In this document: positions 1-64,000 of the stretch, piece after piece | Position numbering within the stretch: position 1 is the first letter of the stretch | Layout of the letters: every line of letters begins with the position of its first letter | NCBI RefSeq assembly: GCF_028368995.1 | Contig: NZ_JAQNDL010000001.1 | Span: forward strand, 1,856,001 to 1,920,000 | Reading direction: 5' to 3' | DNA length: 64,000 bases | Origin: Nannocystis bainbridge | GTDB taxonomy: Bacteria; Myxococcota_A; Polyangia; Nannocystales; Nannocystaceae | Translations under genes and position numbers: made by a program | Notes under the pieces: generated by a model | Database searches by the model: none | What the model saw: the letters and a program-made list of their open reading frames with translations, nothing else | Told to the model about the DNA's origin: nothing

Positions 1-830
1 TGCGGACCGCGACCTGCCCGTACTGCGCCTCGCCGGCGGTGGTCGAGCGGCCGCGGGACGCCGGGCTGCCGCAGCCGGACTTCGTGCTCGCGTTCATCGT
101 CCCGCACGAGCAAGCGCTGGCCGCGGCCCGGCGCTGGGTGAGGCGGGCCTGGCTCGCCCCGGAGGCGTTCCGCAAGGCCACGGTCGAGGCCATCCGCGGG
201 ATCTACGTGCCCTCGTACCTGTTCTCGGCGGCGGCCCACGCGGAGTACTCCGCCCGCATCGGCGAGAACTACACGGTGACCTACACGACCACGGACTCGA
301 AGGGCCGCACGACCACGCGCACGCGCACCGAGACCGAGTGGCACACGCTCGCGGGCAGTTACTCGGCCTACGTCAGCGACGTCGTCGTCACGGCCTCGCG
401 GGGCATCGGCAATCACGAGCTCGAGGGGGTCGAGCCCTTCGACCTGCGCGCGCTCCACCGCTATTCGCCGCGCCTGCTCTCCGGGTGGATCGCCGAGGAG
501 GCGTCGATGACAGCCGAGGTGTGCCGCGAGCTCGCGGTCGCCGAGGCGATGGCCGAGGTCCAGCGGCGCATCGCGAAGATCCTGCCCGGCGACCGGCAGT
601 CGGACCTCGAGGTCAGCGCCCGCCTCGCCGACATCGCCCAGGTCCTGATGCTCGCGCCGGTGTGGGTGCTGCCGGTCCGCTTCGCCGACGACCGCGTGGT
701 CCGCCTGCTGGTCAACGGCCAGACCGGCAAGGTGTTCGGCAAGCCGCCGCGCTCGTGGGTGAAGATCGGCGCGCTGGTCCTGTTGATCGTCGGCCTCATC
801 ACCGCGGGGGTGCTGCTTGCCCAGCGCTGA
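1..830 (+). CDS. Zn-ribbon membrane protein (YdjG-like), 5' end outside the window
   Basis: Frame is open from position 3 (RTATCPYCASPAVVERP, a CxxC). It contains VNGQTGKV and a C-terminal TM helix, and is a paralogue of the next gene. Confidence 0.7.
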   Translation, partial: RTATCPYCASPAVVERPRDAGLPQPDFVLAFIVPHEQALAAARRWVRRAWLAPEAFRKATVEAIRGIYVPSYLFSAAAHAEYSARIGENYTVTYTTTDSKGRTTTRTRTETEWHTLAGSYSAYVSDVVVTASRGIGNHELEGVEPFDLRALHRYSPRLLSGWIAEEASMTAEVCRELAVAEAMAEVQRRIAKILPGDRQSDLEVSARLADIAQVLMLAPVWVLPVRFADDRVVRLLVNGQTGKVFGKPPRSWVKIGALVLLIVGLITAGVLLAQR

Positions 831-1800
831 GACTCCCGCGACGCCGGCCCGCTCGGCCTGCGGCCGCTGCGAGTCGCCGCTCGAAGCCGGTGATCTGCGC
901 TGTGCGGTGTGCGGGCTGCCGACGCCGGGTGAGGCGCTCGTCAGCGCCGAGACGCACGTCGAGCTGCTCCGCTGCGAGGGCTGCGGCGCTGCGGTGTCCT
1001 ACGACGTCGAGGTCCGCGCGCCGAAGTGCTCGTTCTGCGGCTCGTTGATGCACGTCGAGCGCCCCGAGGACCCGGTCGAGGAGGCGTCCGCCTACCTGCC
1101 GTTCACGGTCGACCCCGCGGCGGCGGCCGAGGGGTTGCGGCGCTGGCTCGGCACCCTCGGCTTCTTCCGCCCGAGCGACCTCCAGGCGGCAGCGACGATC
1201 GGCGAGTTGAAGCCGCTGTGGTGGGTCGGCTGGGTGTTCGACGCCGAGGTGCTGGTCAGTTGGGCCGCCGACTCCGAGGTCGGCTCACGGCGCGCGTCCT
1301 GGGCCCCGCACGCGGGCCAGCAGTCGTTGAACCTGCGAAGCGTGCTGGTGCCGGCGTCCCGTGGCCTGAGCGCTGCGGAGTGCCAGGCGATCGGCCGCGG
1401 TTACCGCGTCGAATCGGGCGGCCCGCCGCCGGAGGCCCGCCCGGGCGTGCTGATCGAGCGCTTCGACGTCCAGCGATCGGCGGCCCGCCGGGCGATCGCC
1501 GAGGGGCTCGAGCGCGCCGCGCTGGTGCACGCGAGCGAGTGGGTGCCCGGCAGCCGCCAGCGCAAGCTCTCGGTCGCGGTGCTGCCCAGGCGCCTCGACT
1601 CGGAGCGCCTCGCCTTCCCCGCCTACGTGCTCGCTTACCGCTACCGCGACAAGCTCTACCGCGCGGTGGTCAACGGCCAGGACGCGGCGGTGGTCACCGG
1701 CAAAGCGCCGCTCTCGATCGCGCGGATCGTCCTCGTGATCGTCGGAGGGCTCGCCGCGATCGCGCTGATCGTCGCGCTGATCGTGGTCCTGGCCGATTGA
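817..1800 (+). CDS. Double Zn-ribbon membrane protein (YdjG-like)
   Basis: Four CxxC motifs (CGRC, CAVC, CEGC, CSFC), VNGQD and a C-terminal TM; overlaps the upstream stop. Confidence 0.75.
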   Translation: MPSAETPATPARSACGRCESPLEAGDLRCAVCGLPTPGEALVSAETHVELLRCEGCGAAVSYDVEVRAPKCSFCGSLMHVERPEDPVEEASAYLPFTVDPAAAAEGLRRWLGTLGFFRPSDLQAAATIGELKPLWWVGWVFDAEVLVSWAADSEVGSRRASWAPHAGQQSLNLRSVLVPASRGLSAAECQAIGRGYRVESGGPPPEARPGVLIERFDVQRSAARRAIAEGLERAALVHASEWVPGSRQRKLSVAVLPRRLDSERLAFPAYVLAYRYRDKLYRAVVNGQDAAVVTGKAPLSIARIVLVIVGGLAAIALIVALIVVLAD

Positions 1801-2487
1801 CGAGAGAGGCCGATGGGGCCGTGAATGCGCCGTGCCACCCCCGGGGGGCCGCGCCCGCTCGCCACCACCAAAGGACAAACGATGGGTCTCGCGCGCCCGG
1901 CGGACCGTATGTCACGCACGGTGCATTGTCGAACAGGGCCGGACATCACCGGGCGGAGGATCGCATCATCGCATTGCCCGACACGGGCCTGCGATTCCCC
2001 TCGCGCGAGCAGGGCAATTGCGACCGCGCATTCACGTGAGCGCCCGTCCCCGCCACGAGCGCGTCCTCGTGTGGCTCCGGGGCCAGCAGCCCCATCCTTT
2101 GGGTGTCGGTGGTGGTCGCAGCCCGCATTCGCCGTCTGCGGGCCAGCGTATCCTCCGAGCACCCGGCCAAGCGCACACCGGCCATCGAGGCGCCTGCGCG
2201 TCCTGAGGGGGCCCTACCAGGCGCGCGCGAGCCGTCTCGGGGCATCGCATTCGCGGATGAACCAGCTCGCAGCGGGCCGCCACGCGCTCCGGGACGCGTC
2301 GCTCGGCGGGGCGAAGGGCACTGGCCTGGGTCGGCACGAAGAGATTGTGGATACAGGTCAGCTCTGGTATGGTGCTGCTGTCATAGGGGTCGTGCTGACC
2401 CACTCCTTGCCTCTGGGCAAGGGCTCTTCGGACATGTTCCACGGGACAGGGCCATTCGATGGACCCTGAATGCCCGCTGGAGGAGGA

Positions 2488-4683
2488 ATGCGCATGCTTC
2501 GTACCGCTGGAGTCGTCTCGTCGATCGTCTCGTGTTTCCTGCTGTCGGCCTGCCAAGAGGGAGGAGGTGCAGCCGGTGATGATGCTTCCGCGGCGGAGCG
2601 CATCGTCACCGCCGAGGATCTCGAGGGGCTCGGGGCGGCGGGCGTGCTCGAGCTCGACCTGGGGGCGGAGGCGGTGCGGTTCTCGTTCGCAGCCGGGCCG
2701 ATCGATTTCGCCAGGGTCGTCGTGGTCGGTGAGGATGGGCGCCGCGCGCTGCTGCAGGACCTGCTGGCGCGCCGCGGCGAGGCATGGGGCGTGATCCCGG
2801 CGCGGCTCGAGCTGGGTGACAGCTTCCTGGTCGACGCCGGGATGGTCGCCGACGCGGCGAAGCAGCGGCCGACCGCGCTGATGGTGGCGCAGGAGACGGC
2901 GCTGTCGCGGCTGCCGCGGATCGATCAAGTGGTGACGGCGGGCGACGGGGTGCCTTCGCTGGTCGTGGGCGACCTCGGGTTCCTGCCGAAGGGCGAGGCG
3001 CGGGCGGCCGCGCAGACGTTCCTGCAGGATGTCGCGCCGGTGTTCCGCATGCACGCGGCGACCGACCTCGAGCCGATGCGCGTGAAGAGCGACGACCGTG
3101 GTCAGGTCCACGTGAAGTTCCAGCAGTACTTGCACGACCTGCCGGTCATCGGCGGCGCGCTGACGGTCCACGCCGACGGGGTCAGCGGGCGCGTGCACGC
3201 GGTCAGCGGGCGGTTCATCGCCGGCGAGGAAGTGGCGAGCGAGCCCGAGATCGAGGGCGAGGCGGCGCTGGCGACGGTGCTCGCCGGTCTCCCGGCCGAC
3301 GCAGCCAGCACCGACGCGCCCGACCTCGTCTATGTGGTCACCGAGGATTCGGTGGCGCTCGCATGGATGGCCGAGGTGACCTACACCAGCGCCGACGGGC
3401 CCGAGCGCGACTTCGTGTTCGCCGACGCCCGGACCGGGGAGCTCGTGACGCGTCACCCGCAGCACCACCGGGCGCTGGCGCGCAGGGTCTACGACGCCAA
3501 GAAGGGCGAGAACCTGCCCGGCTCCGAGATCGCCAACCCGGGCAGCTCGGCCGACCTCTCGGTCAAGGACGCCTTCAACTACTCGGGCACGACCTACAAC
3601 TTCTACAAGGATCGGTTCGGCCGCGACTCGTTCAACGGCGCCGGCGCGACGATCCACTCGACGGTGCACTTCAGCGTCGGCTACGACAACGCGTTCTGGA
3701 ACGGCTCGCAGATGGTCTACGGCGACGGCAGCGGGCAGTACTTCTCGTCGCTCGCGCGCGACCTCGACATCGTCGCCCACGAGCTGACCCACGCGGTCAC
3801 CCAATACGAGGCGAACCTCGTCTATCAGAACCAGTCCGGCGCGCTCAACGAGGCCTTCTCCGACGTCATGGCGGCCTCGCTGCAGGCCCACCTGGCCGGC
3901 GGCGTGGTCTCGGCGGCCACGTGGAAGCTGGCCGAGGCGTCGTGGACGCCGAACACCTCCGGCGACGCGATGCGCTACATGGACGACCCGATCAAGGACG
4001 GGCAGTCGTATGATTATTGGCCGACCCGCTACCAGGGCAGCCAGGACAACGGCGGCGTGCATCTGAACTCGGGCATCGCCAACCTGGCGTTCAAGCTGCT
4101 GGTCACCGGCGGGGTCCACCCGCGCGGCAAGACCTCCAACAACGTCGCGGGCATCGGGATCACCAAGGCGAGCAAGATCTTCTACGACGCCCTGGTGACC
4201 TATCTGCCGGCCACCGCGACCTTCCAGGACGCCCGCAACGCGACGGCCCAGGCGGCCACCGCGATCCACGGGGCGGCCTCGGCGGAGGTCGCTGCGGTGC
4301 ACGCGGCGTGGACGGCCGTCGGCGTGCCTGGCGACCCGGGCAGCGGCGGTGGCGGCGGTGGCGGCGGCGGCGGGAGCTGCACCGGCACGCAGTACCAGGG
4401 AACCCTGTCCGGCGCAGGGGCCCAGCAGGCCCAGCCGAACGGCTCGTACTATCAGACGACCGCGACCAAGACGCACACGGCCTGCCTGACCGGGCCGAAC
4501 GGGACGGACTTCGACCTGTATCTCCTCAAGTGGAACGGCAGCGCTTGGGCCCAGGTGGCCAAATCCGAGACCGAGACGTCGAGCGAGTCGATCTCCTACG
4601 TCGGCACCGCGGGCTTCTACTCGTATACGGTTGGGTCGTACGCTGGCGCCGGAAACTACACGCTGACCGCTGGCGTGAAGTAA
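2488..4683 (+). CDS. M4 (thermolysin-family) Zn metallopeptidase with lipoprotein signal, FTP/PepSY propeptide and C-terminal PPC-like domain
   Basis: Motifs NAFWNG, HELTH, NEAFSD and GGVHLNSG. LSAC lipobox; GGAGGA RBS before the ATG at 2488; Gly linker before the DFDLYL domain. Confidence 0.92.
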   Translation: MRMLRTAGVVSSIVSCFLLSACQEGGGAAGDDASAAERIVTAEDLEGLGAAGVLELDLGAEAVRFSFAAGPIDFARVVVVGEDGRRALLQDLLARRGEAWGVIPARLELGDSFLVDAGMVADAAKQRPTALMVAQETALSRLPRIDQVVTAGDGVPSLVVGDLGFLPKGEARAAAQTFLQDVAPVFRMHAATDLEPMRVKSDDRGQVHVKFQQYLHDLPVIGGALTVHADGVSGRVHAVSGRFIAGEEVASEPEIEGEAALATVLAGLPADAASTDAPDLVYVVTEDSVALAWMAEVTYTSADGPERDFVFADARTGELVTRHPQHHRALARRVYDAKKGENLPGSEIANPGSSADLSVKDAFNYSGTTYNFYKDRFGRDSFNGAGATIHSTVHFSVGYDNAFWNGSQMVYGDGSGQYFSSLARDLDIVAHELTHAVTQYEANLVYQNQSGALNEAFSDVMAASLQAHLAGGVVSAATWKLAEASWTPNTSGDAMRYMDDPIKDGQSYDYWPTRYQGSQDNGGVHLNSGIANLAFKLLVTGGVHPRGKTSNNVAGIGITKASKIFYDALVTYLPATATFQDARNATAQAATAIHGAASAEVAAVHAAWTAVGVPGDPGSGGGGGGGGGGSCTGTQYQGTLSGAGAQQAQPNGSYYQTTATKTHTACLTGPNGTDFDLYLLKWNGSAWAQVAKSETETSSESISYVGTAGFYSYTVGSYAGAGNYTLTAGVK

Positions 4684-4692
4684 CCTCGTGAT

Positions 4693-4744
4693 CCACATGG
4701 CGCGACGAACATGGTCCTCGGGCCATGTTCATCGCGCCATGTCC
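4693..4744. repeat. 14-bp-phased CATG array (4 units)
   Basis: CATG at 4696, 4710, 4724, 4738. Confidence 0.8.
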
Positions 4745-4854
4745 TTTGATATCACCTCGTGGTCCGCCCTGCCCCGGTCGCATGCACGCCGAGCCGAAGC
4801 AGTCGCAGGCCCGGCGAGGTTGACAGGCGGTCGCTGCCGCACGAGCATCGACGC

Positions 4855-5109
4855 GTGGCGACAGTCCGGACGACGCTTGTCCGAGTCGAGGTCGAGACCG
4901 GTACGTCCGCCGAGCGAGAACTCGCGGAATGGTTGCGACGCTGGCGACGGCGCGGCGTCCGACGCGACGGCAAGCCGTCCTATCCGCACCAGGGCGCGTC
5001 GATGGTGCTCGTGTTCCATGCCCCTGAAGCGGCCATCGCCGACCTCGAGCGAGGGTTCGCCGGCTCGTCGTCCGCCGTGGTCACGCGCGTGCCCGCCGAC
5101 GCTGGCTGA
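4855..5109 (+). CDS. Small hypothetical protein whose 3' end is duplicated at 17959
   Basis: Plausible amino-acid composition from the GTG at 4855; start uncertain. Confidence 0.4.
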   Translation: MATVRTTLVRVEVETGTSAERELAEWLRRWRRRGVRRDGKPSYPHQGASMVLVFHAPEAAIADLERGFAGSSSAVVTRVPADAG

Positions 5110-5143
5110 GCCGCGCAGGGGTCCCGCGCGACGTCATTCGGCA
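5053..5143 (+). repeat. 91-bp direct repeat, copy 1
   Basis: Aligns without gaps to 17959-18049 with 6 mismatches (counted by eye). Confidence 0.9.
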
Positions 5144-5159
5144 GGTCACGGGCCCTGCG

Positions 5160-6704
5160 CTAGCGTCCGGGCGCGATCGTCGGCCGATACGTGGGCCGCT
5201 TGCGGGCCCGGGTCTCCTGCTCGAACGCGAAGCCGAGCGCCAGCAGCTCGGCCTCGCCGTTCGGCTTGCCGAGGAACGCGAGCCCGACCGGCAGCCCGTG
5301 GATCTCGCCCATCGGCACCGTCAGGCTCGGCGTCCCGGCGATCGCGGCCATGCTCGTGCCGCTGCCCGTAAACCTGTCCCCGAGCACAGGGTCGATCGGC
5401 CAGGCGGGTCCGGTGGTCGGGGCCACCACCGCGTCGAGCTTGTGCTGCTTCAGCGCCGCCCCGAGCCCCTCGTCCCACGCGAGCTTGCGCGCCGTCTCGC
5501 GGGCCGCGACGTACTCGGGCGAGTCGAGCGAGCCCTTGGCCTGCGCCTGCTCGAACAGCTCCTGCCCGAACCACGGCATCACCACCACCGCGTGCTCGCG
5601 GTTCCAAGCGATCACGTCGGCGAGCGACGACACCGGCGCGCGCGAGTCCTTGAGGTAGCGGTTCAGGCCGTCCTTGAACTCGAACAGCAGCACGTCGAGC
5701 GCGACCTCGTCCCACTTGTTCCACGTAGCGATCTCGATCGGGTCCACGACCTCGGCGCCGCGGGCCACGAGGGTCGCTACCGCGGCCTCGGTGAGCGCGT
5801 CGACATCGGGGTGGTAGCCCATCGCCTGCCGCAGCACGCCGATCCGCTTGCCCTGCAGCGCGTCGATCGAGAGCCCCTTCACGTAGTCGCGCGGCTCGCC
5901 CTCGGCCAGCGCCGCGAGCACGAGCGCCGCTTCGGTGACGGTGCGCGTCATCGGGCCCGCGGTGTCCTGCGTCGCCGAGATCGGGATGATGCCCTCGCGG
6001 CTCACGAGGCCCACCGTCGGCTTGAGGCCGACGAGGCCGTTGACCGCCGACGGGCACATGATGCTGCCGTCGGTCTCGGTGCCGACGCCGACGGCGGCGA
6101 GGCTGGCCGCGATCGCGGCGCCGGTCCCCGAGCTCGAGCCGCAGGCGTTGCGGTCGAGCACATAGGGGTTGCGCGTCTGGCCGCCGCGGCTGCTCCAGCC
6201 CGACACCGCGCGCAGCGAGCGGAGGTTGGCCCACTCGCTGAGGTTGGCCTTGCCGAGGATCACCGCCCCGGCCGCGCGCAAGCGGGCCACGAGCGGCGCA
6301 TCGGCGCGAGGGCGATGCGTCGCCAGCAACACCGTGCCGGCCGAGTTGGCCATGCCGACGACGTCGATGTTGTCCTTGATCAGCACCGGGATCCCGTGCA
6401 GCGGCCCGCGCACGCGGCCGGCCGCGCGTTCGCGGTCGAGCGCCTCGGCCTCCGCGCGCGCCCGCGGGTTGAGCTCGATCACCGCGGACAGTCGCGGGCC
6501 CGCGACATCGATCGCCGCGATCCGCTCGAGGTACGCCGCGGTCAGCCGCGCCGAAGTCAGCGAGCCGTCCTTCATCTGCGCCTGCGCTGTCGACACGTCG
6601 AGCTCGATCACCGCCGGCGCGACGCTGTCGGGCTCCCGCGCGTCGGCACCGGGACGACAACTGGCGAGGAGGACCGCAACTCCGACGACGAGGGCGCGAC
6701 GCAT
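5160..6704 (-). CDS. Amidase-signature family amidase (lipoprotein)
   Basis: KDNI, GSSSG and GTETDGSI motifs; the MRRALVVGVAVLLASC lipobox defines the start. Confidence 0.92.
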   Translation of the reverse strand: MRRALVVGVAVLLASCRPGADAREPDSVAPAVIELDVSTAQAQMKDGSLTSARLTAAYLERIAAIDVAGPRLSAVIELNPRARAEAEALDRERAAGRVRGPLHGIPVLIKDNIDVVGMANSAGTVLLATHRPRADAPLVARLRAAGAVILGKANLSEWANLRSLRAVSGWSSRGGQTRNPYVLDRNACGSSSGTGAAIAASLAAVGVGTETDGSIMCPSAVNGLVGLKPTVGLVSREGIIPISATQDTAGPMTRTVTEAALVLAALAEGEPRDYVKGLSIDALQGKRIGVLRQAMGYHPDVDALTEAAVATLVARGAEVVDPIEIATWNKWDEVALDVLLFEFKDGLNRYLKDSRAPVSSLADVIAWNREHAVVVMPWFGQELFEQAQAKGSLDSPEYVAARETARKLAWDEGLGAALKQHKLDAVVAPTTGPAWPIDPVLGDRFTGSGTSMAAIAGTPSLTVPMGEIHGLPVGLAFLGKPNGEAELLALGFAFEQETRARKRPTYRPTIAPGR

Positions 6705-6757
6705 CGCGGCTACCTTACCGCACCACTCGCCGCGCGGGTGTCCGGTGACTCCTGCCG

Positions 6758-7657
6758 TCACACCCGCCACGTCTTCCGGAGCCCTTCGAGGACGCGGTCC
6801 CGGTTGGCGGGCGTCAGCTTCTTGATCTCGCGCGGCTCCCAGGACTCGGGGTGTCTGCCGAGGATGTTCTCGTTGAACACGCAGGCCACCTCGTCGCCGA
6901 CCTTCGGCGCCGGCCTCGTGCACGAGAAGGGGCCCTCGAACTCTGCGAAGGGGGCGTCCCGATCCAGCGCGATGCGAAAGAGCTGCTTCTGCAGCATCTC
7001 CGACACGACCTCCCCGACGTGAACGACGCGCCCGACGCCGACAAAATTCTTCGGCGCCCGGTAGCGTGCCAGCACAGCGGCCTCTTCGGCAGGCTCGAAG
7101 TAGTGCAGAGAGTACTCGGGGGGCCCGTCGTGCTTGAGCTTCCAGCCCTGTGACGACAGCTCGATGGCGCGGGGCCCGACCCAGACAGTCCGCTCCCGGC
7201 TCCCGACGTCGGGCTTGAAGTCCGACGCATACACCAAAGAATTCTCGAAGTTCGCCTTGATCCAGCGGCCGAGCGCGTTGAACCAGGAGGTCATCGCGCG
7301 CGCGGTCTTCGGGTTCGTCGCTGGCGCCCCTCTCCAGCCCGTGGCGAGCGCGATACGGCCCACCCCGATCGAGGTGCCCTTGACCGGAGAGCGCAGGAAC
7401 TGGATGAGCGACTCGTCCGAGCGCAGGCAGTAGTCGTCGCACGACGCGACGTGCTCGACATGCGGCCGAGGGAGGATGGCCGCGTCCCACAGCATGCAAT
7501 GCAGGCTGTGGATCTCCCGGACCTCGCGCGTGCGGGGGAACTCGGGGCCCGGGCTCCGCACGTCGGTGATCAGCGAGACGGTCGGCCGCTCGAACACGAA
7601 GCTCAGGAAGGCGGCTTCATCTTCGGGCGCCATGAGCGTGATGAGCTGCGAGCGCAC
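6758..7657 (-). CDS. Hypothetical protein
   Basis: Protein-like composition from VRSQLITLMAPEDEAAF; start uncertain (7657 or 7633). Confidence 0.65.
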   Translation of the reverse strand: MRSQLITLMAPEDEAAFLSFVFERPTVSLITDVRSPGPEFPRTREVREIHSLHCMLWDAAILPRPHVEHVASCDDYCLRSDESLIQFLRSPVKGTSIGVGRIALATGWRGAPATNPKTARAMTSWFNALGRWIKANFENSLVYASDFKPDVGSRERTVWVGPRAIELSSQGWKLKHDGPPEYSLHYFEPAEEAAVLARYRAPKNFVGVGRVVHVGEVVSEMLQKQLFRIALDRDAPFAEFEGPFSCTRPAPKVGDEVACVFNENILGRHPESWEPREIKKLTPANRDRVLEGLRKTWRV

Positions 7658-7934
7658 GCCTGTCACTGTGCCACGCTCGAGCTCGGACGTGGGCGCCGAA
7701 CAGCTCGCCCGGATCGGTGCCGACCCACGGGTCGCCACGAACCCGAGGGCGCACGAGCTGGCGTCGTCGGCGACGGCACCGCCTACCAGCGCGTCAGGCG
7801 TGGTTGGGAAACACCGATGGACGTGCAGGCTCTGCAGTCGAGCGCAGTCGTCATCTCGACCGCGACGCCGGCGCTCAGTGAGAGCTTCGGCGTGACGCTC
7901 CTGGGCATTCATCGGCCGAGCGGAGCCGCCGCGG

Positions 7935-8828
7935 TCACGCCGGCCCCAGCGCCCACCCCAGCCGCCCGAGCCCCTCCGCCAGGAACCTCGCGCTCGCCTT
8001 CACCCGCGGCACCGAGCGCACGTCGCGGTGCACCCCGAGCCACAGCTGCCGCCGCGGGCCCGGTACCGGCGTCGGCAGCAGGCGCAGGTTCGGCGCGCGG
8101 TCGCCGAGGAAACGCGGCAGGCAGGTCATGCCGAGCCCCGCCGCGGCCATCGTCACCATCGGTTCGCGCCCGTTGGTGCGCACGCCCACCCTTGCTCGCC
8201 CGGCGATCTGCGGCAACCACTCGACATCGGGGATCTTCGTCAGCGACTCGCTCATCGCAATCAGCACGTGCCCCTCGCACTGGGCCGCGAAGTCCGGCAT
8301 GCCGCGCTGCGCGAGGTAGCCGTCGGACGCGTACAGGCCGAAAGCGACCGCGCCCACCTGCCGCTGCACCACCTCCGCCTGCTCGAAGCGCGACGGCCGG
8401 ACCGCGATGTCGGCCTCGCGGCGCGACAGGCTCAGGTGCCGCACGTCGGCCACCAGCTCGAGCTCGAGCCCCGGGTGCTCGCCGACGAACGGTCCCAGCA
8501 GCGGCCCCAGCACGCTGCCGACCAGCCACTCCGACGCCGTGATCACCACGCGCCCGCGCAGCCCCACGTCGCGCCCCGCGGCCACCCGCTCGGCGGCCAG
8601 CGCCGCGGCCTCCATCTGCTCGGCGCGCGCCAGCATCATCCGTCCCGAGGGTGACAGCGATTGACCCGTCGCCGCCGGCACGAACAGCCGCGCCCCGAGC
8701 GTCCGCTCGAGCGCGGCCATCCGGCGCCCCACTGTCGGCTGGGTCACCCCCAGCCCGCGCGCCGCCGCCGAGAACGAGCCCGCGCGGGCCACCGCGAGGA
8801 AGAAGCGCAGGTCGTCCCAGTCGAGCAC
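7935..8828 (-). CDS. LysR-family transcriptional regulator
   Basis: LDWDDLRFFLAVARAGSFSAAARGLGVTQPTVGRR HTH; divergent from the HAD gene. Confidence 0.92.
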   Translation of the reverse strand: MLDWDDLRFFLAVARAGSFSAAARGLGVTQPTVGRRMAALERTLGARLFVPAATGQSLSPSGRMMLARAEQMEAAALAAERVAAGRDVGLRGRVVITASEWLVGSVLGPLLGPFVGEHPGLELELVADVRHLSLSRREADIAVRPSRFEQAEVVQRQVGAVAFGLYASDGYLAQRGMPDFAAQCEGHVLIAMSESLTKIPDVEWLPQIAGRARVGVRTNGREPMVTMAAAGLGMTCLPRFLGDRAPNLRLLPTPVPGPRRQLWLGVHRDVRSVPRVKASARFLAEGLGRLGWALGPA

Positions 8829-8924
8829 CGCCTGCCAGCGTACACGGCCCCATGCAGAAATGCATGCCAGGCGTGTGCCGTTCGGCAATCGACCTCTCTG
8901 CCGGGACCCGTCATGCTCGATGGC

Positions 8925-9689
8925 ATGTCTCGCCGCCAGTTCCTCCGCGTGGTCGCCGGCGCCGGCGGCCTGCTCGGTGCGTGCCGCACCACGGGCGCCC
9001 AGCCGCCCGTGGGCGGCCGCGCCGAGATCCGCGCGATCTGCTTCGACCTGTTTACCCTGTTCGACCCACGCGGCGTGGAGCGGGCCGCCGAGGCCGTCGC
9101 CCCCGGTCAGGCCGCAGAGCTGTGCCGCGACTGGCGCGTCCGACAGTTCGAATATGCATGGCTGCGCGCCACCGCCGACCAATACCGCGACTTCGAGTTC
9201 GTCACCGGCGAGGCCCTCGATTACGCCGCCGGGGCACGCGGTCTCTCGCTGTCCGCCGCCGAGCGCCGCCGCCTCGTCGCCGCATACTCCGAGCTCACGC
9301 CGTGGCCCGACACCCGCGCCGCCCTCGACGCATGGCGGCGCGTCGGCCTGCGCCTGGCCCCCCTCGCCAACTATTCGCCGGCGATGCTCGATCGCCTGCT
9401 CACGCACGCCGGGCTCGCCGACCTGTTCGACGACCAGATCAGCACCGACCGCGCCCGGACCTACAAGCCGAGCCCGCGGGCCTACGCACTCGGACCGACC
9501 GCGCTCGGCGTCCCGCGCGAGCAGATAGTCTTTGCCGCGTTCGGCGGCTGGGACGCCGCCGGGGCCGCCTGGTACGGCTTTCCCACGTTCTGGCTCAACC
9601 GCCTCCAAGTCGCGCCCGAGGCCCTGTCAGCCGCCGCGCATGCGACTGGCGCGACGCTCGCCGATCTCGCCGCGTTCGTCGCCGCTTGA
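8925..9689 (+). CDS. Haloacid dehalogenase type II with Tat/lipoprotein signal
   Basis: SRRQFL twin-Arg followed by LLGAC; CFDLFT motif I, YKPSPRAY and WDAAGA. Confidence 0.85.
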   Translation: MSRRQFLRVVAGAGGLLGACRTTGAQPPVGGRAEIRAICFDLFTLFDPRGVERAAEAVAPGQAAELCRDWRVRQFEYAWLRATADQYRDFEFVTGEALDYAAGARGLSLSAAERRRLVAAYSELTPWPDTRAALDAWRRVGLRLAPLANYSPAMLDRLLTHAGLADLFDDQISTDRARTYKPSPRAYALGPTALGVPREQIVFAAFGGWDAAGAAWYGFPTFWLNRLQVAPEALSAAAHATGATLADLAAFVAA

Positions 9690-9699
9690 ACCGTCGAGG

Positions 9700-9934
9700 A
9701 AGCCGCGTCTGGCCATCGGGGATGGGCCAAGATCGCGGGGCCTTCGTCGGCTGGCTCGACCCAGGGGAGCGGCGTGCGAATCTCGACGGCGAGCGGCACC
9801 GTCGGGTCGTGGATGCCGTCGGCGAAGCCGCCGCGCGACGAGTGGAACGCGAGCGACAGGCCGTTCATCTGCTGATAGAAGCTCCGCAAGGCAGCCGGGA
9901 GGGCGAACCCCAGCCGGGACACGGGAACACTCAT
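9700..9934 (-). pseudogene. SMI1/KNR4 (SUKH)-like immunity gene remnant
   Basis: LGFALPAALRSFYQQMNG matches the SUKH N-terminal signature; the remainder is degenerate and the 3' boundary is approximate. Confidence 0.45.
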
Positions 9935-9960
9935 CGCCGGCGCTCGGCGCGGCCTCGTTC

Positions 9961-10977
9961 ATGCTCTCGTTCACCGCTCAGCGCTTCGCCGCCCCCCAGT
10001 CGCCGTGTCCGCCGTACGACGAAGACAGCGGCATCTACCTCGCCTGGTCCACCAGCCCCGCGGGCCCCTTCGCCCCGCCCGCCCGACCGTGGGAGCCGCT
10101 GCCGGCGGGCGCCGAGCTCTCGACCTGTCTCTATCGCCCTGTCCTTCCGCACAGTCTGGACTTCGCCTCCGACGACTGCCAAGGCGTCCCCTGCCACCTC
10201 ATCATGCGTCTCGACTCGACGGTGTTCCACGGCCCGCAGACCGGTCGCTGGTGGCTCGCCTATTCCTGGTACACCAACAGCCCGCCGACACTCGCGTGGG
10301 AGCTCGCCAACCACGGCCAACACGTCCACCTCGTCGAGCTCGACCTCAAGGATCCGTTCGCCGTCCGCTGCGACCTCGCCACCGCGCAGATCCACGCCGG
10401 CACCCCCCACGACGGCGAGACGCTCGCGCGCCTCGCCGCCAGCTGCTCCGGCTGCGAGCAGATGCTGTCGATGACGCGCGGCCCTCTCGGCGAGGAAATG
10501 CTACGCGACGGTGTTTCCCTGGGCGTCGTCGAGGCCCCGAGCCTGTTTCGCCGCGGCGAATACGTGTATCTCCTCCTCAGCGGCAGCAACTGGGACTCCC
10601 CCTATTACCACGTGTACTGGGTCGCCGCGAAGTCCGTCGAGGAGTTGGTGTACACCAACCCCGGGCGGCTCGTCGGCCGCTTCCTGATCCCGAGCGACGG
10701 CCAGGCCTTCGGGCACGGCTCTGCTGTGCTCGGCCCTGACGGCGAGCGCTGGTACTTCGTCCACCACCGTCTCGCGCAGGTCCCGTGCGAGCAGTCCGGC
10801 TGTAAGCGCGACGTGTGGGTCAGTCCGATTGAGTTCGACGATCGCGGCGACGGCCTCGCTGACGTGCACATTCGGCCACGCTGGCCCGCTCAGGACCCGA
10901 GCTTCAGCGTCGCCGTCTCAGCCGGCCGGCAGGAGGCTCCGCCTCACGCGCTCCCAGCCGAGGCCCGGGATGACTGA
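9961..10977 (+). pseudogene. GH43-like glycoside hydrolase, probably 5'-truncated
   Basis: STSPAGPF, VVEAPSLFRRGEYVYLLLS and FGHGSAVLGPDGERWYFVHH motifs; no signal peptide or N-terminal blade seen. Confidence 0.65.
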
Positions 10978-11094
10978 AACAACCCCGGACAGACTGCGCA
11001 CAGCTCGTCGCTGCGGCGGGAGAGGAGGGCGTGTCATCGGTCGTGCAGGGCCAGGCAGACGGCTCTGGCCTCCGACAGGGGACCGAGCGTCCGC

Positions 11095-11565
11095 TCAGTT
11101 CAGGTGATAGCGGGTTCCCCTGGCTTTTCCGGACCAGGTGAGCTCCCCGGCCTCGATGAGGCGGTTCAGACCTGCGCGGACCTGCATGTTGGAACCACCG
11201 ATGCGCTCTTGAACTTGTGAGGCACTGACGGGGCCTCCGATGGCCGTCACGACCTCGAGAAGCCTTTTGTCGAAGGCTTCGCGGCCGGCATGCGTTCGCG
11301 TATTTACGTCCGCCACCTCGACCGTATTCGTCGGGTGGGACTTGGCCGGGGCAGCCTTGCCCCCCGGAGCCTCTCGGACGGGGGTTTGTGAGCCATGACG
11401 CCCTTGCAAGTCAGAGATGGTGATCGAGCGCAGCAGTGAGCCGAGCTCTCCGCGCGCCAATTGCTGCAGTTCTGCGAGGGTGAGCTGGGGGTGCTGAAGC
11501 AGGAGCTCGATCAGGAGCTCACGCTTGCGGTCTTCCATTGCGGCCACGAGATCGAACTTGGACAC
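11095..11565 (-). CDS. Small winged-helix DNA-binding protein
   Basis: C-terminal wHTH (VSASQVQERIGG...VRAGLNRLIEAGELTWSGKARGTRY); start uncertain. Confidence 0.7.
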   Translation of the reverse strand: MSKFDLVAAMEDRKRELLIELLLQHPQLTLAELQQLARGELGSLLRSITISDLQGRHGSQTPVREAPGGKAAPAKSHPTNTVEVADVNTRTHAGREAFDKRLLEVVTAIGGPVSASQVQERIGGSNMQVRAGLNRLIEAGELTWSGKARGTRYHLN

Positions 11566-11992
11566 GGCCGCGACAGTAGCACACTTGCGCAAGTGTCTGT
11601 ACGCTCGCTCGGCCGTCGCTGGCGACCGAGCCCCGCCGAGCTCGAGTCGTGCCGCGGGTATCGAACGGGCCGAGTAAGTCGTGCTCCCTGTCACTGGCCT
11701 CGGCTCGCACCCCGGCGCTGACGCTATACGAGCGGCGCCTCGCACCGCGCGGTCGTCGAAAGCGCAAGGCCGTCCCGACACGACCGACGAGCGAACGGCT
11801 GCAAGAGCCGGCCGGGAGGTCATGGCGCTCGCGCAAAGGTGGTCCAATTCTACGGCCCTCTCCATGCGGAGCCGTACCGACGAAGCGCCGACGCACGCCG
11901 TCTCGACCGGCGCGGGCGACCGCCACGCGCGCCCCTTGCAGGCGCGACGGGCGCGACGGGCCGAGGCCCGCGTGGGGGTCGAGGCCGACCCG

Positions 11993-14545
11993 ATGCGGGC
12001 CATGACCGCGGCGCTGTCCGAAGCCTTCACGCAGCTCCGCAGCTCCGAGCGCGGTCTGACCGACCGCGAGGTACGAGACCGCCTCGCGGCGCTCGGACTC
12101 AACGAGGTCGTGCCCCCCCAGCGCGCCAACCTGGTGCGCGACGTCCTGGCCCGCTTCGCCAACCCATTGATCGCCATCCTCGCGTTCGCCAGCGTCGTCT
12201 CGCTGTCGCTCGGGGACCTCGTCAACGCGAGCATCATCCTCGTGATGATCGCCCTGAGCATCGCGCTCGAGACGTTTCAGACCCGCCGTTCGCAGGCCGC
12301 GGCCGAGCGGTTGCGGGGTCGCGTCGCGCCCGAGGCCACCGCCCTGCGAGACGGGCACTTCATCAGGGTCCCGCAGCGCGAGCTGGTGCCGGGCGACGTC
12401 GTGCGCCTGGCCGCCGGCGCCCTCGTCCCGGCCGATTGTCGCCTCGTCACCGCCAGGGACTTGCACGTGCAACAGGCCGCCCTGACCGGCGAGCCCCTGC
12501 CCGCCGAGAAGGAGGCCACCGCGGGCCCGGCCGGCGATGTCCGCGATCCGGCCGGGATGCCCCACGCCGTCTTCCTCGGCACCTCGGTCGTCAGCGGTGT
12601 CGCCACGGCGCTGGTGGTCGCCACCGGCGCGCGCACTCAATTCGGCGACATCGCCCGCGCGCTCGCCCGCCGGGGCCCGCGAACCGAGTTCGAGGTCGGC
12701 ATGTTCGACTTCGGCGCCTTCATCCTGAAGACGGTCGTCTTCCTGGTGCTGTTCGTGTTCGTGATCGCGGCGGCGGGCCACCGCCCCGTGCTCGAGGCGC
12801 TGCTGTTCGCGCTCGCGCTCGCCGTCGGGCTCACGCCTGAGTTCCTGCCGATGATCACGACCGTCACGCTCGGGGAGGGCGCGCTGCGAATGGCGAAGCA
12901 GCGGGTCATCGTCAAGAACCTGGCGGCGATCCAGAACCTCGGCAGCATCGACGTGCTGTGCTGCGACAAGACCGGCACCCTCACGGAGGGGCGGATGACC
13001 CTCGAGCGCCACGTCGATCCGTTCGGGGCCGCGGACGAGCGCCCGCTCCGGCTCGCCAGCATCAACAGCTTCTTCGAGAGCGGCATCGACTACGGCTTCG
13101 ACGACGCGGTGCTCGACCGCGCCGGCATCGATCCGCTCGACGCCGCCGTGCTGCGCCACGAGCACCCCGATCTGCGGGGATGGCGAAAGCTCGACGAGCT
13201 CCCCTTCGACTTCGAACGCCGCCGCATCAGCATCCTCGCCGAGAAGGACGGCGCGAGCCTCCTCGTCACCAAAGGCGCGCCGGAGGGCTTGCTGGCGCAG
13301 GCGACCTCCTGCGAGACCGGCGGCGCGCGGCGGCCCCTCGACGCCGAGCTGCGCGCGCGCTGCGAGGCGACGTTCCGGGAGCTCTCGACCCACGGATACC
13401 GCGTGCTCGCCGTGGCCTACAAGGAGATCACCGACGTCGCGCCGCTGCGCGCGGGCGACGAGGCCGGCCTCACCCTCGCCGGCTTCCTCGCCTTCGTCGA
13501 CGCGCCGCTCCTCGGCGCGGCTCGAGTGCTCGAGGCGCTCGCCGCCGAGGGTGTACGGGTCAAGATCGTCAGCGGCGACAACGAGCTCGTCGTGCGCCAC
13601 ATCGCCGATCGCGTCGGCATCGCTCCGGGCCAGATCCTCCTCGGCGCCGAGGTCGACCGCCTCGGCGACGCCGCGCTCGGCAAGGTCGCCGAGGAGACCC
13701 GCCTCTTCGCCCGGGTCTCGCCCGCGCACAAGAGCCGCATCATCCGCGCGCTCCGGGCCCGCGGTCACGTCGTCGGCTACCTCGGCGACGGCATCAATGA
13801 CGCGCCCTCCCTCCACGGCGCCGATGTCGGGATCTCCGTCGCCGGCGCCGTGGACGTGGCCCGCGACGCCGCCGAAGTCATCCTGCTCGAGCGCGACCTC
13901 GGGGTCCTCCTCGCCGGCATCCTCGAGGGTCGGCGCGCCTTCGGCAACGTCATGAAGTACGTCCTGATGGGGACGAGCTCCAACTTCGGCAACATGGTCA
14001 GCATGGCCGGGGCCTTCGTCGTCCTGCCGTTCTTGCCGATGCTCCCGACCCAGATCTTGCTCAACAACTTCCTTTACGACCTGGCGCAGATCACGATCCC
14101 GACCGACAACGTCGACCCCGGCTTCCTCAAGAAGCCGCGGCGGTGGGACATCGGCCTGATCCGTCGCTTCATGGTCGTCCTCGGGCCGGTCAGTTCGCTC
14201 TACGACATCCTCACGTTCTACGCGCTCCTCCACCTGTTCCACGCGTCGCCCGCGTTGTTCCACACCGGGTGGTTCGTCGAGTCCCTGGTCACGCAGACGC
14301 TGGTGTTGTTCGTCATTCGTACCGCCGCGCGCCCGTGGGACAGCCGGCCGAGCCGACCGCTCGTGCTCACCGCGCTGGCCGTCGTAATCACCGCGCTCGT
14401 GCTGCCCTGGACGCCGCTCGCCACGCCGCTCGGGTTCGTCGCGCTACCGCCGGGCTTCTTCCTGTTCCTCGTCGTCGTCTCCGTCACCTATCTGGCGTTC
14501 GTCGAGGGCGTCAAGCGCCGGCTGTTCGCTCGGTTCCTCGAGTAG
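11993..14545 (+). CDS. mgtA: Mg2+-transporting P-type ATPase (P3B)
   Basis: LTGE, PEFLP, DKTGTLT, GDGINDAP, SSNFGNM and LLNNFLYD motifs; the start could be further upstream (11864). Confidence 0.9.
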   Translation: MRAMTAALSEAFTQLRSSERGLTDREVRDRLAALGLNEVVPPQRANLVRDVLARFANPLIAILAFASVVSLSLGDLVNASIILVMIALSIALETFQTRRSQAAAERLRGRVAPEATALRDGHFIRVPQRELVPGDVVRLAAGALVPADCRLVTARDLHVQQAALTGEPLPAEKEATAGPAGDVRDPAGMPHAVFLGTSVVSGVATALVVATGARTQFGDIARALARRGPRTEFEVGMFDFGAFILKTVVFLVLFVFVIAAAGHRPVLEALLFALALAVGLTPEFLPMITTVTLGEGALRMAKQRVIVKNLAAIQNLGSIDVLCCDKTGTLTEGRMTLERHVDPFGAADERPLRLASINSFFESGIDYGFDDAVLDRAGIDPLDAAVLRHEHPDLRGWRKLDELPFDFERRRISILAEKDGASLLVTKGAPEGLLAQATSCETGGARRPLDAELRARCEATFRELSTHGYRVLAVAYKEITDVAPLRAGDEAGLTLAGFLAFVDAPLLGAARVLEALAAEGVRVKIVSGDNELVVRHIADRVGIAPGQILLGAEVDRLGDAALGKVAEETRLFARVSPAHKSRIIRALRARGHVVGYLGDGINDAPSLHGADVGISVAGAVDVARDAAEVILLERDLGVLLAGILEGRRAFGNVMKYVLMGTSSNFGNMVSMAGAFVVLPFLPMLPTQILLNNFLYDLAQITIPTDNVDPGFLKKPRRWDIGLIRRFMVVLGPVSSLYDILTFYALLHLFHASPALFHTGWFVESLVTQTLVLFVIRTAARPWDSRPSRPLVLTALAVVITALVLPWTPLATPLGFVALPPGFFLFLVVVSVTYLAFVEGVKRRLFARFLE

Positions 14546-14597
14546 CGGCAGCAGACGGCGCATTGTGTCGTGGCCGGCAGCCGAGCGCACGGCATGC

Positions 14598-15485
14598 GAT
14601 GCCCCGGCGCTGAAGGCCGCCGACATCGGTGTCGCCATGGGCGGGCGCGGCACCGACGTGGCGCGCGAGGCGGCCACTCTCGTGCTGCTCGACGACGACT
14701 TCACTTCGCTGGTGGACAGCGTCCGCTCGGGCCGCCGTATCATCGACAACCTCCGCAAGGCGCTCGCATACATCCTCGCGGTGCACGTGCCGATCGTCGG
14801 TCTCACCTTGATCCCCGTCTTTCTTGAATGGCCGCTCGTATTGCTGCCGATCCACATCGCGTTCCTGCACCTCGTGATCGACCCGGCTTGCTCCGTCGTC
14901 TTCGAGGCCGAGCCGGAGGAGTCCGATGTGATGACCCGTCCGCCGCGGGACCCGCGGGCGCCGCTCTTCGATCGCCGCTCCATCGCCCTCAGCCTGGTTC
15001 AGGGGGCGATCGTGATGCTCGTCGTCGTCGCGGTCTACGGGCTCGCGTTGAGTCGTGGGCGCGGAGGAGCCGACGCCAGGGGACTGACGTTCACCACCTT
15101 CATGGTGGCCAACCTCGGCCTCATCTTCACCAATCGTACGTGGTCTCGGGTGCGGACCGCGACCAGGGGTCGAAATGCTGCGCTCTGGTGGGTGACCGGC
15201 GGCGCGGTCGTCTTCCTCGCGCTCGTCCTTTACGTGCCGGGCCTGCGGGAGCTGTTCCGGTTCGCCCCCCTGCGACCGCGCGACATCCTCTTCTGCATCG
15301 GCGCGGGCGTCCTGAGCGTGTCGTGGTTCGAAGCCTTCAAGGCCATCCGGCCGCGTGAGAGGCACGGGGTCGCTGCGGTCGCACCCGATGAACGACGGGC
15401 TCCGGCGAGCGAAACCTTGCTCCGCGGGGAGGCAGCCCCGACAGAACGGCCCTCCGCTGGCGTGGTCCGAAAAGCCAGCCCATGA
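14598..15485 (+). pseudogene. C-terminal fragment of a P2-type cation ATPase
   Basis: Begins abruptly at DAPALKAADIGVAMG; lacks DKTG and the whole N-terminal two-thirds. Confidence 0.85.
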
Positions 15486-15865
15486 AATGCCGCATGCTCC
15501 GATACCCTCACTCTCTGGCGCTCCAGCTCTTCGGAATCGCTCACCAGATCGCCGGTGCGATCGCCGAGGGCAGCATCGACGACCAAAGCTTCTTGCCGGG
15601 TCGGCTGACTCGCAGTCAACTGGCCGAGGGGCTAGCCAGCCACCTGCTCACGGTTCGCCCAATTCCAGGGGAGGCGATCATCTACATGCAGGTCGAGAGC
15701 CGCCCGAACGCGGAAGCGTGGCGCGTCAAGCTGCCGTTCTGGACGGTGGAGGAAGGCGGTCGCAGCGACCTGTGCCTGTGTTTACACATCCGTCGCCAGG
15801 GCGCGGAGCTGGTCGGTCAGATCGAGGACGTTCATCCCTCCACGCAGTCGCTGGCGACCGCGTAA
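15482..15865 (+). CDS. Hypothetical protein
   Basis: ATGA overlap with the upstream stop; 127 aa with protein-like composition. Confidence 0.55.
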   Translation: MKCRMLRYPHSLALQLFGIAHQIAGAIAEGSIDDQSFLPGRLTRSQLAEGLASHLLTVRPIPGEAIIYMQVESRPNAEAWRVKLPFWTVEEGGRSDLCLCLHIRRQGAELVGQIEDVHPSTQSLATA

Positions 15866-16038
15866 CCGCCAGAGTCCAGCGAACCGCGCCTTCGGGCGCT
15901 CGTGCCCCCATTCTGCAGAACATGCGCCGGAGGTCCGGTATCTCGATGCTGCCGTTATCCAATGGCCTGACGATGCGAGGCAGCGCCGCCTGCGCCACGG
16001 CGCTGGCGACGCTCCGGAACCCCGCCTACGCTTTGGCC

Positions 16039-16452
16039 ATGCGTGTTTGGCTCATCGCCCCCATGCTCCTCGTGCTGCTCGCCTGCACCGAGCACGACCG
16101 ACGTTGTGCGCACGCGCGGGACGTCATGCTGACGCTGTGGGAGCAATCGCTGAGGGATACGCTGCCCGGACAGGACGAGGCCGAGCTGCGCCGCGCGCTC
16201 GCACACGCCGGCGAGCGTTTCATGGCGCAGTGCCGCTCGCTGCCGCTCGAGAGCCAAGCTTGCATCGACCGCATCGACGAACTCGGTACCGTGGAACGCG
16301 AGCGCCGTGCAGCCGTCGAGCGCTGCCCGAGACAGGCGGACGGCCGGCCCGAGTCGAAATGCGTCCAGGCTGCGCGCGACCGGGCGGACCTGCGGACCGC
16401 CGACTGCCAGCTCGCGCTCGGGGCGATGTTCACCACGATCCTCGAGCCTTGA
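16039..16452 (+). CDS. Cys-containing lipoprotein
   Basis: MRVWLIAPMLLVLLAC lipobox. Confidence 0.7.
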   Translation: MRVWLIAPMLLVLLACTEHDRRCAHARDVMLTLWEQSLRDTLPGQDEAELRRALAHAGERFMAQCRSLPLESQACIDRIDELGTVERERRAAVERCPRQADGRPESKCVQAARDRADLRTADCQLALGAMFTTILEP

Positions 16453-16691
16453 CAGGCTCAGCGCGACCGCCCGAGAGCAAGACCCGAGAGAGCGGGCCTC
16501 TATGCCGACATGCTGAGTTCTGGTGGCCGCGAGTCGCTATTGCTAGATCGCCTCGCGGCCGTGACTCGACCGAGCGGACGAGCCACGGCCGTACGACCGG
16601 CCGGTTGCCGTCACAACGATGCCCGCTACACCCAAAAAGGAGCGCCGTGGCCGAGCTTGCCGACGCAGCCGACTGGCGCGAAGGACAGAGT

Positions 16692-17901
16692 ATGCAGACG
16701 ATGGTCACAGCAGCCTCGACGTTCCTCGTCTCGTTCCTCACCATGGACGGCGAGCCGGCGACCGAATCGGCGCGAGCCGGGCTCACTGCGGTCGAGTCGC
16801 TCGGCAAGCACCTCTTTTTCGACGAATCGCTTTCGATCGGGAGCAATCAAGCGTGCGCGGCGTGCCATGGCCGCGATGTCGGCTGGACCGGGCCCGTCGA
16901 GGACATCGACGCCCACGGCGCCGTCTACGAGGGTTCGGTTCCGGGGCGCTTCGGCCCGCGAAAGCCGCCGAGTAGCGCATACGCGTCGTTCAGCCCGCCG
17001 CTGCACCGCCCCCCCTGCGGGCGAGTTCGTCGGGGGCAACTTCGGGGACGGCCGGGCGACCGGCGAGAAGCTCGGCAATCCGGCAGCCGATCAGGCGCAG
17101 GGGCCTTTCCTCAACCCGGTGGAGCAGGCGCTCCCCGACGCGGCCGCGCTCGTGACGCGGGTGTGCAGCCTGAAATCAGAGTACTGGTTGCTGCTGCGCT
17201 TCGTGTGGGGCCTCGCCGTCTGTGACGACGTCGACGCCGCATTCGCAGCGATCGCGCGGTCGATCGCCCGCTACGAGGCTTCGCGCGAGATGAGCCCGTT
17301 CAGCTCGAAGTTCGACCGGTACCTCTCGGGAGAGACCGAACTCACCGACCAGGAGCAGAGGGGCCTGGCGCTGTTCAAAGGCGAGGCCAAATGCAAAAAC
17401 TGCCACGCGATCGCCGGTGCGGACCAGGGCGGCCCGCCGCTCTTCACCGACTTCACGTTCGCCAACATCGGTGCACCGCGTAATCCGGAGAACCCATATT
17501 ACGATCAGCCGCCCGCCATCAATCCGCTCGGCAAGGCGTACGTCGATCTCGGCCTGGGTGGCTTCCTCGCCACCCGCCCGGAGTACGCCGAATATGCAAC
17601 GGTCAACGAGGGTAAGCATCGGGTGCCGACCCTGCGCAACGTCGACCGCCGGCCACGGCCCTCGTTCACCAAGGCGTACGGACACAATGGGTACTTCAAG
17701 AGCCTGGAGGAGCTGGTCCACTTCTACAACACGCGCGCTGTCCTGCCCCAGTGTGCGGCGAACGACCCCGGAGAGAGAGTTACGTGTTGGCCTGCGCCCG
17801 AGGTGCCGCGCAACCTCGATGTCGACGTCGGCGATCTCGGACTCACGCCGGCCCAGGAGGAAGATGTCGTCGCGTTCTTGCGCACGCTGACGGACAGGTG
17901 A
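16692..17901 (+). pseudogene. Di-heme cytochrome c peroxidase/MauG family, frameshifted
   Basis: LGKHLFFD and CAACH lie in one frame; CKNCH, VPTLRNV and YGHNG lie in another. The switch is at the C7 tract 17009-17015. Confidence 0.85.
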
Positions 17902-17958
17902 ATCCGGCCCCGCGCGCGCCCGGCGAGCCGAGGGTCCTCGGGCCAAGCACCCCGCGCG

Positions 17959-18049
17959 GGGTTCGCCGGCTCGTCGTCCGCCGAGGTCACGCGCGTGCCC
18001 GCCGACGCTGGCTGAGCCTCACAGGGGTCCCACGCGACGCCATCCGGCA
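17959..18049 (+). repeat. 91-bp direct repeat, copy 2
   Basis: Matches 5053-5143. Confidence 0.9.
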
Positions 18050-18074
18050 ACCGGCGACCTCCACCGGCTCGCGA

Positions 18075-18734
18075 TCAGGGCGGCGATGAGTCGGCTGCGG
18101 CCTCTTTGCGCAGCTTGGACCAGACGCGCAGGAGCTCCGCGCTGCGCGGGTCGAGGCTGCCGCGGGCGCGCACCGCCGCCTCGACCACGAGCATGCGCGC
18201 CGTCAGGGCCGGCTGCACGTCGACAGACCGGAGGTCGCGCAACGTATTGGCCGCCGCCTCGATGAAGTCGACCGGCGCGACCTCCTCCATGAATGTGAGC
18301 ACCGGCTCGACCGACTCCGCCTTGGGCACCGCGCCGATCATCTCGAGGAACGTGACCACCTTCCAGCGCGGCCACAGATCGCCGAACTTGAGGATCACCT
18401 CCCAGCACAGCGGCAAGATCGCCGGTCCGTAGACTCTGCGGGCGTTCATGGCGTACTGGGTCCAGATCCGCGAGATGCCGGTGACTCGCTTGCCCTCGGC
18501 CTCGACGTTGACCTGGTCGAGCTCCGCGAGCACCTGACGATACAGCGCCGCGTGCTCGCTCCAGCCGCGGACGATCGCCGCCAGTGTCCGCCACAGCCAG
18601 TCGGGGTCGCCCGCGAACGCCGGCAGGTAGGTCATCACCGCTGTCTGGTCGACGAGCACCCGGTCGCGCTGGTGCGCGTAGTCCTCGCCGTGAAGTCTTC
18701 GAAGCGCCGTGAACTCTGGCCAATGCTGCGTCAT
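18075..18734 (-). CDS. Helical hypothetical protein, putative immunity partner of the PAD
   Basis: ATGA overlap with the PAD stop; 219 aa beginning MTQHWPEF. Confidence 0.75.
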   Translation of the reverse strand: MTQHWPEFTALRRLHGEDYAHQRDRVLVDQTAVMTYLPAFAGDPDWLWRTLAAIVRGWSEHAALYRQVLAELDQVNVEAEGKRVTGISRIWTQYAMNARRVYGPAILPLCWEVILKFGDLWPRWKVVTFLEMIGAVPKAESVEPVLTFMEEVAPVDFIEAAANTLRDLRSVDVQPALTARMLVVEAAVRARGSLDPRSAELLRVWSKLRKEAAADSSPP

Positions 18735-20590
18735 ACCTGCTGCTCCCACCACCAGCGATCGACCGGTGGCTCCCGCTTGCTGTTCGTCCCGCAGTGGATC
18801 TCCCCCGAATTGACGTGATACGTGAAGAAGTCGTCGACGAATTCGAGGTCGACCCCGGTCAGTCCCGGCGGCCCGAGCGCCGCGCGGATGTGGCTCTCGA
18901 ACTGGCACACCCCGTCGATCATCGGCCCGAACGGCTTGGGGATCACGAGCCGCACCGTCTTGTCGGGTTTCGTCAATACCAGCATATTGACCACCCCTGG
19001 CGTATAGGCGATGAAATACGTTCGGTCCAGCATGAACAGCACCGGCAGCGGGATTATCTCGGATTCGGCGAGGTCGAGCTCTTCCATGAGCTTGGCCTTG
19101 ACGCCGTCGAGGTACTCCTGCACGATCACCTGCACGTCCATGAACGTCGCGTCGTCGAGCATCGCGTCGACTGTGCGCAGCGGGTAGTTGTCGTACAGCT
19201 CCTGCGGCGTCGCGTCGGTCGGCGGCCGATCGGCCCGCGGCGGCGGCGGCGTGAGCTGCAGCAGCGGCGTGGCGCCCTGCCGCGCCGCCCTCATTCGGCG
19301 CAGGATCGTCAACGCTTCGTTCGGGCTGGCGAGCGCGACCTTGAACTTCTTGGGCGCGTTCTTCATCGGCACGAACGTCATCACTTCGTCGACGTGGCCG
19401 ACCTCGAGCCACCCGGTGTCGAGCGTGAACGGCTCCTGGACCTGCTGCGCGCGCAGGAAATCGACGACATCGGGCTGCATGTTGCGTCGGGCGCCGCCGT
19501 CGACGTGCTCGCCGTAGACCAGGCGCCCGAACTTGTACTCCTTGCCGCGACGGCTGTGGGTAAACGGCGGCGAACACTCGAGGTTGCCGAACGAATCGAG
19601 GGTACCGCCAATGCCCGGGGGCATCGCCTGGACCCACCCGAAGCCGGGCTCGAGCATCCGCTCGCGCGGGTAGCGGTCGATGGTCCCCCACCTCATCTCG
19701 CTGCGATTGTTGGCGGTGCGCAGCACGACGGGCAGGTGGCGCGCCGCCGGGGGGCCGGTCCGCGGCAGGCTCGAGAACCCGAGCTCCATCGCGTCCTGCA
19801 ACCAGCGATCCCTGCCGTGCGGCGGCGGTGCGACCTCCGGGGCGGGCAACCCGGCGGCGGCGACCTGGGCCGCGAGGTCGCGGCGAAACTCCGCGTTGTC
19901 GATCGCCTCGCCGACGTACACCCGCGTGGTCGGGTCGAGGTGGTTGAACGCGATCCACGGCGCGACCCGCATCCGGACCTGCTCCTCGTACGTCCCGGAG
20001 CCGCCTCGCTCGATCCGCAGCTTGATCACGACCTCGCCCGTGAAGCTGCCCTGAGCGTACATCACCGCCTCGACCCCGAGCTCCTTCTCGGTGAAGTTCA
20101 GGTCCGTCAGCGGCCAGCTCAGCACCGCCGCGGTGCCGCCCTGGGCCGGGTCGCCGACCCCCGCGCCGAGCACCTGCGCGGCCCCGCTGCTGCGGCTGGC
20201 GAACACCCGCAAGCGCGGGGCATCTTCGGCCGAGACCTCGAGGAACCCGCGCCACGAGCCCGGCGCCGGCGGGTGCCCGGCCGCGCGCCGGATCACCAGC
20301 GGGGCGATGTCGTCGGGATCGGGCGCCGTGTTGATCTGCGCGTCCTCGTTGTCGCAGCAGTGCTGCCGATCCTCGTCGTCGTTGTTGCAAAGGATGATCG
20401 CGCCCTTGCTGCCGGGGCCCCACGCCCAGCGGTCGTTGTGGCTGCGATCGTCGTCGACGACGCCGTCGCGGTCGGCGTCGACGTGCAGGTGATACTCGAC
20501 CAGGCACGCCTCCATCGTATTACCCGGGCGGGTCGCCGCCGTCGGCCCGCGCTCGCTCTCTCCCCGCTGGACTCCGCCACCTAATCCCAT
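18731..20590 (-). CDS. Protein-arginine deiminase (PAD_M + PAD catalytic domain)
   Basis: DRWLQD, LDSFGNLECSPP, WLEVGHVDE and GEIHCGTN motifs; AGGAGG RBS and TGATG coupling at 20590. Confidence 0.93.
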   Translation of the reverse strand: MGLGGGVQRGESERGPTAATRPGNTMEACLVEYHLHVDADRDGVVDDDRSHNDRWAWGPGSKGAIILCNNDDEDRQHCCDNEDAQINTAPDPDDIAPLVIRRAAGHPPAPGSWRGFLEVSAEDAPRLRVFASRSSGAAQVLGAGVGDPAQGGTAAVLSWPLTDLNFTEKELGVEAVMYAQGSFTGEVVIKLRIERGGSGTYEEQVRMRVAPWIAFNHLDPTTRVYVGEAIDNAEFRRDLAAQVAAAGLPAPEVAPPPHGRDRWLQDAMELGFSSLPRTGPPAARHLPVVLRTANNRSEMRWGTIDRYPRERMLEPGFGWVQAMPPGIGGTLDSFGNLECSPPFTHSRRGKEYKFGRLVYGEHVDGGARRNMQPDVVDFLRAQQVQEPFTLDTGWLEVGHVDEVMTFVPMKNAPKKFKVALASPNEALTILRRMRAARQGATPLLQLTPPPPRADRPPTDATPQELYDNYPLRTVDAMLDDATFMDVQVIVQEYLDGVKAKLMEELDLAESEIIPLPVLFMLDRTYFIAYTPGVVNMLVLTKPDKTVRLVIPKPFGPMIDGVCQFESHIRAALGPPGLTGVDLEFVDDFFTYHVNSGEIHCGTNSKREPPVDRWWWEQQV

Positions 20591-21369
20591 CACTCCTCCT
20601 CTGCCCAGAAGCGATCGAGGCACCCGATCGCCCCGCGCAGCAGTGCTTCGATCCGCGTCCGCTCGTTCGTGTCCCCGACCTCGGCGAGCGCCCGCCTGGC
20701 CCACATGAACTGCGGATCGCCATGAAGATCGCCGCCGAAGATCACCGCGAGGCCGACGAACAGCGCCTGCCCGCGCTCGCTGATCAGCGCGAAGCTCCGC
20801 GCCTTCGCCAGCGCCTGTTCGACCGTCCGGACCAGCGCCGGCTCGCCGATGGCCTCGCACTTGGCCGGGAACACCCGGCGGAGCAGCGCCACCAGCCGGG
20901 CCCGCAGGTCGAGCCCCGCCTCGTCGCTCAGCGTGCGCTCGGGCTGCGCGAACTGCTGCAGCTCGGCCGCCGCCCGACCCGGCTGCGAGCGCCCGGCGGC
21001 GTCGAGGTCGTCGCTGGCCGTGCGGTCGAGGAAGCGCCAGGCGGCGTCGCGGAGCCGGTCGAGGCGCGCGAACTCGCCGTCGCCCGCGCGCAGCGGCTCC
21101 ACCGCCCACGCGTGCTGTGGGTCGGTGTCGAAGCCGGCGCCGAACATCAGCATCAGCTCGATGTAAATTCGCGTGCCGCGCTCGGAGACCAGCCCGTACG
21201 TCTCGGCTCGCGTGCAGCCGACGACGATCAGCTCGCCGAGCTCGGGATCGCCGACGATCCGCAGGTGCCGCGGGCTGAACCGCTTGAGGTGCGCCAGCAT
21301 GCGCGCCTCGAAGTCGGCGAGCGCCGCGCGCTCGAACGCCCCCAGTTGTGTGGCGCTGATCTTCAGCAT
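20590..21369 (-). CDS. DUF4123-associated co-adaptor-like protein with two internal repeats
   Basis: Two copies of ...RA..YG/FA..SERG......L...FG.....DPQ..WA. Confidence 0.75.
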   Translation of the reverse strand: MLKISATQLGAFERAALADFEARMLAHLKRFSPRHLRIVGDPELGELIVVGCTRAETYGLVSERGTRIYIELMLMFGAGFDTDPQHAWAVEPLRAGDGEFARLDRLRDAAWRFLDRTASDDLDAAGRSQPGRAAAELQQFAQPERTLSDEAGLDLRARLVALLRRVFPAKCEAIGEPALVRTVEQALAKARSFALISERGQALFVGLAVIFGGDLHGDPQFMWARRALAEVGDTNERTRIEALLRGAIGCLDRFWAEEE

Positions 21370-21376
21370 CGCGGAC

Positions 21377-22498
21377 TCACTCGATCACGCCCATCCGCAG
21401 GCCGTGAGTGGCTCGTTCGAACAGGACCGCGTCGACCGCTCTTCGCAGCTCCGATCTCTGCTCGGGCGTCATCACCTCGGCGAAGGTGCATAGCACCCGT
21501 GGGTCGTAGAAACGAAAGAACCTCGGCTTTGCCTCGCCCTCGACTTCGACCTTGAGGAATTGGCGAAAGTGGCGGCGGACCTTCTCGAAGCCGGCGCTGC
21601 TCTCCACATAAACACCCCAGGCGTCGCCCCAGCCCTCGGTGACGAGGCGCCGCAGCAGCCCCGAGCTCGGTTGCAGGTGGACGAGGTAGGGAGCGATGTC
21701 GTCGAAGGCGCGGCCCTGTTCGCCGTCGTAGAGGGAGGCGTAGGGGTCGATGCTCTCCTCGACGAGCTGGAGGGCGCGTTCGGAGCGGGCGGCGTCGATG
21801 ATGGCGTAGAGGTTGCCGGAGCCGCAGCGGCGCGCGAGCTCGGTGAGGGCGTCGAGGGCGGCGGCGGCGGCGTCGATGGGTTCGGGGGGCGGGGTATGGT
21901 CCTCGACGAGGAAGCGATAGGCCGTGCGGACGGCGGTCATCCAGCCGCGGTTGGCCATCTCGCCATACCATGTGGCCACACCATTGATAGCAAGGCGGTG
22001 CGTACCCTCGGCCTGGACGTGGGCGCTGACGCCGTCCCATACGATCTGAAAGTGCGGTGACCCGGCGGTGTCGCCATGGACGACAAAGTCGGCCTGAGCG
22101 CTGCCGACGGTGCGCGGGACGCCGAGGTCGAGCACGAGCTTGCGGTAGGTCTCGCGCCCGGACCACACCTGCAAGACGCCGCGGCGACGCACGGACGGAC
22201 CGTGCGGCAATTGCGGGTAGCGGCGAAATGTGTAGTCGATCTCCTCGAGCTGGTCGGCGTATTCGGGGTCGATGTCTTCGAGGTTGCGAGCCGCGAGCGG
22301 GCCGAGGGTGGTGCGCATGCGATCTTCCTCGTGAGGCACGCGGCCCTGTTTGGTCTGCTCGGCGATGAACTGGAGCTGTGCCTCGATCTGCCCGAGCAGC
22401 GGCCAGCGCGAGGGGTCGAGCGTGCGGGTGCGGCGGCGGGCCTCGACGAGCACCTGGGCGAAGGCGTCGCGCGACAGAATCCGCATCATGTCGGCCAT
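21377..22498 (-). CDS. Tsi6-like immunity domain + degenerate FHA + DUF4123 adaptor fusion
   Basis: N-terminal QLQFI...TLGPLAARNLEDIDPEYADQL resembles Tsi6. C-terminal LYAIIDAAR...APYLV...FFRFYDPRVL is the DUF4123 signature. Confidence 0.85.
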   Translation of the reverse strand: MADMMRILSRDAFAQVLVEARRRTRTLDPSRWPLLGQIEAQLQFIAEQTKQGRVPHEEDRMRTTLGPLAARNLEDIDPEYADQLEEIDYTFRRYPQLPHGPSVRRRGVLQVWSGRETYRKLVLDLGVPRTVGSAQADFVVHGDTAGSPHFQIVWDGVSAHVQAEGTHRLAINGVATWYGEMANRGWMTAVRTAYRFLVEDHTPPPEPIDAAAAALDALTELARRCGSGNLYAIIDAARSERALQLVEESIDPYASLYDGEQGRAFDDIAPYLVHLQPSSGLLRRLVTEGWGDAWGVYVESSAGFEKVRRHFRQFLKVEVEGEAKPRFFRFYDPRVLCTFAEVMTPEQRSELRRAVDAVLFERATHGLRMGVIE

Positions 22499-22507
22499 GG
22501 TGTCGCC

Positions 22508-23521
22508 TCAGACGTTGCGGCTGGAGAGGTGGAAGAGCCGCGGGACGTACACCTGCGTGCCGCCGCCCTGGCACGTGATCTGCTCACCGCGATCCGTGGC
22601 GGTGCTCGGGAAGGTCCAGGTGTCGATCACGGAGGCGGCGGTGCTCTTGAGGCCGAACGCAGGGGCTTCGCCGTACTCGACGGTTCGTCTGTCTCTTGAG
22701 ACACGTGTGCCGTCGGGCCCGGAGACGATCGCGGAGGTGCCGAGCTGCTCCGGCGTCAGGTCCGGATCGAGCGCGAAGTACTCGCCGTTGACCCCACCCG
22801 GGTAGCCGCGCTGGTGAAGCGTCCGGGCGGCGACCGCGATCACCTCGACGGGCTGCGAGAGGTCGATCGCGCGGATGTGCGAGGTCAGCCTGCTCGGCTT
22901 GAACTTCTCGCCGGCGTGGGCGGCGTAGAACTGATAGGCGACGGCGACTCTGGCGGCGACCCGTTCGGCGTCGAGCCCATCGTTCAGGTTGGGCTGGGCG
23001 GCGAGCCCCTGCTTGTTGAGCAGCGAGCTCGCCAGCAGATCGCGACCGAGCTCGGCGCCGGACGGAGGTCGGTCGTCGTCGAGGGTCGCGGTGTCGGGGT
23101 CGGGCGGGACGACCTCGGCGGAATCGTCGTGCTGGTCCATCTCCTGGCGCTTGCGCTCGCATTCCTCGCAGAAGGGGGTGCCGCGCCGGGCGGCGCCGCG
23201 GAAGGTGAAGGCCTGGGTGGAGTCGCCGATCACGACCGTCGGGCAGCCGGCGACGATCAGGTCGCCAGAAACGTGAGAACCAGGATCCGATCTGCGGGCA
23301 GCGGGACGACTGTTGATCAGCACGGTCGACGAGCCCTGCCTGATCCTGTCGGTCGGACCGACCGGAAAGCAAACGACGCTGTCCCCCTGGCGCGCGGCGG
23401 GCAAGAACCCGATGATCACGTTGGCGCTGCCGCTGAAGATCGGACCGCCGACGTGAGGGACGGGGCCGGGCTCGGCCTTCGGGCACACGTGGAAGTCGCT
23501 GATTCGAGCGGCGTCAGGCAT
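22508..23521 (-). CDS. PAAR spike protein with C-terminal Tse6/Ntox46-like NAD(P)+ glycohydrolase
   Basis: DAARISDFHVCP, PAARQGD and PAARRSD repeats; toxin motifs IDLSQPV, GEYFA, PEQLG, KSTAA..IDTW and GGGTQ. Confidence 0.88.
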   Translation of the reverse strand: MPDAARISDFHVCPKAEPGPVPHVGGPIFSGSANVIIGFLPAARQGDSVVCFPVGPTDRIRQGSSTVLINSRPAARRSDPGSHVSGDLIVAGCPTVVIGDSTQAFTFRGAARRGTPFCEECERKRQEMDQHDDSAEVVPPDPDTATLDDDRPPSGAELGRDLLASSLLNKQGLAAQPNLNDGLDAERVAARVAVAYQFYAAHAGEKFKPSRLTSHIRAIDLSQPVEVIAVAARTLHQRGYPGGVNGEYFALDPDLTPEQLGTSAIVSGPDGTRVSRDRRTVEYGEAPAFGLKSTAASVIDTWTFPSTATDRGEQITCQGGGTQVYVPRLFHLSSRNV

Positions 23522-23703
23522 GGATCCGGCGATCCTATCATAAGCCGGACGCGGCGACCCGAGACGCGTGCTGCGGCCGAATGTGGATGGCCGAGATCGC
23601 GCCGGGCGGAGGCGAACACCAGACGAGGCGAGGCTCAGGTGGGTATCGTGATACCCCAATTGACGGGCGCCGGCGATCGCGTGCATGCTCCGCGTTCGTC
23701 GGC

Positions 23704-25449
23704 GTGTCGACCTCGTTCTCACCGCAGATCGGCGAGCGCTTCGCCGGCCGCTATGAGCTCAAGTCGCCGCTCCGGAGCGAGGGCGCGGTGCGGGCGTTCC
23801 TGGCGCTCGATCACCATGCGGGCCTCGACGTCGCGCTGTTGCTGCTCGACCCGACGTGTGCGCACCCGAACGCTTGGGCTGCGTTCGCCCGGATCGTCGC
23901 CGCGGCGACGGCCAGTAAGATCGCGGGGCTGGTGCTGCCGCAGGGGGTCGCCAGCACGCCGCCAGCCCCGCCGTTCTGCCTGGCCGAGCCGCGGGTGTTC
24001 CGCGGGTTCGACAAATTGCGCGACCAGGGGCCGATGCCGTGGCGGCGCGCCCTGATGCTCGGCGAGCGCACGGCTGAGATCCTGCACGCGGCCCACGCAG
24101 CGACGGGCGTCGCTCACCGGATCCTGACGCCGTCGCGCTGCACGCTGACGATTCGCGATGACGTCAGGGTGATCGACTTCGGCGTGGCCGAGCTGGAGCT
24201 CGGCAGTCCGGACGAGGCCGGGTATCGCGCGCCGGAGCAGCGGCAAGGCGGCGGCGACTCGCGCAGCGACGCATATACGCTCGCGGTCATCCTGACCGAG
24301 CTGATCACGAATCAGAAGTCGGCCGGACAGACGCCTCCGCGGCTGCGCTCGCTCGCCGCGGTGCCGCAGCCGGTGGACGATTTCATGGCCAGGGCGTTGT
24401 CTCAGGATCCGGCGCAGCGGCCCGATCTCGCGGCGATGCGCGCCGGGCTCCGCGAGCTGCTGAGTGCCGCCGAGGCGACGACCGCGGCGGCTCCTCGGCC
24501 CAAGCCCAGACGCGATTTCTCCTCGCTCTCGATCCGCTCGGCGCCGCCGGGCGCGAGGGCGGCCCCGTCCGTGATGCCGTCGACGAAGCCGGGACCCGCA
24601 GTCGGAGTGGGCCCGGGTCTGGCGAATGTAGCGAGTCAGCCGGTACGGCCATCGTTACCCTCGATCGCGAAGGCTGCGGCTCCGCGGATGTCGAGCGCAG
24701 AGGTCTCGTTTCAGGCACCCGCGGCCTTCAAGACCGAGCTCCTCCCCCCCGCCCCGCCGACTGCGGCACCTGCGGCCTTCAAGACCGAGCTCCTCCCCCC
24801 GGTCTCATCGACTCCGGCACCTGCGCTCACTGACAGGACTGAGATCTTTCCTCCGGTCTCATCGACTCCGGCACCCCCGCTCACCGACAGGACCGAGATC
24901 TTTCCTCCGGTCTCATCGACTCCGTCCCCCCCGCTCACCGTCAGGACTGAGCTCCTCCCTCCGGTCCTGCGTTTGACGCCGGTGAATGGCGAGCGGACCG
25001 AGGTCGTGCGAGCGGACATCGCAATCGTTCGCGAAGAGCAGGCCGCACCCGAAAAATCGCTCCGAGGTTCGTTCGCGCTGGCCCAGGCGAAGGCGAGCGC
25101 AGCAGTCCTGGTGGCGAGCCCAGGAGCGGCTGCGGGCGCAGACCCGCCGACCGAGAATATCGCCGACCCACTGCCCCCCGTCGATACGACGCTGCTATTG
25201 CCGCCCGAACCGGCACGCCCGGTTCCGGCGGTCGAGCCGCCAGCTTTCGACCCGCTGCCTCCGGAACCGCAGGCTCGGTCTACCGCCGAGGTTCGACCAC
25301 CGGCCGATCGGGTTCAGGCGACGCCGTCGGCGCGATCGCCGACGATCGCTAAGCCGGTGAAAAGTTCGTTCAAGTCGACGTGGATGTGGATCGGCGCCCT
25401 ATGCCTCGCGGGGCTCGTCCTCGCAGCGCTGTGGCTGCTGATCACCTGA
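23704..25449 (+). CDS. Membrane-anchored Ser/Thr pseudokinase with Pro/Thr-rich repeats
   Basis: GRYEL, DFG and APEQ are present, but the beta3 Lys (VALLLL) and HRD (HRI) are lost; C-terminal TM. Confidence 0.8.
   Translation: MSTSFSPQIGERFAGRYELKSPLRSEGAVRAFLALDHHAGLDVALLLLDPTCAHPNAWAAFARIVAAATASKIAGLVLPQGVASTPPAPPFCLAEPRVFRGFDKLRDQGPMPWRRALMLGERTAEILHAAHAATGVAHRILTPSRCTLTIRDDVRVIDFGVAELELGSPDEAGYRAPEQRQGGGDSRSDAYTLAVILTELITNQKSAGQTPPRLRSLAAVPQPVDDFMARALSQDPAQRPDLAAMRAGLRELLSAAEATTAAAPRPKPRRDFSSLSIRSAPPGARAAPSVMPSTKPGPAVGVGPGLANVASQPVRPSLPSIAKAAAPRMSSAEVSFQAPAAFKTELLPPAPPTAAPAAFKTELLPPVSSTPAPALTDRTEIFPPVSSTPAPPLTDRTEIFPPVSSTPSPPLTVRTELLPPVLRLTPVNGERTEVVRADIAIVREEQAAPEKSLRGSFALAQAKASAAVLVASPGAAAGADPPTENIADPLPPVDTTLLLPPEPARPVPAVEPPAFDPLPPEPQARSTAEVRPPADRVQATPSARSPTIAKPVKSSFKSTWMWIGALCLAGLVLAALWLLIT
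24715..24966 (+). repeat. Coding tandem repeats (51-57 bp, about 5 units)
   Basis: Units read TE(L/I)(L/F)PP(V/A)xxTxAP. Confidence 0.85.
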
Positions 25450-25943
25450 GCGCGACGGCTCGCCCCGAGCAGACGAGGGAGCGCCCGACTATGGGCGCAG
25501 GTTGGCGCGCATCGAGGGATTGCAATTCAAGCAATGATCGCGCCGGGGCCCGGCTCCAAGAATGTCGACACCATCGATTCGCGGCAGTCGCTCGTCCACG
25601 GCCGAACTGGCAGCAAAGAAAGCTACGACAACATCCTGCGCGTTCGAATAAGACTCGGCTGCGAGAATGCCCGCACTCATCTCCGGCACTCTCGCAGCGA
25701 CCTCGTCTCCTGCGACGAGCACGGTCAGCCCGGGAGGCGCCCTCATGTCGAGAGGATCTGCAGGCGCCTCTACCGCGATGTGGAGTTGACGCGCATGATC
25801 CGCTCGAAGCCGGCCAGTCTTCATTTCGACCGCGACGCGGCCGCGTTTGCAGAAACACCGGAGAAGCCCTCTGGCGCGGAAGTGCACCCCCTCGCCAAAG
25901 CGCGCCCAAGGTAGCGTAGCTGCCCGTAGGGCGCGAGAGACCT

Positions 25944-25970
25944 GTAAACGCGACGTAAACCGGGGGTAAT
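25944..25970 (+). promoter_or_regulatory. Three GTAA(A/T) direct repeats at 11-bp period (OmpR-family-type site) upstream of the macAB-like operon
   Basis: GTAAA at 25944, GTAAA at 25955, GTAAT at 25966. Confidence 0.5.
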
Positions 25971-26029
25971 TCCGCGGCGGGGCCCGTTGCCGGGCTCCTG
26001 GGCGTTTGCTAGGTACGTACAACGAACGC

Positions 26030-27562
26030 ATGGCTCTGCCTCGCTTCCTGGCGCCGCTCCTGACCGTCGTGCTTCTCGGCGCGGGCGGTTTTTATGCTTA
26101 CCAGCGCTTCGCCGTCACCGAGGCGCCGGCGGTCGAGTACCGGACCCAGCCGGTCGAGCGCGCGCGCCTGACCGCGACGGTCACCGCCAGCGGCACGCTG
26201 TCGCCGGTCAAGACGGTCGCGGTCGGCAGCCAGGTGTCGGGGCGGATCGTCGAGCTGTTCGCCGACTTCAACTCCGAGGTCAAGAAGGGCGACGTGATCG
26301 CCCGCATCGATCCGAGCCTGTTCCAGTCGGACCTGATGAAGACCAAGGCCAGCTACAAGTCGTCGCAGGCCGCGGTGACGCGGGCGATCGCCGACCGCGA
26401 GAACGCGCGCATCAACCTCGACCGCGCCAAGCAGCTGCTCGCCGACAAGGTCGCGCCGCAGGCCGAGGTCGACGCCGCCGACGCCGCCTACAAGGTCGCC
26501 AAGGCCAGCGTGGAGTCGGCGCAGGCGGCCCTGGCGGTGTCCAAGGCGGCGATCGACACCGCCGACGTCAACCTGCTCTACACGACGATCCTCTCGCCGA
26601 TCGACGGTGTCGTGATCTCGCGCGACGTGTCGGTCGGGCAGACGGTCGCGGCCTCGCTGTCGGCGCCGCAGCTGTTCTCGATCGCCGAGGACCTCAAGGC
26701 GATGGAGGTCCACACCAACGTGGCCGAGTCCGATGTCGGCGCGCTCAAGCAGGACATGAAGGTCCGCTTCACCGTCGACGCCTACCCCAACGAGCGCTTC
26801 TTCGGCACGGTGGCGCAGATCCGCAACTCGCCGCTGACGCTGCAGAACGTGGTCACCTACGACGCGGTGGTCCGCGTCGACAACGACTCGCTCAAGCTGC
26901 GCCCCGGCATGACCGCGAGCGTGACGTTCATCGTCGACGAGCGCCGCGACGCGCTGGCCGTCCCCAACGCGGCGCTCCGCTTCACCCCGTCCGACCCGAA
27001 GCTGGCCGCGCTGGCGCCGAAGTCGGCGGGCGGCGAGCGGGGGGGCAAACGCGGGGGCAAGCGCGGCGAGGACTCCGGCGAAGCCAAGGCCGAAGAGACC
27101 AAAACCGAAGACGCCAAGACGGAAGCCGTCGACGCCAAGGCCGATGTCGCGGACGCCAAGGCCGATACGAAGAGCGCCAAGGTCGATGCCAAGGGCGCCA
27201 AGCCCGACACCAAGGCCGACGCCAAGCCCGAGGACACCAAGGCTGCCGAGGCGCCGGCCGAGGACAGCAAGGGCGAGCGGCGGCGGCGTCGCGGGCAGAG
27301 CTCGGAGCTCGACAACAACCGCACCGTGTGGGCGCTCGTCGACGGCCAGCCGAAGCCGGTGCCGGTGCAGATCGGGATCAGCGACGGGGCGATGACGGAG
27401 ATCGTCGGCGGCGAGCTGACCGAGGGCATGCTGGTGATCGTCGGCGCGACCGGGGGCGAGCCGGTGACGAAGGCGGCCACGGGGTCGCCGTTCAACACCA
27501 TGGGCGGCGCGGGCGGTCGCGGCGGCGGCGGCGGCGGCGGCGGTCGTCGCGGCGGGTTCTGA
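26030..27562 (+). CDS. MacA-like periplasmic adaptor (membrane fusion protein)
   Basis: VGSQVSGRI, SPIDGVV, LRPGMTA and VPNAALRF motifs. Confidence 0.9.
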   Translation: MALPRFLAPLLTVVLLGAGGFYAYQRFAVTEAPAVEYRTQPVERARLTATVTASGTLSPVKTVAVGSQVSGRIVELFADFNSEVKKGDVIARIDPSLFQSDLMKTKASYKSSQAAVTRAIADRENARINLDRAKQLLADKVAPQAEVDAADAAYKVAKASVESAQAALAVSKAAIDTADVNLLYTTILSPIDGVVISRDVSVGQTVAASLSAPQLFSIAEDLKAMEVHTNVAESDVGALKQDMKVRFTVDAYPNERFFGTVAQIRNSPLTLQNVVTYDAVVRVDNDSLKLRPGMTASVTFIVDERRDALAVPNAALRFTPSDPKLAALAPKSAGGERGGKRGGKRGEDSGEAKAEETKTEDAKTEAVDAKADVADAKADTKSAKVDAKGAKPDTKADAKPEDTKAAEAPAEDSKGERRRRRGQSSELDNNRTVWALVDGQPKPVPVQIGISDGAMTEIVGGELTEGMLVIVGATGGEPVTKAATGSPFNTMGGAGGRGGGGGGGGRRGGF

Positions 27563-27575
27563 ACGGAGCAGGGCG

Positions 27576-28309
27576 ATGTCCGAGCCGATCCTCGAGGCCG
27601 TCGATCTGGTCAAGACCTACACGATGGAGGACGTCGAGGTCCGGGCGCTGCGCGGCGTGTCGCTGGCGGTCCGGCCGGGCGAGTTCGTCGCCATCATGGG
27701 CACCTCCGGCTCCGGCAAGTCGACGATGATGAACATCCTCGGCTGCCTCGACCGCCCGACCTCCGGCAGCTACAAGCTGGCCGGCAAAGAGGTGTCGAAG
27801 CTCGGGCGCGGCGACCTGGCGACGGTCCGCAACAAGGTGCTCGGCTTCGTGTTCCAGAGCTTCAACCTGCTGGCCCGCACCAGCGCGCAGGAGAACGTCG
27901 AGCTGCCGATGGTCTACGCCGGCATCGGCGGGGCCGAGCGGCGCGAGCGGGCGACCTTCTCGCTCGAGAAGGTCGGCCTCGGCAAGCGGCTCGACCACAC
28001 GCCGGCGCAGCTGTCGGGCGGCCAGCAGCAGCGCGTCGCCATCGCCCGCGCGATCGTCAACCGGCCCAAGGTGATCCTCGCCGACGAGCCGACCGGCAAC
28101 CTCGACTCGCGCACCAGCCTCGAGATCATGGCGCTGTTCCAGGAGCTCGGCCGCTCGGGCATCACCATCGTGCTCGTCACCCACGAGCCCGACATCGCCG
28201 AGTTCACCAGCCGCGTGGTGATGATGCGCGACGGCAAGATCCTGTCGGACGTCGCGCAGGCGCCGGTCGACGCCCGCACGGCGCTGGCCAACTTCCAGGA
28301 GGGGGACGC

Positions 28310-28313
<4 letters not shown>
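27576..28313 (+). CDS. MacB/LolD-type ABC ATP-binding protein
   Basis: GTSGSGKS, LSGGQQQR and ILADEPTGNLD. Confidence 0.95.
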
Positions 28314-29536
<1,223 letters not shown>

Positions 29537-29539
<3 letters not shown>

Positions 29540-29571
29540 CATGTCCCCGGGGACATGTCCTCGGGGCCATC
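29537..29571. repeat. 14-bp-phased CATG array containing the 18-bp direct repeat copy 1 (29543-29560)
   Basis: CATG at 29540 and 29554; CATC at 29568. Confidence 0.8.
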
Positions 29572-29642
29572 GTGCGAAAACGTCCCCGCCCCGCCCGCGA
29601 GCTGCGGGCGCGCGCCGGGGCCGTCGGGTATAGTCGGGGCTG

Positions 29643-31319
29643 ATGCCCGTCGCCCCGCCGAACGACCTCGATCAGATGTTGCAGGTGCTCGCCGACGGCG
29701 GCGAGCAGGCCCGCGAGCACCTGCTCGACCACCTGCGCGTGCTGGTGTCGCAGGGCTCGCCGGCGGCGTTCTCGCTGCGCGCGGCGCTGATCAAGATCCT
29801 GTCCGCCGACACGGCCGGGCGCGTCGACGACGAGGAGCACCCGGGCTCGTGGACCCGCTCGTGGCAGATGTCGGCGCTGGTGGTGGTCGCTGGCGACGAC
29901 GCCGAGGCGCGCGCGCTGATGGACGCGGCCAGCGACCGCGCGCGCGAGCCCAACCGGTGGGTCCGCTACTGGACGATCGTCACCGCCAACGAGCGCAAGG
30001 AGCACCACGCGTGGACCCTGGCGCGCGCGCGCGCCCTGGCCGAGGACACCGGCGAGCGCCTGCAGCTGCGCTGCCTCGCCTGGGCGCTGCTGGCGGCCGA
30101 CCACGAGGACCGCGACGCGGTCGCGGCGCTGCTGTGGTGCATCGACGGCGCGCCGCAGCCGGTGCCGGCGGGCAACCGCTACCTGGTCGAAGGGCCAGTC
30201 GACCCGACGCACGCCCAGAGCGCCGCGCTGCGGGCGCTGCGGGCCACGCCGCTGGCGCAGGCGTTCGACCACGTGCAGGCGATCGTCGACGCCGCGCCGT
30301 TCGCCTCGTACACGTGGGACGCGGTGTCGGTGATGGCCCGCTTCGGCGGCACCTCGCGCGCGGCCGAGGCCTCGCACACGCTGGCGCGCTTCGTCGTCAC
30401 CAACCGGCGCCGGCGCGAGTACTACGACATGGTCGGCCTGGCGGTGCGGGCGATCGGCCGCCTCGGCATCGCCCAGACCGACCTGCTGATGGCCGAGCTC
30501 GACAGCGCCAGCCCCGGCGTCGCCTTCGAGGCCGCCGGCGCGCTCGAGCTGCTGCTCACCACCTCGCGCGCGGTCGAGCGGATCCTCGACGTCGCCACCG
30601 CCAGCAGCGACCGCGACGACAAGCTGGCGTCGGCGCTGCGCAGCATGCAGCGCGCGGCGGTGGTCGAGACGCTGGCGGCCGGGCTGCGCTGCGGCAACAT
30701 GACCCGCGAGACGGCCGCGCGCCGGCTGCTGATCGAGCTCGGCGGGTCGGTGGCGATCGACCGCCTGCAGATCCGCCACCAGGACCTCGAGAGCCGGCGC
30801 AAGGTGGTGGCCGACCTCGACGACCGCCAGCGCGAGCACATCCGCTGGATCGCGCTCGGCGACGGCGTCGCCACCTGGATCTCGGTCGGCATGTGGATCG
30901 TGGTGTTCCTGGTCGGCGTCACCGCGATCTCGGGCGGCCTGCTGCTGACGTTCCGCGAGGGCTACGACGCGTTCCAGGCGCTCGTGCTGGCCGGCGCCGG
31001 GACCGTGTTCACCCTGCTCGGCAAGGTCGGCTTCCAGGGCCGCCTGGTCGAGGTCGCGGGCGCCCGCGCGGCCGCCCGCCTGGCGGTGTTCAACGGCTAC
31101 CAGCGGCGCCTGCAGCAGGTCGACCTGGTGCTGGCGCAGCGCTTCATCGACGGCGTCCAGGTCAGCGCCGAGGACCTGCGCGAGCTGTCGTCGCTGGTCT
31201 CGACCGCGCAGACCGAGGCCCAGTCGTCGCTGCTGGCGCTGATCCCCAGCGACAAGGAGTCCGACGCGCTGCAGAAGCGGCTGGCCCAGGCCGTCCACTC
31301 GGCGGGCGGCGAGGCCTGA
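29643..31319 (+). CDS. HEAT/ARM-like helical protein with C-terminal 2-TM domain
   Basis: 558-aa Ala/Leu-rich helical ORF with two hydrophobic segments near the C-terminus; TATAGT 8 nt before the ATG. Confidence 0.8.
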   Translation: MPVAPPNDLDQMLQVLADGGEQAREHLLDHLRVLVSQGSPAAFSLRAALIKILSADTAGRVDDEEHPGSWTRSWQMSALVVVAGDDAEARALMDAASDRAREPNRWVRYWTIVTANERKEHHAWTLARARALAEDTGERLQLRCLAWALLAADHEDRDAVAALLWCIDGAPQPVPAGNRYLVEGPVDPTHAQSAALRALRATPLAQAFDHVQAIVDAAPFASYTWDAVSVMARFGGTSRAAEASHTLARFVVTNRRRREYYDMVGLAVRAIGRLGIAQTDLLMAELDSASPGVAFEAAGALELLLTTSRAVERILDVATASSDRDDKLASALRSMQRAAVVETLAAGLRCGNMTRETAARRLLIELGGSVAIDRLQIRHQDLESRRKVVADLDDRQREHIRWIALGDGVATWISVGMWIVVFLVGVTAISGGLLLTFREGYDAFQALVLAGAGTVFTLLGKVGFQGRLVEVAGARAAARLAVFNGYQRRLQQVDLVLAQRFIDGVQVSAEDLRELSSLVSTAQTEAQSSLLALIPSDKESDALQKRLAQAVHSAGGEA

Positions 31320-31320
31320 G

Positions 31321-31405
31321 GTCCCCGGGGACATGTCCATCACGCCATGTCGTCCAGGACATGCTCTCTTGAGCATGTCCTGGGGGACATGTCGTGATGG
31401 ACACC
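31321..31405. repeat. 14-bp-phased CATG array (5-6 units) containing the 18-bp direct repeat copy 2 (31321-31338)
   Basis: CATG at 31332, 31346, 31360, 31374, 31388. Confidence 0.9.
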
Positions 31406-31449
31406 TGCGAACAGGCGCCCATCCCCTGCGGAGAGCCGGGCCGGCGCGC

Positions 31450-31827
31450 TCAGTCGACCGCGACCACGCGCACGGGGATGCACTCCTCTTCTTCGTACTC
31501 GACCTCGACGGCGATGCAGGTCTCGCCGACCGACACGCCGACGAGCACGAAGTTGTGGGCCCCGGGCGTCGCCTCGGCCAGCAGGACGTCGCGGTCCTGG
31601 CTGACCAGCGCGAGCGCGTCCTTGTTGGTGAACTCGATGCGGGCGCTGCTCTCGATCGTCACGTGGACCGCGACGGCGATGCCGACCGGGACCTCGAGCT
31701 CGTCGCCGGTCAGGCGCACCGGCACAGGCGGCTGGCTGCGCACCTCGAAGGTCACCGTCTGGTAGCGCGGGCCGCAGGCGGCGAGCAGCCCGGCGGCGGC
31801 GAGGGTCATGAAGGCGGAGCGGATCAC
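31450..31827 (-). CDS. Small Ig-like lipoprotein
   Basis: LLAAC lipobox; GTGA overlap with the upstream stop. Confidence 0.75.
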   Translation of the reverse strand: MIRSAFMTLAAAGLLAACGPRYQTVTFEVRSQPPVPVRLTGDELEVPVGIAVAVHVTIESSARIEFTNKDALALVSQDRDVLLAEATPGAHNFVLVGVSVGETCIAVEVEYEEEECIPVRVVAVD

Positions 31828-32684
31828 AGCGCACCTCCCGTCGTGTCGGAGGTCGAGTCCCCGGTGCTGGCGTCGGTCGTGCCGTCGCTCGTCGCGTCGG
31901 TCGTGCTCGCGTCGGTCGTGCTCGCGTCGGTCGTGCTTTCGTCGGTCGTGCTGTCGCTCGTCGCGTCGGTCGTGGTCAGCGGTGGTTCGCCCGACTCGAC
32001 GGTGAGCGCCAGCTCGGCCACCAGGTCGCCGAGGCTCGCCTTGACGGTCGTGCTGCCGGCCGCGACGGCGCGCACGATCACGTGGCCGTCGCCGGTGCCG
32101 ACCACCTCGACCACCCCGTCGTCGGCCACCTCGAAGGTGAACGCGAGCAGGCCGGCGAGCACGTAGCGGTCGGTGTCGCGGGCGATCGCCACCAGCTCCA
32201 GCTCGCTCCCGGCCGCCAGCGTGTACGCGTCGTAGTCGACGCGCTGGTGCTGGATCGCCAGCGTCGCCGGCCTCGTCGCGAACACGTGGATCAGGTCGCC
32301 GATGGCGCTGTCCGGCAGCAGCGCCAGGACGGCGGTGTGGCCGGCGGCCACGGCCGTGAAGATCCCCGCCTTCAGGCTCAGGCGCTCGGCGGCGCCGGTG
32401 CGGAGTTCGGGCGGCGGCCGCGAGAGATCTTCGTTCCAAGTGTAGTCGAGGGCGAAGCGGGCGCCCACGGCCACGCGGACCGGGAAGTCGCCGACCGACT
32501 CGCCGGTCGGACAGGCCGGATCGTCCGCGCCGATGCAGCGGAAATGGAACTCGCCGTTGCCGAGCTCGCCAGGGCCGGGCTGGGGGTCGTAGGGGGCATC
32601 GCTGCAGTCGTCGAGGCATCCACCGAGGGCGAGGAGCCCCGCCAGGAGCAGCGGGCGGGAGAAGGCACATGGTCTTGAGGACAT
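31824..32684 (-). CDS. Lipoprotein with Ig-like (Big_2) domain and TTD(A/E)S-repeat tail
   Basis: LALGGC lipobox; AVAAGSTTVKAS; 15-bp repeats at about 31870-31975. Confidence 0.75.
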   Translation of the reverse strand: MSSRPCAFSRPLLLAGLLALGGCLDDCSDAPYDPQPGPGELGNGEFHFRCIGADDPACPTGESVGDFPVRVAVGARFALDYTWNEDLSRPPPELRTGAAERLSLKAGIFTAVAAGHTAVLALLPDSAIGDLIHVFATRPATLAIQHQRVDYDAYTLAAGSELELVAIARDTDRYVLAGLLAFTFEVADDGVVEVVGTGDGHVIVRAVAAGSTTVKASLGDLVAELALTVESGEPPLTTTDATSDSTTDESTTDASTTDASTTDATSDGTTDASTGDSTSDTTGGAL

Positions 32685-32835
32685 AAACTTAAGAACAGGT
32701 CGTAAGGGCCAGATCGAGACGCAGACCGCGTCCGTCCTCGATCTTGACCGGACGGCGAGGCAGCCGCAAGGGAGACCGGGCGACCCCGACGCAGTCTTCA
32801 GGCGCGCATCGAGCGCGGGGCCGCTCGCCTGCCGC

Positions 32836-32868
32836 GTCACACAGTTGTCACCAAGGTGTCACGTTCTC
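32836..32868 (+). promoter_or_regulatory. Pho-box-like 11-bp direct repeats
   Basis: GTCAC at 32836, 32847 and 32858, upstream of a phosphate transporter. Confidence 0.7.
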
Positions 32869-32967
32869 GCCGGTTTTTGCCGCCGTCCCGTGACTGACAG
32901 ACCGCTCGACCCCGCGTAGATTTCGGGCGTAGGCGGCCTCCTGGCGGCCTCGACCGAGGAGAACCTC

Positions 32968-34383
32968 ATGGAGGCGATGTTCCACGGACTGACGACGACG
33001 ACCGGATTTTTGCTCGTCGTCTCGCTCCTCATCGCGTTCGGGTTCGAATTCGTCAACGGCTTCCACGACACGGCCAACGCGGTGGCGACGGTGATCTACA
33101 CCCGGTCGCTGCGGCCGTGGACGGCGGTCATCCTGTCGGGCATCTGCAACTTCCTCGGCGTGTTCGTCGGCGGGCTCGCGGTCGCGCTCAGCATCATCCA
33201 CCTGCTGCCGATCGAGCTGCTGGTGTCGAGCGGCGTCGGCCTCGGGCTGGCGATGATCCTGTCGCTGCTGCTGGCGGCGACGCTGTGGAACCTCGGCACC
33301 TGGTACCTCGGCCTGCCGTCCTCGAGCTCGCACACGATGATCGGCGCGATCCTCGGGGTCGGCATCGCCAACTCGATGCTGCCGGGCCACGAGTTCGGCG
33401 CCGGCGTCAACTGGGCCAAGGTCTGGGACGTCGGCCTGGCGCTGCTGTTGTCGCCGCTGATCGGCTTCACCCTGGCGGCGCTGCTGCTGCTGCTGTCGAA
33501 GCGGCTGATCCGCGACCCGCAGCTGTACCGCGCGCCGCTCGGCTCGCGCCCGCCGCCGCCGTGGATCCGCGGCGTCCTCATCTTCACCTGCACCGGGGTC
33601 AGCTTCGCCCACGGCTCCAACGACGGCCAGAAAGGCGTCGGCCTGGTGATGCTGATCCTGATGGGCGTGGTCCCGGCCGGGTTCGCCATCAACCTGGCGC
33701 TGAGCGAGGCGCAGATGCGCCAGGCCGAGGCGGCGGTGGTGACGATCCACGACGCGCTCGGGACCGCGGCGACGTCGGCCCCCGACGTGCGCAAGCAGCT
33801 CGACGAGGTCGAGGACGAGCTGCAGTCGCTGAAGGCCACCCTCGGCTCCGCGACCCACCCCGAGCAGGTCCCGGCCGATCAGCGCTTCGCGGTCCGCCGC
33901 GACGTGCTGCTGATCGACTCGACGCTGAAGAAGCTCGACCAGTCGGGCGCGCTGGTGGTGCCGAAGGACGAGTCCAGGCGGATCAAAGAGGCGCGCGCCG
34001 ACCTGCGCGAGCTGACCGACTACGCGCCCAACTGGGTCCTGTTCTGCGTCGCGCTGTCGCTCGGCGTCGGCACCATGGTCGGCTGGAAGCGCATCGTCGT
34101 GACCGTCGGCGAGAAGATCGGCAAAGAGCACCTGACCTACGCCCAGGGCGCCTCGGCCGAGCTGGTGGCGATGAGCACGATCGGGATCTCCGCCGGCCTC
34201 GGTCTGCCGGTCAGCACCACGCACGTGCTGTCCTCGGGGGTCGCAGGCACCATGGTCGCCCAGCGCGCCGGGCTACAGGCCGCCACGGTGGTGAAGATCG
34301 CCTCGGCGTGGGTGCTGACGCTGCCGGCCTCGATGCTGCTGGCCGGCGTGCTGTTCCTGGTGTTCCGCGCGATGCTCTGTTAG
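32968..34383 (+). CDS. pitA: Inorganic phosphate transporter (PiT family)
   Basis: GFHDTANAVAT, HGSNDGQKG and PVSTTHV. Confidence 0.92.
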   Translation: MEAMFHGLTTTTGFLLVVSLLIAFGFEFVNGFHDTANAVATVIYTRSLRPWTAVILSGICNFLGVFVGGLAVALSIIHLLPIELLVSSGVGLGLAMILSLLLAATLWNLGTWYLGLPSSSSHTMIGAILGVGIANSMLPGHEFGAGVNWAKVWDVGLALLLSPLIGFTLAALLLLLSKRLIRDPQLYRAPLGSRPPPPWIRGVLIFTCTGVSFAHGSNDGQKGVGLVMLILMGVVPAGFAINLALSEAQMRQAEAAVVTIHDALGTAATSAPDVRKQLDEVEDELQSLKATLGSATHPEQVPADQRFAVRRDVLLIDSTLKKLDQSGALVVPKDESRRIKEARADLRELTDYAPNWVLFCVALSLGVGTMVGWKRIVVTVGEKIGKEHLTYAQGASAELVAMSTIGISAGLGLPVSTTHVLSSGVAGTMVAQRAGLQAATVVKIASAWVLTLPASMLLAGVLFLVFRAMLC

Positions 34384-34437
34384 CGCGGCGTCGCGCCCGG
34401 GCGAGCGGCTATAGTGCGCGCCGGAGGTCCGCTCTCG

Positions 34438-34722
34438 ATGCCCAGCAGCAGGTCCTGGTTCCTCGTGCCCGTGCTGGCGATCGCGGCGATCGCCTGTGAC
34501 AAGTCGACGAAGTCGCCCGACGCCAACATCGGCGGCACGTACTCCGTCACCCGCGAGACGCCCTTCTTCGACAGCGGCTGCGGCCAGGACCGCCTCGGCG
34601 ACGGCAAGCTGCGCGCCAAGACCCGCTTCACGCTGGTGGCCGCGCGCGCCGACTGCTGGACGATCAAGCTCGGCGACGAGGACGAGACCTACATCGTGCC
34701 GACGCACGTGCGCGCCGAGTGA
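34438..34722 (+). CDS. Small lipoprotein (possibly SH3-like)
   Basis: AAIAC lipobox; upstream TATAGT and GGAGG. Confidence 0.7.
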   Translation: MPSSRSWFLVPVLAIAAIACDKSTKSPDANIGGTYSVTRETPFFDSGCGQDRLGDGKLRAKTRFTLVAARADCWTIKLGDEDETYIVPTHVRAE

Positions 34723-34835
34723 CGCGGCGTGACGCGCCGAGTGACGCACCGGCGGCGTGACGCTCGGGCGCGCCGCGTGACGCGCCGAGTGGCAAGCGTC
34801 GTGACATGCGGCGCGAAGCGGCGAGTGACGCGCTC
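34719..34835 (+). repeat. Cluster of GTGAC(GC) motifs
   Basis: Copies at 34719, 34729, 34741, 34757, 34777, 34801, 34825. Confidence 0.7.
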
Positions 34836-35286
34836 GCGTCATGCGGGCGCGCCTCGCGGGCGTGCACGCGCGGCGTGATGCTGGCCCGCCCGCGCGGCGC
34901 GTGCCGCGAGCTCGAGCCACATCGAAACGCGACGTGACCCGCTCGCGCTTGCGACGAGCATGCGCCGGGTGACGCGCCGGGCCGTGCGCCCCCCAGAGCC
35001 CCGCGAGGCGGCGTGACGGCAATCGCACGGCGGCGACCGGTGCAGCCTGCCCTTCGAGACCCGTGGCGCAGGGCTCGCAGCACGACCGGCGGCCGAGCAC
35101 GACGCGCCTCGTTCGCCTGGTCGGCGAGCGAGCGGCTGCTCGCCCGCTTCCGCGGCTCGCTCCGCCATGCGGACGCGGCGTGGCCCGCGGCACAGCGGCG
35201 AGGCGCCCGCGGTAGCCGGCCGCGGACTTCGTTTCAGACTGTTCGCCGGGACGTCGCGGCTGCCGCGGCTCCAGGGGGCGAGCGAG

Positions 35287-35757
35287 ATGGTGCGACGCAT
35301 GTGCTTGGCCGCGGCCATGTCCGCTCTCCTGGCCGTCGGGACAGGTTGCGATCTGGTCGCACCGCCGCCTCCGCCGCCCCCGTGCGGCGCGCCGGGCGAT
35401 CTGCCGTGCCCGTTCGGGACGCTGTGCGAGGACGACCCCGACGACGCCTGCGATCCGCTGCGCGGGCCCTGCCCCGGCCGCTGCGAGGCGGTCCCGTGCG
35501 GCGAGGCGCTCGGACTCACCTGCTCCGAAGGACAGGTCTGCATCGACGACCCCGACGACGACTGCGAGGCCTTCGTCGGCGGGCCGAGCTGCGCCGGCGT
35601 GTGCGCCGAGGTGCCGCAGCCGATCCTGTGCGCCGAGCCGGGCCGCACGTTCGTGTCGCACAGCCAGGACCTGTGCCAGCAGATCCTCTTCATCTGCGAG
35701 GTCGGGTGGGTCCCGTTCTACAACAGCTGCGGCTGCGGCTGTCAGTTCCTCGGCTGA
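35287..35757 (+). CDS. Cys-rich lipoprotein with two CxDDPDDxC repeats
   Basis: VGTGC lipobox; CEDDPDDAC and CIDDPDDDC. Confidence 0.8.
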   Translation: MVRRMCLAAAMSALLAVGTGCDLVAPPPPPPPCGAPGDLPCPFGTLCEDDPDDACDPLRGPCPGRCEAVPCGEALGLTCSEGQVCIDDPDDDCEAFVGGPSCAGVCAEVPQPILCAEPGRTFVSHSQDLCQQILFICEVGWVPFYNSCGCGCQFLG

Positions 35758-35939
35758 GCGGAGGGCCAGTGATTCGGGCTCGCCCGCGGTCTCGCCACGC
35801 AGGTCACGCGCCCGCCGGGCGCGTCTCGGGCTAACCCGTCCAGCGAGCGACAGCCGGTGCGACGGGCCCGTGCGAGCCCGAATCACTGGCCCCCCGCTCC
35901 CCGCTCGCGGCCGCCTATCTCGCCGCTCGTCACCCGCGC

Positions 35940-36256
35940 GACAGTCACTCCCGGCTCGCTCGCCACCACCGGTCCGTCGCTCGGCTCGCGGCTCGCTCGC
36001 CGCGCATCACTCCCAGCCCCCCGCTCCCCCGCTCGCGGCCACCGCGGAGCTGCTGCTCGTCATCCGCGACCCGTCGCTCCGGCTCGCCCGCCGCGCCTCA
36101 CTCCTGGCCCCCCGTTCGCCCGCTCGCGGCCGCGGCTCGTCATCCGCGGCCCGTCGCTCCGGCTCGCTCGCCCGCGCCTCACTCCCGGCCACCGCTCGCG
36201 GCCACCGCTCCGTCGCAAGTGGATCGGCGCTCGCGGCTCGCCCGCGCCTCACTCCC
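35940..36256 (+). repeat. Degenerate 70-91-bp tandem repeats ending in CCGCGCCTCACTCC
   Basis: Motif at 36000, 36091, 36172 and 36242; the last copy overlaps the sigma-factor stop. Confidence 0.75.
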
Positions 36257-37112
36257 GCGCGCGGAACAGGCCGCTCATCGACAGCTCGAGCTGGCTGCGC
36301 ACCAGGCCGAGGATGCTGTCGACCTCGGCGCGTTCGACCTTGAGCTGGCGCTCGAGCAGCGCCTGCGTCCCGCGCAGCAGCGCCTCGCGGCCGCGCGTCA
36401 CCCAGCGGGCCGCGGTCGCGCGGTGGATGCCGTAGACCGCGGCGATCCGGTCGATGCTCAGGCGGTCGAGGAAATACAGGCGCAGCACGTTGCGCTCGTC
36501 GGTCTCGAGGCCGGCGAGCGCGTCGCGCAGCGCCTGCTCGACCTCGCGGCGGTACTGCGACTTGAGGAACGACAGCTCGGGGTCGGGCGACGCGGGGTGG
36601 TGGGCCTCGACCAGCTCGGCCGCGGGCACCAGGCGATCGGTGCGCGCCTGCTCGCGGAAGTTGAGGGCCATGCGCACGGCGGCGACCCGCAGCCAGCCGC
36701 CGAGCGGACCGCGGCCGGCGTAGTCGCCGATCTTGGCCGGTGCGTCCGGGCGACCGACGAGCAGCTTCTCCCACAGCGCCTGGCGCAGGTCGTCGCGGTG
36801 CGCCGGCGGGACGTTGCGGCTCCGCAGCACGGCCTCGAGCTCGCCGCCGTGGCGGGCCTGGATCGCCGCCGACGCGCCCGCGAGGCGCCGGTGGCAGGCG
36901 CACGCGAGGTAAAAATCGGCCGCGTGAAGGGCCGCCAGCTCGCACGCGCCGGCGTGGCGGTCGAGGTGGGCCACGAAGTCCGCGCGCGCGAGGTCGAGGC
37001 CCGGCCAGGCGGCGCGGCCCTCGGCGTACAGGCGGGACCGCAGCGCCTCGGCGGCGGGATCGGGCTCCGTGGCGCGCACGGGCGCGTGCTCAAGGATGGT
37101 CTCGTCGCGCAT
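36249..37112 (-). CDS. Myxobacterial-type ECF sigma-70 factor
   Basis: HAADFYLACAC, YAGRGPLGGWLR and the region-4 HTH LSIDRIAAVYGIHRATAARW. Confidence 0.88.
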   Translation of the reverse strand: MRDETILEHAPVRATEPDPAAEALRSRLYAEGRAAWPGLDLARADFVAHLDRHAGACELAALHAADFYLACACHRRLAGASAAIQARHGGELEAVLRSRNVPPAHRDDLRQALWEKLLVGRPDAPAKIGDYAGRGPLGGWLRVAAVRMALNFREQARTDRLVPAAELVEAHHPASPDPELSFLKSQYRREVEQALRDALAGLETDERNVLRLYFLDRLSIDRIAAVYGIHRATAARWVTRGREALLRGTQALLERQLKVERAEVDSILGLVRSQLELSMSGLFRARE

Positions 37113-37318
37113 CGCCGCGGCGCGACGATACTGCCGGCCCCCGGGACCGTAAAGCCGCGCGCGCACGAGCTCGCTGCTTCTCGTGGCATCGGCGCGCTGC
37201 GAGCCGCGTGCTCGTGCGCGAAGCTCGTCGGAGCGTCGGCGCGCTGCGAGCCGCGTGCACCTGCGCCGCGCTCGTCGGAGCCTCGACGCAATTCGCTCCG
37301 CGGCCTGCGCGACCCGCC

Positions 37319-40081
<2,763 letters not shown>

Positions 40082-40240
40082 GCCGTCGCCCCCGCGCGCA
40101 CCACGACGAGACCCGCCGCTCGCCGGCCCCCCGCGCTCGCCCTGCCCTCGCCGTCCGTCATCGCCGCGCCGCCACGATAACAAGGAAGCGAGCCGACCGC
40201 GGCGCGCGAGCGCGGCCGAAGCTCGCGTGGATCTGCGCCT

Positions 40241-40262
40241 CGACATGTCTCAAAAGACATAT
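40241..40262. repeat. 14-bp-phased unit (TGTCTCAAAAGACA)
   Basis: CATG at 40244 and CATA at 40258. Confidence 0.65.
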
Positions 40263-40556
40263 CACTCGGGCCCGACCCGATTCACATCACGGCGATCGCC
40301 CGCTGCCGCGGCCGCTGTCGAACTTCGCATTGCCCGGCCCTCGAGCGCCGCACTCGAGCTCGATCGTCCCGCGTGCGAGCCCCGCGGCCGCGGTGCGGTC
40401 GCGCGCCCACGATTTTCGTCTCATCGCCCTGCGACATCGCGACGGCCGCCCTGTCATCCCCGCGAGGGGCCAGCGGGCTCGGCCGGTGCGCGCGCTTGCG
40501 AATCGTCGCCGCGCCCGCCGCCGTCGCTCGCGTCCTCGCGCACAGGTGCCACTGTC

Positions 40557-43500
40557 ATGATTCGCCCGATCTCCCGCATTGCCATTTCGCGCTGCAGCCC
40601 CGCCGTCCTGTCTGCCCTCGTCCTCGGCGCCGCCGGCACCGCCGCCGCCGCGCCCCTTACCGAAGCCGACTGCCACGCCAAGTGTCCCAACATTCCGGCG
40701 CCGCCCAAGAATTGGACCACCACCGTCGGCCACGTCGAATGCGTCGAGTACGCCAATTACCGCTCCAAGCTCAAGCACTCCGGCAACGCCTGGACCTGGG
40801 CCGAATACCCCAAATGCAGCGGTGAGTCCGGCGTCACCTGCGTGCAGGACAACCCCGAGCCTGGCACCGTCATGGTCAGCCAGCCGTACCAGAACCAGGC
40901 CTACGGGGCCGGCCACGTCGCCGTCGTCGACTGCGTGGTCGGCGATTGGGTCAAGGTCAGCGAGTACAACTGGACCCCGGGCGTGTTCAAGGGCGACCGC
41001 TGCATCAACGTCAAGGAGGCGCGCGACAAGGACACCCCGTTCGCGTTCGTGCGCGCGTTCGGCAGCCTGTTCCCGGCCGAGGGCGAGCGCTGCGAGGACC
41101 CGCTGAAGATCAGCCACGCCTTCGTCAAGCCCGACCCCAACGACAAGCTGGCCAAGCGCGGCACCGTCGAGATCTCGTTCGGCACCTCCGCCTGCAGCCG
41201 GGCCAAGTTCCGCCTCCATCGCAAGATCTGGAAGTTCGAGGGCGGCACCAAGGTGCTTCACGAGCAGTGGACGAAGCCGGTCAAGAACGTCCGCGACATC
41301 TACACCGACACCTTCGAGGACGTCCCGACCTGCTCGCAATTCGAGTACGTGCTCGAGCGCGAGATGGTCGACCCGCCGATCGTCGGCGCCAAGATCAAGC
41401 AGTCGCCGGCGATGACCGGCGTCAACCTCGAGCCGCCGAGCCTGGTCACCGCCGACTTCGTGCCCAAGGTCTACGGCCAGATGTTCCTGCGCTGGAAGTC
41501 CGCCTGCCCCAATTACGCCGGCAGCACCAAGACGCAGTACCAGATCGTCTACAGCCGCGGCATCGGCAACCCGGTCACCGTCGGCCCCGTCGACGGTACC
41601 GTCATCCCCGGCAACGGCCCCCAGGACCGCGAGCACAAGCTCGTCAGCTTGTTCGGGGCCACCAACTACAGCGTCAGCGTCCGCACCTTCAATTACTCCG
41701 ACGTCTCCGCCACCACCGCCGACGGCGTGTTCACCACCCCGGCGCCCAACAACACCACCCCGGCCCCGCTGCCGCAGCGGCCCAAGCTGGCGATGCGGTG
41801 CGGCGACGGCAAGCTCGACGCCTCGTGGGTCGCCGCGGCCGGCGGCGAGAGCTACGAGCTCGAGTTCACCGGTCCGAGCACGCAGGTCCCCAAGCCCAAG
41901 CCGGTGATCGTCCCGGCTGTCGGCCTCACGCACAGCTTCGACGCCGCCGTCGACGCCAACTACACCGTGCGCCTGCGGTCGTACCGCGCCGGCAAGCCGT
42001 CGGCCTGGACCGACCCCGTCGTGTTCGCGCGCGACTGCGTGGCCGAGGCCCCGCTCGTCAGCCCGCTCGTCAACGACGACTGCGCCGGCGTCAAGCTGAC
42101 CTGGAAGCCCGACCCCGCCGCGACCGCGGCCCACCTCAAGAAATACGAGATCATGCGCCGCGAGGAGGGCGGCCAGCTGCAGCCGATCGCCTCCACCCTG
42201 CCGACCGTGCTGACCTACAACGACATCGAGGCCAGCCCCGGCAAGCACTATTTCTACAGCGTGCGCGCCCTGTTCCAGACCCCCGAGGGCAAGCCCCTGG
42301 TCTCGCCGCCCGCCCCGCAATCCCCTGTCGTCATCCCCAAGAGCCCGCCGCGCGCCCCCGAGATCGAGAAGATCACCACCCGGGTCGACCGCGCCACCCT
42401 CGAGTTCACCGACAACGCCACCAACGAGACCGAGTTCATCATCAAGCGCTGGACCGACAACGAGTCGGGCGCGCTGGTGCAGTACCGCATCGACGGCAAG
42501 CAGGGCACCGGCAAGGTCACCTTCGCCGACCCCAACCCGCTGCCGATCGAGGACCGCAGCTATCGTTACCGCGTGTTCGCGGTCAAGGGCGCCTGCAAGG
42601 AGACCAATGTCACCGCCTCGCTGCCGGTCGAGGGCCGGCGCATGCGCCCGCCCGTCAACGTCACCGTCGCCAAGGACAGCTCCGACGGCGCCCTGCTCAA
42701 GTGGCAGGACACCAACCACCGCGTCACCTCCTACGAGATCTACCGCAAACAGCTCAGCGAGCCGGTGTGGTCGGCCTCGCCGATCGCCACCGTCAGCAGC
42801 GACAAGAAGAGCTACGTCGACATGGCCAAGGTCGACGCCCAGTACTCCGTCAAGGCGATCTTCAACGGCGAGCGCACCCTCAGCGACGGCGTCGGCTCGG
42901 CGCCGGTGACCTACCTGCGGCAGACCAGCAAGGCCTGCCCGGCGGGCGGCACCAAGCCGGTGTTGACGCGGGTCACCAACCTCGACGACCCGCGCCGCAG
43001 CAAGGTCGAGTTCACCTACGACGCCCCCGCCAGCTTCGCCACCCGCATCGAGTACGCCCGCGGCACCAACGGCCCGTGGCTCACCGTGCAGGAGACCAAC
43101 GCCAAGGCCGGCCCGGTCGACATCGACGTGAGCCCGTTCATGAACCAGCAGATCTGGCTGCGGGTGATCGGCTTCGATCCCACCAACAACTGCGTGTCGG
43201 CGCCCTCGACCCCGCACGTCGTCTATCCATTGCCCGCCCCGGTGCCGCTGCCCACCGTGCCCGCGCACAAGAACTGCCCGCAGGGCCTGCTCGTCAAATG
43301 GGTCGATACCAGCACCTACGGCAGCAAGTTCCAGGTCGAGTGGCAGCCCGACATCCACGCGCCGTGGCAGCCGATGCCGAAGGAGGACTACTTCCGGGTC
43401 ACCGGCACCAAGGAGGTCTGGCAATGCCACAAGCCGGTCGCCGCCGACGCCGGCTATCAATACCGCGTGCGCAGCACCTACCACGTGCTCAAGAGCGGCA

Positions 43501-44063
43501 AGCCCGACGTGCTGAGCACCTCGCGCTGGTCGAACGACGCTGGCGTGAGCGACGGCGGCGGCGCCGCGATGTCGCTCGCCAACGGCACGATGGAGTCGAT
43601 CCCCGCCTACGGCAAGCCGGGTGACCGGCTCCAGAACTGGGGCCCGGAGGGCGCCTGGACCCTCCACGAGCTTCACGACCGCCCGGGTAGGCAGGGCCTC
43701 GGCCTGCGCTTCGGCTACTACTCCGCCGGCTCCGAGACCGTCGGCCAGATCCTCGACGCGACCTTCGAGGCCGGCACGACCTACACCTTCAAGGGCCACG
43801 TCAACGGCGGTGGTGACAAGACCGGCAAGGTCCCGTTCCAGATCGGCTACCTCACCAACACCAGCGACATCATGACCTTCAAGCCGCTCGCCACCGAGAA
43901 GTTCTCGGCCGGCAACGATTGGACGGCCGTCAAGGGCGTCACCCACACGGTCAAGGCTGGCGACGTCGCCGTCGGCAAGCGCATCGTCGTCCGCCTCGGC
44001 GGCGGCAGCGACGGCGGCAGCACGGACATCTGGTTCGACAACCTCACCCTGATCGCCAAATGA
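40557..44063 (+). CDS. Secreted CHAP-domain protein with multiple FnIII-like repeats and a C-terminal CBM-like domain
   Basis: Signal peptide; ECVEYA, GNAWTW, GHVAVV and VSEYNW; repeated LxW...Y.Y.VRA modules; ends WFDNLTL. Confidence 0.85.
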   Translation: MIRPISRIAISRCSPAVLSALVLGAAGTAAAAPLTEADCHAKCPNIPAPPKNWTTTVGHVECVEYANYRSKLKHSGNAWTWAEYPKCSGESGVTCVQDNPEPGTVMVSQPYQNQAYGAGHVAVVDCVVGDWVKVSEYNWTPGVFKGDRCINVKEARDKDTPFAFVRAFGSLFPAEGERCEDPLKISHAFVKPDPNDKLAKRGTVEISFGTSACSRAKFRLHRKIWKFEGGTKVLHEQWTKPVKNVRDIYTDTFEDVPTCSQFEYVLEREMVDPPIVGAKIKQSPAMTGVNLEPPSLVTADFVPKVYGQMFLRWKSACPNYAGSTKTQYQIVYSRGIGNPVTVGPVDGTVIPGNGPQDREHKLVSLFGATNYSVSVRTFNYSDVSATTADGVFTTPAPNNTTPAPLPQRPKLAMRCGDGKLDASWVAAAGGESYELEFTGPSTQVPKPKPVIVPAVGLTHSFDAAVDANYTVRLRSYRAGKPSAWTDPVVFARDCVAEAPLVSPLVNDDCAGVKLTWKPDPAATAAHLKKYEIMRREEGGQLQPIASTLPTVLTYNDIEASPGKHYFYSVRALFQTPEGKPLVSPPAPQSPVVIPKSPPRAPEIEKITTRVDRATLEFTDNATNETEFIIKRWTDNESGALVQYRIDGKQGTGKVTFADPNPLPIEDRSYRYRVFAVKGACKETNVTASLPVEGRRMRPPVNVTVAKDSSDGALLKWQDTNHRVTSYEIYRKQLSEPVWSASPIATVSSDKKSYVDMAKVDAQYSVKAIFNGERTLSDGVGSAPVTYLRQTSKACPAGGTKPVLTRVTNLDDPRRSKVEFTYDAPASFATRIEYARGTNGPWLTVQETNAKAGPVDIDVSPFMNQQIWLRVIGFDPTNNCVSAPSTPHVVYPLPAPVPLPTVPAHKNCPQGLLVKWVDTSTYGSKFQVEWQPDIHAPWQPMPKEDYFRVTGTKEVWQCHKPVAADAGYQYRVRSTYHVLKSGKPDVLSTSRWSNDAGVSDGGGAAMSLANGTMESIPAYGKPGDRLQNWGPEGAWTLHELHDRPGRQGLGLRFGYYSAGSETVGQILDATFEAGTTYTFKGHVNGGGDKTGKVPFQIGYLTNTSDIMTFKPLATEKFSAGNDWTAVKGVTHTVKAGDVAVGKRIVVRLGGGSDGGSTDIWFDNLTLIAK

Positions 44064-44072
44064 TCGGGCCGG

Positions 44073-44097
44073 TGGCGAGACCGCCGTGGTCTCGCCA
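44073..44097. terminator. Hairpin between convergent genes
   Basis: TGGCGAGACC-n5-GGTCTCGCCA. Confidence 0.6.
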
Positions 44098-44126
44098 TTC
44101 ACGGGTGACGACATTCGCGCGGCGCC

Positions 44127-45503
44127 TCAGCGCGCCGCCATCACCGTGTTGAGGCACTCGGCCAGCGTCGGGTGGGCGAAGGTCGCGTCGCGCAGCGCCG
44201 GGGCCGTCAGCCCGCCCATCATCGCCACCTCGATCACCGCCATCAGCTCGCCGGCCCCGACCCCGAGGATCGTCGCGCCGAGGATCTGCTGGCTGCGCGC
44301 GTCGATCACGACCTCGAGGAACCCGCGGGCCTCGTCCATCTCGAGCGCGCGCGCCACCTGGTCCATGCCGATGCGCGCGACCCGGATGTCCCGGCCCTCG
44401 CGGCGCGCGTCGGCCCCGGACAGGCCGATGCGCGCCAGCTCCGGATCGGTGAACACCACATACGGCACCATGCGCCCGCGCGTCGTCGCCTGCCCGCCCT
44501 CCAATAGGTTGGTGCGCAAGATCCGGTGATCGTCGTAGGCGATGTGCGTAAATGCCGGCCCGCCCTTGACGTCGCCGACCGCGAACACCCCCGGGGCGCT
44601 GGTCGCCAGCCGCTCGTCGACCTTCACGTGGCCGCCGGCGTCGACCTCGATCCCCGCCGCCTGCAGGTCCAGCGCCTCGGTGTTGGGCGTGCGACCGGTG
44701 GCGACCAGCAGGTGCGAGCCGACGAGCGAGCGCTCGCCGCCCGGCGTGTCGCACACGAGCGCGATCGCCTGGCCCTGATTCGCGACCCGCCGCGCCTGGC
44801 TCGACAGCCAGATCTCGATCCCGTCGGTCGCCAGCACCGCCCCGATCGCCGCCCCCACGTCGGCGTCCTCGCGGGGCAACAGCTGCGCCGCGCGCTGCAC
44901 GATCGTCACCCGGCTGCCGAAGCGGCGGAACATCTGCGCGAACTCGAGGCCGACATAGCCGCCGCCGAGGACCAGCAGATGCTCCGGCACGACGGCCAGC
45001 TCGAGCATGCCCGCGTGATCGAGCCACGGCACCTGTTCGAGGCCCTCGAGCCGGGGCACCTGGGTGCGCGCGCCGGTGTCGATCACGATCACCTCGCCGG
45101 CGATCTGGCGCACCCCGCCGTGGTTCAAGCGCACCTCGAGCTGGCGCGGGCCGACGAAGCGGCCGGCGCCGAGCAGCAGATCGATCGCCGGCTGGGCCAC
45201 CAGGGCGGCGCGGCTCGAGTCGACGAATTGGCGGACGATCCGGCGCGTCCGCTCGCGCACCCGCGTCATGTCGACGCTCACCGCGTGCGCGCGCACCCCG
45301 AAATCGCCGGCCCTGCGCGCCAGGTAGGCCACCCGGGCGCTCGCCACCATCGTCTTGGTCGGCGTGCAGCCGGTGTTGATGCAGGTGCCGCCGAGGTGCT
45401 CGCGCTCGACGAAGGCGACCCGGCGACCGGCCGCGGCGAACGCCAGCGCGAGGGGTCGTGCCGCCTGACCCGAGCCGAGGATCACCACGTCGTAGCCGTC
45501 CAT
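44127..45503 (-). CDS. Pyridine nucleotide-disulfide oxidoreductase (RclA/MerA-like, no C-terminal CC)
   Basis: GGTCINTGCTP, GGGYVGLE, ATGRTPN and HPTLAE. Confidence 0.9.
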   Translation of the reverse strand: MDGYDVVILGSGQAARPLALAFAAAGRRVAFVEREHLGGTCINTGCTPTKTMVASARVAYLARRAGDFGVRAHAVSVDMTRVRERTRRIVRQFVDSSRAALVAQPAIDLLLGAGRFVGPRQLEVRLNHGGVRQIAGEVIVIDTGARTQVPRLEGLEQVPWLDHAGMLELAVVPEHLLVLGGGYVGLEFAQMFRRFGSRVTIVQRAAQLLPREDADVGAAIGAVLATDGIEIWLSSQARRVANQGQAIALVCDTPGGERSLVGSHLLVATGRTPNTEALDLQAAGIEVDAGGHVKVDERLATSAPGVFAVGDVKGGPAFTHIAYDDHRILRTNLLEGGQATTRGRMVPYVVFTDPELARIGLSGADARREGRDIRVARIGMDQVARALEMDEARGFLEVVIDARSQQILGATILGVGAGELMAVIEVAMMGGLTAPALRDATFAHPTLAECLNTVMAAR

Positions 45504-45621
45504 CGCCCGGATGGTGACCGCGAAGCCGAGCGCGGCAACCGGCCGGCCACCCGATTGCGAAGTGCCGCATTCGTGGCGCCGCTCGTCCGCCCCCCGCGCC
45601 TGCGATAAGGTCACCGGCAGC

Positions 45622-46671
45622 ATGACCTCGCCACGCTACCCGCTGCCCAACGCCTTCGTCCCGCTCCGCGCCGCGCACCTCGCCGGCAAGCGGGCCACGG
45701 GCCTCAAAGACGTGCTCGTCGCCGGCCCGCTCGTGCTCGCCAGCGGCCGCCTCGTCGCCTGCGACGCCCTCGTGCAGCCCGAGCGCCCGCCGTTTTCCCG
45801 CGTCCTCGCGCCCGGCAGCTACCCCGTGGTCCTCTACGTCGCCAAAGCGGGCGGCGCGATCGGCTTCGCCGAGCTCCGTCTGCGCGACGCCCCCGCCCTG
45901 CGCTTCGAGATGGCCACGATCGCCGGCCAGGACCCCGCCACGCTCGGCCCGCGCGAGACCTTCGGCTATCCGGTCGGCACCGGGCTCGGCTGCTTCGCCG
46001 ACGAGGTCGCCCTGCGCCGGCTGCGGGAGCTCGACGCCGACAACGCCTACGACCGCATCGGCCCCGAGCTGGCCGCCAACGGCGGCGCGTGGGTCAGCCA
46101 CCGCCCCGACCCGCAGGCCGACGACAACGTCGTGCTGTTCCGCTCCGGCGACGGCGACGGCCACTACCCGACCTGGTTCGGCCTCGATGCCGACGACCGG
46201 CCCGTGTGCGTCGTCACCAGCTTCCGCTGCTTCCCCGAGCCCGAGACCGCCGACGACAGGCAGGCCAGGCTCGCCGAGACGTTCGCGCCGCTGGTCGCCG
46301 CCGTCGATCGCGACCTCGGGGCCGGCCTGCGCGCGCGCGGCTTCACCGGCCCCGAGGCGACCTACAAGGGCAAGACCGACGGCGAGCTCAAGCTCGTGTA
46401 CACGCGCGACGGCCTCGCCTTCGAGGTCCTCGGCTCGGCCACCGGCCGCCACCTCTTCACCACCCAGTTCCGCTGGGCCCGCGGCCGCTCGACGCTCGAC
46501 GTCGGCAACGAGCACCGCAAGGCCGGGGTGCCGATCGACTGGAAGGAGGGCGTCGCCGTCGGCGACGCCGCCTTCGTCCACGCAACTCGCATCGGCGCCT
46601 CCTACGCCGCCGGCTGGGACGCGCTCGAGCAAGCGGTCCTGCACTACCTGCCGCTCAAGCGCGCGCGCTGA
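45622..46671 (+). CDS. DUF4241-domain protein
   Basis: SGRLVACD, PGSYPV, FGYPVGTG and SGDGDGHYP. Confidence 0.75.
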   Translation: MTSPRYPLPNAFVPLRAAHLAGKRATGLKDVLVAGPLVLASGRLVACDALVQPERPPFSRVLAPGSYPVVLYVAKAGGAIGFAELRLRDAPALRFEMATIAGQDPATLGPRETFGYPVGTGLGCFADEVALRRLRELDADNAYDRIGPELAANGGAWVSHRPDPQADDNVVLFRSGDGDGHYPTWFGLDADDRPVCVVTSFRCFPEPETADDRQARLAETFAPLVAAVDRDLGAGLRARGFTGPEATYKGKTDGELKLVYTRDGLAFEVLGSATGRHLFTTQFRWARGRSTLDVGNEHRKAGVPIDWKEGVAVGDAAFVHATRIGASYAAGWDALEQAVLHYLPLKRAR

Positions 46672-46681
46672 CGATACTCCA

Positions 46682-46759
46682 AGACATGCCCTCGGAGACA
46701 TGCTCCCAGAGACATGCCCTTGAAGACATTACCCTGAGAGCATGCCCCTCGGGGCATAC
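46682..46759. repeat. 14-bp-phased CATG array (6 units)
   Basis: CATG at 46685, 46699, 46713; CATT at 46727; CATG at 46741; CATA at 46755. Confidence 0.9.
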
Positions 46760-46836
46760 CGTCGCGCGCAGCACGGCGGCCGCGTTCTCCGGGCCCGGCA
46801 CCCGCGGCGCCGCCGCGGCTGCAGCGAGCCGGTGCC

Positions 46837-47238
46837 TCATCCGCGGCGGTCGAACCGCTCCCGCGCCGCGGCGATCGTGGGCCAGTGCTCGCCGATCCAG
46901 CGCGCGAGGTGTTCCATCGGCCCCAGAAGGCTGCGGCCGAGCTCGGTGAGCTCGTACTCGACGCGCGGAGGGACCTCGGCGAACACCTCGCGCGCGACGA
47001 AGCCGTCGCGCTCGGCGTCTCGCAGCGTCGTCGTCAGGACCCGCTGCGAGATGCCGGTCAGCATCCGCTGCAGCTCGGAGAAGCGGGCGCGCTGCCCCGG
47101 CGCCTTCGCCAGCATCACGACGAGCAGGACGCTCCACTTGTCCCCGAGCTTGCCCATGAGCTCGCGGACCACCCGGGACTCCTCCGTCTCGCACAGGCGC
47201 ATCGTGGGCGGCGCCGTCTTCGTGCCGGATCTGGCCAA
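46837..47238 (-). CDS. HxlR-family winged-helix regulator
   Basis: LGDKWS, RFSELQR, ISQRVLT and PPRVEYELTELG; start uncertain. Confidence 0.9.
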   Translation of the reverse strand: MARSGTKTAPPTMRLCETEESRVVRELMGKLGDKWSVLLVVMLAKAPGQRARFSELQRMLTGISQRVLTTTLRDAERDGFVAREVFAEVPPRVEYELTELGRSLLGPMEHLARWIGEHWPTIAAARERFDRRG

Positions 47239-47358
47239 TCGTTACCTCGAGGTGCGCTGCTGCGTGAAAGGTGCCGTCTTCTCTTCGCTCGCGCCGACCG
47301 TACCATGCAGACGGCGCCGCGATCCGAACGCTCGCGCGCGAGAAAGGCAACGCCGCTC

Positions 47359-48303
47359 ATGGACCAGCCAACCCCGGCAGGCAATACGCTCATGCCCGCC
47401 CTGCATCCCGTCGTCTCCGTCGCTCCGCTCGTGCTCCCGGCCCCGGGCCGCGGCGTCGATCTCCAGCTCCGCGTGTCCGCGCCCGTGCGCGGCGATCGCT
47501 TGCCGGTCGTCGTCTTCTCGCACGGTTTCGCTTCTTCCTGCGACGCCTACGCACCGCTCGCGCAGTACTGGGCGGCTCGCGGCCTCGTCGTCATCCAGCC
47601 GACGTTCCTCGACTCGCGCACGGTGGCCCTGGCCGAGCATGACCCGCGCGCACCCGAGGTCTGGCGCATCCGCGTCGAAGACGTCAAGCGCACGCTCGAC
47701 GGGCTCGAAACGCTCGAGCAGGCCGTGCCCGGGCTCGCCGGGCGCATCGATCGCGGGCGCATCGCCGCCGCGGGTCACTCGTTCGGCGCTCACACGACGA
47801 GCCTGCTGCTCGGAGCGCGGATGGTCGGGCCCGACGGTCGCCCCGGCGAGGACCTGTCCGACCCGCGGATCTGCGCTGGCGTACTCCTCTGCGCCGCAGG
47901 CCGCGGTGGCGCCGACCTCAGCGCCTTCGCCCGCGAGCACACGCCCTACCTCGACCAGAGCTACGCGGAGATGACGACGCGGGTCCTCGTCGTCGCGGGC
48001 GACGCGGACCGCTCGCCGCTGACCGTCCGCGGCCCCGACTGGTTCGCCGATCCCTTCATCTTGAGCCCGGGCGCCGACTGGCTCCTGACCGTCTTCGCCG
48101 GCGAGCACATGCTCGGCGGCATCTCCGGCGACCGCGTCACGGAGACCACCGACGAAAGCCCCGAGCGCGTCGAAGCCGTCCAGCGGCTCACCTACGCGTA
48201 CCTGCGCAGCGCCCTCCAGCCGGACGATCCAGCGTGGGACGAGGCGCGCCGCCAGCTCGCGGCGGACCCGAGCCCGCCGGCACGCCTCGACGGCAAGGCC
48301 TGA
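47359..48303 (+). CDS. Alpha/beta hydrolase (chlorophyllase-like)
   Basis: VVFSHG, GHSFG, GDAD and GEHMLGG. Confidence 0.88.
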   Translation: MDQPTPAGNTLMPALHPVVSVAPLVLPAPGRGVDLQLRVSAPVRGDRLPVVVFSHGFASSCDAYAPLAQYWAARGLVVIQPTFLDSRTVALAEHDPRAPEVWRIRVEDVKRTLDGLETLEQAVPGLAGRIDRGRIAAAGHSFGAHTTSLLLGARMVGPDGRPGEDLSDPRICAGVLLCAAGRGGADLSAFAREHTPYLDQSYAEMTTRVLVVAGDADRSPLTVRGPDWFADPFILSPGADWLLTVFAGEHMLGGISGDRVTETTDESPERVEAVQRLTYAYLRSALQPDDPAWDEARRQLAADPSPPARLDGKA

Positions 48304-48402
48304 CCGGCAGGTCGACCCGGCGGATAGTGACATCCGAGCGCCGAACATCCTCCGACGACCTGTCCTCGAGGACATCCGATTCGCCCGCACCCCCGCGACC
48401 GC

Positions 48403-48460
48403 AAAAATCAACGAGCGCCCCGCAGGCGGGGCGCTCGGCGGGGCGCTCGGCGGGGCGCTC
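48403..48460 (-). terminator. Rho-independent terminator with triplicated 12-bp arm
   Basis: GAGCGCCCCGC / GCGGGGCGCTC stem followed on the minus strand by GTTGATTTTT; GGCGGGGCGCTC x3 at 48425-48460. Confidence 0.7.
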
Positions 48461-48506
48461 AGCCGTGGTGACTGGTGCCGGCCTTGACCTTGCTCTTCGT
48501 CTTCAT
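48459..48506 (-). CDS. 15-aa small peptide MKTKSKVKAGTSHHG
   Basis: GGAGGAGG RBS, TAGAAT -10 (48526-48531), GC-biased codons and a terminator directly downstream. Confidence 0.7.
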   Translation of the reverse strand: MKTKSKVKAGTSHHG

Positions 48507-48596
48507 GGCCCCTCCTCCCGCGCCAATTCTAGCCGCCGCCTCGCGGCCGACGAGGCCTCACCTTCGCGCATGCTCGCCGACGCGCGCCCTGCCGAT

Positions 48597-48620
48597 CGAC
48601 ATGACCTTTCGGACATGTCG
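48597..48620. repeat. 14-bp-phased CATG pair
   Basis: CATG at 48600 and 48614; degenerate units also at 48331-48376. Confidence 0.65.
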
Positions 48621-48720
48621 AACCTCCGCGCTCGGGTGCCACGCCGGGTCCCCCCATGAGCCTGCTCACTTCCACCCGCCTCGTTTTCACCAGCAGCACC
48701 GCCCGTGCGCGCGGCCTCGC

Positions 48721-48747
48721 GGTCACATCGGCGCGGCCTCGCGGGTC
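48721..48747 (+). promoter_or_regulatory. ECF41-type promoter candidate
   Basis: GGTCACA-n16-GGTC versus the ECF41 consensus TGTCACA-n16-CGTC. Confidence 0.55.
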
Positions 48748-48783
48748 TTCCCTCGACGAGACCGCGACCGAGGGACCTGACCG

Positions 48784-49668
48784 ATGCAACAGCGCGACTG
48801 CCTGGCGACCCGCTTCGAGGCGCACCGGACCTATTTGCGGGGCGTCGCCTACCGCATGCTCGGCTCGCTGAGCGAGGCCGACGACGCCGTGCAGGACGCC
48901 TGGCTCCGGCTCGCCCGCACCGACTCCGCCGCCGTCGACGACCTGCGCGCGTGGCTCACCACCGTGGTCGCGCGGATCTGCCTCAACCTGCTGCGCGCGC
49001 GCGGCACCCGGCGCGAGGAGCCGCTGGGCCCGCACGTGCCCGACCCGGTCGTGCGCCGCGAGCCTGGCGTCGACCCCGAGCGCGACGCCCTGCTGGCCGA
49101 GTCGGTCGGCCTCGCGCTGCTCGTCGTCCTCGACGAGCTCGCGCCTGCCGAGCGGCTCGCGTTCGTGCTCCACGACAGCTTCGGCGTATCGTTCGACGCC
49201 ATCGCCGCGCTGTGCGGGCGCACGCCCGAAGCCGCGCGGCAGCTGGCCAGCCGCGCGCGCCGGCGGGTCCGCGCCGCCGCCCCCGTGCCCGACCCCGACC
49301 TCCCCCGTCAGCGCGAGGTCGTGTCCGCCTTCTTCGCCGCCACCCGCGCCGGCGACCTCGGGGCCCTCGTCGCCCTGCTCGACCCCGACGTGATCCTCCG
49401 CGCCGACGGCGGCACCGCGCGCGCCGAGGTCTCGGTCGTCGCCCGCGGCCCGCAGGCCGTCGCCGAGCACTCGCTCGGCTTCGCCGCGATGACCCCGTTC
49501 GTCCGCCCCGCCGTGGTCAACGGCGCCGCCGGGGCCGTCGTCGCCCCCGGCGGCGAGCCGTTCTCGGTCATGAGCTTCGTCGTCAAGGCCGGCAAGATCG
49601 CCGCCATCGACGCCCTCGTCGATCCCGAGCGCCTCGGGAGGCTCGACCTCGGCGACCTCGACGGCTGA
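48784..49668 (+). CDS. ECF41 (SigJ-like) sigma factor with SnoaL-like C-terminus
   Basis: AYRMLGSLSEADDAVQ, PDP, RQLASRARR, ADGG and VNG. Confidence 0.92.
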   Translation: MQQRDCLATRFEAHRTYLRGVAYRMLGSLSEADDAVQDAWLRLARTDSAAVDDLRAWLTTVVARICLNLLRARGTRREEPLGPHVPDPVVRREPGVDPERDALLAESVGLALLVVLDELAPAERLAFVLHDSFGVSFDAIAALCGRTPEAARQLASRARRRVRAAAPVPDPDLPRQREVVSAFFAATRAGDLGALVALLDPDVILRADGGTARAEVSVVARGPQAVAEHSLGFAAMTPFVRPAVVNGAAGAVVAPGGEPFSVMSFVVKAGKIAAIDALVDPERLGRLDLGDLDG

Positions 49669-49670
49669 TA

Positions 49671-49756
49671 TTCCATGTCTCATCGGACATGCTCGAAACG
49701 ACATGTACATCAAGACATATCATCGGCGCTCATGACATGCCCCTTCGGACATGTCA
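49671..49756. repeat. 14-bp-phased CATG array
   Basis: CATG at 49674, 49688, 49702; CATA at 49716; then 49736 and 49750. Confidence 0.88.
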
Positions 49757-49773
49757 TGAACGCCACCCGCGCC

Positions 49774-50751
49774 TCACGGCTCGAGCCCGCACACGCCCAC
49801 GTCCTCGAACCCCGGCGGGGCCGTCATCGGCGCGTACCACGGGATGCACACCTGGTCGACGCCCGGGCAGAAGTCGGGGTCGTCGAGGACGCAGAACGGC
49901 AGGCAGCAGCCCGCCTCCGTCTGCGAGCACTCGCTGGCCAGCGCCGGATCGGCGCAAAACAGGCCGGGATCGCAGGCGTTGAGGAACTCGCACGGGTCGA
50001 ACGCCTGCCCCTCGGCGCCGCTGGCGTCGAGGACGCACACGAACTCGTCTTCGAGCGGCAAGCACGCGTCGGTGCCCTCGCAGTTCTGCAGGAGCGGATC
50101 GCAGTTGGCGAGGCAGATGTTCAGGATGCCCTCGTTGAGCACCGCGCAGTGGTGCCCCGCGGCGCAGCTCGGCGACTGCGGCGTCCCGCCGCACAGCGCC
50201 ACGCAGGTGCCCTCGCCGGTCACCGGGTCGGCGTCCCAGCAGACCGCGCCGATCTCGCAGTCGTCCTCGCCGCTCGTGGGGCCGCCGACCACGTGACAGC
50301 TGTCGCCGACAGGCTGCGGGTTCGGGTCGAGGTCGACGCAGCGCCACTCGTTCCACGACGGGCCGTCGTTGCCGGCCGGCGTGCACTTCTGCCCCCACGG
50401 GCAGTCCTGATGCCACACGCTGCACTCGTTCCCGCCGCCGGTGGTGCCGGTCGTCTCGCCGGTCGTCTCGCCGCCGCTGTCCGATTCACTCGATCCGCCC
50501 TCGCTCGACCCGCCCTCGCTCGACCCGCCCTCGCTCGACCCCTGGCTGCCGCCCGAGCTCTGCCCCTCGGTGCCGCCGTTGCTCGAGCTCTGCCCCTCGG
50601 TGCCGTCGCCGCCGCCCGTGCTCTGCGGGCCTTCGCTGTCGCCGAACTCGCCGAGCAGGATCTTCGGATCGCAGGCGACCAGCGCCAACCCGCTGAACAG
50701 GAGGCCGGCCGCGCGCGTGATGAAAGGAGATGTGGAATGACGCATGTTCAT
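49774..50751 (-). CDS. Cys-rich lipoprotein with Ser/Gly/Glu linker
   Basis: LALVAC lipobox; EGGSS repeats; CSVWHQDCPWGQKC and CDPLLQNC repeats. Confidence 0.85.
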   Translation of the reverse strand: MNMRHSTSPFITRAAGLLFSGLALVACDPKILLGEFGDSEGPQSTGGGDGTEGQSSSNGGTEGQSSGGSQGSSEGGSSEGGSSEGGSSESDSGGETTGETTGTTGGGNECSVWHQDCPWGQKCTPAGNDGPSWNEWRCVDLDPNPQPVGDSCHVVGGPTSGEDDCEIGAVCWDADPVTGEGTCVALCGGTPQSPSCAAGHHCAVLNEGILNICLANCDPLLQNCEGTDACLPLEDEFVCVLDASGAEGQAFDPCEFLNACDPGLFCADPALASECSQTEAGCCLPFCVLDDPDFCPGVDQVCIPWYAPMTAPPGFEDVGVCGLEP

Positions 50752-50763
50752 GGTCCTCGGATG

Positions 50764-50794
50764 GAGATTGGCCGCCGGCTGCTCTCCGCATTAA
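50764..50794 (-). promoter_or_regulatory. Putative ECF promoter, copy 2
   Basis: TTAATGCG-n7-GCCGGCGG-n2-AA, shared with 52394-52424. Confidence 0.6.
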
Positions 50795-51000
50795 TCATTC
50801 GTCGCCCCGAATGCATCGACGCTCGCGCGCACTCCCACGAGTCGGCGAGCGGCGCGCCCCGCGACAGCGAGCGGCCGTCCCGAAGCGCCGCCCGCCCCGA
50901 CGCGCGCGGCGATCCTCTGCCCTCGTCAGCGTCCCCGCGCCGGCGCCTCGCGCCCACACCCGGATTCCGTCCGCGCCGCCCGACCGTCGCATGCGTCGCC

Positions 51001-51810
51001 TCAGAGGTCCTTCGACCTGTCCTTAGGGGCATGCCCTTCGGGACATGCCGAGGCCACCCGCCCGGCGTACGTCGAGCGCGGGTGGGCGCGCAAGAACGCC
51101 GCCGCCTCCACGGCCCCACGCGCCGCCTCGCCCGCAGCGCACAGCGCCTGCACCCGCAGCGCCTGCCGCTCCTCGAGCATGCAGCAGTCCGCGAACTCCT
51201 CGGCGTGGCGCTCCAGCACCGCCAGCGCCGCGCCCGGCTGCCCGCCGCGCAGGGCCGCTCGGGCCTGCTGCAGCAGCGCCATCTCGGCCAGCATGCGGTC
51301 CCCCTCGGCGACCGCCTCGTCGCCGCCTTCGGCCGCCTCGGCGGCCCCGGTCCCGCTCTCGGCCCTGCTCGCCGCGCGCCCCCTCGCCCCCGCCTGCGCC
51401 CCGCGCCCCTGGCCCGCCGCCCGTTCGCGCGGCGGCGTGACCACCAGCTTTTGCCCTTCGAGCTCGGGCGTGCCCGCCTCGCGCGGCCCGCCCTCGCCGT
51501 CCGCCCGGATCCTCGCGTCCTGCGAATCGGGCCCCGCGGCGTCGTATTCGGCCTGGTGCCGCATGTCCTGAAGGACCTGTCCCGGCACGAACATGCGGGC
51601 CAGGTCGAGCTGCCAGGCCGCCAGCAGCAGCAGCCCGGCCGCCAGCGCCAGCCACGGCGCGCGGCTCGGCCGGTCCTCGCGGCCCCGCGGTCCGTCCCGC
51701 TCGGCCGCCGCGAGCGTCGCCCACAGCTGCGCCTCGGCGGCGGCGGACGGGCGCGCACAGGCCCGGTAAGCGGCGATCAGCGCGCGAGCGGACGGCGATT
51801 CATCGGTCAT
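51001..51810 (-). CDS. Putative anti-sigma membrane protein with C-terminal TPR-like helices
   Basis: Overlaps the ECF stop; one TM; LLQQARAALR...ERQALRVQALC. The 3' end runs into a 14-bp array (51016, 51030, 51044). Confidence 0.75.
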   Translation of the reverse strand: MTDESPSARALIAAYRACARPSAAAEAQLWATLAAAERDGPRGREDRPSRAPWLALAAGLLLLAAWQLDLARMFVPGQVLQDMRHQAEYDAAGPDSQDARIRADGEGGPREAGTPELEGQKLVVTPPRERAAGQGRGAQAGARGRAASRAESGTGAAEAAEGGDEAVAEGDRMLAEMALLQQARAALRGGQPGAALAVLERHAEEFADCCMLEERQALRVQALCAAGEAARGAVEAAAFLRAHPRSTYAGRVASACPEGHAPKDRSKDL

Positions 51811-52387
51811 GCGGCCTCCGGACGGAGCGAGCGCGCAGGCGCTGGCTGAATTGCTCGAGCTTGATCCGCGCGGCCCGCAGCCGCGAGAACACCGTGCCCA
51901 GCGGGATCTCGAGCGCCTCGGCGATCTCCGACGCGGTCAGCCCCTCGACGTCGGCCAGCAGGAACACCACGCGCTTGTCCTCGTCGAGCCCGTCGAGGAA
52001 CTCCTGCATGAACGCGGCCGCCTGCTGCAGCTCCAGCGACGCCTCCGGCTCGCGCGGCGGCGCCGGCGGCTCGACCGCGGACAGCCGCCGCTCGCGGCGC
52101 GTGTGGGCCCGCTGGCGCATCAGCACCACGTTGCGGGTGATCCCGAACAGCCACGCCGGCAGCGAGCGCGACGGCTCGAACGTGTGCAGCCGGCGGTGCA
52201 CCACCAGGAACACCTCCTGGGCGACATCGTCAGCCTCATCGGCCGCGACCCCGAGCGCGCGGGCGATCCGCCACACCGTGCCGAGGTGGCGGGTGAACAC
52301 CTCGCGCACGCTCGGCGCGCCGCACTCGATCGCCGGCCCGGCCGCGAAGCCGGCCGACGTCAGCGGCGTGTCGAGCGTCTTGCTCAC
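51800..52387 (-). CDS. ECF sigma-70 factor
   Basis: ADDVAQEVFL, WLFGI and EIAEALEIPLGTVFSRLR. Confidence 0.92.
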   Translation of the reverse strand: MSKTLDTPLTSAGFAAGPAIECGAPSVREVFTRHLGTVWRIARALGVAADEADDVAQEVFLVVHRRLHTFEPSRSLPAWLFGITRNVVLMRQRAHTRRERRLSAVEPPAPPREPEASLELQQAAAFMQEFLDGLDEDKRVVFLLADVEGLTASEIAEALEIPLGTVFSRLRAARIKLEQFSQRLRARSVRRPHDR

Positions 52388-52393
52388 CGGACC

Positions 52394-52424
52394 AGTCTTT
52401 TCCGCCGGCGCCCGATCGCATTAA
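52394..52424 (-). promoter_or_regulatory. Putative ECF autoregulatory promoter, copy 1
   Basis: TTAATGCG-n7-GCCGGCGG-n2-AA. Confidence 0.6.
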
Positions 52425-52461
52425 CCCCGACGCACGATTTTTTGGCCCGGCGCACGATCGC

Positions 52462-53589
52462 TCACGGGAACCGCGCCTCGACCAGCAAGAACCCGCGGAA
52501 CGCCGCCGGACCGACCTGGTGGAGCTCGCGGCCGCCGGCGAACTCGAACCGCGGCCGCCGCAGCGAGATCGCAGCCTCTGCCAGCACCACCAGCGCCGCG
52601 AACCCTCGCAGCGCCCGCGGCGCCCACGCCAGCCCGGCCCCCGCCGTCACCGCGCCCCACAGCGTCGTGGCCTCGTAGTTGGTGTCGCCGCCCACGCCCC
52701 GGGCCTGCAGCGCCCCCAGCTCGAGGCCGACCTGCAGCGGCAGCTCGAGCGGCCCCGCGCGCAGCACCGGCCCGCCGCGCAGCTGCCCCGCGTGCACCGC
52801 GAACTGGGCCCCGAACGCCGGCTCGCCCCCGCGCCGCACCTCGGCCTCGAACCACCGCGTGTAGCCGGCCGTCAGCCGCGCCCGCCGCCACATCAGCCCG
52901 ACCGCCGCGGCCAGGCCGGCGCTCACCGGCAGCATGCCCGCCTGCACGCCGGGCCCGAACTGGACCAGGCCGCGGACCGCTCGCCTCTTCGGTTTCCGCG
53001 GCGCCCCGGCGGCGGGGATCGCCGGGTCCTCCGCGATCGGCTCCGGACCGGCCTCCTCGGGCGTCGGCGGCCCCACGGGCGCGACCGCGGGCCTCGGCGC
53101 CGCGGGCCCGGCCTCGTCGGGCCCGGGCGCGCTGGCGGCCGGGGCCGGCGGCGCGGGCACGACGTCCTGCGGCTCGCGCTGCGCCGGATCGACGGCGATG
53201 GCGATCACGAACGCCGCTGCACGGACCGCCGCGTCGCAGCTGGCGACCGCCAGCGTGCGCTCCTGCGTGCGCCCCTCCGCCTCGATGGCCACCACCACGT
53301 GCCAGCGCTCGCCGCTCGGGCGCGCCTGCACGCGGATGCTGCCCGTCGGCGCCGGCGCGCTCGTGGGGTCGAGGTGACGGGAGATCTCGGCCGTGAGCGC
53401 CGCCCCGTCCGGGCAACCCGGGGGCGCGTCCCACACGATCGCCGGCAGCGACGCGGCCCCCGAGCCAGCCGCCGCGGGCACCTCCCCCGCGCCCGGCGGC
53501 GACGCGGCCCCCGAGCCCCCCGCCGCGCCCATGCCCACGCACAGGGCGAGCAGCCCCGGCGCGCGGCGTGAGAGCGATGCCCGACCCAT
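52462..53589 (-). CDS. ECF-associated exported protein with C-terminal beta-barrel-like region
   Basis: Signal peptide, WDAPPGCP, Pro linker, amphipathic strands ending EARFP. Confidence 0.75.
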   Translation of the reverse strand: MGRASLSRRAPGLLALCVGMGAAGGSGAASPPGAGEVPAAAGSGAASLPAIVWDAPPGCPDGAALTAEISRHLDPTSAPAPTGSIRVQARPSGERWHVVVAIEAEGRTQERTLAVASCDAAVRAAAFVIAIAVDPAQREPQDVVPAPPAPAASAPGPDEAGPAAPRPAVAPVGPPTPEEAGPEPIAEDPAIPAAGAPRKPKRRAVRGLVQFGPGVQAGMLPVSAGLAAAVGLMWRRARLTAGYTRWFEAEVRRGGEPAFGAQFAVHAGQLRGGPVLRAGPLELPLQVGLELGALQARGVGGDTNYEATTLWGAVTAGAGLAWAPRALRGFAALVVLAEAAISLRRPRFEFAGGRELHQVGPAAFRGFLLVEARFP

Positions 53590-53718
53590 GCGGTCGCCGC
53601 AGGATACGTGAGCCGCCGGGTGATGCAAACGCAGACGCGACCGATCGCCAGCGCGCGCACCACGAAACCCGCCGCACCCCGGGCGACGGCTCGCTCCCGA
53701 CCCCGTCCCTGCCCCTTT

Positions 53719-53753
53719 CGACATGCCCCATCCGACATGTCCGAAAGACCACG
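53719..53753. repeat. 14-bp-phased CATG array
   Basis: CATG at 53722 and 53736; CACG at 53750. Confidence 0.7.
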
Positions 53754-53794
53754 TGCTCTGGCGGTCGCCGGCCCGGTCTCTTACCCTCGGAGCC

Positions 53795-54352
53795 ATGCTC
53801 CGCGCCGCCTCGCTCCGGCCCGCGCTGACCGTCGCGCTGGTCGCCGCCTGCACCCATGCCCGCCCTGGCCCGCTCCAGCAGGGCCCCGCGGACACCGACG
53901 CGGCCGCCGTGACCGACGAAGCGCCGCTCTCCGCTCCAACCGTGGACCCGCCGGCGATCGTCGACCACGAGCAGCCGCAGCCCGGTCCGCCGCGCTGGCG
54001 CCCCCTCGAGACCGATCCGCGCCTGGTCCTCCGCGACGGCAGCGACGAGCTCGGCTTCCTCGAGCAGCCGTGCGCCGTCGACGAGCCGTGCGGCTGCCTC
54101 GTCGCGGCCGAGCACCGCTACCATCGCCGCGGCGACGGCTGGACGATCGTGGTCGTGCTGCCGGAGGTCGAGATCCGCCGCGTGGTCAAGCGCGGCACCT
54201 GCCTCGAGGGCTGCGGCCAGCCGCACCCCCCCGAGCCGACGCCCATCCGCTCGCTCGGCGCCGTCGACCCCGCGAAGGTCGAGATCGTCGTGAAGCGCCC
54301 GCGCAAGGTCATCACGAAGACGACCTGCACCGATCCGCACCTCGCCCCGTGA
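53795..54352 (+). CDS. Lipoprotein
   Basis: LVAAC lipobox; GGAG RBS. Confidence 0.75.
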   Translation: MLRAASLRPALTVALVAACTHARPGPLQQGPADTDAAAVTDEAPLSAPTVDPPAIVDHEQPQPGPPRWRPLETDPRLVLRDGSDELGFLEQPCAVDEPCGCLVAAEHRYHRRGDGWTIVVVLPEVEIRRVVKRGTCLEGCGQPHPPEPTPIRSLGAVDPAKVEIVVKRPRKVITKTTCTDPHLAP

Positions 54353-54497
54353 ACCCCCGGGCAGAGCCCCCGCGGCCTGCGGATGGAGCTGTGGCGCGCA
54401 ACCTCGCCGCGCGCTGGATCTCCGATCTTCGCGGTCCGCCGCCCCGCGAGCGCGCGACCCTCCGCGATCACGCTAGACTGCGGCCCGGAGGTGCGCG

Positions 54498-55199
54498 ATG
54501 GACACGCGAGTCGACGAGGTGGCCGAGGGGATCTTCCGCCTGAACACCGAGGTCCCGGGCTTCAACTTCAATCAATACCTGGTCGTCGACGACGAGCCGC
54601 TGCTGTTCCACACCGGGCCGCGCGGGCTGTTCGACAGCGTGCGGGCCGCGATCGCCCGCGTCGTCGCGCTCGATCGACTGCGCTGGATCGGCTTCTCGCA
54701 CGTCGAGGCCGACGAGTGCGGCGCGCTCAACCAACTCCTGGCCGTCGCCCCGCACGCGGCGCCGGTGTGCAGCCAGGTCGCGGCCCTGGTCTCGATGACC
54801 GACCTCGCCGATCGTCCGCCGCGCGCCCTCGCCGACGGTGAATCGCTGACGCTCGGCCGCCACAGCGTCACCTGGCTCGACGCCCCGCACGTGCCGCACG
54901 GCTGGGAGTGCGGCTACCTGTTCGAGCGCGAGACCCGGACCCTGCTGTGCGGCGACCTCTTCACCCAGAGCGGCGGCTGCGACGTCCCGCTCACCGAGGG
55001 CGACATCCTCGGGCCCAGCGAGGCCTTCCGCGCCCAGATGGACTATTTCGCCCACGGCCGCCGCCAGAGCGCGATCCTCGAGCGCCTCGCCAGCACCGGG
55101 CCGACCACCCTCGCCTGCATGCACGGCAGCGCGTGGCAGGGCGACGGCGGCGCGCTGCTCCGCACCCTCGCCACCACGCTCGCCGGCGCCGCGCCTTGA
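54498..55199 (+). CDS. MBL-fold protein (flavodiiron N-terminal/ODP-like)
   Basis: NQYLV, SHVEADECG, PHVPHGWE, CGDLFT and ACMHG. Confidence 0.88.
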   Translation: MDTRVDEVAEGIFRLNTEVPGFNFNQYLVVDDEPLLFHTGPRGLFDSVRAAIARVVALDRLRWIGFSHVEADECGALNQLLAVAPHAAPVCSQVAALVSMTDLADRPPRALADGESLTLGRHSVTWLDAPHVPHGWECGYLFERETRTLLCGDLFTQSGGCDVPLTEGDILGPSEAFRAQMDYFAHGRRQSAILERLASTGPTTLACMHGSAWQGDGGALLRTLATTLAGAAP

Positions 55200-55209
55200 A
55201 GATCACAGG

Positions 55210-55237
55210 CCCCGCATGGCGAGCGCGCCATGCGGGG
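55210..55237. terminator. Hairpin between convergent genes
   Basis: CCCCGCATGGCG-agcg-CGCCATGCGGGG. Confidence 0.65.
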
Positions 55238-55252
55238 ATCCTGCCTCTCGTA

Positions 55253-56467
55253 TCAATCGTCGATCGCCTGATACGCCAGCGCCAGGAAATCACGGCACAC
55301 CGGCGGCGGCTGCGGCGACGACCACATGCATTGCGTCAGCAGCAGCGTGATCACGCCTTCCTGCGGATCGCTGCGCCACTGCGAGCCGAGCCCGCCGTCC
55401 CAGCCGTACTGCCCGATCGGCGCGTGGGCCTCGTCGCGGCGCGTCACCACCGACACCCCGAAGCCGTAGCCGCTCGCGGCGAAGTCCTCCGGCGAGAAGC
55501 CCGACTTGGCCTTTTGCGCCGGCGTCAGGTGATCGGTCGTCATCAGCTCGACCGACGGCCGCGACAGGATCCGCTGCCCTGCGAGCGTCCCGCCGGCCAA
55601 TAGCATGCGCGCGAACGCCAGATAATCGTCGACCGTCGACACCAGCCCGCTCGCCCCCGACGCGAACGCCGGCGCCCGGCTCCACTGCCCGCCGCGGCCC
55701 TCGTCGTACACCCCCAGCGTCCCGTCCGGCCCCGGCCAGTAGCTCGTCGCCAGGCGATCGATCTGCGCCTCCGGCACAAAGAACCCCGTGTCCTTCATCC
55801 CCAGCGGCGCGAAGATCCGCGCCTGCAGGAACTCGGCGAACGGCTGCCCCGACGCGCGCGCGATCAGGATCGACAGCAGCTCCGAGCCCATGTTGTAGAG
55901 CCACCGATCGCCCGGCTGGTACATCAGCGGCAGCCGCGAGAACTTCGCCAGCCACTCGTCCCCGGGCGGCACCTCCGCCGGCGCCGGCGGGCCCGCTCCG
56001 AGCCCCAGCGCCGCGGCTGCGCGCAGGATCGGGTACGCGTCCGGGCGCGCCATCAGCATCCCGAAGCCGAGCCTGAACGTCAGCAGGTCGCGGACCGTGA
56101 TCGGCCGCGCCGCGGCGACCGTGTCCTCGATCGGCCCGTCGATCGCCCGCAGCACCTGGCGCTCGGCCAGCTCGGGCATCCACGCGTCGACGGCGTCGTC
56201 GAGCCGCAGCTTGCACTCCTCCACCAGGATCATCGTCGCCACCGCGGTGATCGGCTTGGTCATCGAGCTGATGCGGAAGATGCTGTCGCGCCGGACCGGC
56301 GGCCCGCCCAGCGCCAGGGCCCCGAGCGCCAGGGTGTGCACCTCGTCGCCGTGGCTCACCACCGCCACCAGCCCCGGCACCTCGCCGCGCTCGACGTAGC
56401 CGGCCATCCCCTCGCGCACACGCTCGAGCCTGGTCTCCGAGAATTTTCTTCGGGTGTCTCGCTCCAT
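55253..56467 (-). CDS. Serine hydrolase, beta-lactamase class C-like
   Basis: FRISSMTK, PGDRWLY, PLGMKDT and YGWDG. Confidence 0.92.
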   Translation of the reverse strand: MERDTRRKFSETRLERVREGMAGYVERGEVPGLVAVVSHGDEVHTLALGALALGGPPVRRDSIFRISSMTKPITAVATMILVEECKLRLDDAVDAWMPELAERQVLRAIDGPIEDTVAAARPITVRDLLTFRLGFGMLMARPDAYPILRAAAALGLGAGPPAPAEVPPGDEWLAKFSRLPLMYQPGDRWLYNMGSELLSILIARASGQPFAEFLQARIFAPLGMKDTGFFVPEAQIDRLATSYWPGPDGTLGVYDEGRGGQWSRAPAFASGASGLVSTVDDYLAFARMLLAGGTLAGQRILSRPSVELMTTDHLTPAQKAKSGFSPEDFAASGYGFGVSVVTRRDEAHAPIGQYGWDGGLGSQWRSDPQEGVITLLLTQCMWSSPQPPPVCRDFLALAYQAIDD

Positions 56468-56732
56468 TCGTCTCCTCGCCTTTCTTTGGCCTTGCAGGGG
56501 GTAGACCGCCGCCCGCCCCGAGACTCATCGGTGCGGCTCGCTCGCCAGGCATGACCTATCACACACACCTGCGACCCCGGCGGCGCTCCTGGACGCGACT
56601 GGCAACACGTTTCACGTGACTCGATGCGATTGGGCGACCGCCTCATCGGCGAGACACGGCGAGGAAGACGTCGAGCTTGCGCGCGGCGGATCCAACCGTC
56701 GCGCACTCGCTATGAGTCCACCGACCCTGAAA

Positions 56733-56781
56733 CGTCATGACTTTCAGGACATGCTTTTTAAGACATGTCCTTTTCATCATC
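56733..56781. repeat. 14-bp-phased CATG array
   Basis: CATG at 56736, 56750, 56764; CATC at 56778. Confidence 0.85.
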
Positions 56782-56873
56782 CCGGCCCCTCGCACGATCG
56801 CCGCTGCACCTTGCTCGCGCCTTCGCACGAGGAGCGTGGAGATCCGTGCGATCTCCCCGACACGCTTGCGAAT

Positions 56874-57125
56874 GGTGAGACGCGCTGCGCTGCCGGGCAG
56901 CCTCGCCAATCGCCGGGCTCCGCTCGATCCATCCCAGACATCCGAGAACACGACCCCCTGACGACCGATCCGGGAAAACGCCTGCAATCCCTCGATTACG
57001 GTGAGACGCGCTGCGTCGCTGGGCAGCCTCGCCAATCGCCGGACTCCGCTCGCTCGATCCACGCAGTGCTCGTGACACGCTACCCTGACGATCGAGGCGG
57101 TAACGCCTGCAAACCCCTCGACCAC
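56874..57125 (+). repeat. Two ~126-bp tandem direct repeats
   Basis: GGTGAGACGCGCTGCG...GGGCAGCCTCGCCAATCGCCGG at 56874 and 57000. Confidence 0.85.
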
Positions 57126-57455
57126 AAAACCCTCCGCGAACCGGATCCACATCGGCTCTCCCGGCAGCCGCGATCGCGGGCACCCGCCTCCCCGCGAATC
57201 AACGCTCCTCCGTACGGCTCGGACCCGCATCGCATCACCCACAGCCATGACTGCATGCATCGACCTTTGTCGGTCCGCGAATCACCCTCGACGGTCCGGC
57301 TCGCTCGGGAACGCGACGGCTCACCCCAATACGCCGTCCGCATGCGTGGATCGCCCGGCACCTGTCGGACCCGACATCGACGCACGCTCTCGCGCGCCGA
57401 TATTCAGCCTGGCTTGATCCGCGCCAGACCATGGTCGCGCGCTACAAACCTGGGC

Positions 57456-57674
57456 ATGCCTCAGTTCATCCTTGAAGATTTCAACCTGGAAAACGCCGAG
57501 CGGCGCCTCTGCCTCGAGGCGCTGGAGCGGGCCGGCAACATCGTCGGCGCCGCCAAACTCCTCGGTATCACCCGTCACGCCATGAAGCGGCGCATCATCA
57601 AGCTGCGCCTCGACTGGACCCGCGGCGCCGTCCCGCCGCGCGGCAGCGCCTCGGGCCCGACCGGAGTTTCGTGA
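57456..57674 (+). CDS. Stand-alone Fis-family HTH protein
   Basis: LENAERRLCLEALERAGNIVGAAKLLGITRHAMKRRI. Confidence 0.85.
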   Translation: MPQFILEDFNLENAERRLCLEALERAGNIVGAAKLLGITRHAMKRRIIKLRLDWTRGAVPPRGSASGPTGVS

Positions 57675-58040
57675 GCCGTGGCGCGGTCGAATGCGCGCAC
57701 ACCGGCCGGTGCGCGCGATTCGTCCGCGTCGGGTTCTCGAGCCGTCGGAGCGCGAGGTCGCGCGCTTTTTATCCGCAATGCACGCGCCCCTCGACCTCCT
57801 CACTCGAGCGGCGCTGCCTTGCGAACGAAGCGCGAAGCCGAACCTTCCATACGCTCTCATTCACCGCGACCCCGTTCGCCGGGGACCGAACCACTTCAAT
57901 AGCAAAACTGCCGGCCACATCTCCGTGCCCAGCCGATTGCGACGACCGTGACGATCAGCGTACCCGATCGTCGCCGAAGTCCGAGTCCCCCAATGTCTAC
58001 CGGTCACCTCCATGCCTCGTATCCGGCCAATCCACAGCCT

Positions 58041-58559
58041 CGACTCCGGGCCTGGCTGCAGTTCGCCGAGTGTCGCGCGTACTTGAGAGCATCGTTCAAA
58101 ACATGCTCTTCAGGACATGTCCCGGCGCAGCGGCATCTTTCTCCGATCCCCGCCCTGTCTCGCCGCTCCCGGCGCCCGCGAGCCCCCGCCAAACCCCGCA
58201 CCGCCTGCGGCAGATACCATCGACTCCGGGCCTGACAGCAGCTCGCCGAGTGTCGCGCGTACTTGAGAGCATCGTTCAAAACATGCTCTTCAGGACATGT
58301 CCCGGCGCAGCCGCATCTTTCTCCGATCTCCGCCCTCACCGCTCCTGGCGCCCGCGAGCCCCCGCCAAGCCCCGCACCGCCTGCGGCGGAAATCACCGAC
58401 GCCGGGCCTGACAGCAGCTCGCCGAGTGTCGCGCGTACTTCAAGAGCATCGTTCAAAACATGCTCCTCAGGACATGTCCCGGCGCAGCCGCATCTTTCTC
58501 CGATCTCACCGCTCCCGGCGCCCGCGAGCCCCCGCCAAACCCCGCACCGCCTGCGGCAG
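58041..58559 (+). repeat. Three ~180-bp tandem repeats, each carrying a 14-bp-phased CATG pair
   Basis: Units start at 58041, 58221 and about 58397; CATG pairs at 58102/58116, 58282/58296 and 58459/58473. Confidence 0.92.
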
Positions 58560-58596
58560 GGTTGACAGACCGGGCGTTCCCCGGCAAAGCACGGGC

Positions 58597-59067
58597 ATGT
58601 CCGACGTTCGCCCGCCGCTGCCCCCGTTCACCGAAGAGACGGCCCGCCAGAAGGTCCGCGCCGCCGAGGACGCCTGGAACACCCGCGACCCCGAGCGCGT
58701 CGCCCGGGCCTACTCTGAAGACACCCGCTGGCGCAACCGCGCCGAGTTCCCGGTCGGCCGCGAGGAAGTGCGCCGGTTCCTCGAGCGCAAGTGGGCGCGC
58801 GAGCTCGACTACCGCCTGATCAAGGAGCTGTGGGCCTTCGCCGGCGACCGGATCGCCGTGCGCTTCGCCTATGAATGGCACGACGACTCCGGCCAGTGGT
58901 TCCGCAGCTACGGCAACGAGAACTGGCAGTTCGACGCCAGCGGCCTGATGACGCGGCGCCACGCCAGCATCAACGACCTGCCGATCGCCGCCGCCGATCG
59001 CAAATACCACTGGCCGCTCGGTCGCCGCCCCGACGACCACCCGGGCCTGTCCGACCTCGGCCTCTGA
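58597..59067 (+). CDS. DUF1348 (SnoaL/NTF2-like) protein
   Basis: [28 protein letters not shown] and RSYGNENW. Confidence 0.9.
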
Positions 59068-59663
59068 CCCGGGGCATCGGTCGCGCGGCGGGCCACCTCA
59101 CCGCGCGACGATGCGAGCGGGGGTTCGGGGCGCCGCAGCGTCCGCGTGCCTCCGTCGGACTGCGACCGTCGAGGAGTCGCCTCGCTGCCCATCGACGGGC
59201 CGGACGGATCACCGGCCTGACGCGGCGCCTCGACCAGCGGCCGCCCACCTCGCCGCGGCCGCTCGCGTCCGGAGGCCTGGCCACGTGCTCCCGGAGGTCG
59301 AGCCGGCGCCCGCGCGACATCATCGTGGTGCACGCCGCGCAGAGCGGCCCGACCGCGAGGCTGTCGCCGACGCGTCGCCGCAGCGGCAGAGCGAGCTCCG
59401 CCTGCGCCATCGTCTGTCTCTTCGGTCATCTCATGACAACGCCGGCCCGGCGGGCGCGGCCATCGCACGCGCGCGGAGGCGGCCCCGCTTGAGCCGGTCT
59501 TGATCCGGCGCGCGCGACGGAGCGCCGCGAGCGGACCTGGCGCGGACCGGACCGCGCCGCGGTCCGGGCGGCGGAGTCGGGCGACGAACGGTTGCGGCGC
59601 GCGCTTTACCCTTATTTTAGGGTGCGGGCCCGGTCGGGCGCTCGTTATTGTTGGAGTGGTCTC

Positions 59664-62153
59664 GTGTCCACACTCCTCCCGCCAGAACCGTCCTCCTCCG
59701 TGTTCGCGGAGCTCGAGCGCGTCTCGCCGGTCCTGTTCTCGCTGCTCGAGAGCAGCCCCGATTACGTGACCATGGTCTCGCCCGAGGGCATCATTCGCTT
59801 CACCAACCGGATCTCCCCGCAGCACGCCACGATCGGCCTCATCGGCCGCAGCGTGTTCACCTATCTCGCCTCCGAATCACACGAGGCGGCCCGCGCCTGC
59901 TTTCGCCGGGTCGTCGACACCGCCGAGCCCGGCTTCTTCGAGGCGCTCGCCCCCGTCGGCGGCGAGCTCCGGCGCTACGACACCCGCGTCGGCCCGGTCC
60001 GGAGCGACGGTCGGGTCGTCGCCCTCACCCTCATCGCCAGCGACGTCACCGAGCGCGCGCGGATGGAGCAGCGGCTGCGCGAGCAGCGGGACACCCTCGA
60101 GTTCGCCGCCGCCGCCTCCGGCCTCGGGATGTGGCACCTCGACGTGCACACCCGCGAGCTCGTGTGGGACGCCGAGATGGTGCGGATCCACGGCCGCGGC
60201 GGCCCGCCCGCCGACTACGCCGAGGCGTGCGAATGGATCCACCCCGACGACCGCGCCCGCGTCGACGCCGACGTGCGCCGCAGCCTGATCGTCGGCAGCT
60301 TCCAGGACCTCGAGTACCGCATCGTGCGGGCCAACGGCGCGATCGCGTGGGTGCTCGCCCGCGGCCGGGTGCTGCGCGACGCCCACGGCCGGCCCACGCG
60401 CATGCTCGGCGGCGTCCTCGACATCAGCGAGCGCAAGCGCCAGGAAGAGGCCCTGCGCGCCAGCGAGGAGCGCTACCGGACCTCGATCGCCGCGCTCGAG
60501 GAGGGCATGGTGCTCCAGGGCCGCGACGGCACCATCCACACCTGCAACGCCAGCGCCGAGCGCCTGCTCGGCTTGACGCGCGACCAGATGCTCGGTCGCA
60601 CCTCGCTCGACCCGCGCTGGTATGCGGTCCACGAGGACGGCTCGCCGTTCCCGGGCGAGGCCCACCCCGCGACCGCCACCCTGCAGTCGGGCGAGCCGCT
60701 GTCGGGCGTCATCATGGGCGTGCACAAGCCCGACGGTCAGCTGACCTGGATCTCCATCAACTCGCGGCCGCTGTTCCTCGCCGGCACCCAGCAGCCCAGC
60801 GCCGTCGTCACCTCGTTCTTCGACATCACCGGGCGCAAGCACGCCGAGGCGGAGAACGAGCGGCTCTTGCGGGTCGAGCGGGCCGCCCGCCGCCGCGCCG
60901 TCCTGCTGTCCGAGGCCAGCAAACAGCTCGCGGCCTCGCTCGACGCCATCGACTCGCTCGCGGAGGTCGTCCGCCAATTCGTCCCCGCCGCCGCCGACCT
61001 CGCCGTCGTCGAGCTGCTCGACGAGCGCGGCGAGTTCGGCCCTTCGCACCCCGTCGCCGTCGCCGCCGGGGACCTCGAGCTCGAGGCGAGCTATCACGAG
61101 CTGGTGCGGCGGCGCTGCGACGCCCGCGGCGAGCTGCTCACGCTCGTGAAGCACGGCGAGGTGCGGTTCACGGTCGTGCAGTTCGACGGCCGGACCCCGG
61201 CGCTGCCGGGCATGCCGGGCGGCGAGCCCCTCACCGAGCGCCTGCGCTACCGCTCGACCGTGGTGGTGCCCTTGACGGCCCGTTCGGAGCGGCTCGGCGT
61301 CCTCGTGCTCGGCGCGAGCACGCGGGTCTTCGACGCCGACGACCTCGCGCTGGCCGAGGAGCTGGCGCTGCGGATCGCCCAGGCGCTCGACGTCGCCCGG
61401 CTCTACGGCGAGATGCAGACCGCGCTGCGCAAGCGCGACGAGTTCATCGCCGTCGCCTCGCACGAGCTGCGCACCCCGCTGACGCCGCTGATGCTGCAGC
61501 TCGGCCGGCTCGAGCAGCAGTGCCGCGAGCCCGGCCCGCTGCCCGCCGCGAACATCGCGCCCAAGGTGCACGCTCTCGTGCGCCAGGCCGAGCGGCTGCA
61601 CCGGCTCGTCGAGGGGCTCCTCGACGTCTCGACGATCACCGACGGGCGCTTCGACCTCGTCCCCGAGCGCCTCGACCTCGTCGCGCTCGTGCGCGAGACC
61701 ACCGACGGCTTCGCCGAGCAGCTCGCCCGCGCCGGCTGCCCGATCCACCTCGACATGCCGGCGTGCATCGAAGGTCACTGGGACCGCACCCGCGTCGAGC
61801 AGATCGTCCGCAACCTGCTGTCCAACGCCCTCAAGTACGGCGCCGGCAAGCCGATCGACATCGGCCTGGTGACCGGGCCCCAGCACGTGGTCCTGTCGGT
61901 GCGCGACCGCGGGATCGGCATCTCGCTCGCGGACCAGGCCCGCGTGTTCCAGCGGTTCGAGCGCGCGGTGTCCGGCCGCCACTACGGCGGCTTCGGCGTC
62001 GGCCTATGGGTCACGCGCCACGCCGCCGAGGCCATGGGCGGCTCGGTCAGCGTCGAGAGCGTGCCCGACGTGGGCTCGACCTTCCACGTCCGCCTGCCGC
62101 ACCACGCCCCGCCGGTCACCGCCATCGCCCTGCCCGCCGCACCGTCGCCCTGA
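59664..62153 (+). CDS. PAS-PAS-PAS-GAF sensor histidine kinase
   Basis: IHPDD, DISERK, ASHELRTPL, NLLSNALKY, DRGIG and GGFGVGL. Confidence 0.92.
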   Translation: MSTLLPPEPSSSVFAELERVSPVLFSLLESSPDYVTMVSPEGIIRFTNRISPQHATIGLIGRSVFTYLASESHEAARACFRRVVDTAEPGFFEALAPVGGELRRYDTRVGPVRSDGRVVALTLIASDVTERARMEQRLREQRDTLEFAAAASGLGMWHLDVHTRELVWDAEMVRIHGRGGPPADYAEACEWIHPDDRARVDADVRRSLIVGSFQDLEYRIVRANGAIAWVLARGRVLRDAHGRPTRMLGGVLDISERKRQEEALRASEERYRTSIAALEEGMVLQGRDGTIHTCNASAERLLGLTRDQMLGRTSLDPRWYAVHEDGSPFPGEAHPATATLQSGEPLSGVIMGVHKPDGQLTWISINSRPLFLAGTQQPSAVVTSFFDITGRKHAEAENERLLRVERAARRRAVLLSEASKQLAASLDAIDSLAEVVRQFVPAAADLAVVELLDERGEFGPSHPVAVAAGDLELEASYHELVRRRCDARGELLTLVKHGEVRFTVVQFDGRTPALPGMPGGEPLTERLRYRSTVVVPLTARSERLGVLVLGASTRVFDADDLALAEELALRIAQALDVARLYGEMQTALRKRDEFIAVASHELRTPLTPLMLQLGRLEQQCREPGPLPAANIAPKVHALVRQAERLHRLVEGLLDVSTITDGRFDLVPERLDLVALVRETTDGFAEQLARAGCPIHLDMPACIEGHWDRTRVEQIVRNLLSNALKYGAGKPIDIGLVTGPQHVVLSVRDRGIGISLADQARVFQRFERAVSGRHYGGFGVGLWVTRHAAEAMGGSVSVESVPDVGSTFHVRLPHHAPPVTAIALPAAPSP

Positions 62154-62163
62154 CGCGATGCTC

Positions 62164-62411
62164 GAATCACCACACCCGCCTCGCATGGACGCGCCCGCCA
62201 ATCCCGACACCCCGCCTCCCCTCTGCCAGAGAATCACCCCACTCCCCCTCATCGCTCGGCCACGAATCGCTACACCACATCCTCGCTCTACCCTAGGATC
62301 ACCCCACTCCGCCTCCTCGCCCCGCCCACGAATCACTACACCCCGCCTCATTCTACCCGCGAATCACCACACTCCGCCGCCTCGCCGCGCCCGTGCCGGG
62401 CGGCGAATCAC
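62164..62411 (+). repeat. Eight-unit ~33-bp degenerate repeat GAATCACYMCACYCCGCCTC + variable spacer
   Basis: Units at 62164, 62199, 62231, 62264, 62296, 62330, 62361 and 62405. Confidence 0.85.
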
Positions 62412-64000
62412 TCGACCCGCGACCGCCGCGACCACACCACCAGCGCCGCCGAGACCACCAGCGCCGCGATCGCCCCCACCCGCCCCTCGCCGGGCAGCGG
62501 GAACAGCACCCGCACCGCCCCGTAGAGCGCGAGGTACAGCGCCAGCCCGTCGCGCAGCACGTGCCCGAGCGCGCGCGCCAGCGCCTGCCGCGGAGCGCGT
62601 GGGTCCTCGCCCGCGGCGCTCGCCGTGCAGCCCCAGAAGCCTGGCGGGCGCGCGCGGCGGAAGAACTCGACCCGCGCCCCGACCTCCGTCGGCTTCGTGA
62701 ACAGGGCCACCAGGATCGTGACCGTCGTCGAGCTCACCGCCATCACAGCCAGGCGCCAGTGCGCGTCCTCGGACCACGCCAGCAGCGCGGGCGCCAGCAC
62801 CAGGCTGACCGCGATCGCCGCGAACTCGCACCACAGATTGATGCGCTCCCACAGCCAGCGCAGGATCAGCACGGCGCCGATCCCCGCCCCGAACAGCAGG
62901 CTCACGTGCCACGCCGACTGGATCGATCCCACCTTCGCCGCCAGGATCAACGCCACCACCAGCAGCCCCACGTTGGCCGCCCGGGCCACCCACACCAGCT
63001 CGCGGCCGGACGGCTTGCGCCCGCGCAGCGCCTCGCACCACAAGCGGCCGTAGACGTCGTGGCTCCAATAGCTCGCGCCCCAGTTGAGGTGCGTATCGAT
63101 CGTCGACGCCAGCGCCGCCAGCATCGCCACCAGCATCAGCCCGCGCGCCCCCGGCGACAGCAGCAGGTCGATGCCTTGCACGAACGTCTGCTCGCGCGCG
63201 GCGACATCGACCGGGCCTGGCCCCGGGGGCAGCAGCACCAGCAGCCCGAGCGCCGTGATCACCCAGGGCACGCTGCGGATCACGATCTGCAGCCACGCGA
63301 ACAGCAGCCCCGCGCGGCGGGCCTCGGTCTCGTCGGTGCAGGCCATGCAGCGCTGGGCCAGGTAGCCGGTGCCGTCGGCGCTGGCCTGGAACAGCCACGG
63401 CAGCACCAGCACCACCAGCAGCGCCGGGCCGATCTCCTCACCTGGCCAAAGGGACAGCCACGCCGTCGCCTGCGCCTCGCCGTGGTGGGCCACCAGCGCC
63501 GCGGTGATGCCCGACGGCCCGCCGGCCGCCACCAGCACCGCCCCGGCGTACAGCGCCGTGCCGATCAACATGATCGCCAGCTGGACCACGTCGGTCGCGA
63601 CCACCGCCCGCAGCCCGCCGGTCAGCGAGTACAGCGCCGTGAACCCGAGCAGCACGACGAGGCTCAGCAGCGCGTCGGCGCCGGCGACCTCGGGTGACGC
63701 CCCACCGACAGCCACGAACCCTCCGCCGAACGCCCCCACCAGCGTCACCCATGGCTGGAACCACGCCTCGGGCAGCCACGCGTGCCACGGCATGAACACC
63801 TCGGTGAAGCGGACCGCGCCGACGACCACCATCGCCAGGGCCGCCCCGTTGAGCACCCCGCCGTAGTAGAGCGCCTTGCAGGCGCGCAGCGCCAGCGCCC
63901 CGCGGCCGCCGTAGCGCAGCTCGACCAGCTCCGCGTCGGTCACCACCTGCGCCCGCCGCCACGGCCCGGCGAACACGTACGCCAGCAGCAGGAACGACAG
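62408..64000 (-). CDS. Sodium:solute symporter family protein, 5' end outside the window
   Basis: GGLRAVVATDVVQ, GYLAQR, STIDTHLNWGASY; many TM helices. Confidence 0.9.
   Translation of the reverse strand: MSFLLLAYVFAGPWRRAQVVTDAELVELRYGGRGALALRACKALYYGGVLNGAALAMVVVGAVRFTEVFMPWHAWLPEAWFQPWVTLVGAFGGGFVAVGGASPEVAGADALLSLVVLLGFTALYSLTGGLRAVVATDVVQLAIMLIGTALYAGAVLVAAGGPSGITAALVAHHGEAQATAWLSLWPGEEIGPALLVVLVLPWLFQASADGTGYLAQRCMACTDETEARRAGLLFAWLQIVIRSVPWVITALGLLVLLPPGPGPVDVAAREQTFVQGIDLLLSPGARGLMLVAMLAALASTIDTHLNWGASYWSHDVYGRLWCEALRGRKPSGRELVWVARAANVGLLVVALILAAKVGSIQSAWHVSLLFGAGIGAVLILRWLWERINLWCEFAAIAVSLVLAPALLAWSEDAHWRLAVMAVSSTTVTILVALFTKPTEVGARVEFFRRARPPGFWGCTASAAGEDPRAPRQALARALGHVLRDGLALYLALYGAVRVLFPLPGEGRVGAIAALVVSAALVVWSRRSRVE

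Follow-up and report, generated by a model that had tools for sequence, protein, structure and literature searches.

Phased rows of a palindromic site behind Nannocystis genes may be an undescribed way of marking transcription ends

REP and BIME elements are extragenic, clustered palindromes that go with a RAYT transposase and a GTAG/CGTC tag, the uptake sequences DUS and USS are, like HIP1, hyper-abundant, lineage-specific and conserved in genes, and Rho acts on RNA polymerase without a ribosome, after stop codons and on antisense transcripts. The rows of palindromic sites described here in Nannocystis resemble REP and BIME elements as clustered extragenic palindromes behind genes, mostly in convergent gaps, but lack RAYT, near-identical copies, stem co-variation and that tag, and have many in-gene sites. 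The likeness to Rho lies in the proposed target, a polymerase that has no ribosome after a stop codon or on an antisense transcript, whereas the signal would be on DNA and symmetric, with a protein of repressor type as reader and release by Mfd. Cyanobacterial HIP1, as described in PMC5861425, is likewise hyper-abundant, lineage-specific, palindromic and conserved in genes, with a periodicity of tens of kb and no binder found by EMSA in that account. The fixed, ungapped, singly dispersed word that characterizes HIP1 and DUS is not what we find; the arrays are gapped and degenerate, abut in 14-bp rows, are biased to stop codons and have a candidate binding protein. Nucleoid proteins such as CdbA of Myxococcus xanthus and Fis have many chromosome-wide sites with an intergenic excess (PMC7156744), as is the case here, although CdbA reads an 18-bp direct repeat and the present site is an inverted repeat in rows.

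For a possible reader the C proteins C.Esp1396I, C.AhdI and C.Kpn2I are of interest, as they share the XRE fold with our candidate and, like it, have sites in their own leaders. In the description of PMC2504287, C.Esp1396I dimers show cooperative binding at a spacing of 15 bp, or roughly one and a half turns, and C.Kpn2I is presented as an elongation roadblock in PMC6237814. In contrast to C-protein operators, the sites in Nannocystis number in the thousands, form rows of up to 20 junctions with a period of 14 and lie at gene ends. The candidate also departs from C proteins proper in having a basic insertion between helices 1 and 2, a two-helix C-terminal part and no linked restriction-modification genes among the neighbours read by eye in genome G000.

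The window, by which we mean the whole analysed stretch of 64,000 nt from Nannocystis bainbridge, had been reported in an earlier note to contain dispersed, mostly intergenic palindromic arrays with CATG cores spaced by exactly 14 bp. These arrays are real: all places named there have 14-bp-phased junctions, although the longer counts take in variant junctions (CATC, CATA, CAGG, CATT, CCTG). A spacing of 14 bp is shown by 22 CATG pairs in the window, compared to at most 9 for any other distance up to 60, and the intergenic DNA of the window holds 21 such pairs versus a mean of 0.99 and a maximum of 5 in 1,000 random placements. The proposed genome-wide autocorrelation peaks at 14 bp with 3,736 pairs, 35.9 times the median of distances in the same codon phase, while for other palindromic 4-mers with usable counts the same excess never passes 1.56. 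Genome-wide there are 2,795 arrays at period 14 and 30-82 at periods 13, 15 and 16; the mostly intergenic location holds, but 807 of the 2,795 lie within called genes. Gene calls (8,182 genes, 84% coding) came from an in-house dicodon caller, for which reason starts and some short genes are uncertain, and genes scoring below 25-40 were removed before the hairpin, conservation, in-gene selection, placement and density counts.

In the window, where no array is assigned a strand, an array with four CATG junctions (4696..4741) lies in a convergent gap 13 nt behind the stop of an M4 peptidase gene (2488-4683, +), and the array CATG-CATG-CATC at 29540..29571 (CATC at 29568) follows directly on the stop of a MacB/FtsX permease gene (28310-29539, +), with position and phase kept in five of five aligned relatives. 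Position and phase are also kept in five of five relatives for the array at 31320..31405, with five CATG junctions (31332-31391) in a convergent gap, and there the letters between the junctions differ. Two further convergent gaps contain six junctions behind the stop of 45622-46671 (+), two of them variant (46685..46758; CATT at 46727, CATA at 46755), and two adjacent arrays, mutually out of phase, behind the stop of an ECF sigma gene (48784-49668, +), the first with three CATG and then CATA and the second with a CATG pair at 49736 (49674..49753). The array CCTG-CATG-CATG at 51016..51047 (CCTG at 51016) overlaps the last codons of a called gene (51001-51810, -), and a degenerate one, CATG-CATA-CAGG at 32668..32699 (CATA at 32682, CAGG at 32696), covers the 5' end of a gene (31824-32684, -) and is well conserved in relatives. 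Divergent gaps hold a single CATG-CATA unit (40244..40261, CATA at 40258) and a unit with two CATG (53722..53739), and the gap orthologous to the latter has arrays in four relatives. The remaining places are degenerate units with one clear unit at 48361 (48331..48374), a single unit with two CATG junctions (48600..48617), an array of three CATG followed by CATC (56736..56781) and, within 58040..58570, three copies of a 180-bp repeat with one unit each (58102, 58282 and 58459, two CATG each), so that 58102-58476 represents a single site triplicated by local repetition.

The unit is a site of about 20 bp, R-S-M-TGTCY-n4-RGACA-K-S-Y, in which the junction word RGACA-K-S-Y occurs twice at a distance of 14 bp, and rows grow by sharing junctions; a perfect junction is solitary in only 92 of 1,353 cases. 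CATG is thus the junction common to neighbouring units, the overlap of two sites, and CAGG and CCTG junctions are common in arrays, which does not support the suggested sensing of CATG methylation; outside arrays CATG occurs at 1.18 times expectation, like other 4-mers. The arm co-variation claimed previously was not borne out either, since Watson-Crick pairing across the 4-nt loop (0.422/0.565/0.565) is close to that expected from column composition (0.417/0.546/0.573), and across CATG it is 0.318/0.565/0.591 versus an expected 0.423/0.561/0.586. As RNA the arrays fold well, at -28.6 kcal/mol compared to -15.8 for shuffled sequence, as might be expected if they formed hairpins protecting RNA 3' ends. 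However, units drawn at random from other arrays fold almost equally well (-26.4), and with neither co-variation nor a strand bias, which was looked for, this explanation is improbable, a judgement that it shares with the idea of a self-mark considered below.

Between species, cores have an identity of 0.905-0.933, compared with 0.52-0.71 for loops and 0.70-0.87 for the adjoining 3' DNA, and core conservation holds even at silent codon positions. Synonymous resampling gives 11 and 23 strict units in genes, where 1,049 are observed, and A or T at four-fold sites is kept in 33 of 34 cases inside units and in 572 of 2,595 elsewhere (about nine sites in four relatives, not independent). A selfish REP- or MITE-like mini-element that inserts in safe places, protein loops included, could account for in-frame rows of 4-10 junctions within carA and other housekeeping genes, for the presence of the carA loop array in G000 and G001 and its lack in G009, G013 and G019, and for arrays that are homogeneous tandem copies. 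Against it, array places are kept across deep splits, the cores are under selection, and just 18 of 4,716 two-unit strings recur (16 contig-end duplicates, one local, one dispersed; resampling gives 0-3), so that it is very improbable and largely refuted already. The Y1/RAYT transposase (PF01797) was not found in G000, which is 90% complete by markers, while the control was positive in 6 of 14, and no paired identical terminal repeats flank the element, as remnants of a known IS or MITE end would have them. Nor do the arrays look like recombination or insertion targets, as had been considered, given the even chromosomal spread and missing dispersed identical copies. In agreement with the earlier note they are not REP, CRISPR or attC structures, with no RAYT, no dispersed near-identical copies, no match to Rfam families in the window, and a period of 14 where CRISPR has constant repeats of 23-55 bp with unique spacers. 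Because arm co-variation, strand bias and copy-paste are lacking and cores are conserved at silent positions, the boxes are a double-stranded DNA site selected at the DNA level, for which protein binding is predicted. Very probably a two-fold-symmetric dimer binds the site and contacts its neighbour every 14 bp.

The unit is abundant solely in three sister genera (20 motif-rich against 41 motif-poor of 61 family genomes), which form one clade with a support of 70. Nannocystis is the array-forming genus; apart from the leader boxes described below, arrays were not found in g4, which by genome-wide count has the same unit, a 60-80 kb sample having looked negative for a new palindrome predicted from the Fis-type family. 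The few matches in motif-poor genera have random flanks (K on 37 of 80 sides), as does a supposed small regulon in genus g282, which was dismissed. Outside the family the site is not enriched in 170 of 171 genomes of the class, 15 of 400 genomes sampled from the phylum have matches (at most 5 each, those listed being tandem repeats), and viral contigs gave no match to the four-junction pattern. Among the matches listed in a GTDB-wide scan (at least 79), 69 are Nannocystis or Nannocystaceae records, and the 10 others were rejected as nine ordinary tandem repeats and one single long palindrome. The 66 matches in the unrelated genome G559 were likewise discarded, being the terminal repeats of a mobile element and the only case of that pattern.

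Our main reader candidate is an XRE-family (HTH_3) protein encoded outside the window by a pair of genes (G000:C1:4266693-4267073, -, and G000:C3:1091654-1092055, +). Of the 20 motif-rich genomes 17 encode it, and the three without it are 60-67% complete; it occurs in 0 of 41 motif-poor ones, with two copies in eight of eight Nannocystis genomes and one in each of the two sister genera; since the three genera are one clade, this match amounts to one gain and one duplication. Its recognition helix is invariant in 38 sequences and its nearest folds are C.AhdI and SinR, while its profile found no match among PDB sequences at E 0.001. In four of five g4 genomes phased boxes in its leader outscore all 157 background leaders; scores are lower in g2 (percentile 0.92-0.975) and weaker also in some leaders of paralog B, the gene upstream of copy A runs in the same direction, and leaders of orthologues do not count as independent. 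Among metagenomic copies, 25 of 41 leaders score at least 10 at period 14, whereas period 13 gives 6 and period 15 gives 1, and their contigs carry 41 strict units in a total of 346 kb versus 0.7 for spacer controls. This clade-specific protein is probably the reader of the boxes, also sitting on its own leader, and its duplication in Nannocystis would have allowed head-to-tail rows. The suggestion of cooperative polymerising sites for a dimeric protein is therefore strengthened by the strict period, the scarcity of lone junctions, the selection on DNA and this candidate.

Another reader, such as a further clade-specific protein or the stand-alone Fis-type (HTH_8) family, one of whose 11 copies lies in the window (57456..57674, +), is unlikely. 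The Fis-type family is specific to the Nannocystaceae (29 of 29 versus 0 of 171), has 3-14 copies in Nannocystis, 4-7 in g2, 3-6 in g4 and 0-1 in 38 of 41 others, and resembles Fis and the DNA-binding domains of sigma54 activators at weak E-values. However, its recognition helix is identical in motif-poor genera, where the few matches have random flanks, its copy number does not follow motif density within g2 and g4 (rho -0.23), and its leaders hold few boxes. Several other candidates were rejected as readers. The copy number of a winged-helix nucleoid-type family ranges from 0 to 10 independently of the motif; a ribbon-helix-helix protein present across the family, in 59 of 61 genomes, has the same recognition strand in motif-poor genera; and a CdbA-like gene and a histone were set aside since most of the class lacks the motif. 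No additional ribbon-helix-helix proteins came out of a pattern scan, and the genes with upstream arrays included no obvious reader.

Unit density per kb is 7.53 in convergent, 2.07 in tandem and 0.66 in divergent gaps and 0.20 in coding DNA, a 38-fold difference between convergent gaps and genes. Units peak directly behind stop codons and crowd at the upstream stop in long tandem gaps. That this stop-codon bias is the main feature of the arrays had been missed in the earlier note, as had the in-frame arrays in genes and the loss of Rho. A unit lies within 100 nt downstream of 684 of 1,411 convergent protein-gene ends, 507 of 2,102 other protein-gene ends and 5 of 104 tRNA/tmRNA calls, and the rRNA operon end examined has a classical terminator. 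No clear preference for gene ends is seen in samples of 60-80 kb from g2 and g4, where the units are single and dispersed and many of them fall in genes. Arrays are distributed evenly across all the contigs and do not favour the neighbourhood of dnaA, and breaks in their distribution are confined to low-GC, atypical (foreign-looking) islands. Hyper-abundance, conservation in genes and absence from such islands, as PMC5861425 reports for HIP1, would suit a self-mark that serves in DNA uptake, recombination or defence, similar to HIP1 or uptake sequences and driven up by biased exchange. A cooperative binder is the better match for strict 14-bp rows in which some positions are degenerate, and the 38-fold excess likewise argues against a self-mark, which is improbable.

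None of the 61 family genomes was found to have the Rho RNA-binding domain, which 61 of 104 genomes from elsewhere in the class possess, hairpin-plus-U terminators stand at 136 of 7,272 gene ends, and Mfd is present. The arrays have no strand-specific hairpin with U tract and no compensatory changes, as an intrinsic terminator would. Hairpins and arrays exclude each other only weakly, with stems of at least 10 in 17-25% of the convergent gaps that lack an array and in 9-20% of those that have one, and most array-free convergent gaps have neither. According to the results quoted from PMC4132739, Mfd accounts for some 90% of termination at a roadblock formed by LacI, a trailing ribosome aids passage, and roadblocks are overrun from strong promoters.

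Our best overall reading, a tentative one, is a cooperative XRE lattice that would block untranslated RNA polymerase; given a reader, bound rows may act as elongation roadblocks. A polymerase pushed by a ribosome would pass bound rows, so that in-gene sites would be tolerated, while one whose ribosome has just dropped off at a stop codon, or one that runs antisense, would stall there and be released by Mfd; the rows would thereby do the work of Rho in a lineage that has none and few intrinsic terminators. It is more doubtful whether most transcription in Nannocystis ends by a mechanism distinct from both Rho and intrinsic hairpins, the third in bacteria, in which a polymerising XRE protein on thousands of DNA-encoded roadblocks stops only ribosome-less polymerase. 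The rows in carA and other housekeeping genes speak against the termination reading, and Rho is also missing in all 41 motif-poor family genomes, and in two of these the convergent gaps are very short and carry no signal of this kind; the lattice is therefore not needed for life without Rho.

The same sites, probably with the same XRE reader, might instead serve nucleoid architecture or supercoil management, as sites placed behind genes would interfere least with promoters and would lie where positive supercoils accumulate. The even spread, with breaks only in atypical islands, and the selection on in-gene sites agree with this, and CdbA offers a myxobacterial precedent with more than 500 sites and little effect on transcription in the findings summarized in PMC7156744. 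Crowding at the stop codon even in long gaps, avoidance of tRNA ends and an array frequency that rises only slightly with a codon-based expression score do not, and we regard architecture as a doubtful alternative as well.

Termination by roadblock, if true, would explain a high-GC bacterium without Rho and with few U-tract terminators and would represent a translation-gated terminator at the DNA level; in heterologous expression of Nannocystis gene clusters, gene-end signals would go unread in other hosts. If the rows are architectural, a repressor-family protein would have been turned into a sequence-specific nucleoid lattice across the genome, whose history can be traced, reader and single sites being gained in the three-genus clade, and duplication and head-to-tail rows following in one genus. 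Either way a candidate protein is named for a class of motifs whose readers have mostly stayed unknown (none for HIP1). The public RNA runs listed number 12, are mixed-metagenome contigs, and none has half of the words. The likeness of the junction word to a p53 half-site is regarded as coincidence.

The arrays are real and under selection, and apparently undescribed. The places that the earlier note had assigned to CATG cores at 14-bp spacing were confirmed in the window; its longer counts stood less well, as several of them take in the variant junctions CATC, CATA, CATT, CAGG and CCTG. Intergenic DNA of the window holds 21 CATG pairs at 14 bp, where 1,000 random placements gave 0.99 on average, and the genome-wide excess that the note had led one to expect is found in the whole Nannocystis bainbridge genome (11.05 Mb, 71.5% GC), with 3,736 pairs at 14 bp, 35.9 times background, and echoes at 28, 42, 56 and 70 bp. 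No other palindromic 4-mer showed a 14-bp spacing excess in this genome, and a weight-matrix scan of it returned 2,795 arrays at period 14, while periods 13, 15 and 16 gave 41, 82 and 30. The longest array (G000:C3:1237911-1238190, in excerpt L235) is AT-rich and counts 20 junctions; its neighbours, named by eye, are presumably YbjQ-like on one side and threonine-synthase-like on the other. At 58040-58570 of the window, an intergenic 180-bp repeat stands in three tandem copies with one unit per copy. Inverted duplications of 10-20 kb at contig ends (C1 end/C2 end; C2 start/C5 end), likely assembly artefacts, slightly inflate the copy counts in this genome.

The outer edges of the arrays read TG...CA, and flanks without a next junction (2,544 sides) have T/G at +1 in 92% and T/C at +3 in 87%. 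Because flanks beyond the array ends thus stay informative, the site is taken as ~20 bp, R-S-M-TGTCY-n4-RGACA-K-S-Y, comprising two junction words 14 bp apart, with CATG as the junction common to adjoining units; 92 of 1,353 perfect junctions stand alone. The co-variation of the arms proposed previously was not borne out, pairing being that expected from column composition. Gene-oriented arrays are symmetric, the folding energy of array RNA is almost equalled by units taken from other arrays, and recurring two-unit strings number 18 of 4,716, of which 16 lie in contig-end duplicates. No Rfam family matched the window and no RAYT was found in the genome.

At orthologous arrays, place and phase are kept and the letters between junctions vary. 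Identity in anchored alignments, which cover few loci per genome pair, is 0.905-0.933 in cores, 0.67-0.81 in arms, 0.52-0.71 in loops and 0.70-0.87 in adjoining 3' DNA. N. bainbridge genes contain 1,049 strict units, whereas synonymous resampling left 11 and 23. At four-fold sites, A/T is kept in 33/34 comparisons inside units versus 572/2,595 elsewhere. In-frame rows encode GHVxxDMS-like loops in genes identified by eye as carA and others; N. bainbridge and G001 have the carA row, which is absent from three further comparison genomes (G009, G013 and G019). The mfd gene carries an in-frame four-junction array (G000:C5:15203-15258).

Arrays of three junctions occur in 9/10 other genomes of the genus, 0/14 other family genomes and 0/16 class genomes, and in a collection scan the array genus named among the matches listed was Nannocystis. 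The single unit is more widespread, with 479-3,312 copies in 8/8 Nannocystis genomes, 259-483 in 5/5 genomes of the sister genus g2, and 167-1,175 in 7/7 of the sister genus g4; the remaining 41 family genomes have 2-37 (controls 1-27). A tree of five concatenated proteins from 26 genomes groups the three genera in a single clade (support 70). Of 171 class genomes from outside the family, 170 hold 0-39 unit matches; those in the sole genome above this range, the unrelated G559, were set aside as a mobile-element end. In G559 a MITE of 190-210 bp, in ~30 copies, and longer elements (L272-L277) carry GGGGACGG-type terminal repeats, which we take to be Tn3-like. A second hyper-abundant palindrome, TGYA-nn-TRCA, has ~50 copies in 80 kb of a 61%-GC genome (L169-L172; G011:C1:100001-180000), where TGTA-2-TACA occurs 12 times against 0.4 expected; it was not seen in a sample of the congener G444. 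In the accessible literature, screened by title and opening of the abstract, nothing on this element came up for Nannocystis repeats or palindromes, intergenic motifs and Rho, or for HIP1, uptake or REP sequences in myxobacteria. The arrays are a variant of hyper-abundant protein-read motifs, HIP1 being the nearest class as described in the available text of PMC5861425; here the candidate reader is concrete and a termination role testable.

Four protein families were considered as readers, i.e. proteins binding the units, and their occurrence was traced through the same 61 family genomes. An HTH_3/XRE protein tracks the motif, being found in 17/20 motif-rich genomes versus 0/41 others within a co-occurrence that spans one clade; the three misses are 60-67% complete, and the match had been predicted after a five-genome look before it was tested over the 61. 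Each of the 8 Nannocystis genomes has two copies, A and B, while g2 and g4 have one, and the 35 named database homologues are all from Nannocystis or Myxococcales bins. Across 38 sequences its helix TGLTVTTVNKLE varies little or not at all, and the predicted model (pLDDT 80) is nearest to C.AhdI and SinR. The DNA 5' of the gene (leader) carries degenerate junctions in 14-bp phase; among leaders that are mutually related, scores exceed all 157 background leaders in 4/5 g4 genomes, and percentiles are at least 0.95 for 7/8 copies A and 6/8 copies B and 0.92-0.975 in g2. Leader scores of at least 10 were obtained for 25/41 metagenome copies at period 14 versus 6 and 1 at periods 13 and 15, and the contigs of these copies hold 41 strict units in 346 kb versus 0.7 for spacer controls; three distant XRE loci showed no strict units in 32 kb. 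The XRE protein is a concrete and fairly probable candidate reader.

Units begin two bases 3' of stop codons and thin over ~100 nt, and their density in N. bainbridge is 7.53 per kb in convergent gaps, 2.07 in tandem gaps, 0.66 in divergent gaps and 0.20 in coding DNA. A unit lies within 100 nt of the gene end for 5/104 tRNA/tmRNA calls versus 684/1,411 convergent and 507/2,102 other protein-gene ends. The family has lost Rho, whose RNA-binding domain was found in 0/61 family genomes (N. bainbridge and 60 relatives) and in 61/104 class genomes outside the family, with patchy occurrence in class families f7, f10, f15 and f19; three Rho protein queries gave no more than weak matches in N. bainbridge, at genes that are probably ATP-synthase subunits. 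The Rho-less exceptions named in the available text of PMC13613805 are Cyanobacteria and some Firmicutes, Myxococcota going unmentioned there. Hairpin-plus-U terminators follow 136/7,272 gene ends in N. bainbridge, or 307/4,254 under a looser rule whose figure is inflated by the arrays themselves; Mfd is present. In the motif-poor genomes G019 and G465, convergent gaps are mostly <25 bp and no terminator is visible. That the arrays simply replace Rho is disfavoured, since Rho was also not found in motif-poor genera and the mutual exclusion of hairpins and arrays is weak.

In the mechanism proposed here, each unit would be bound by an XRE dimer with neighbouring dimers in contact, as excerpts of PMC2504287 describe for C.Esp1396I dimers at 15 bp. 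Bound rows would stall RNA polymerase, as C.Kpn2I does according to the available part of PMC6237814, and the stalled enzyme would be released by Mfd or helped past by the trailing ribosome, for which the accessible text of PMC4132739 provides precedent; such passage and release would account for both the stop-codon bias and the tolerance of units in genes. The whole chain, from candidate reader to role in termination, is tentative and falls somewhat short of an even chance. Nearly as likely is an architectural role of the arrays, with CdbA as precedent (PMC7156744, available text): units occur on all contigs without bias toward dnaA and are absent from low-GC islands, and this even spread and the in-gene selection fit an architectural role equally well.

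A stand-alone Fis-type family, one copy of which lies at 57456-57674 (plus strand) of the window, is specific to Nannocystaceae (29/29 versus 0/171), has 11 copies in N. bainbridge and is expanded in the three motif-rich genera; its recognition helix is the same everywhere, a Nannocystis-only subtype has GNIVGAA in place of GSIVEAA, and promoter-like leaders are common to its copies. A ribbon-helix-helix gene (Pfam RHH), which we liken to CdbA, and a bacterial histone gene were recorded at L318:1399-1608 (minus strand) and L325, the former with a homogeneous 8-junction array 1 kb away. The Fis and histone leads, on which PMC11407668 and bioRxiv 2023.02.26.530074 bear, were rejected. A winged-helix family and another ribbon-helix-helix protein were rejected as readers because their occurrence does not track the motif. 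The winged-helix family, whose member at 11104-11562 (minus strand) of the window has an N-terminal helical domain, a basic linker and a C-terminal winged helix, has 7 matches in N. bainbridge, one with a ribosomal-protein-like codon score, and resembles a nucleoid protein or a xenogeneic silencer. The ribbon-helix-helix protein (L319:284-511, minus strand; 75 aa) is single-copy in 59/61 family genomes; its N-terminal half is invariant and its SQHFTF tail conserved.

Follow-up and report, generated by a model that had tools for sequence, protein, structure and literature searches.

What does a peptidyl-arginine deiminase (PAD), a kind of enzyme familiar chiefly from animals, do in a bacterial gene cassette that also encodes the spike tip and adaptor of a T6SS? 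The cassette lies in a 64,000-nt stretch of DNA from the soil myxobacterium Nannocystis, hereafter the window. We consider it probable, at roughly 0.72, that it is a T6SS module loading the PAD as a cargo toxin, with the fifth gene as its antidote; the support for this effector interpretation as a whole is computational. In the literature searched, we found no T6SS effector of the PAD type, and its use as a T6SS toxin would represent a weapon chemistry that we have not found described.

Organization of the cassette

The cassette occupies positions 18075-23521 on the minus strand and, as read from the sequence, comprises five co-oriented open reading frames:

22508..23521, minus strand: gene 1 (P0001), PAAR and Ntox46, 337 aa (Pfam)
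21377..22498, minus strand: gene 2 (P0002), Tsi6, FHA-like region and DUF4123 N-lobe, 373 aa (Pfam; FHA from relatives)
20590..21369, minus strand: gene 3 (P0003), putative co-adaptor, 259 aa (structure match, no family)
18731..20590, minus strand: gene 4 (P0004), PAD_M and PAD deiminase, proposed cargo effector, 619 aa (Pfam)
18075..18734, minus strand: gene 5 (P0005), proposed PAD immunity protein, 219 aa (linkage and predicted complex)

The junctions read exactly as the preliminary description had them, with gaps of 9 nt between genes 1 and 2 (TGA ggcgacacc ATG) and 7 nt between genes 2 and 3 (TGA gtccgcg ATG), followed by a TGATG overlap of genes 3 and 4 (20592-20588) and an ATGA overlap of genes 4 and 5 (18734-18731). 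The TGATG overlap depends on the long, 619-aa start of the PAD. This start is ambiguous, the database copy being 594 aa long and beginning with MEACL (ATG at 20515); the 619-aa form is covered to 100% by relatives of 615-619 aa. The order PAAR-toxin, Tsi6/DUF4123 and PAD, likewise proposed earlier, is borne out by Pfam matches above the curated cut-offs. None of the five proteins has a hydrophobic N-terminus or a 19-residue window with a mean Kyte-Doolittle hydropathy of at least 1.6, a heuristic result that fits proteins without Sec or Tat leader or TM helix and that agrees with the absence of such a signal noted before for the PAD.

A toxin-bearing spike-tip protein and a proposed split adaptor

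Gene 1 combines a PAAR_motif (residues 19-81, 63 bits) with an Ntox46 domain (residues 204-308, 35.3 bits, cut-off 25); its match to the NCBIfam model T6SS_PAAR_dom falls under the cut-off of that model. Gene 2 contains Tsi6 (residues 16-90, 35.2 bits) and, close to its C-terminus, DUF4123 (residues 230-349 of 373, 109.9 bits), with no adaptor C-lobe behind it; its top NCBIfam match, under cut-off, is the Tle1 chaperone Tla1. This arrangement resembles Tse6-Tsi6, an NADase/immunity pair of the families Ntox46 (PF15538) and Tsi6 (PF18660). Both families match here above their Pfam cut-offs, and the N-terminal part of gene 1 contains the PAAR domain. It differs from Tse6-Tsi6 in that gene 1 is devoid of TM-like segments (maximum KD19 of 1.32), that the cassette contains no DUF1795/Eag chaperone gene, and that Tsi6 is fused to the adaptor. 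The FHA domain also assigned to gene 2 in the preliminary description did not hold up as well as Tsi6 and DUF4123: there is no Pfam match at E<=0.1, and the assignment relies on a weak Atlas lead (0.87) and on relatives with 33-42% identity (P0208-P0222), in which PF00498/PF16697 adjoins DUF4123. Distant relatives of gene 2 combine FHA and DUF4123, and one has all three domains. The Tsi6-DUF4123 architecture occurs in about 75 clusters; a minority of these have a named source, which in every case is Nannocystis.

Three paralogues of gene 1, with 58-60% identity, are encoded elsewhere on contig C1, and the genome holds four PAAR-Ntox46/Tsi6-DUF4123 pairs, a point the preliminary description had missed. 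Different genes follow each pair, one of them with a Peptidase_M15_3 match, as would be expected of a slot in which the cargo varies.

Gene 3 has no Pfam or NCBIfam match. Its AF2 model (pLDDT 89.1, 13 helices) depicts a stand-alone, internally duplicated helical protein, of which residues 5-113 superpose on residues 199-302 of Tap3 (9r8g_B; rmsd 2.5 Å over 103 aligned residues) with a Z-score of 12.7, a value within the chance range for helical models according to the note of the search tool. Among 48,161 PDB representatives this was the top match, the next scoring 7.4. In the solved Tap3-Tke5 complex, the C-terminal helical domain of Tap3 touches the effector (PMC12909789, available sections). 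The model thus supports a resemblance of gene 3 to the C-lobe with which Tap (DUF4123) adaptors bind the effector, in line with its earlier label as a co-adaptor. Homologues of gene 3 stand immediately upstream of the PAD in 11 of the 80 PAD loci from other genomes that we surveyed, and a paralogue follows a VgrG in the same genome. Where DUF4123 proteins adjoin gene-3-like genes, they are short and consist of the N-lobe only (180 aa in L018, 181 aa in L011).

Compared with Tap3 (9r8g; PMC12909789) and Tap6/Tap14 (PMC11582642), as far as the available parts of both papers describe them, the cassette shares the DUF4123 N-lobe in gene 2 and a C-domain-like fold in gene 3, but distributes the lobes over separate proteins, duplicates the C-lobe-like unit, and has a PAD cargo without MIX, Rhs or lipase domain. 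Split Tap proteins, TecT and co-TecT, have been described (PMC11582642). In the P. aeruginosa TseT/TecT/co-TecT/PAAR4 system, according to the same partly available source, a DNase effector with an immunity gene beside it is tethered to PAAR by an N-lobe-only DUF4123 protein and a separate effector-binding co-chaperone. Here, the cargo would be a PAD instead of a DNase, the PAAR protein has its own Ntox46 toxin, and the N-lobe of the adaptor is part of a fusion with Tsi6 and an FHA-like region; the likeness of gene 3 to co-TecT is one of described role. In the available part of the account by Colautti et al. (PMC11582642), none of five DUF4123 neighbourhoods from 9 proteobacterial genera has a PAD.

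The cassette is probably best pictured as an orphan T6SS module for the spike tip that carries two payloads. In this scheme, gene 1 would form a PAAR tip with a Tse6-type NADase domain of its own; gene 2 would provide Tsi6 immunity, an FHA-like region and the conserved Tap/Tec N-lobe docking on VgrG or PAAR; and gene 3 would be a separately encoded C-lobe that binds the effector and is missing from gene 2, forming a split adaptor akin to TecT/co-TecT. Held on the spike by genes 2 and 3, the PAD would be fired into a neighbouring cell and irreversibly convert peptidyl-arginine to citrulline, while gene 5 would guard the producer and its kin. Loading, secretion, protein citrullination, toxicity and compartment are parts of this scheme that we infer, while the analysis itself shows the gene order, the domains, the conserved catalytic residues, the recurrent linkage and the predicted complex.

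That a single spike carries both the NADase and the PAD is suggested by gene order. Possibly, though this appears the less convincing option, the PAD is instead T6SS cargo attached via its adaptor to VgrG, independent of PAAR-Ntox46, the two toxins travelling on separate spikes and the Tsi6-DUF4123 fusion being a matter of gene economy. Characterised DUF4123 adaptors join effectors to VgrG (PMC11582642 and PMC12909789, available sections), the genome offers VgrGs at 13 loci, and at L008, L011 and L028 the PAD follows a VgrG without a PAAR-toxin. Against this, the N-lobe-only TecT was reported to dock on a C-terminal PAAR extension (PMC11582642, available sections), and the adaptor gene follows the PAAR gene in 4 of 4 paralogous modules. 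Since PAAR sits on the VgrG trimer, an adaptor bound to VgrG would still allow the two toxins to travel on the same spike. It speaks against the proposed scheme that no VgrG is encoded in the window, the nearest being about 70 kb off on each side; three TssC loci, together with the VgrG loci, provide the T6SS core whose presence elsewhere in the genome the preliminary description had asked to confirm.

The PAD and its partner recur in T6SS and tail clusters

In the survey, a gene 5 homologue directly follows the PAD at 22 of 80 loci, giving 23 with the window. T6SS genes flank the PAD at ten of these (our own, L005, L008, L011, L015, L016, L018, L028, L039 and L062), gp43N-OmpA-PG_binding-PAD fusions in sheath-containing phage-tail-like clusters account for three (L013, L019, L045), and six have only a gene-3-like co-adaptor; four, two of which end at a contig edge, have no T6SS, tail or co-adaptor gene. 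Alteromonas, for example, has the order Hcp-VgrG-DUF4123-coadaptor-PAD-partner with PAAR opposite, Lysobacter TssK-TssL-VgrG-PAD-partner, a Polyangia MAG DUF2169-PAD, and two Polyangiaceae PAD-PAD-partner-VgrG; in a delta MAG and a Rhodospirillales MAG the PAD likewise directly follows VgrG or adaptor genes. Around the remaining 58 PADs, these scans turned up neither T6SS nor tail genes; as they were single-seed jackhmmer searches on a small set of open reading frames, zeros outside the clade mean 'not found' rather than 'absent'. The survey had been proposed as a way to disprove a recurrent linkage of PADs to DUF4123/PAAR/VgrG, and it failed to do so.

In a tree, the 21 gene-5-linked PADs included as rows form one clade (SH-aLRT 93), in which at least nine phyla are mixed. 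TssC was found in 16 of the 22 genomes with a gene-5-linked PAD, versus none of 12 genomes with cyanobacterial PADs. In the other six of the 22, among them an Actinoplanes isolate whose PAD ends a 2067-aa multi-enzyme protein, the pair occurs without TssC having been found; it is consequently not restricted to T6SS and might in principle consist of an enzyme and its regulator. As a mobile module, the PAD-partner pair is present also in phage-tail-like clusters; this mobility, extending to genomes in which TssC was not found, had escaped the preliminary description.

Gene 5 as a candidate active-site inhibitor

Gene 5, too, has no Pfam or NCBIfam match. Its AF2 model (pLDDT 91.8) is an all-alpha helical solenoid, for which a structure search returned only generic HEAT/ARM-like matches. 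In the predicted complex with the PAD, ipSAE values were 0.90, 0.90 and 0.89, compared to 0.00 for the best control; of 80 solved complexes, 58 attain the corresponding mark, as against 2 of 110 mismatched pairs, a calibration that holds only roughly with user alignments, as used here. The runs share at least 91% of contacts with a partner pLDDT of at least 91, and the interface covers W263, D266, H399 and C600, with a loop (residues 76-93) that would lie over the active-site cleft. Recurrent downstream linkage and this complex both favour the earlier suggestion that the gene following the PAD acts as an immunity gene, and we propose gene 5 as an inhibitor of the PAD active site. Tre1 is a T6SS toxin that ADP-ribosylates arginine, and Tri1, the cognate immunity protein, occludes the active site. 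The PAD would similarly inactivate its targets through changes to arginine side chains; the fold differs, and deimination removes the charge. Because deimination has no known reversal, 'eraser'-type immunity is unlikely.

With linkage, T6SS core, adaptor and complex models in agreement, the notion of an injected cargo effector with its own immunity gene, as put forward before, gains in strength. It seems improbable, in comparison, that the PAD is a physiological enzyme with gene 5 as its regulator, serving for example endogenous citrullination or arginine metabolism restrained by the inhibitor, the two not being secreted and lying next to the PAAR/adaptor module by chance. Apart from the six genomes in which TssC was not found, L006, where the cassette stands alone between GAPDH- and RecA-like genes, would suit such a pair, and the available part of PMC8826395 gives the roles of bacterial PADs as unknown. 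However, T6SS or contractile-tail genes flank 13 of 23 loci, compared to 0 of 58 for other PADs, the PAD and gene 5 are translationally coupled to the adaptor genes, the scrambled phylogeny of the clade is typical of mobile toxin modules, and the predicted inhibitor blocks the active site in the manner of many immunity proteins.

Site of action and target

Hydrophobic leaders are present in 13 of 22 gene 5 relatives, implying a periplasmic site of action; these export leaders had not been noticed before. Since gene 5 itself is leaderless and the adaptor to which Tsi6 is fused is cytoplasmic, the prey cytoplasm is the most likely site of action of the PAD studied here, although the compartment is uncertain. 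Animal and cyanobacterial PADs need Ca2+ (PMC8826395, available sections); if the same applied here, activity in a low-Ca2+ cytoplasm would be questionable. Ca2+ would be available from the cytosol and organelles of a eukaryotic target, such as an amoeba, fungus or nematode grazer, in which case the only task of gene 5 would be to shield the producer until export. In soil, myxobacteria encounter eukaryotic microbes, and PADs modify eukaryotic proteins, for example histones (PMC8826395, available sections), but we regard such a target as unlikely: the leaders on partner proteins suit periplasmic protection of kin from incoming toxin instead of pre-export protection, the OmpA and peptidoglycan-binding fusions point to bacterial envelopes, and the co-encoded Ntox46/Tsi6 is an antibacterial system.

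The deiminase

Gene 4, the only PAD in the genome, matches PAD with 325.8 bits and PAD_M with 65.9 bits (Pfam). In the PDB, human PAD3 matches it best (E 1.7e-73, chain residues 115-660), and its closest relatives are from Nannocystis. The catalytic residues in WLQD (D266), GHVDE (H399, D401) and GEIHCGTN (C600), reported as retained in the preliminary description, are invariant in a 15-sequence alignment and throughout a wider one of 68 rows. In the latter, the ligands of Ca site 1 are kept, and those of site 2 are not: none of the 21 clade rows has an acidic residue at the E351 position, and 14 of 21 have Arg at the D369 position. R374 of PAD4 contacts the substrate backbone, and 19 of 21 clade members have Arg at the position aligned with it. 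Although the pentein superfamily includes free-arginine and agmatine deiminases, it is hardly probable that the delivered enzyme depletes free arginine or acts on another small guanidino compound, given this conserved Arg, top matches to peptidyl-arginine deiminases over the full PAD_M+PAD length, and protein citrullination by a cyanobacterial PAD (PMC8826395, available sections).

Porphyromonas gingivalis PPAD, secreted via a type IX system, citrullinates host proteins. Like the proposed effector, it is a bacterial enzyme citrullinating proteins outside the producer cell, but it belongs to an unrelated deiminase family and has neither injection apparatus nor immunity gene. With the three-domain PADIs of animals and cyanobacteria and the two-domain PADIs of fungi and actinobacteria, as the available sections of PMC8826395 present them, gene 4 shares PAD_M, the catalytic domain, the four catalytic residues and Ca site 1; it differs from the three-domain forms in the absence of PAD_N, and the loss of Ca site 2 in its clade matches the two-domain forms. 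In the main text of PMC8826395, 'secret*', 'toxin' and 'operon' do not occur. The N-terminal prealbumin-like domain that gene 4 does not have is present in at least one relative (L010, Pfam), and L012, L014, L017, L018 and L062 have N-terminal sequences similar to that of L010.

Composition of the cassette

Five co-oriented genes make up the cassette, and their ORFs and junctions are as the preliminary description had them, with gaps of 9 nt and 7 nt followed by TGATG and ATGA overlaps.

Genes of the cassette in transcription order (window coordinates, minus strand)
22508-23521, minus: gene 1 (P0001), start at 23521, 337 aa; Pfam PAAR_motif and Ntox46
21377-22498, minus: gene 2 (P0002), 373 aa; Pfam Tsi6 and DUF4123
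20590-21369, minus: gene 3 (P0003), 259 aa; no Pfam family
18731-20590, minus: gene 4 (P0004), 619 aa; Pfam PAD_M and PAD
18075-18734, minus: gene 5 (P0005), 219 aa; no Pfam family

Pfam matched in the cassette all six families named for it at the outset (PAD, PAD_M, DUF4123, PAAR_motif, Ntox46 and Tsi6), and NCBIfam gave only sub-threshold matches to PAAR and Tla1, a DUF4123 chaperone. By a Kyte-Doolittle heuristic, none of the five proteins contains a TM-like or leader-like hydrophobic segment, which for P0004 agrees with the earlier reading of a PAD devoid of a Sec or Tat signal.

Genes 1 and 2 had been proposed to encode an NADase toxin and its Tsi6 immunity side by side, and both domains indeed exceed their Pfam cut-offs (Ntox46 in gene 1, 35.3 bits against 25; Tsi6 in gene 2, 35.2 bits against 26.9). 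In the Tse6/Tsi6 pair, the PAAR domain is flanked by TM segments and an Eag (DUF1795) chaperone is involved. The pair in the cassette shares Ntox46 and Tsi6 with this system, but neither of these features: PAAR in P0001 is not flanked by TM-like segments (maximum KD19 1.32, below 1.6), and no DUF1795 chaperone was matched by Pfam among the five cassette proteins. An FHA domain had also been assigned to gene 2; Pfam does not call it in P0002 and an Atlas lead is weak (0.87), but more distant relatives support the assignment, as they do carry the domain together with DUF4123 and, in one case, with both Tsi6 and DUF4123. The Tsi6-DUF4123 architecture itself is common to about 75 clusters, most of which have no source name, while those that do all stem from Nannocystis. 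A sequence search of the PDB with gene 2 yielded no match below E 0.1.

The host assembly (11.05 Mb, 5 contigs) contains three loci for the sheath protein TssC, 13 VgrG loci and a single PAD, so the T6SS core expected elsewhere in the genome was found; the window has no VgrG, the nearest lying about 70 kb off on each side. Four paralogous PAAR-Ntox46 and Tsi6-DUF4123 gene pairs, 58-65% identical, occur in the genome, three of them outside the window (loci L085-L087).

Genes that accompany the four paralogous pairs (C1, the contig of the window)
Window: P0003-PAD-P0005
C1, 1,560,146-1,562,314 (1.56 Mb): a 394-aa protein with a Peptidase_M15_3 match and a 341-aa protein
C1, 1,533,087-1,535,198 (1.53 Mb): proteins of 191 and 637 aa without a family
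C1, 1,781,441-1,783,589 (1.78 Mb): pair convergent with VgrG, a P0003 paralogue and a 266-aa protein

Taken together, the four sets look like a constant spike-tip and adaptor module with a variable cargo slot, and suggest that a modular design of PAAR-toxin, immunity-adaptor and variable cargo is realized four times in one genome.

PADs with a gene 5 homologue recur beside injection machinery

To place the cassette in a wider context, we collected PAD loci from other genomes, taking the best 80 of 575 confirmed stretches, one genome per species, with 10-kb flanks. All their ORFs were scanned with jackhmmer seeds and key genes were checked with Pfam; as the scans used single seeds on a small ORF set, a zero means not found. 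A homologue of gene 5 lies directly 3' of the PAD in 22 of the 80 loci (L005-L019, L022, L024, L028, L032, L039, L045, L062). Together with the window these amount to 23 loci, 10 of which are flanked by T6SS genes and 3 by phage-tail-like genes, while 6 have only a P0003-like gene and 4 have none of these. The linkage of PAD to DUF4123, PAAR or VgrG is hence recurrent, T6SS genes flanking the window PAD and nine of its relatives.

Surroundings of PADs linked to a gene 5 homologue
T6SS, window and L005: PAAR-Ntox46 and Tsi6-DUF4123 (in the window directly upstream of P0003-PAD)
T6SS, L018 (Alteromonas): Hcp-VgrG-DUF4123-P0003-like-PAD-P0005-like; PAAR on the opposite strand
T6SS, L011: TssC ... 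VgrG-DUF4123 ... PAD-P0005-like
T6SS, L008 (Lysobacter): TssB/TssC, then TssK-TssL-VgrG-PAD-P0005-like
T6SS, L062: DUF4123-P0003-like-PAD
T6SS, L015: DUF2169-PAD
T6SS, L016: PAD-P0005-like-DUF4123
T6SS, L028 and L039: PAD-PAD-P0005-like-VgrG
Phage-tail-like, L013:7856-11710, L019:7901-11698, L045:4332-9557: PAD as C-terminal domain of 1265-1741-aa fusions
P0003-like gene upstream only: L006, L010, L012, L014, L017, L032
No T6SS, tail or P0003-like gene: L007, L009, L022, L024 (L009 and L024 end at contig ends)

The same scans of the remaining 58 loci did not find DUF4123, PAAR, VgrG, Hcp, DUF2169, TssK, sheath or gp43-like genes, the sole match being half of a P0003-like protein in L054. TssC was detected in 16 of the 22 gene-5-linked genomes (not found, among others, in those of L013, L017, L022, L024 and L062) and in 0 of 12 genomes with cyanobacterial PADs.

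The three phage-tail-like fusions combine a DNA_circ_N (Mu gp43-like) N-terminus with OmpA, PG_binding_1 and PAD, each followed by a P0005-like gene. Their clusters include a contractile sheath gene; in L013 there is also a weak match to a gp44-like hub, and in L045 a VgrG-like gene. Such a cluster may encode a prophage tail, a tailocin or an eCIS. The L013 cluster encodes a second gp43N-OmpA-PG_binding protein (17495-21691) whose approximately 1000 C-terminal residues have no Pfam match, and which may carry another warhead on the same delivery domain. In L028 (7845-11866) and L039 (7854-11890), both from Polyangiaceae MAGs, two diverged tandem PAD paralogues are followed by one P0005-like gene and then by VgrG; a PAAR-like N-terminal domain considered for these PADs was rejected, as Pfam showed none. 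In Actinoplanes aureus (L022:5462-11665), a single 2067-aa ORF comprises Peptidase_S8, PG_binding_1, flavin amine oxidase, PG_binding_1 and PAD; the P0005-like gene behind it has no leader, and TssC was not matched in this genome.

In a quick maximum-likelihood tree of 68 PAD rows, all 21 P0005-linked rows form one clade (SH-aLRT 93), separate from a cyanobacterial clade (12 rows), a mixed clade (7) and a myxobacterial, actinobacterial and planctomycete clade (23), with L025 and L063 as singletons and three vertebrate rows as outgroup. Sixteen rows stayed outside the tree, 14 from loci without the exact motif used to pick ORFs and two short ORFs (L032_short358 and L084_short129); the main PAD ORF of L084 was kept, and L028 and L039 are represented by their downstream PAD copy only. 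The P0005-linked clade interleaves Myxococcota, Acidobacteriota, Planctomycetota, Pseudomonadota, Fibrobacterota, Thermodesulfobacteriota, Actinomycetota, Deinococcota and Gemmatimonadota, which is the pattern that a horizontally mobile module would leave. For the window, the G+C content of the cassette (0.66-0.73) is not set apart from that of its surroundings and so gives no compositional hint of a recent transfer.

The PAD keeps its catalytic residues but lacks the animal-type calcium switch

P0004 matches PAD with 325.8 bits (profile positions 3-394 of 395) and PAD_M with 65.9 bits, both above the curated cut-offs, and human PAD3, PAD4, PAD2 and PAD1 chains match it at E 1e-73 to 1e-69. 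Since its alignment to human PAD3 (residues 115-660) starts only at residue 115, PAD_N is missing. The catalytic Asp, His-x-Asp and Cys recognized from motifs in the preliminary description proved to be conserved: D266, H399, D401 and C600 align with the PAD catalytic set (D350, H471, D473 and C645 of PAD4, a numbering checked on the PAD3 alignment), and none of them varies in any of the 68 rows. In the gene-5-linked clade, these residues and the ligands of Ca site 1 (Q265, E269, E338) are kept in 21/21 rows, and an Arg aligned with PAD4 R374 in 19/21. The animal ligands of Ca site 2, E351, D369, S370 and N373, align with A267, R291, T292 and N295 in P0004; across the clade, the E351 position is acidic in 0/21 rows and the D369 position is Arg in 14/21. 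By alignment, the ligand set of the animal-type calcium switch is therefore absent from P0004 and its clade. According to Cummings et al. (PMC8826395), this switch is confined to the three-domain clade, so its loss does not exclude P0004 from the PAD family; two-domain PADIs are described there as devoid of Ca sites 2 and 4, the same loss of site 2 as in the P0004 clade, and a cyanobacterial three-domain PADI as absolutely Ca2+-dependent. Any Ca2+ requirement of P0004 would matter for where the enzyme can act.

Two starts are possible for the PAD, one giving the 619-aa form and the other, an ATG at 20515, the 594-aa form of the collection copy; the full 619-aa form is spanned by relatives of 615-619 aa that are as little as 65% identical. 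The closest PADs are those of Nannocystis sp. RBIL2 (81%) and N. pusilla (85%). Six PADs of other loci (L010, L012, L014, L017, L018, L062) have an extra N-terminal CarboxypepD_reg/prealbumin-like domain that is missing from P0004, confirmed by Pfam in L010 and judged by similar sequence in the other five.

Gene 5 is a candidate PAD inhibitor

The P0005 family alignment has 22 rows. The P0005 model is all-helical (pLDDT 91.8) and resembles generic HEAT/ARM-like helical repeats; the best VIA-align match (Z 9.7) had many ties, and P0005 is not assigned to a particular fold family. Foldseek found no match in the PDB at E<=0.001 for P0005 or P0003.

For the complex of PAD with P0005, prediction gave ipSAE values of 0.90, 0.90 and 0.89, compared with 0.00 for the best control; 58 of 80 solved complexes reach this ipSAE mark, as do 2 of 110 mismatched pairs, counts that are only rough with our own alignments. 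Agreement between runs was at least 91% of contacts, and partner pLDDT at least 91. The predicted interface places P0005 loop 76-93 against PAD residues 262-263, 266, 396-399, 591-596 and 600, and the model thereby puts the loop over the catalytic Asp, His and Cys, as is seen for many immunity proteins. We know of no complex of this kind and P0005 has no relative in the PDB, making it unlikely that the prediction reproduces a structure from the training data. The adjoining immunity protein proposed for this position is thus, by prediction, one that binds the PAD effector.

By a heuristic and by eye, a hydrophobic leader was recognized at the start of 13 of the 22 P0005-like ORFs (L007-L012, L014-L018, L024, L032), in some together with a lipobox-like Cys; the other 9, like the window copy, are leaderless. 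Consequently, the periplasm is the probable site of action of some PADs of the clade, in agreement with their fusions to OmpA and PG-binding domains, while the window PAD probably acts in the cytoplasm. The split suggests periplasm-acting and cytoplasm-acting versions of one toxin-immunity pair.

Gene 3 resembles the missing half of a DUF4123 adaptor

A word-index homologue search with P0003 gave only 9 close relatives, and its family alignment (15 rows) was therefore built from translated loci. The model has 13 helices (pLDDT 89.1). Although Foldseek against the PDB gave E 0.48 at best and an Atlas search only unnamed clusters, exhaustive alignment to 48,161 PDB representatives returned as top match 9r8g chain B, which is Tap3, a T6SS adaptor whose structure was solved together with that of its effector Tke5. 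P0003 residues 5-113 superimpose on Tap3 199-302 with an rmsd of 2.5 A over 103 residues and Z 12.7 (next match Z 7.4), although for helical models values up to a Z of about 13 may also arise by chance. According to passages in Colautti et al. (PMC11582642), DUF4123 adaptors follow the same two-lobe plan, which is divided between two proteins in TecT/co-TecT: the N-lobe protein docks on an extension of PAAR, and binding of the effector falls to the co-chaperone. P0002 would match the N-lobe protein: its DUF4123 domain (residues 230-349 of 373) leaves 24 residues and no C-terminal effector-binding lobe. The DUF4123 proteins adjoining P0003-like genes in L018 (180 aa) and L011 (181 aa) are similarly short, as are ORFs of 179-198 aa with a DUF4123 match in three genomes with orphan P0003-like-PAD cassettes (G006, G013, G028); in G006 and G028 this ORF lies 8-11 kb from a TssC match on the same contig, and G013 has no TssC match. 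All of this fits a split adaptor, and the Tap C-lobe-like fold and the position between adaptor and effector argue for the co-adaptor role that gene 3 had been given. The cassette would be a second clear case of a split Tap adaptor, one in which the adaptor is fused to an immunity domain.

P0003-like genes are also found ahead of genes other than PAD, in L011, in L095 and in the case of the paralogue after VgrG in the present genome, which makes them an accessory family rather than a PAD-specific partner. The T6SS-adjacent locus L011 has three copies, two half-length and one full-length (6702-7091, 9609-9929, 16864-17616 minus), and the genes that follow them differ (encoding a 354-aa protein, the PAD and a 598-aa protein with a LysM match), as expected if the family supplies effector-specific co-adaptors. 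Among 401 Myxococcota genomes, 6 contain the family by a first-look filter of limited sensitivity (6 candidates scored per genome); none of the six neighbourhoods includes a PAD, and that of L095 includes PAAR and DUF4123.

A proposed citrullinating toxin

Taking the parts list, linkage statistics, residue conservation and two structural predictions as observed, we infer the loading, co-delivery, substrate and toxicity of the PAD cassette as follows. PAAR-Ntox46 would cap a VgrG spike; the Tsi6-FHA-like-DUF4123 protein would neutralise the NADase and dock on the spike with its Tap N-lobe, and P0003 would bridge this adaptor to the PAD. On firing, NADase and PAD would both enter the prey, where the PAD would citrullinate arginines, while P0005 would block it in kin.

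More broadly, we give a probability of about one half to the reading that two-domain bacterial PADs with a gene-5-type inhibitor are cross-phylum citrullinating toxins fired by contractile injection machines. They would travel as T6SS cargo via a split Tap, DUF2169 or direct VgrG linkage, or as C-terminal warheads on Mu-gp43-like baseplate proteins of phage-tail-like particles, in periplasm- and cytoplasm-acting versions told apart by export of the immunity protein. If so, protein citrullination would, at least in this PAD clade, have a main role in warfare between bacteria rather than in regulation, and the irreversible loss of arginine charge a new toxin chemistry.

The statement that no T6SS PAD effector has been described was borne out among the listed titles and abstracts of matching open-licence PMC and bioRxiv papers, where no PAD was linked to T6SS or toxins. 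The main text of an adaptor-marker survey (PMC7714669) does not mention PAD, arginine or PF03068, although its tables of 92 effector families might list one, and the main text of the PADI evolution paper (PMC8826395), which calls the role of bacterial PADs 'fertile ground for investigation', does not mention secretion, toxins or operons. As T6SS effector-immunity cassettes are themselves well known, we rate as new the warhead chemistry and the fused immunity-adaptor. If confirmed, an irreversible, charge-erasing protein modification would join the chemistries that bacteria use on each other, bacterial two-domain PADs would gain a concrete, testable function, and P0005 would be a natural protein inhibitor of the PAD active site, of interest since PAD inhibitors are sought for human disease.

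Surroundings of the cassette

The cassette flanks encode a P-type ATPase, a cytochrome c peroxidase-like protein, a weakly kinase-like protein and HlyD/ABC genes, which makes the cassette an isolated island, in a window whose G+C content of about 69% renders long spurious ORFs abundant. The kinase-like neighbour, a divergently transcribed 622-aa protein (23581-25449, plus), has a sub-threshold Pkinase match (21.6 bits, cut-off 31.7), Pro-rich tandem motifs (FKTELLPP; TDRTEIFPPVSSTP) and a C-terminal hydrophobic stretch, and may be worth attention because of the FHA-like domain in gene 2. Directly 3' of the full-length P-type ATPase gene (12002-14545) lies a 306-aa ORF (14565-15485, plus) with Cation_ATPase_C as its sole domain, which may have arisen as a fragment or by duplication of a C-terminal module. 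Finally, no RNA run was listed as containing 18075-23521, four soil runs from one study matching only 6-7% of the words sampled from it.
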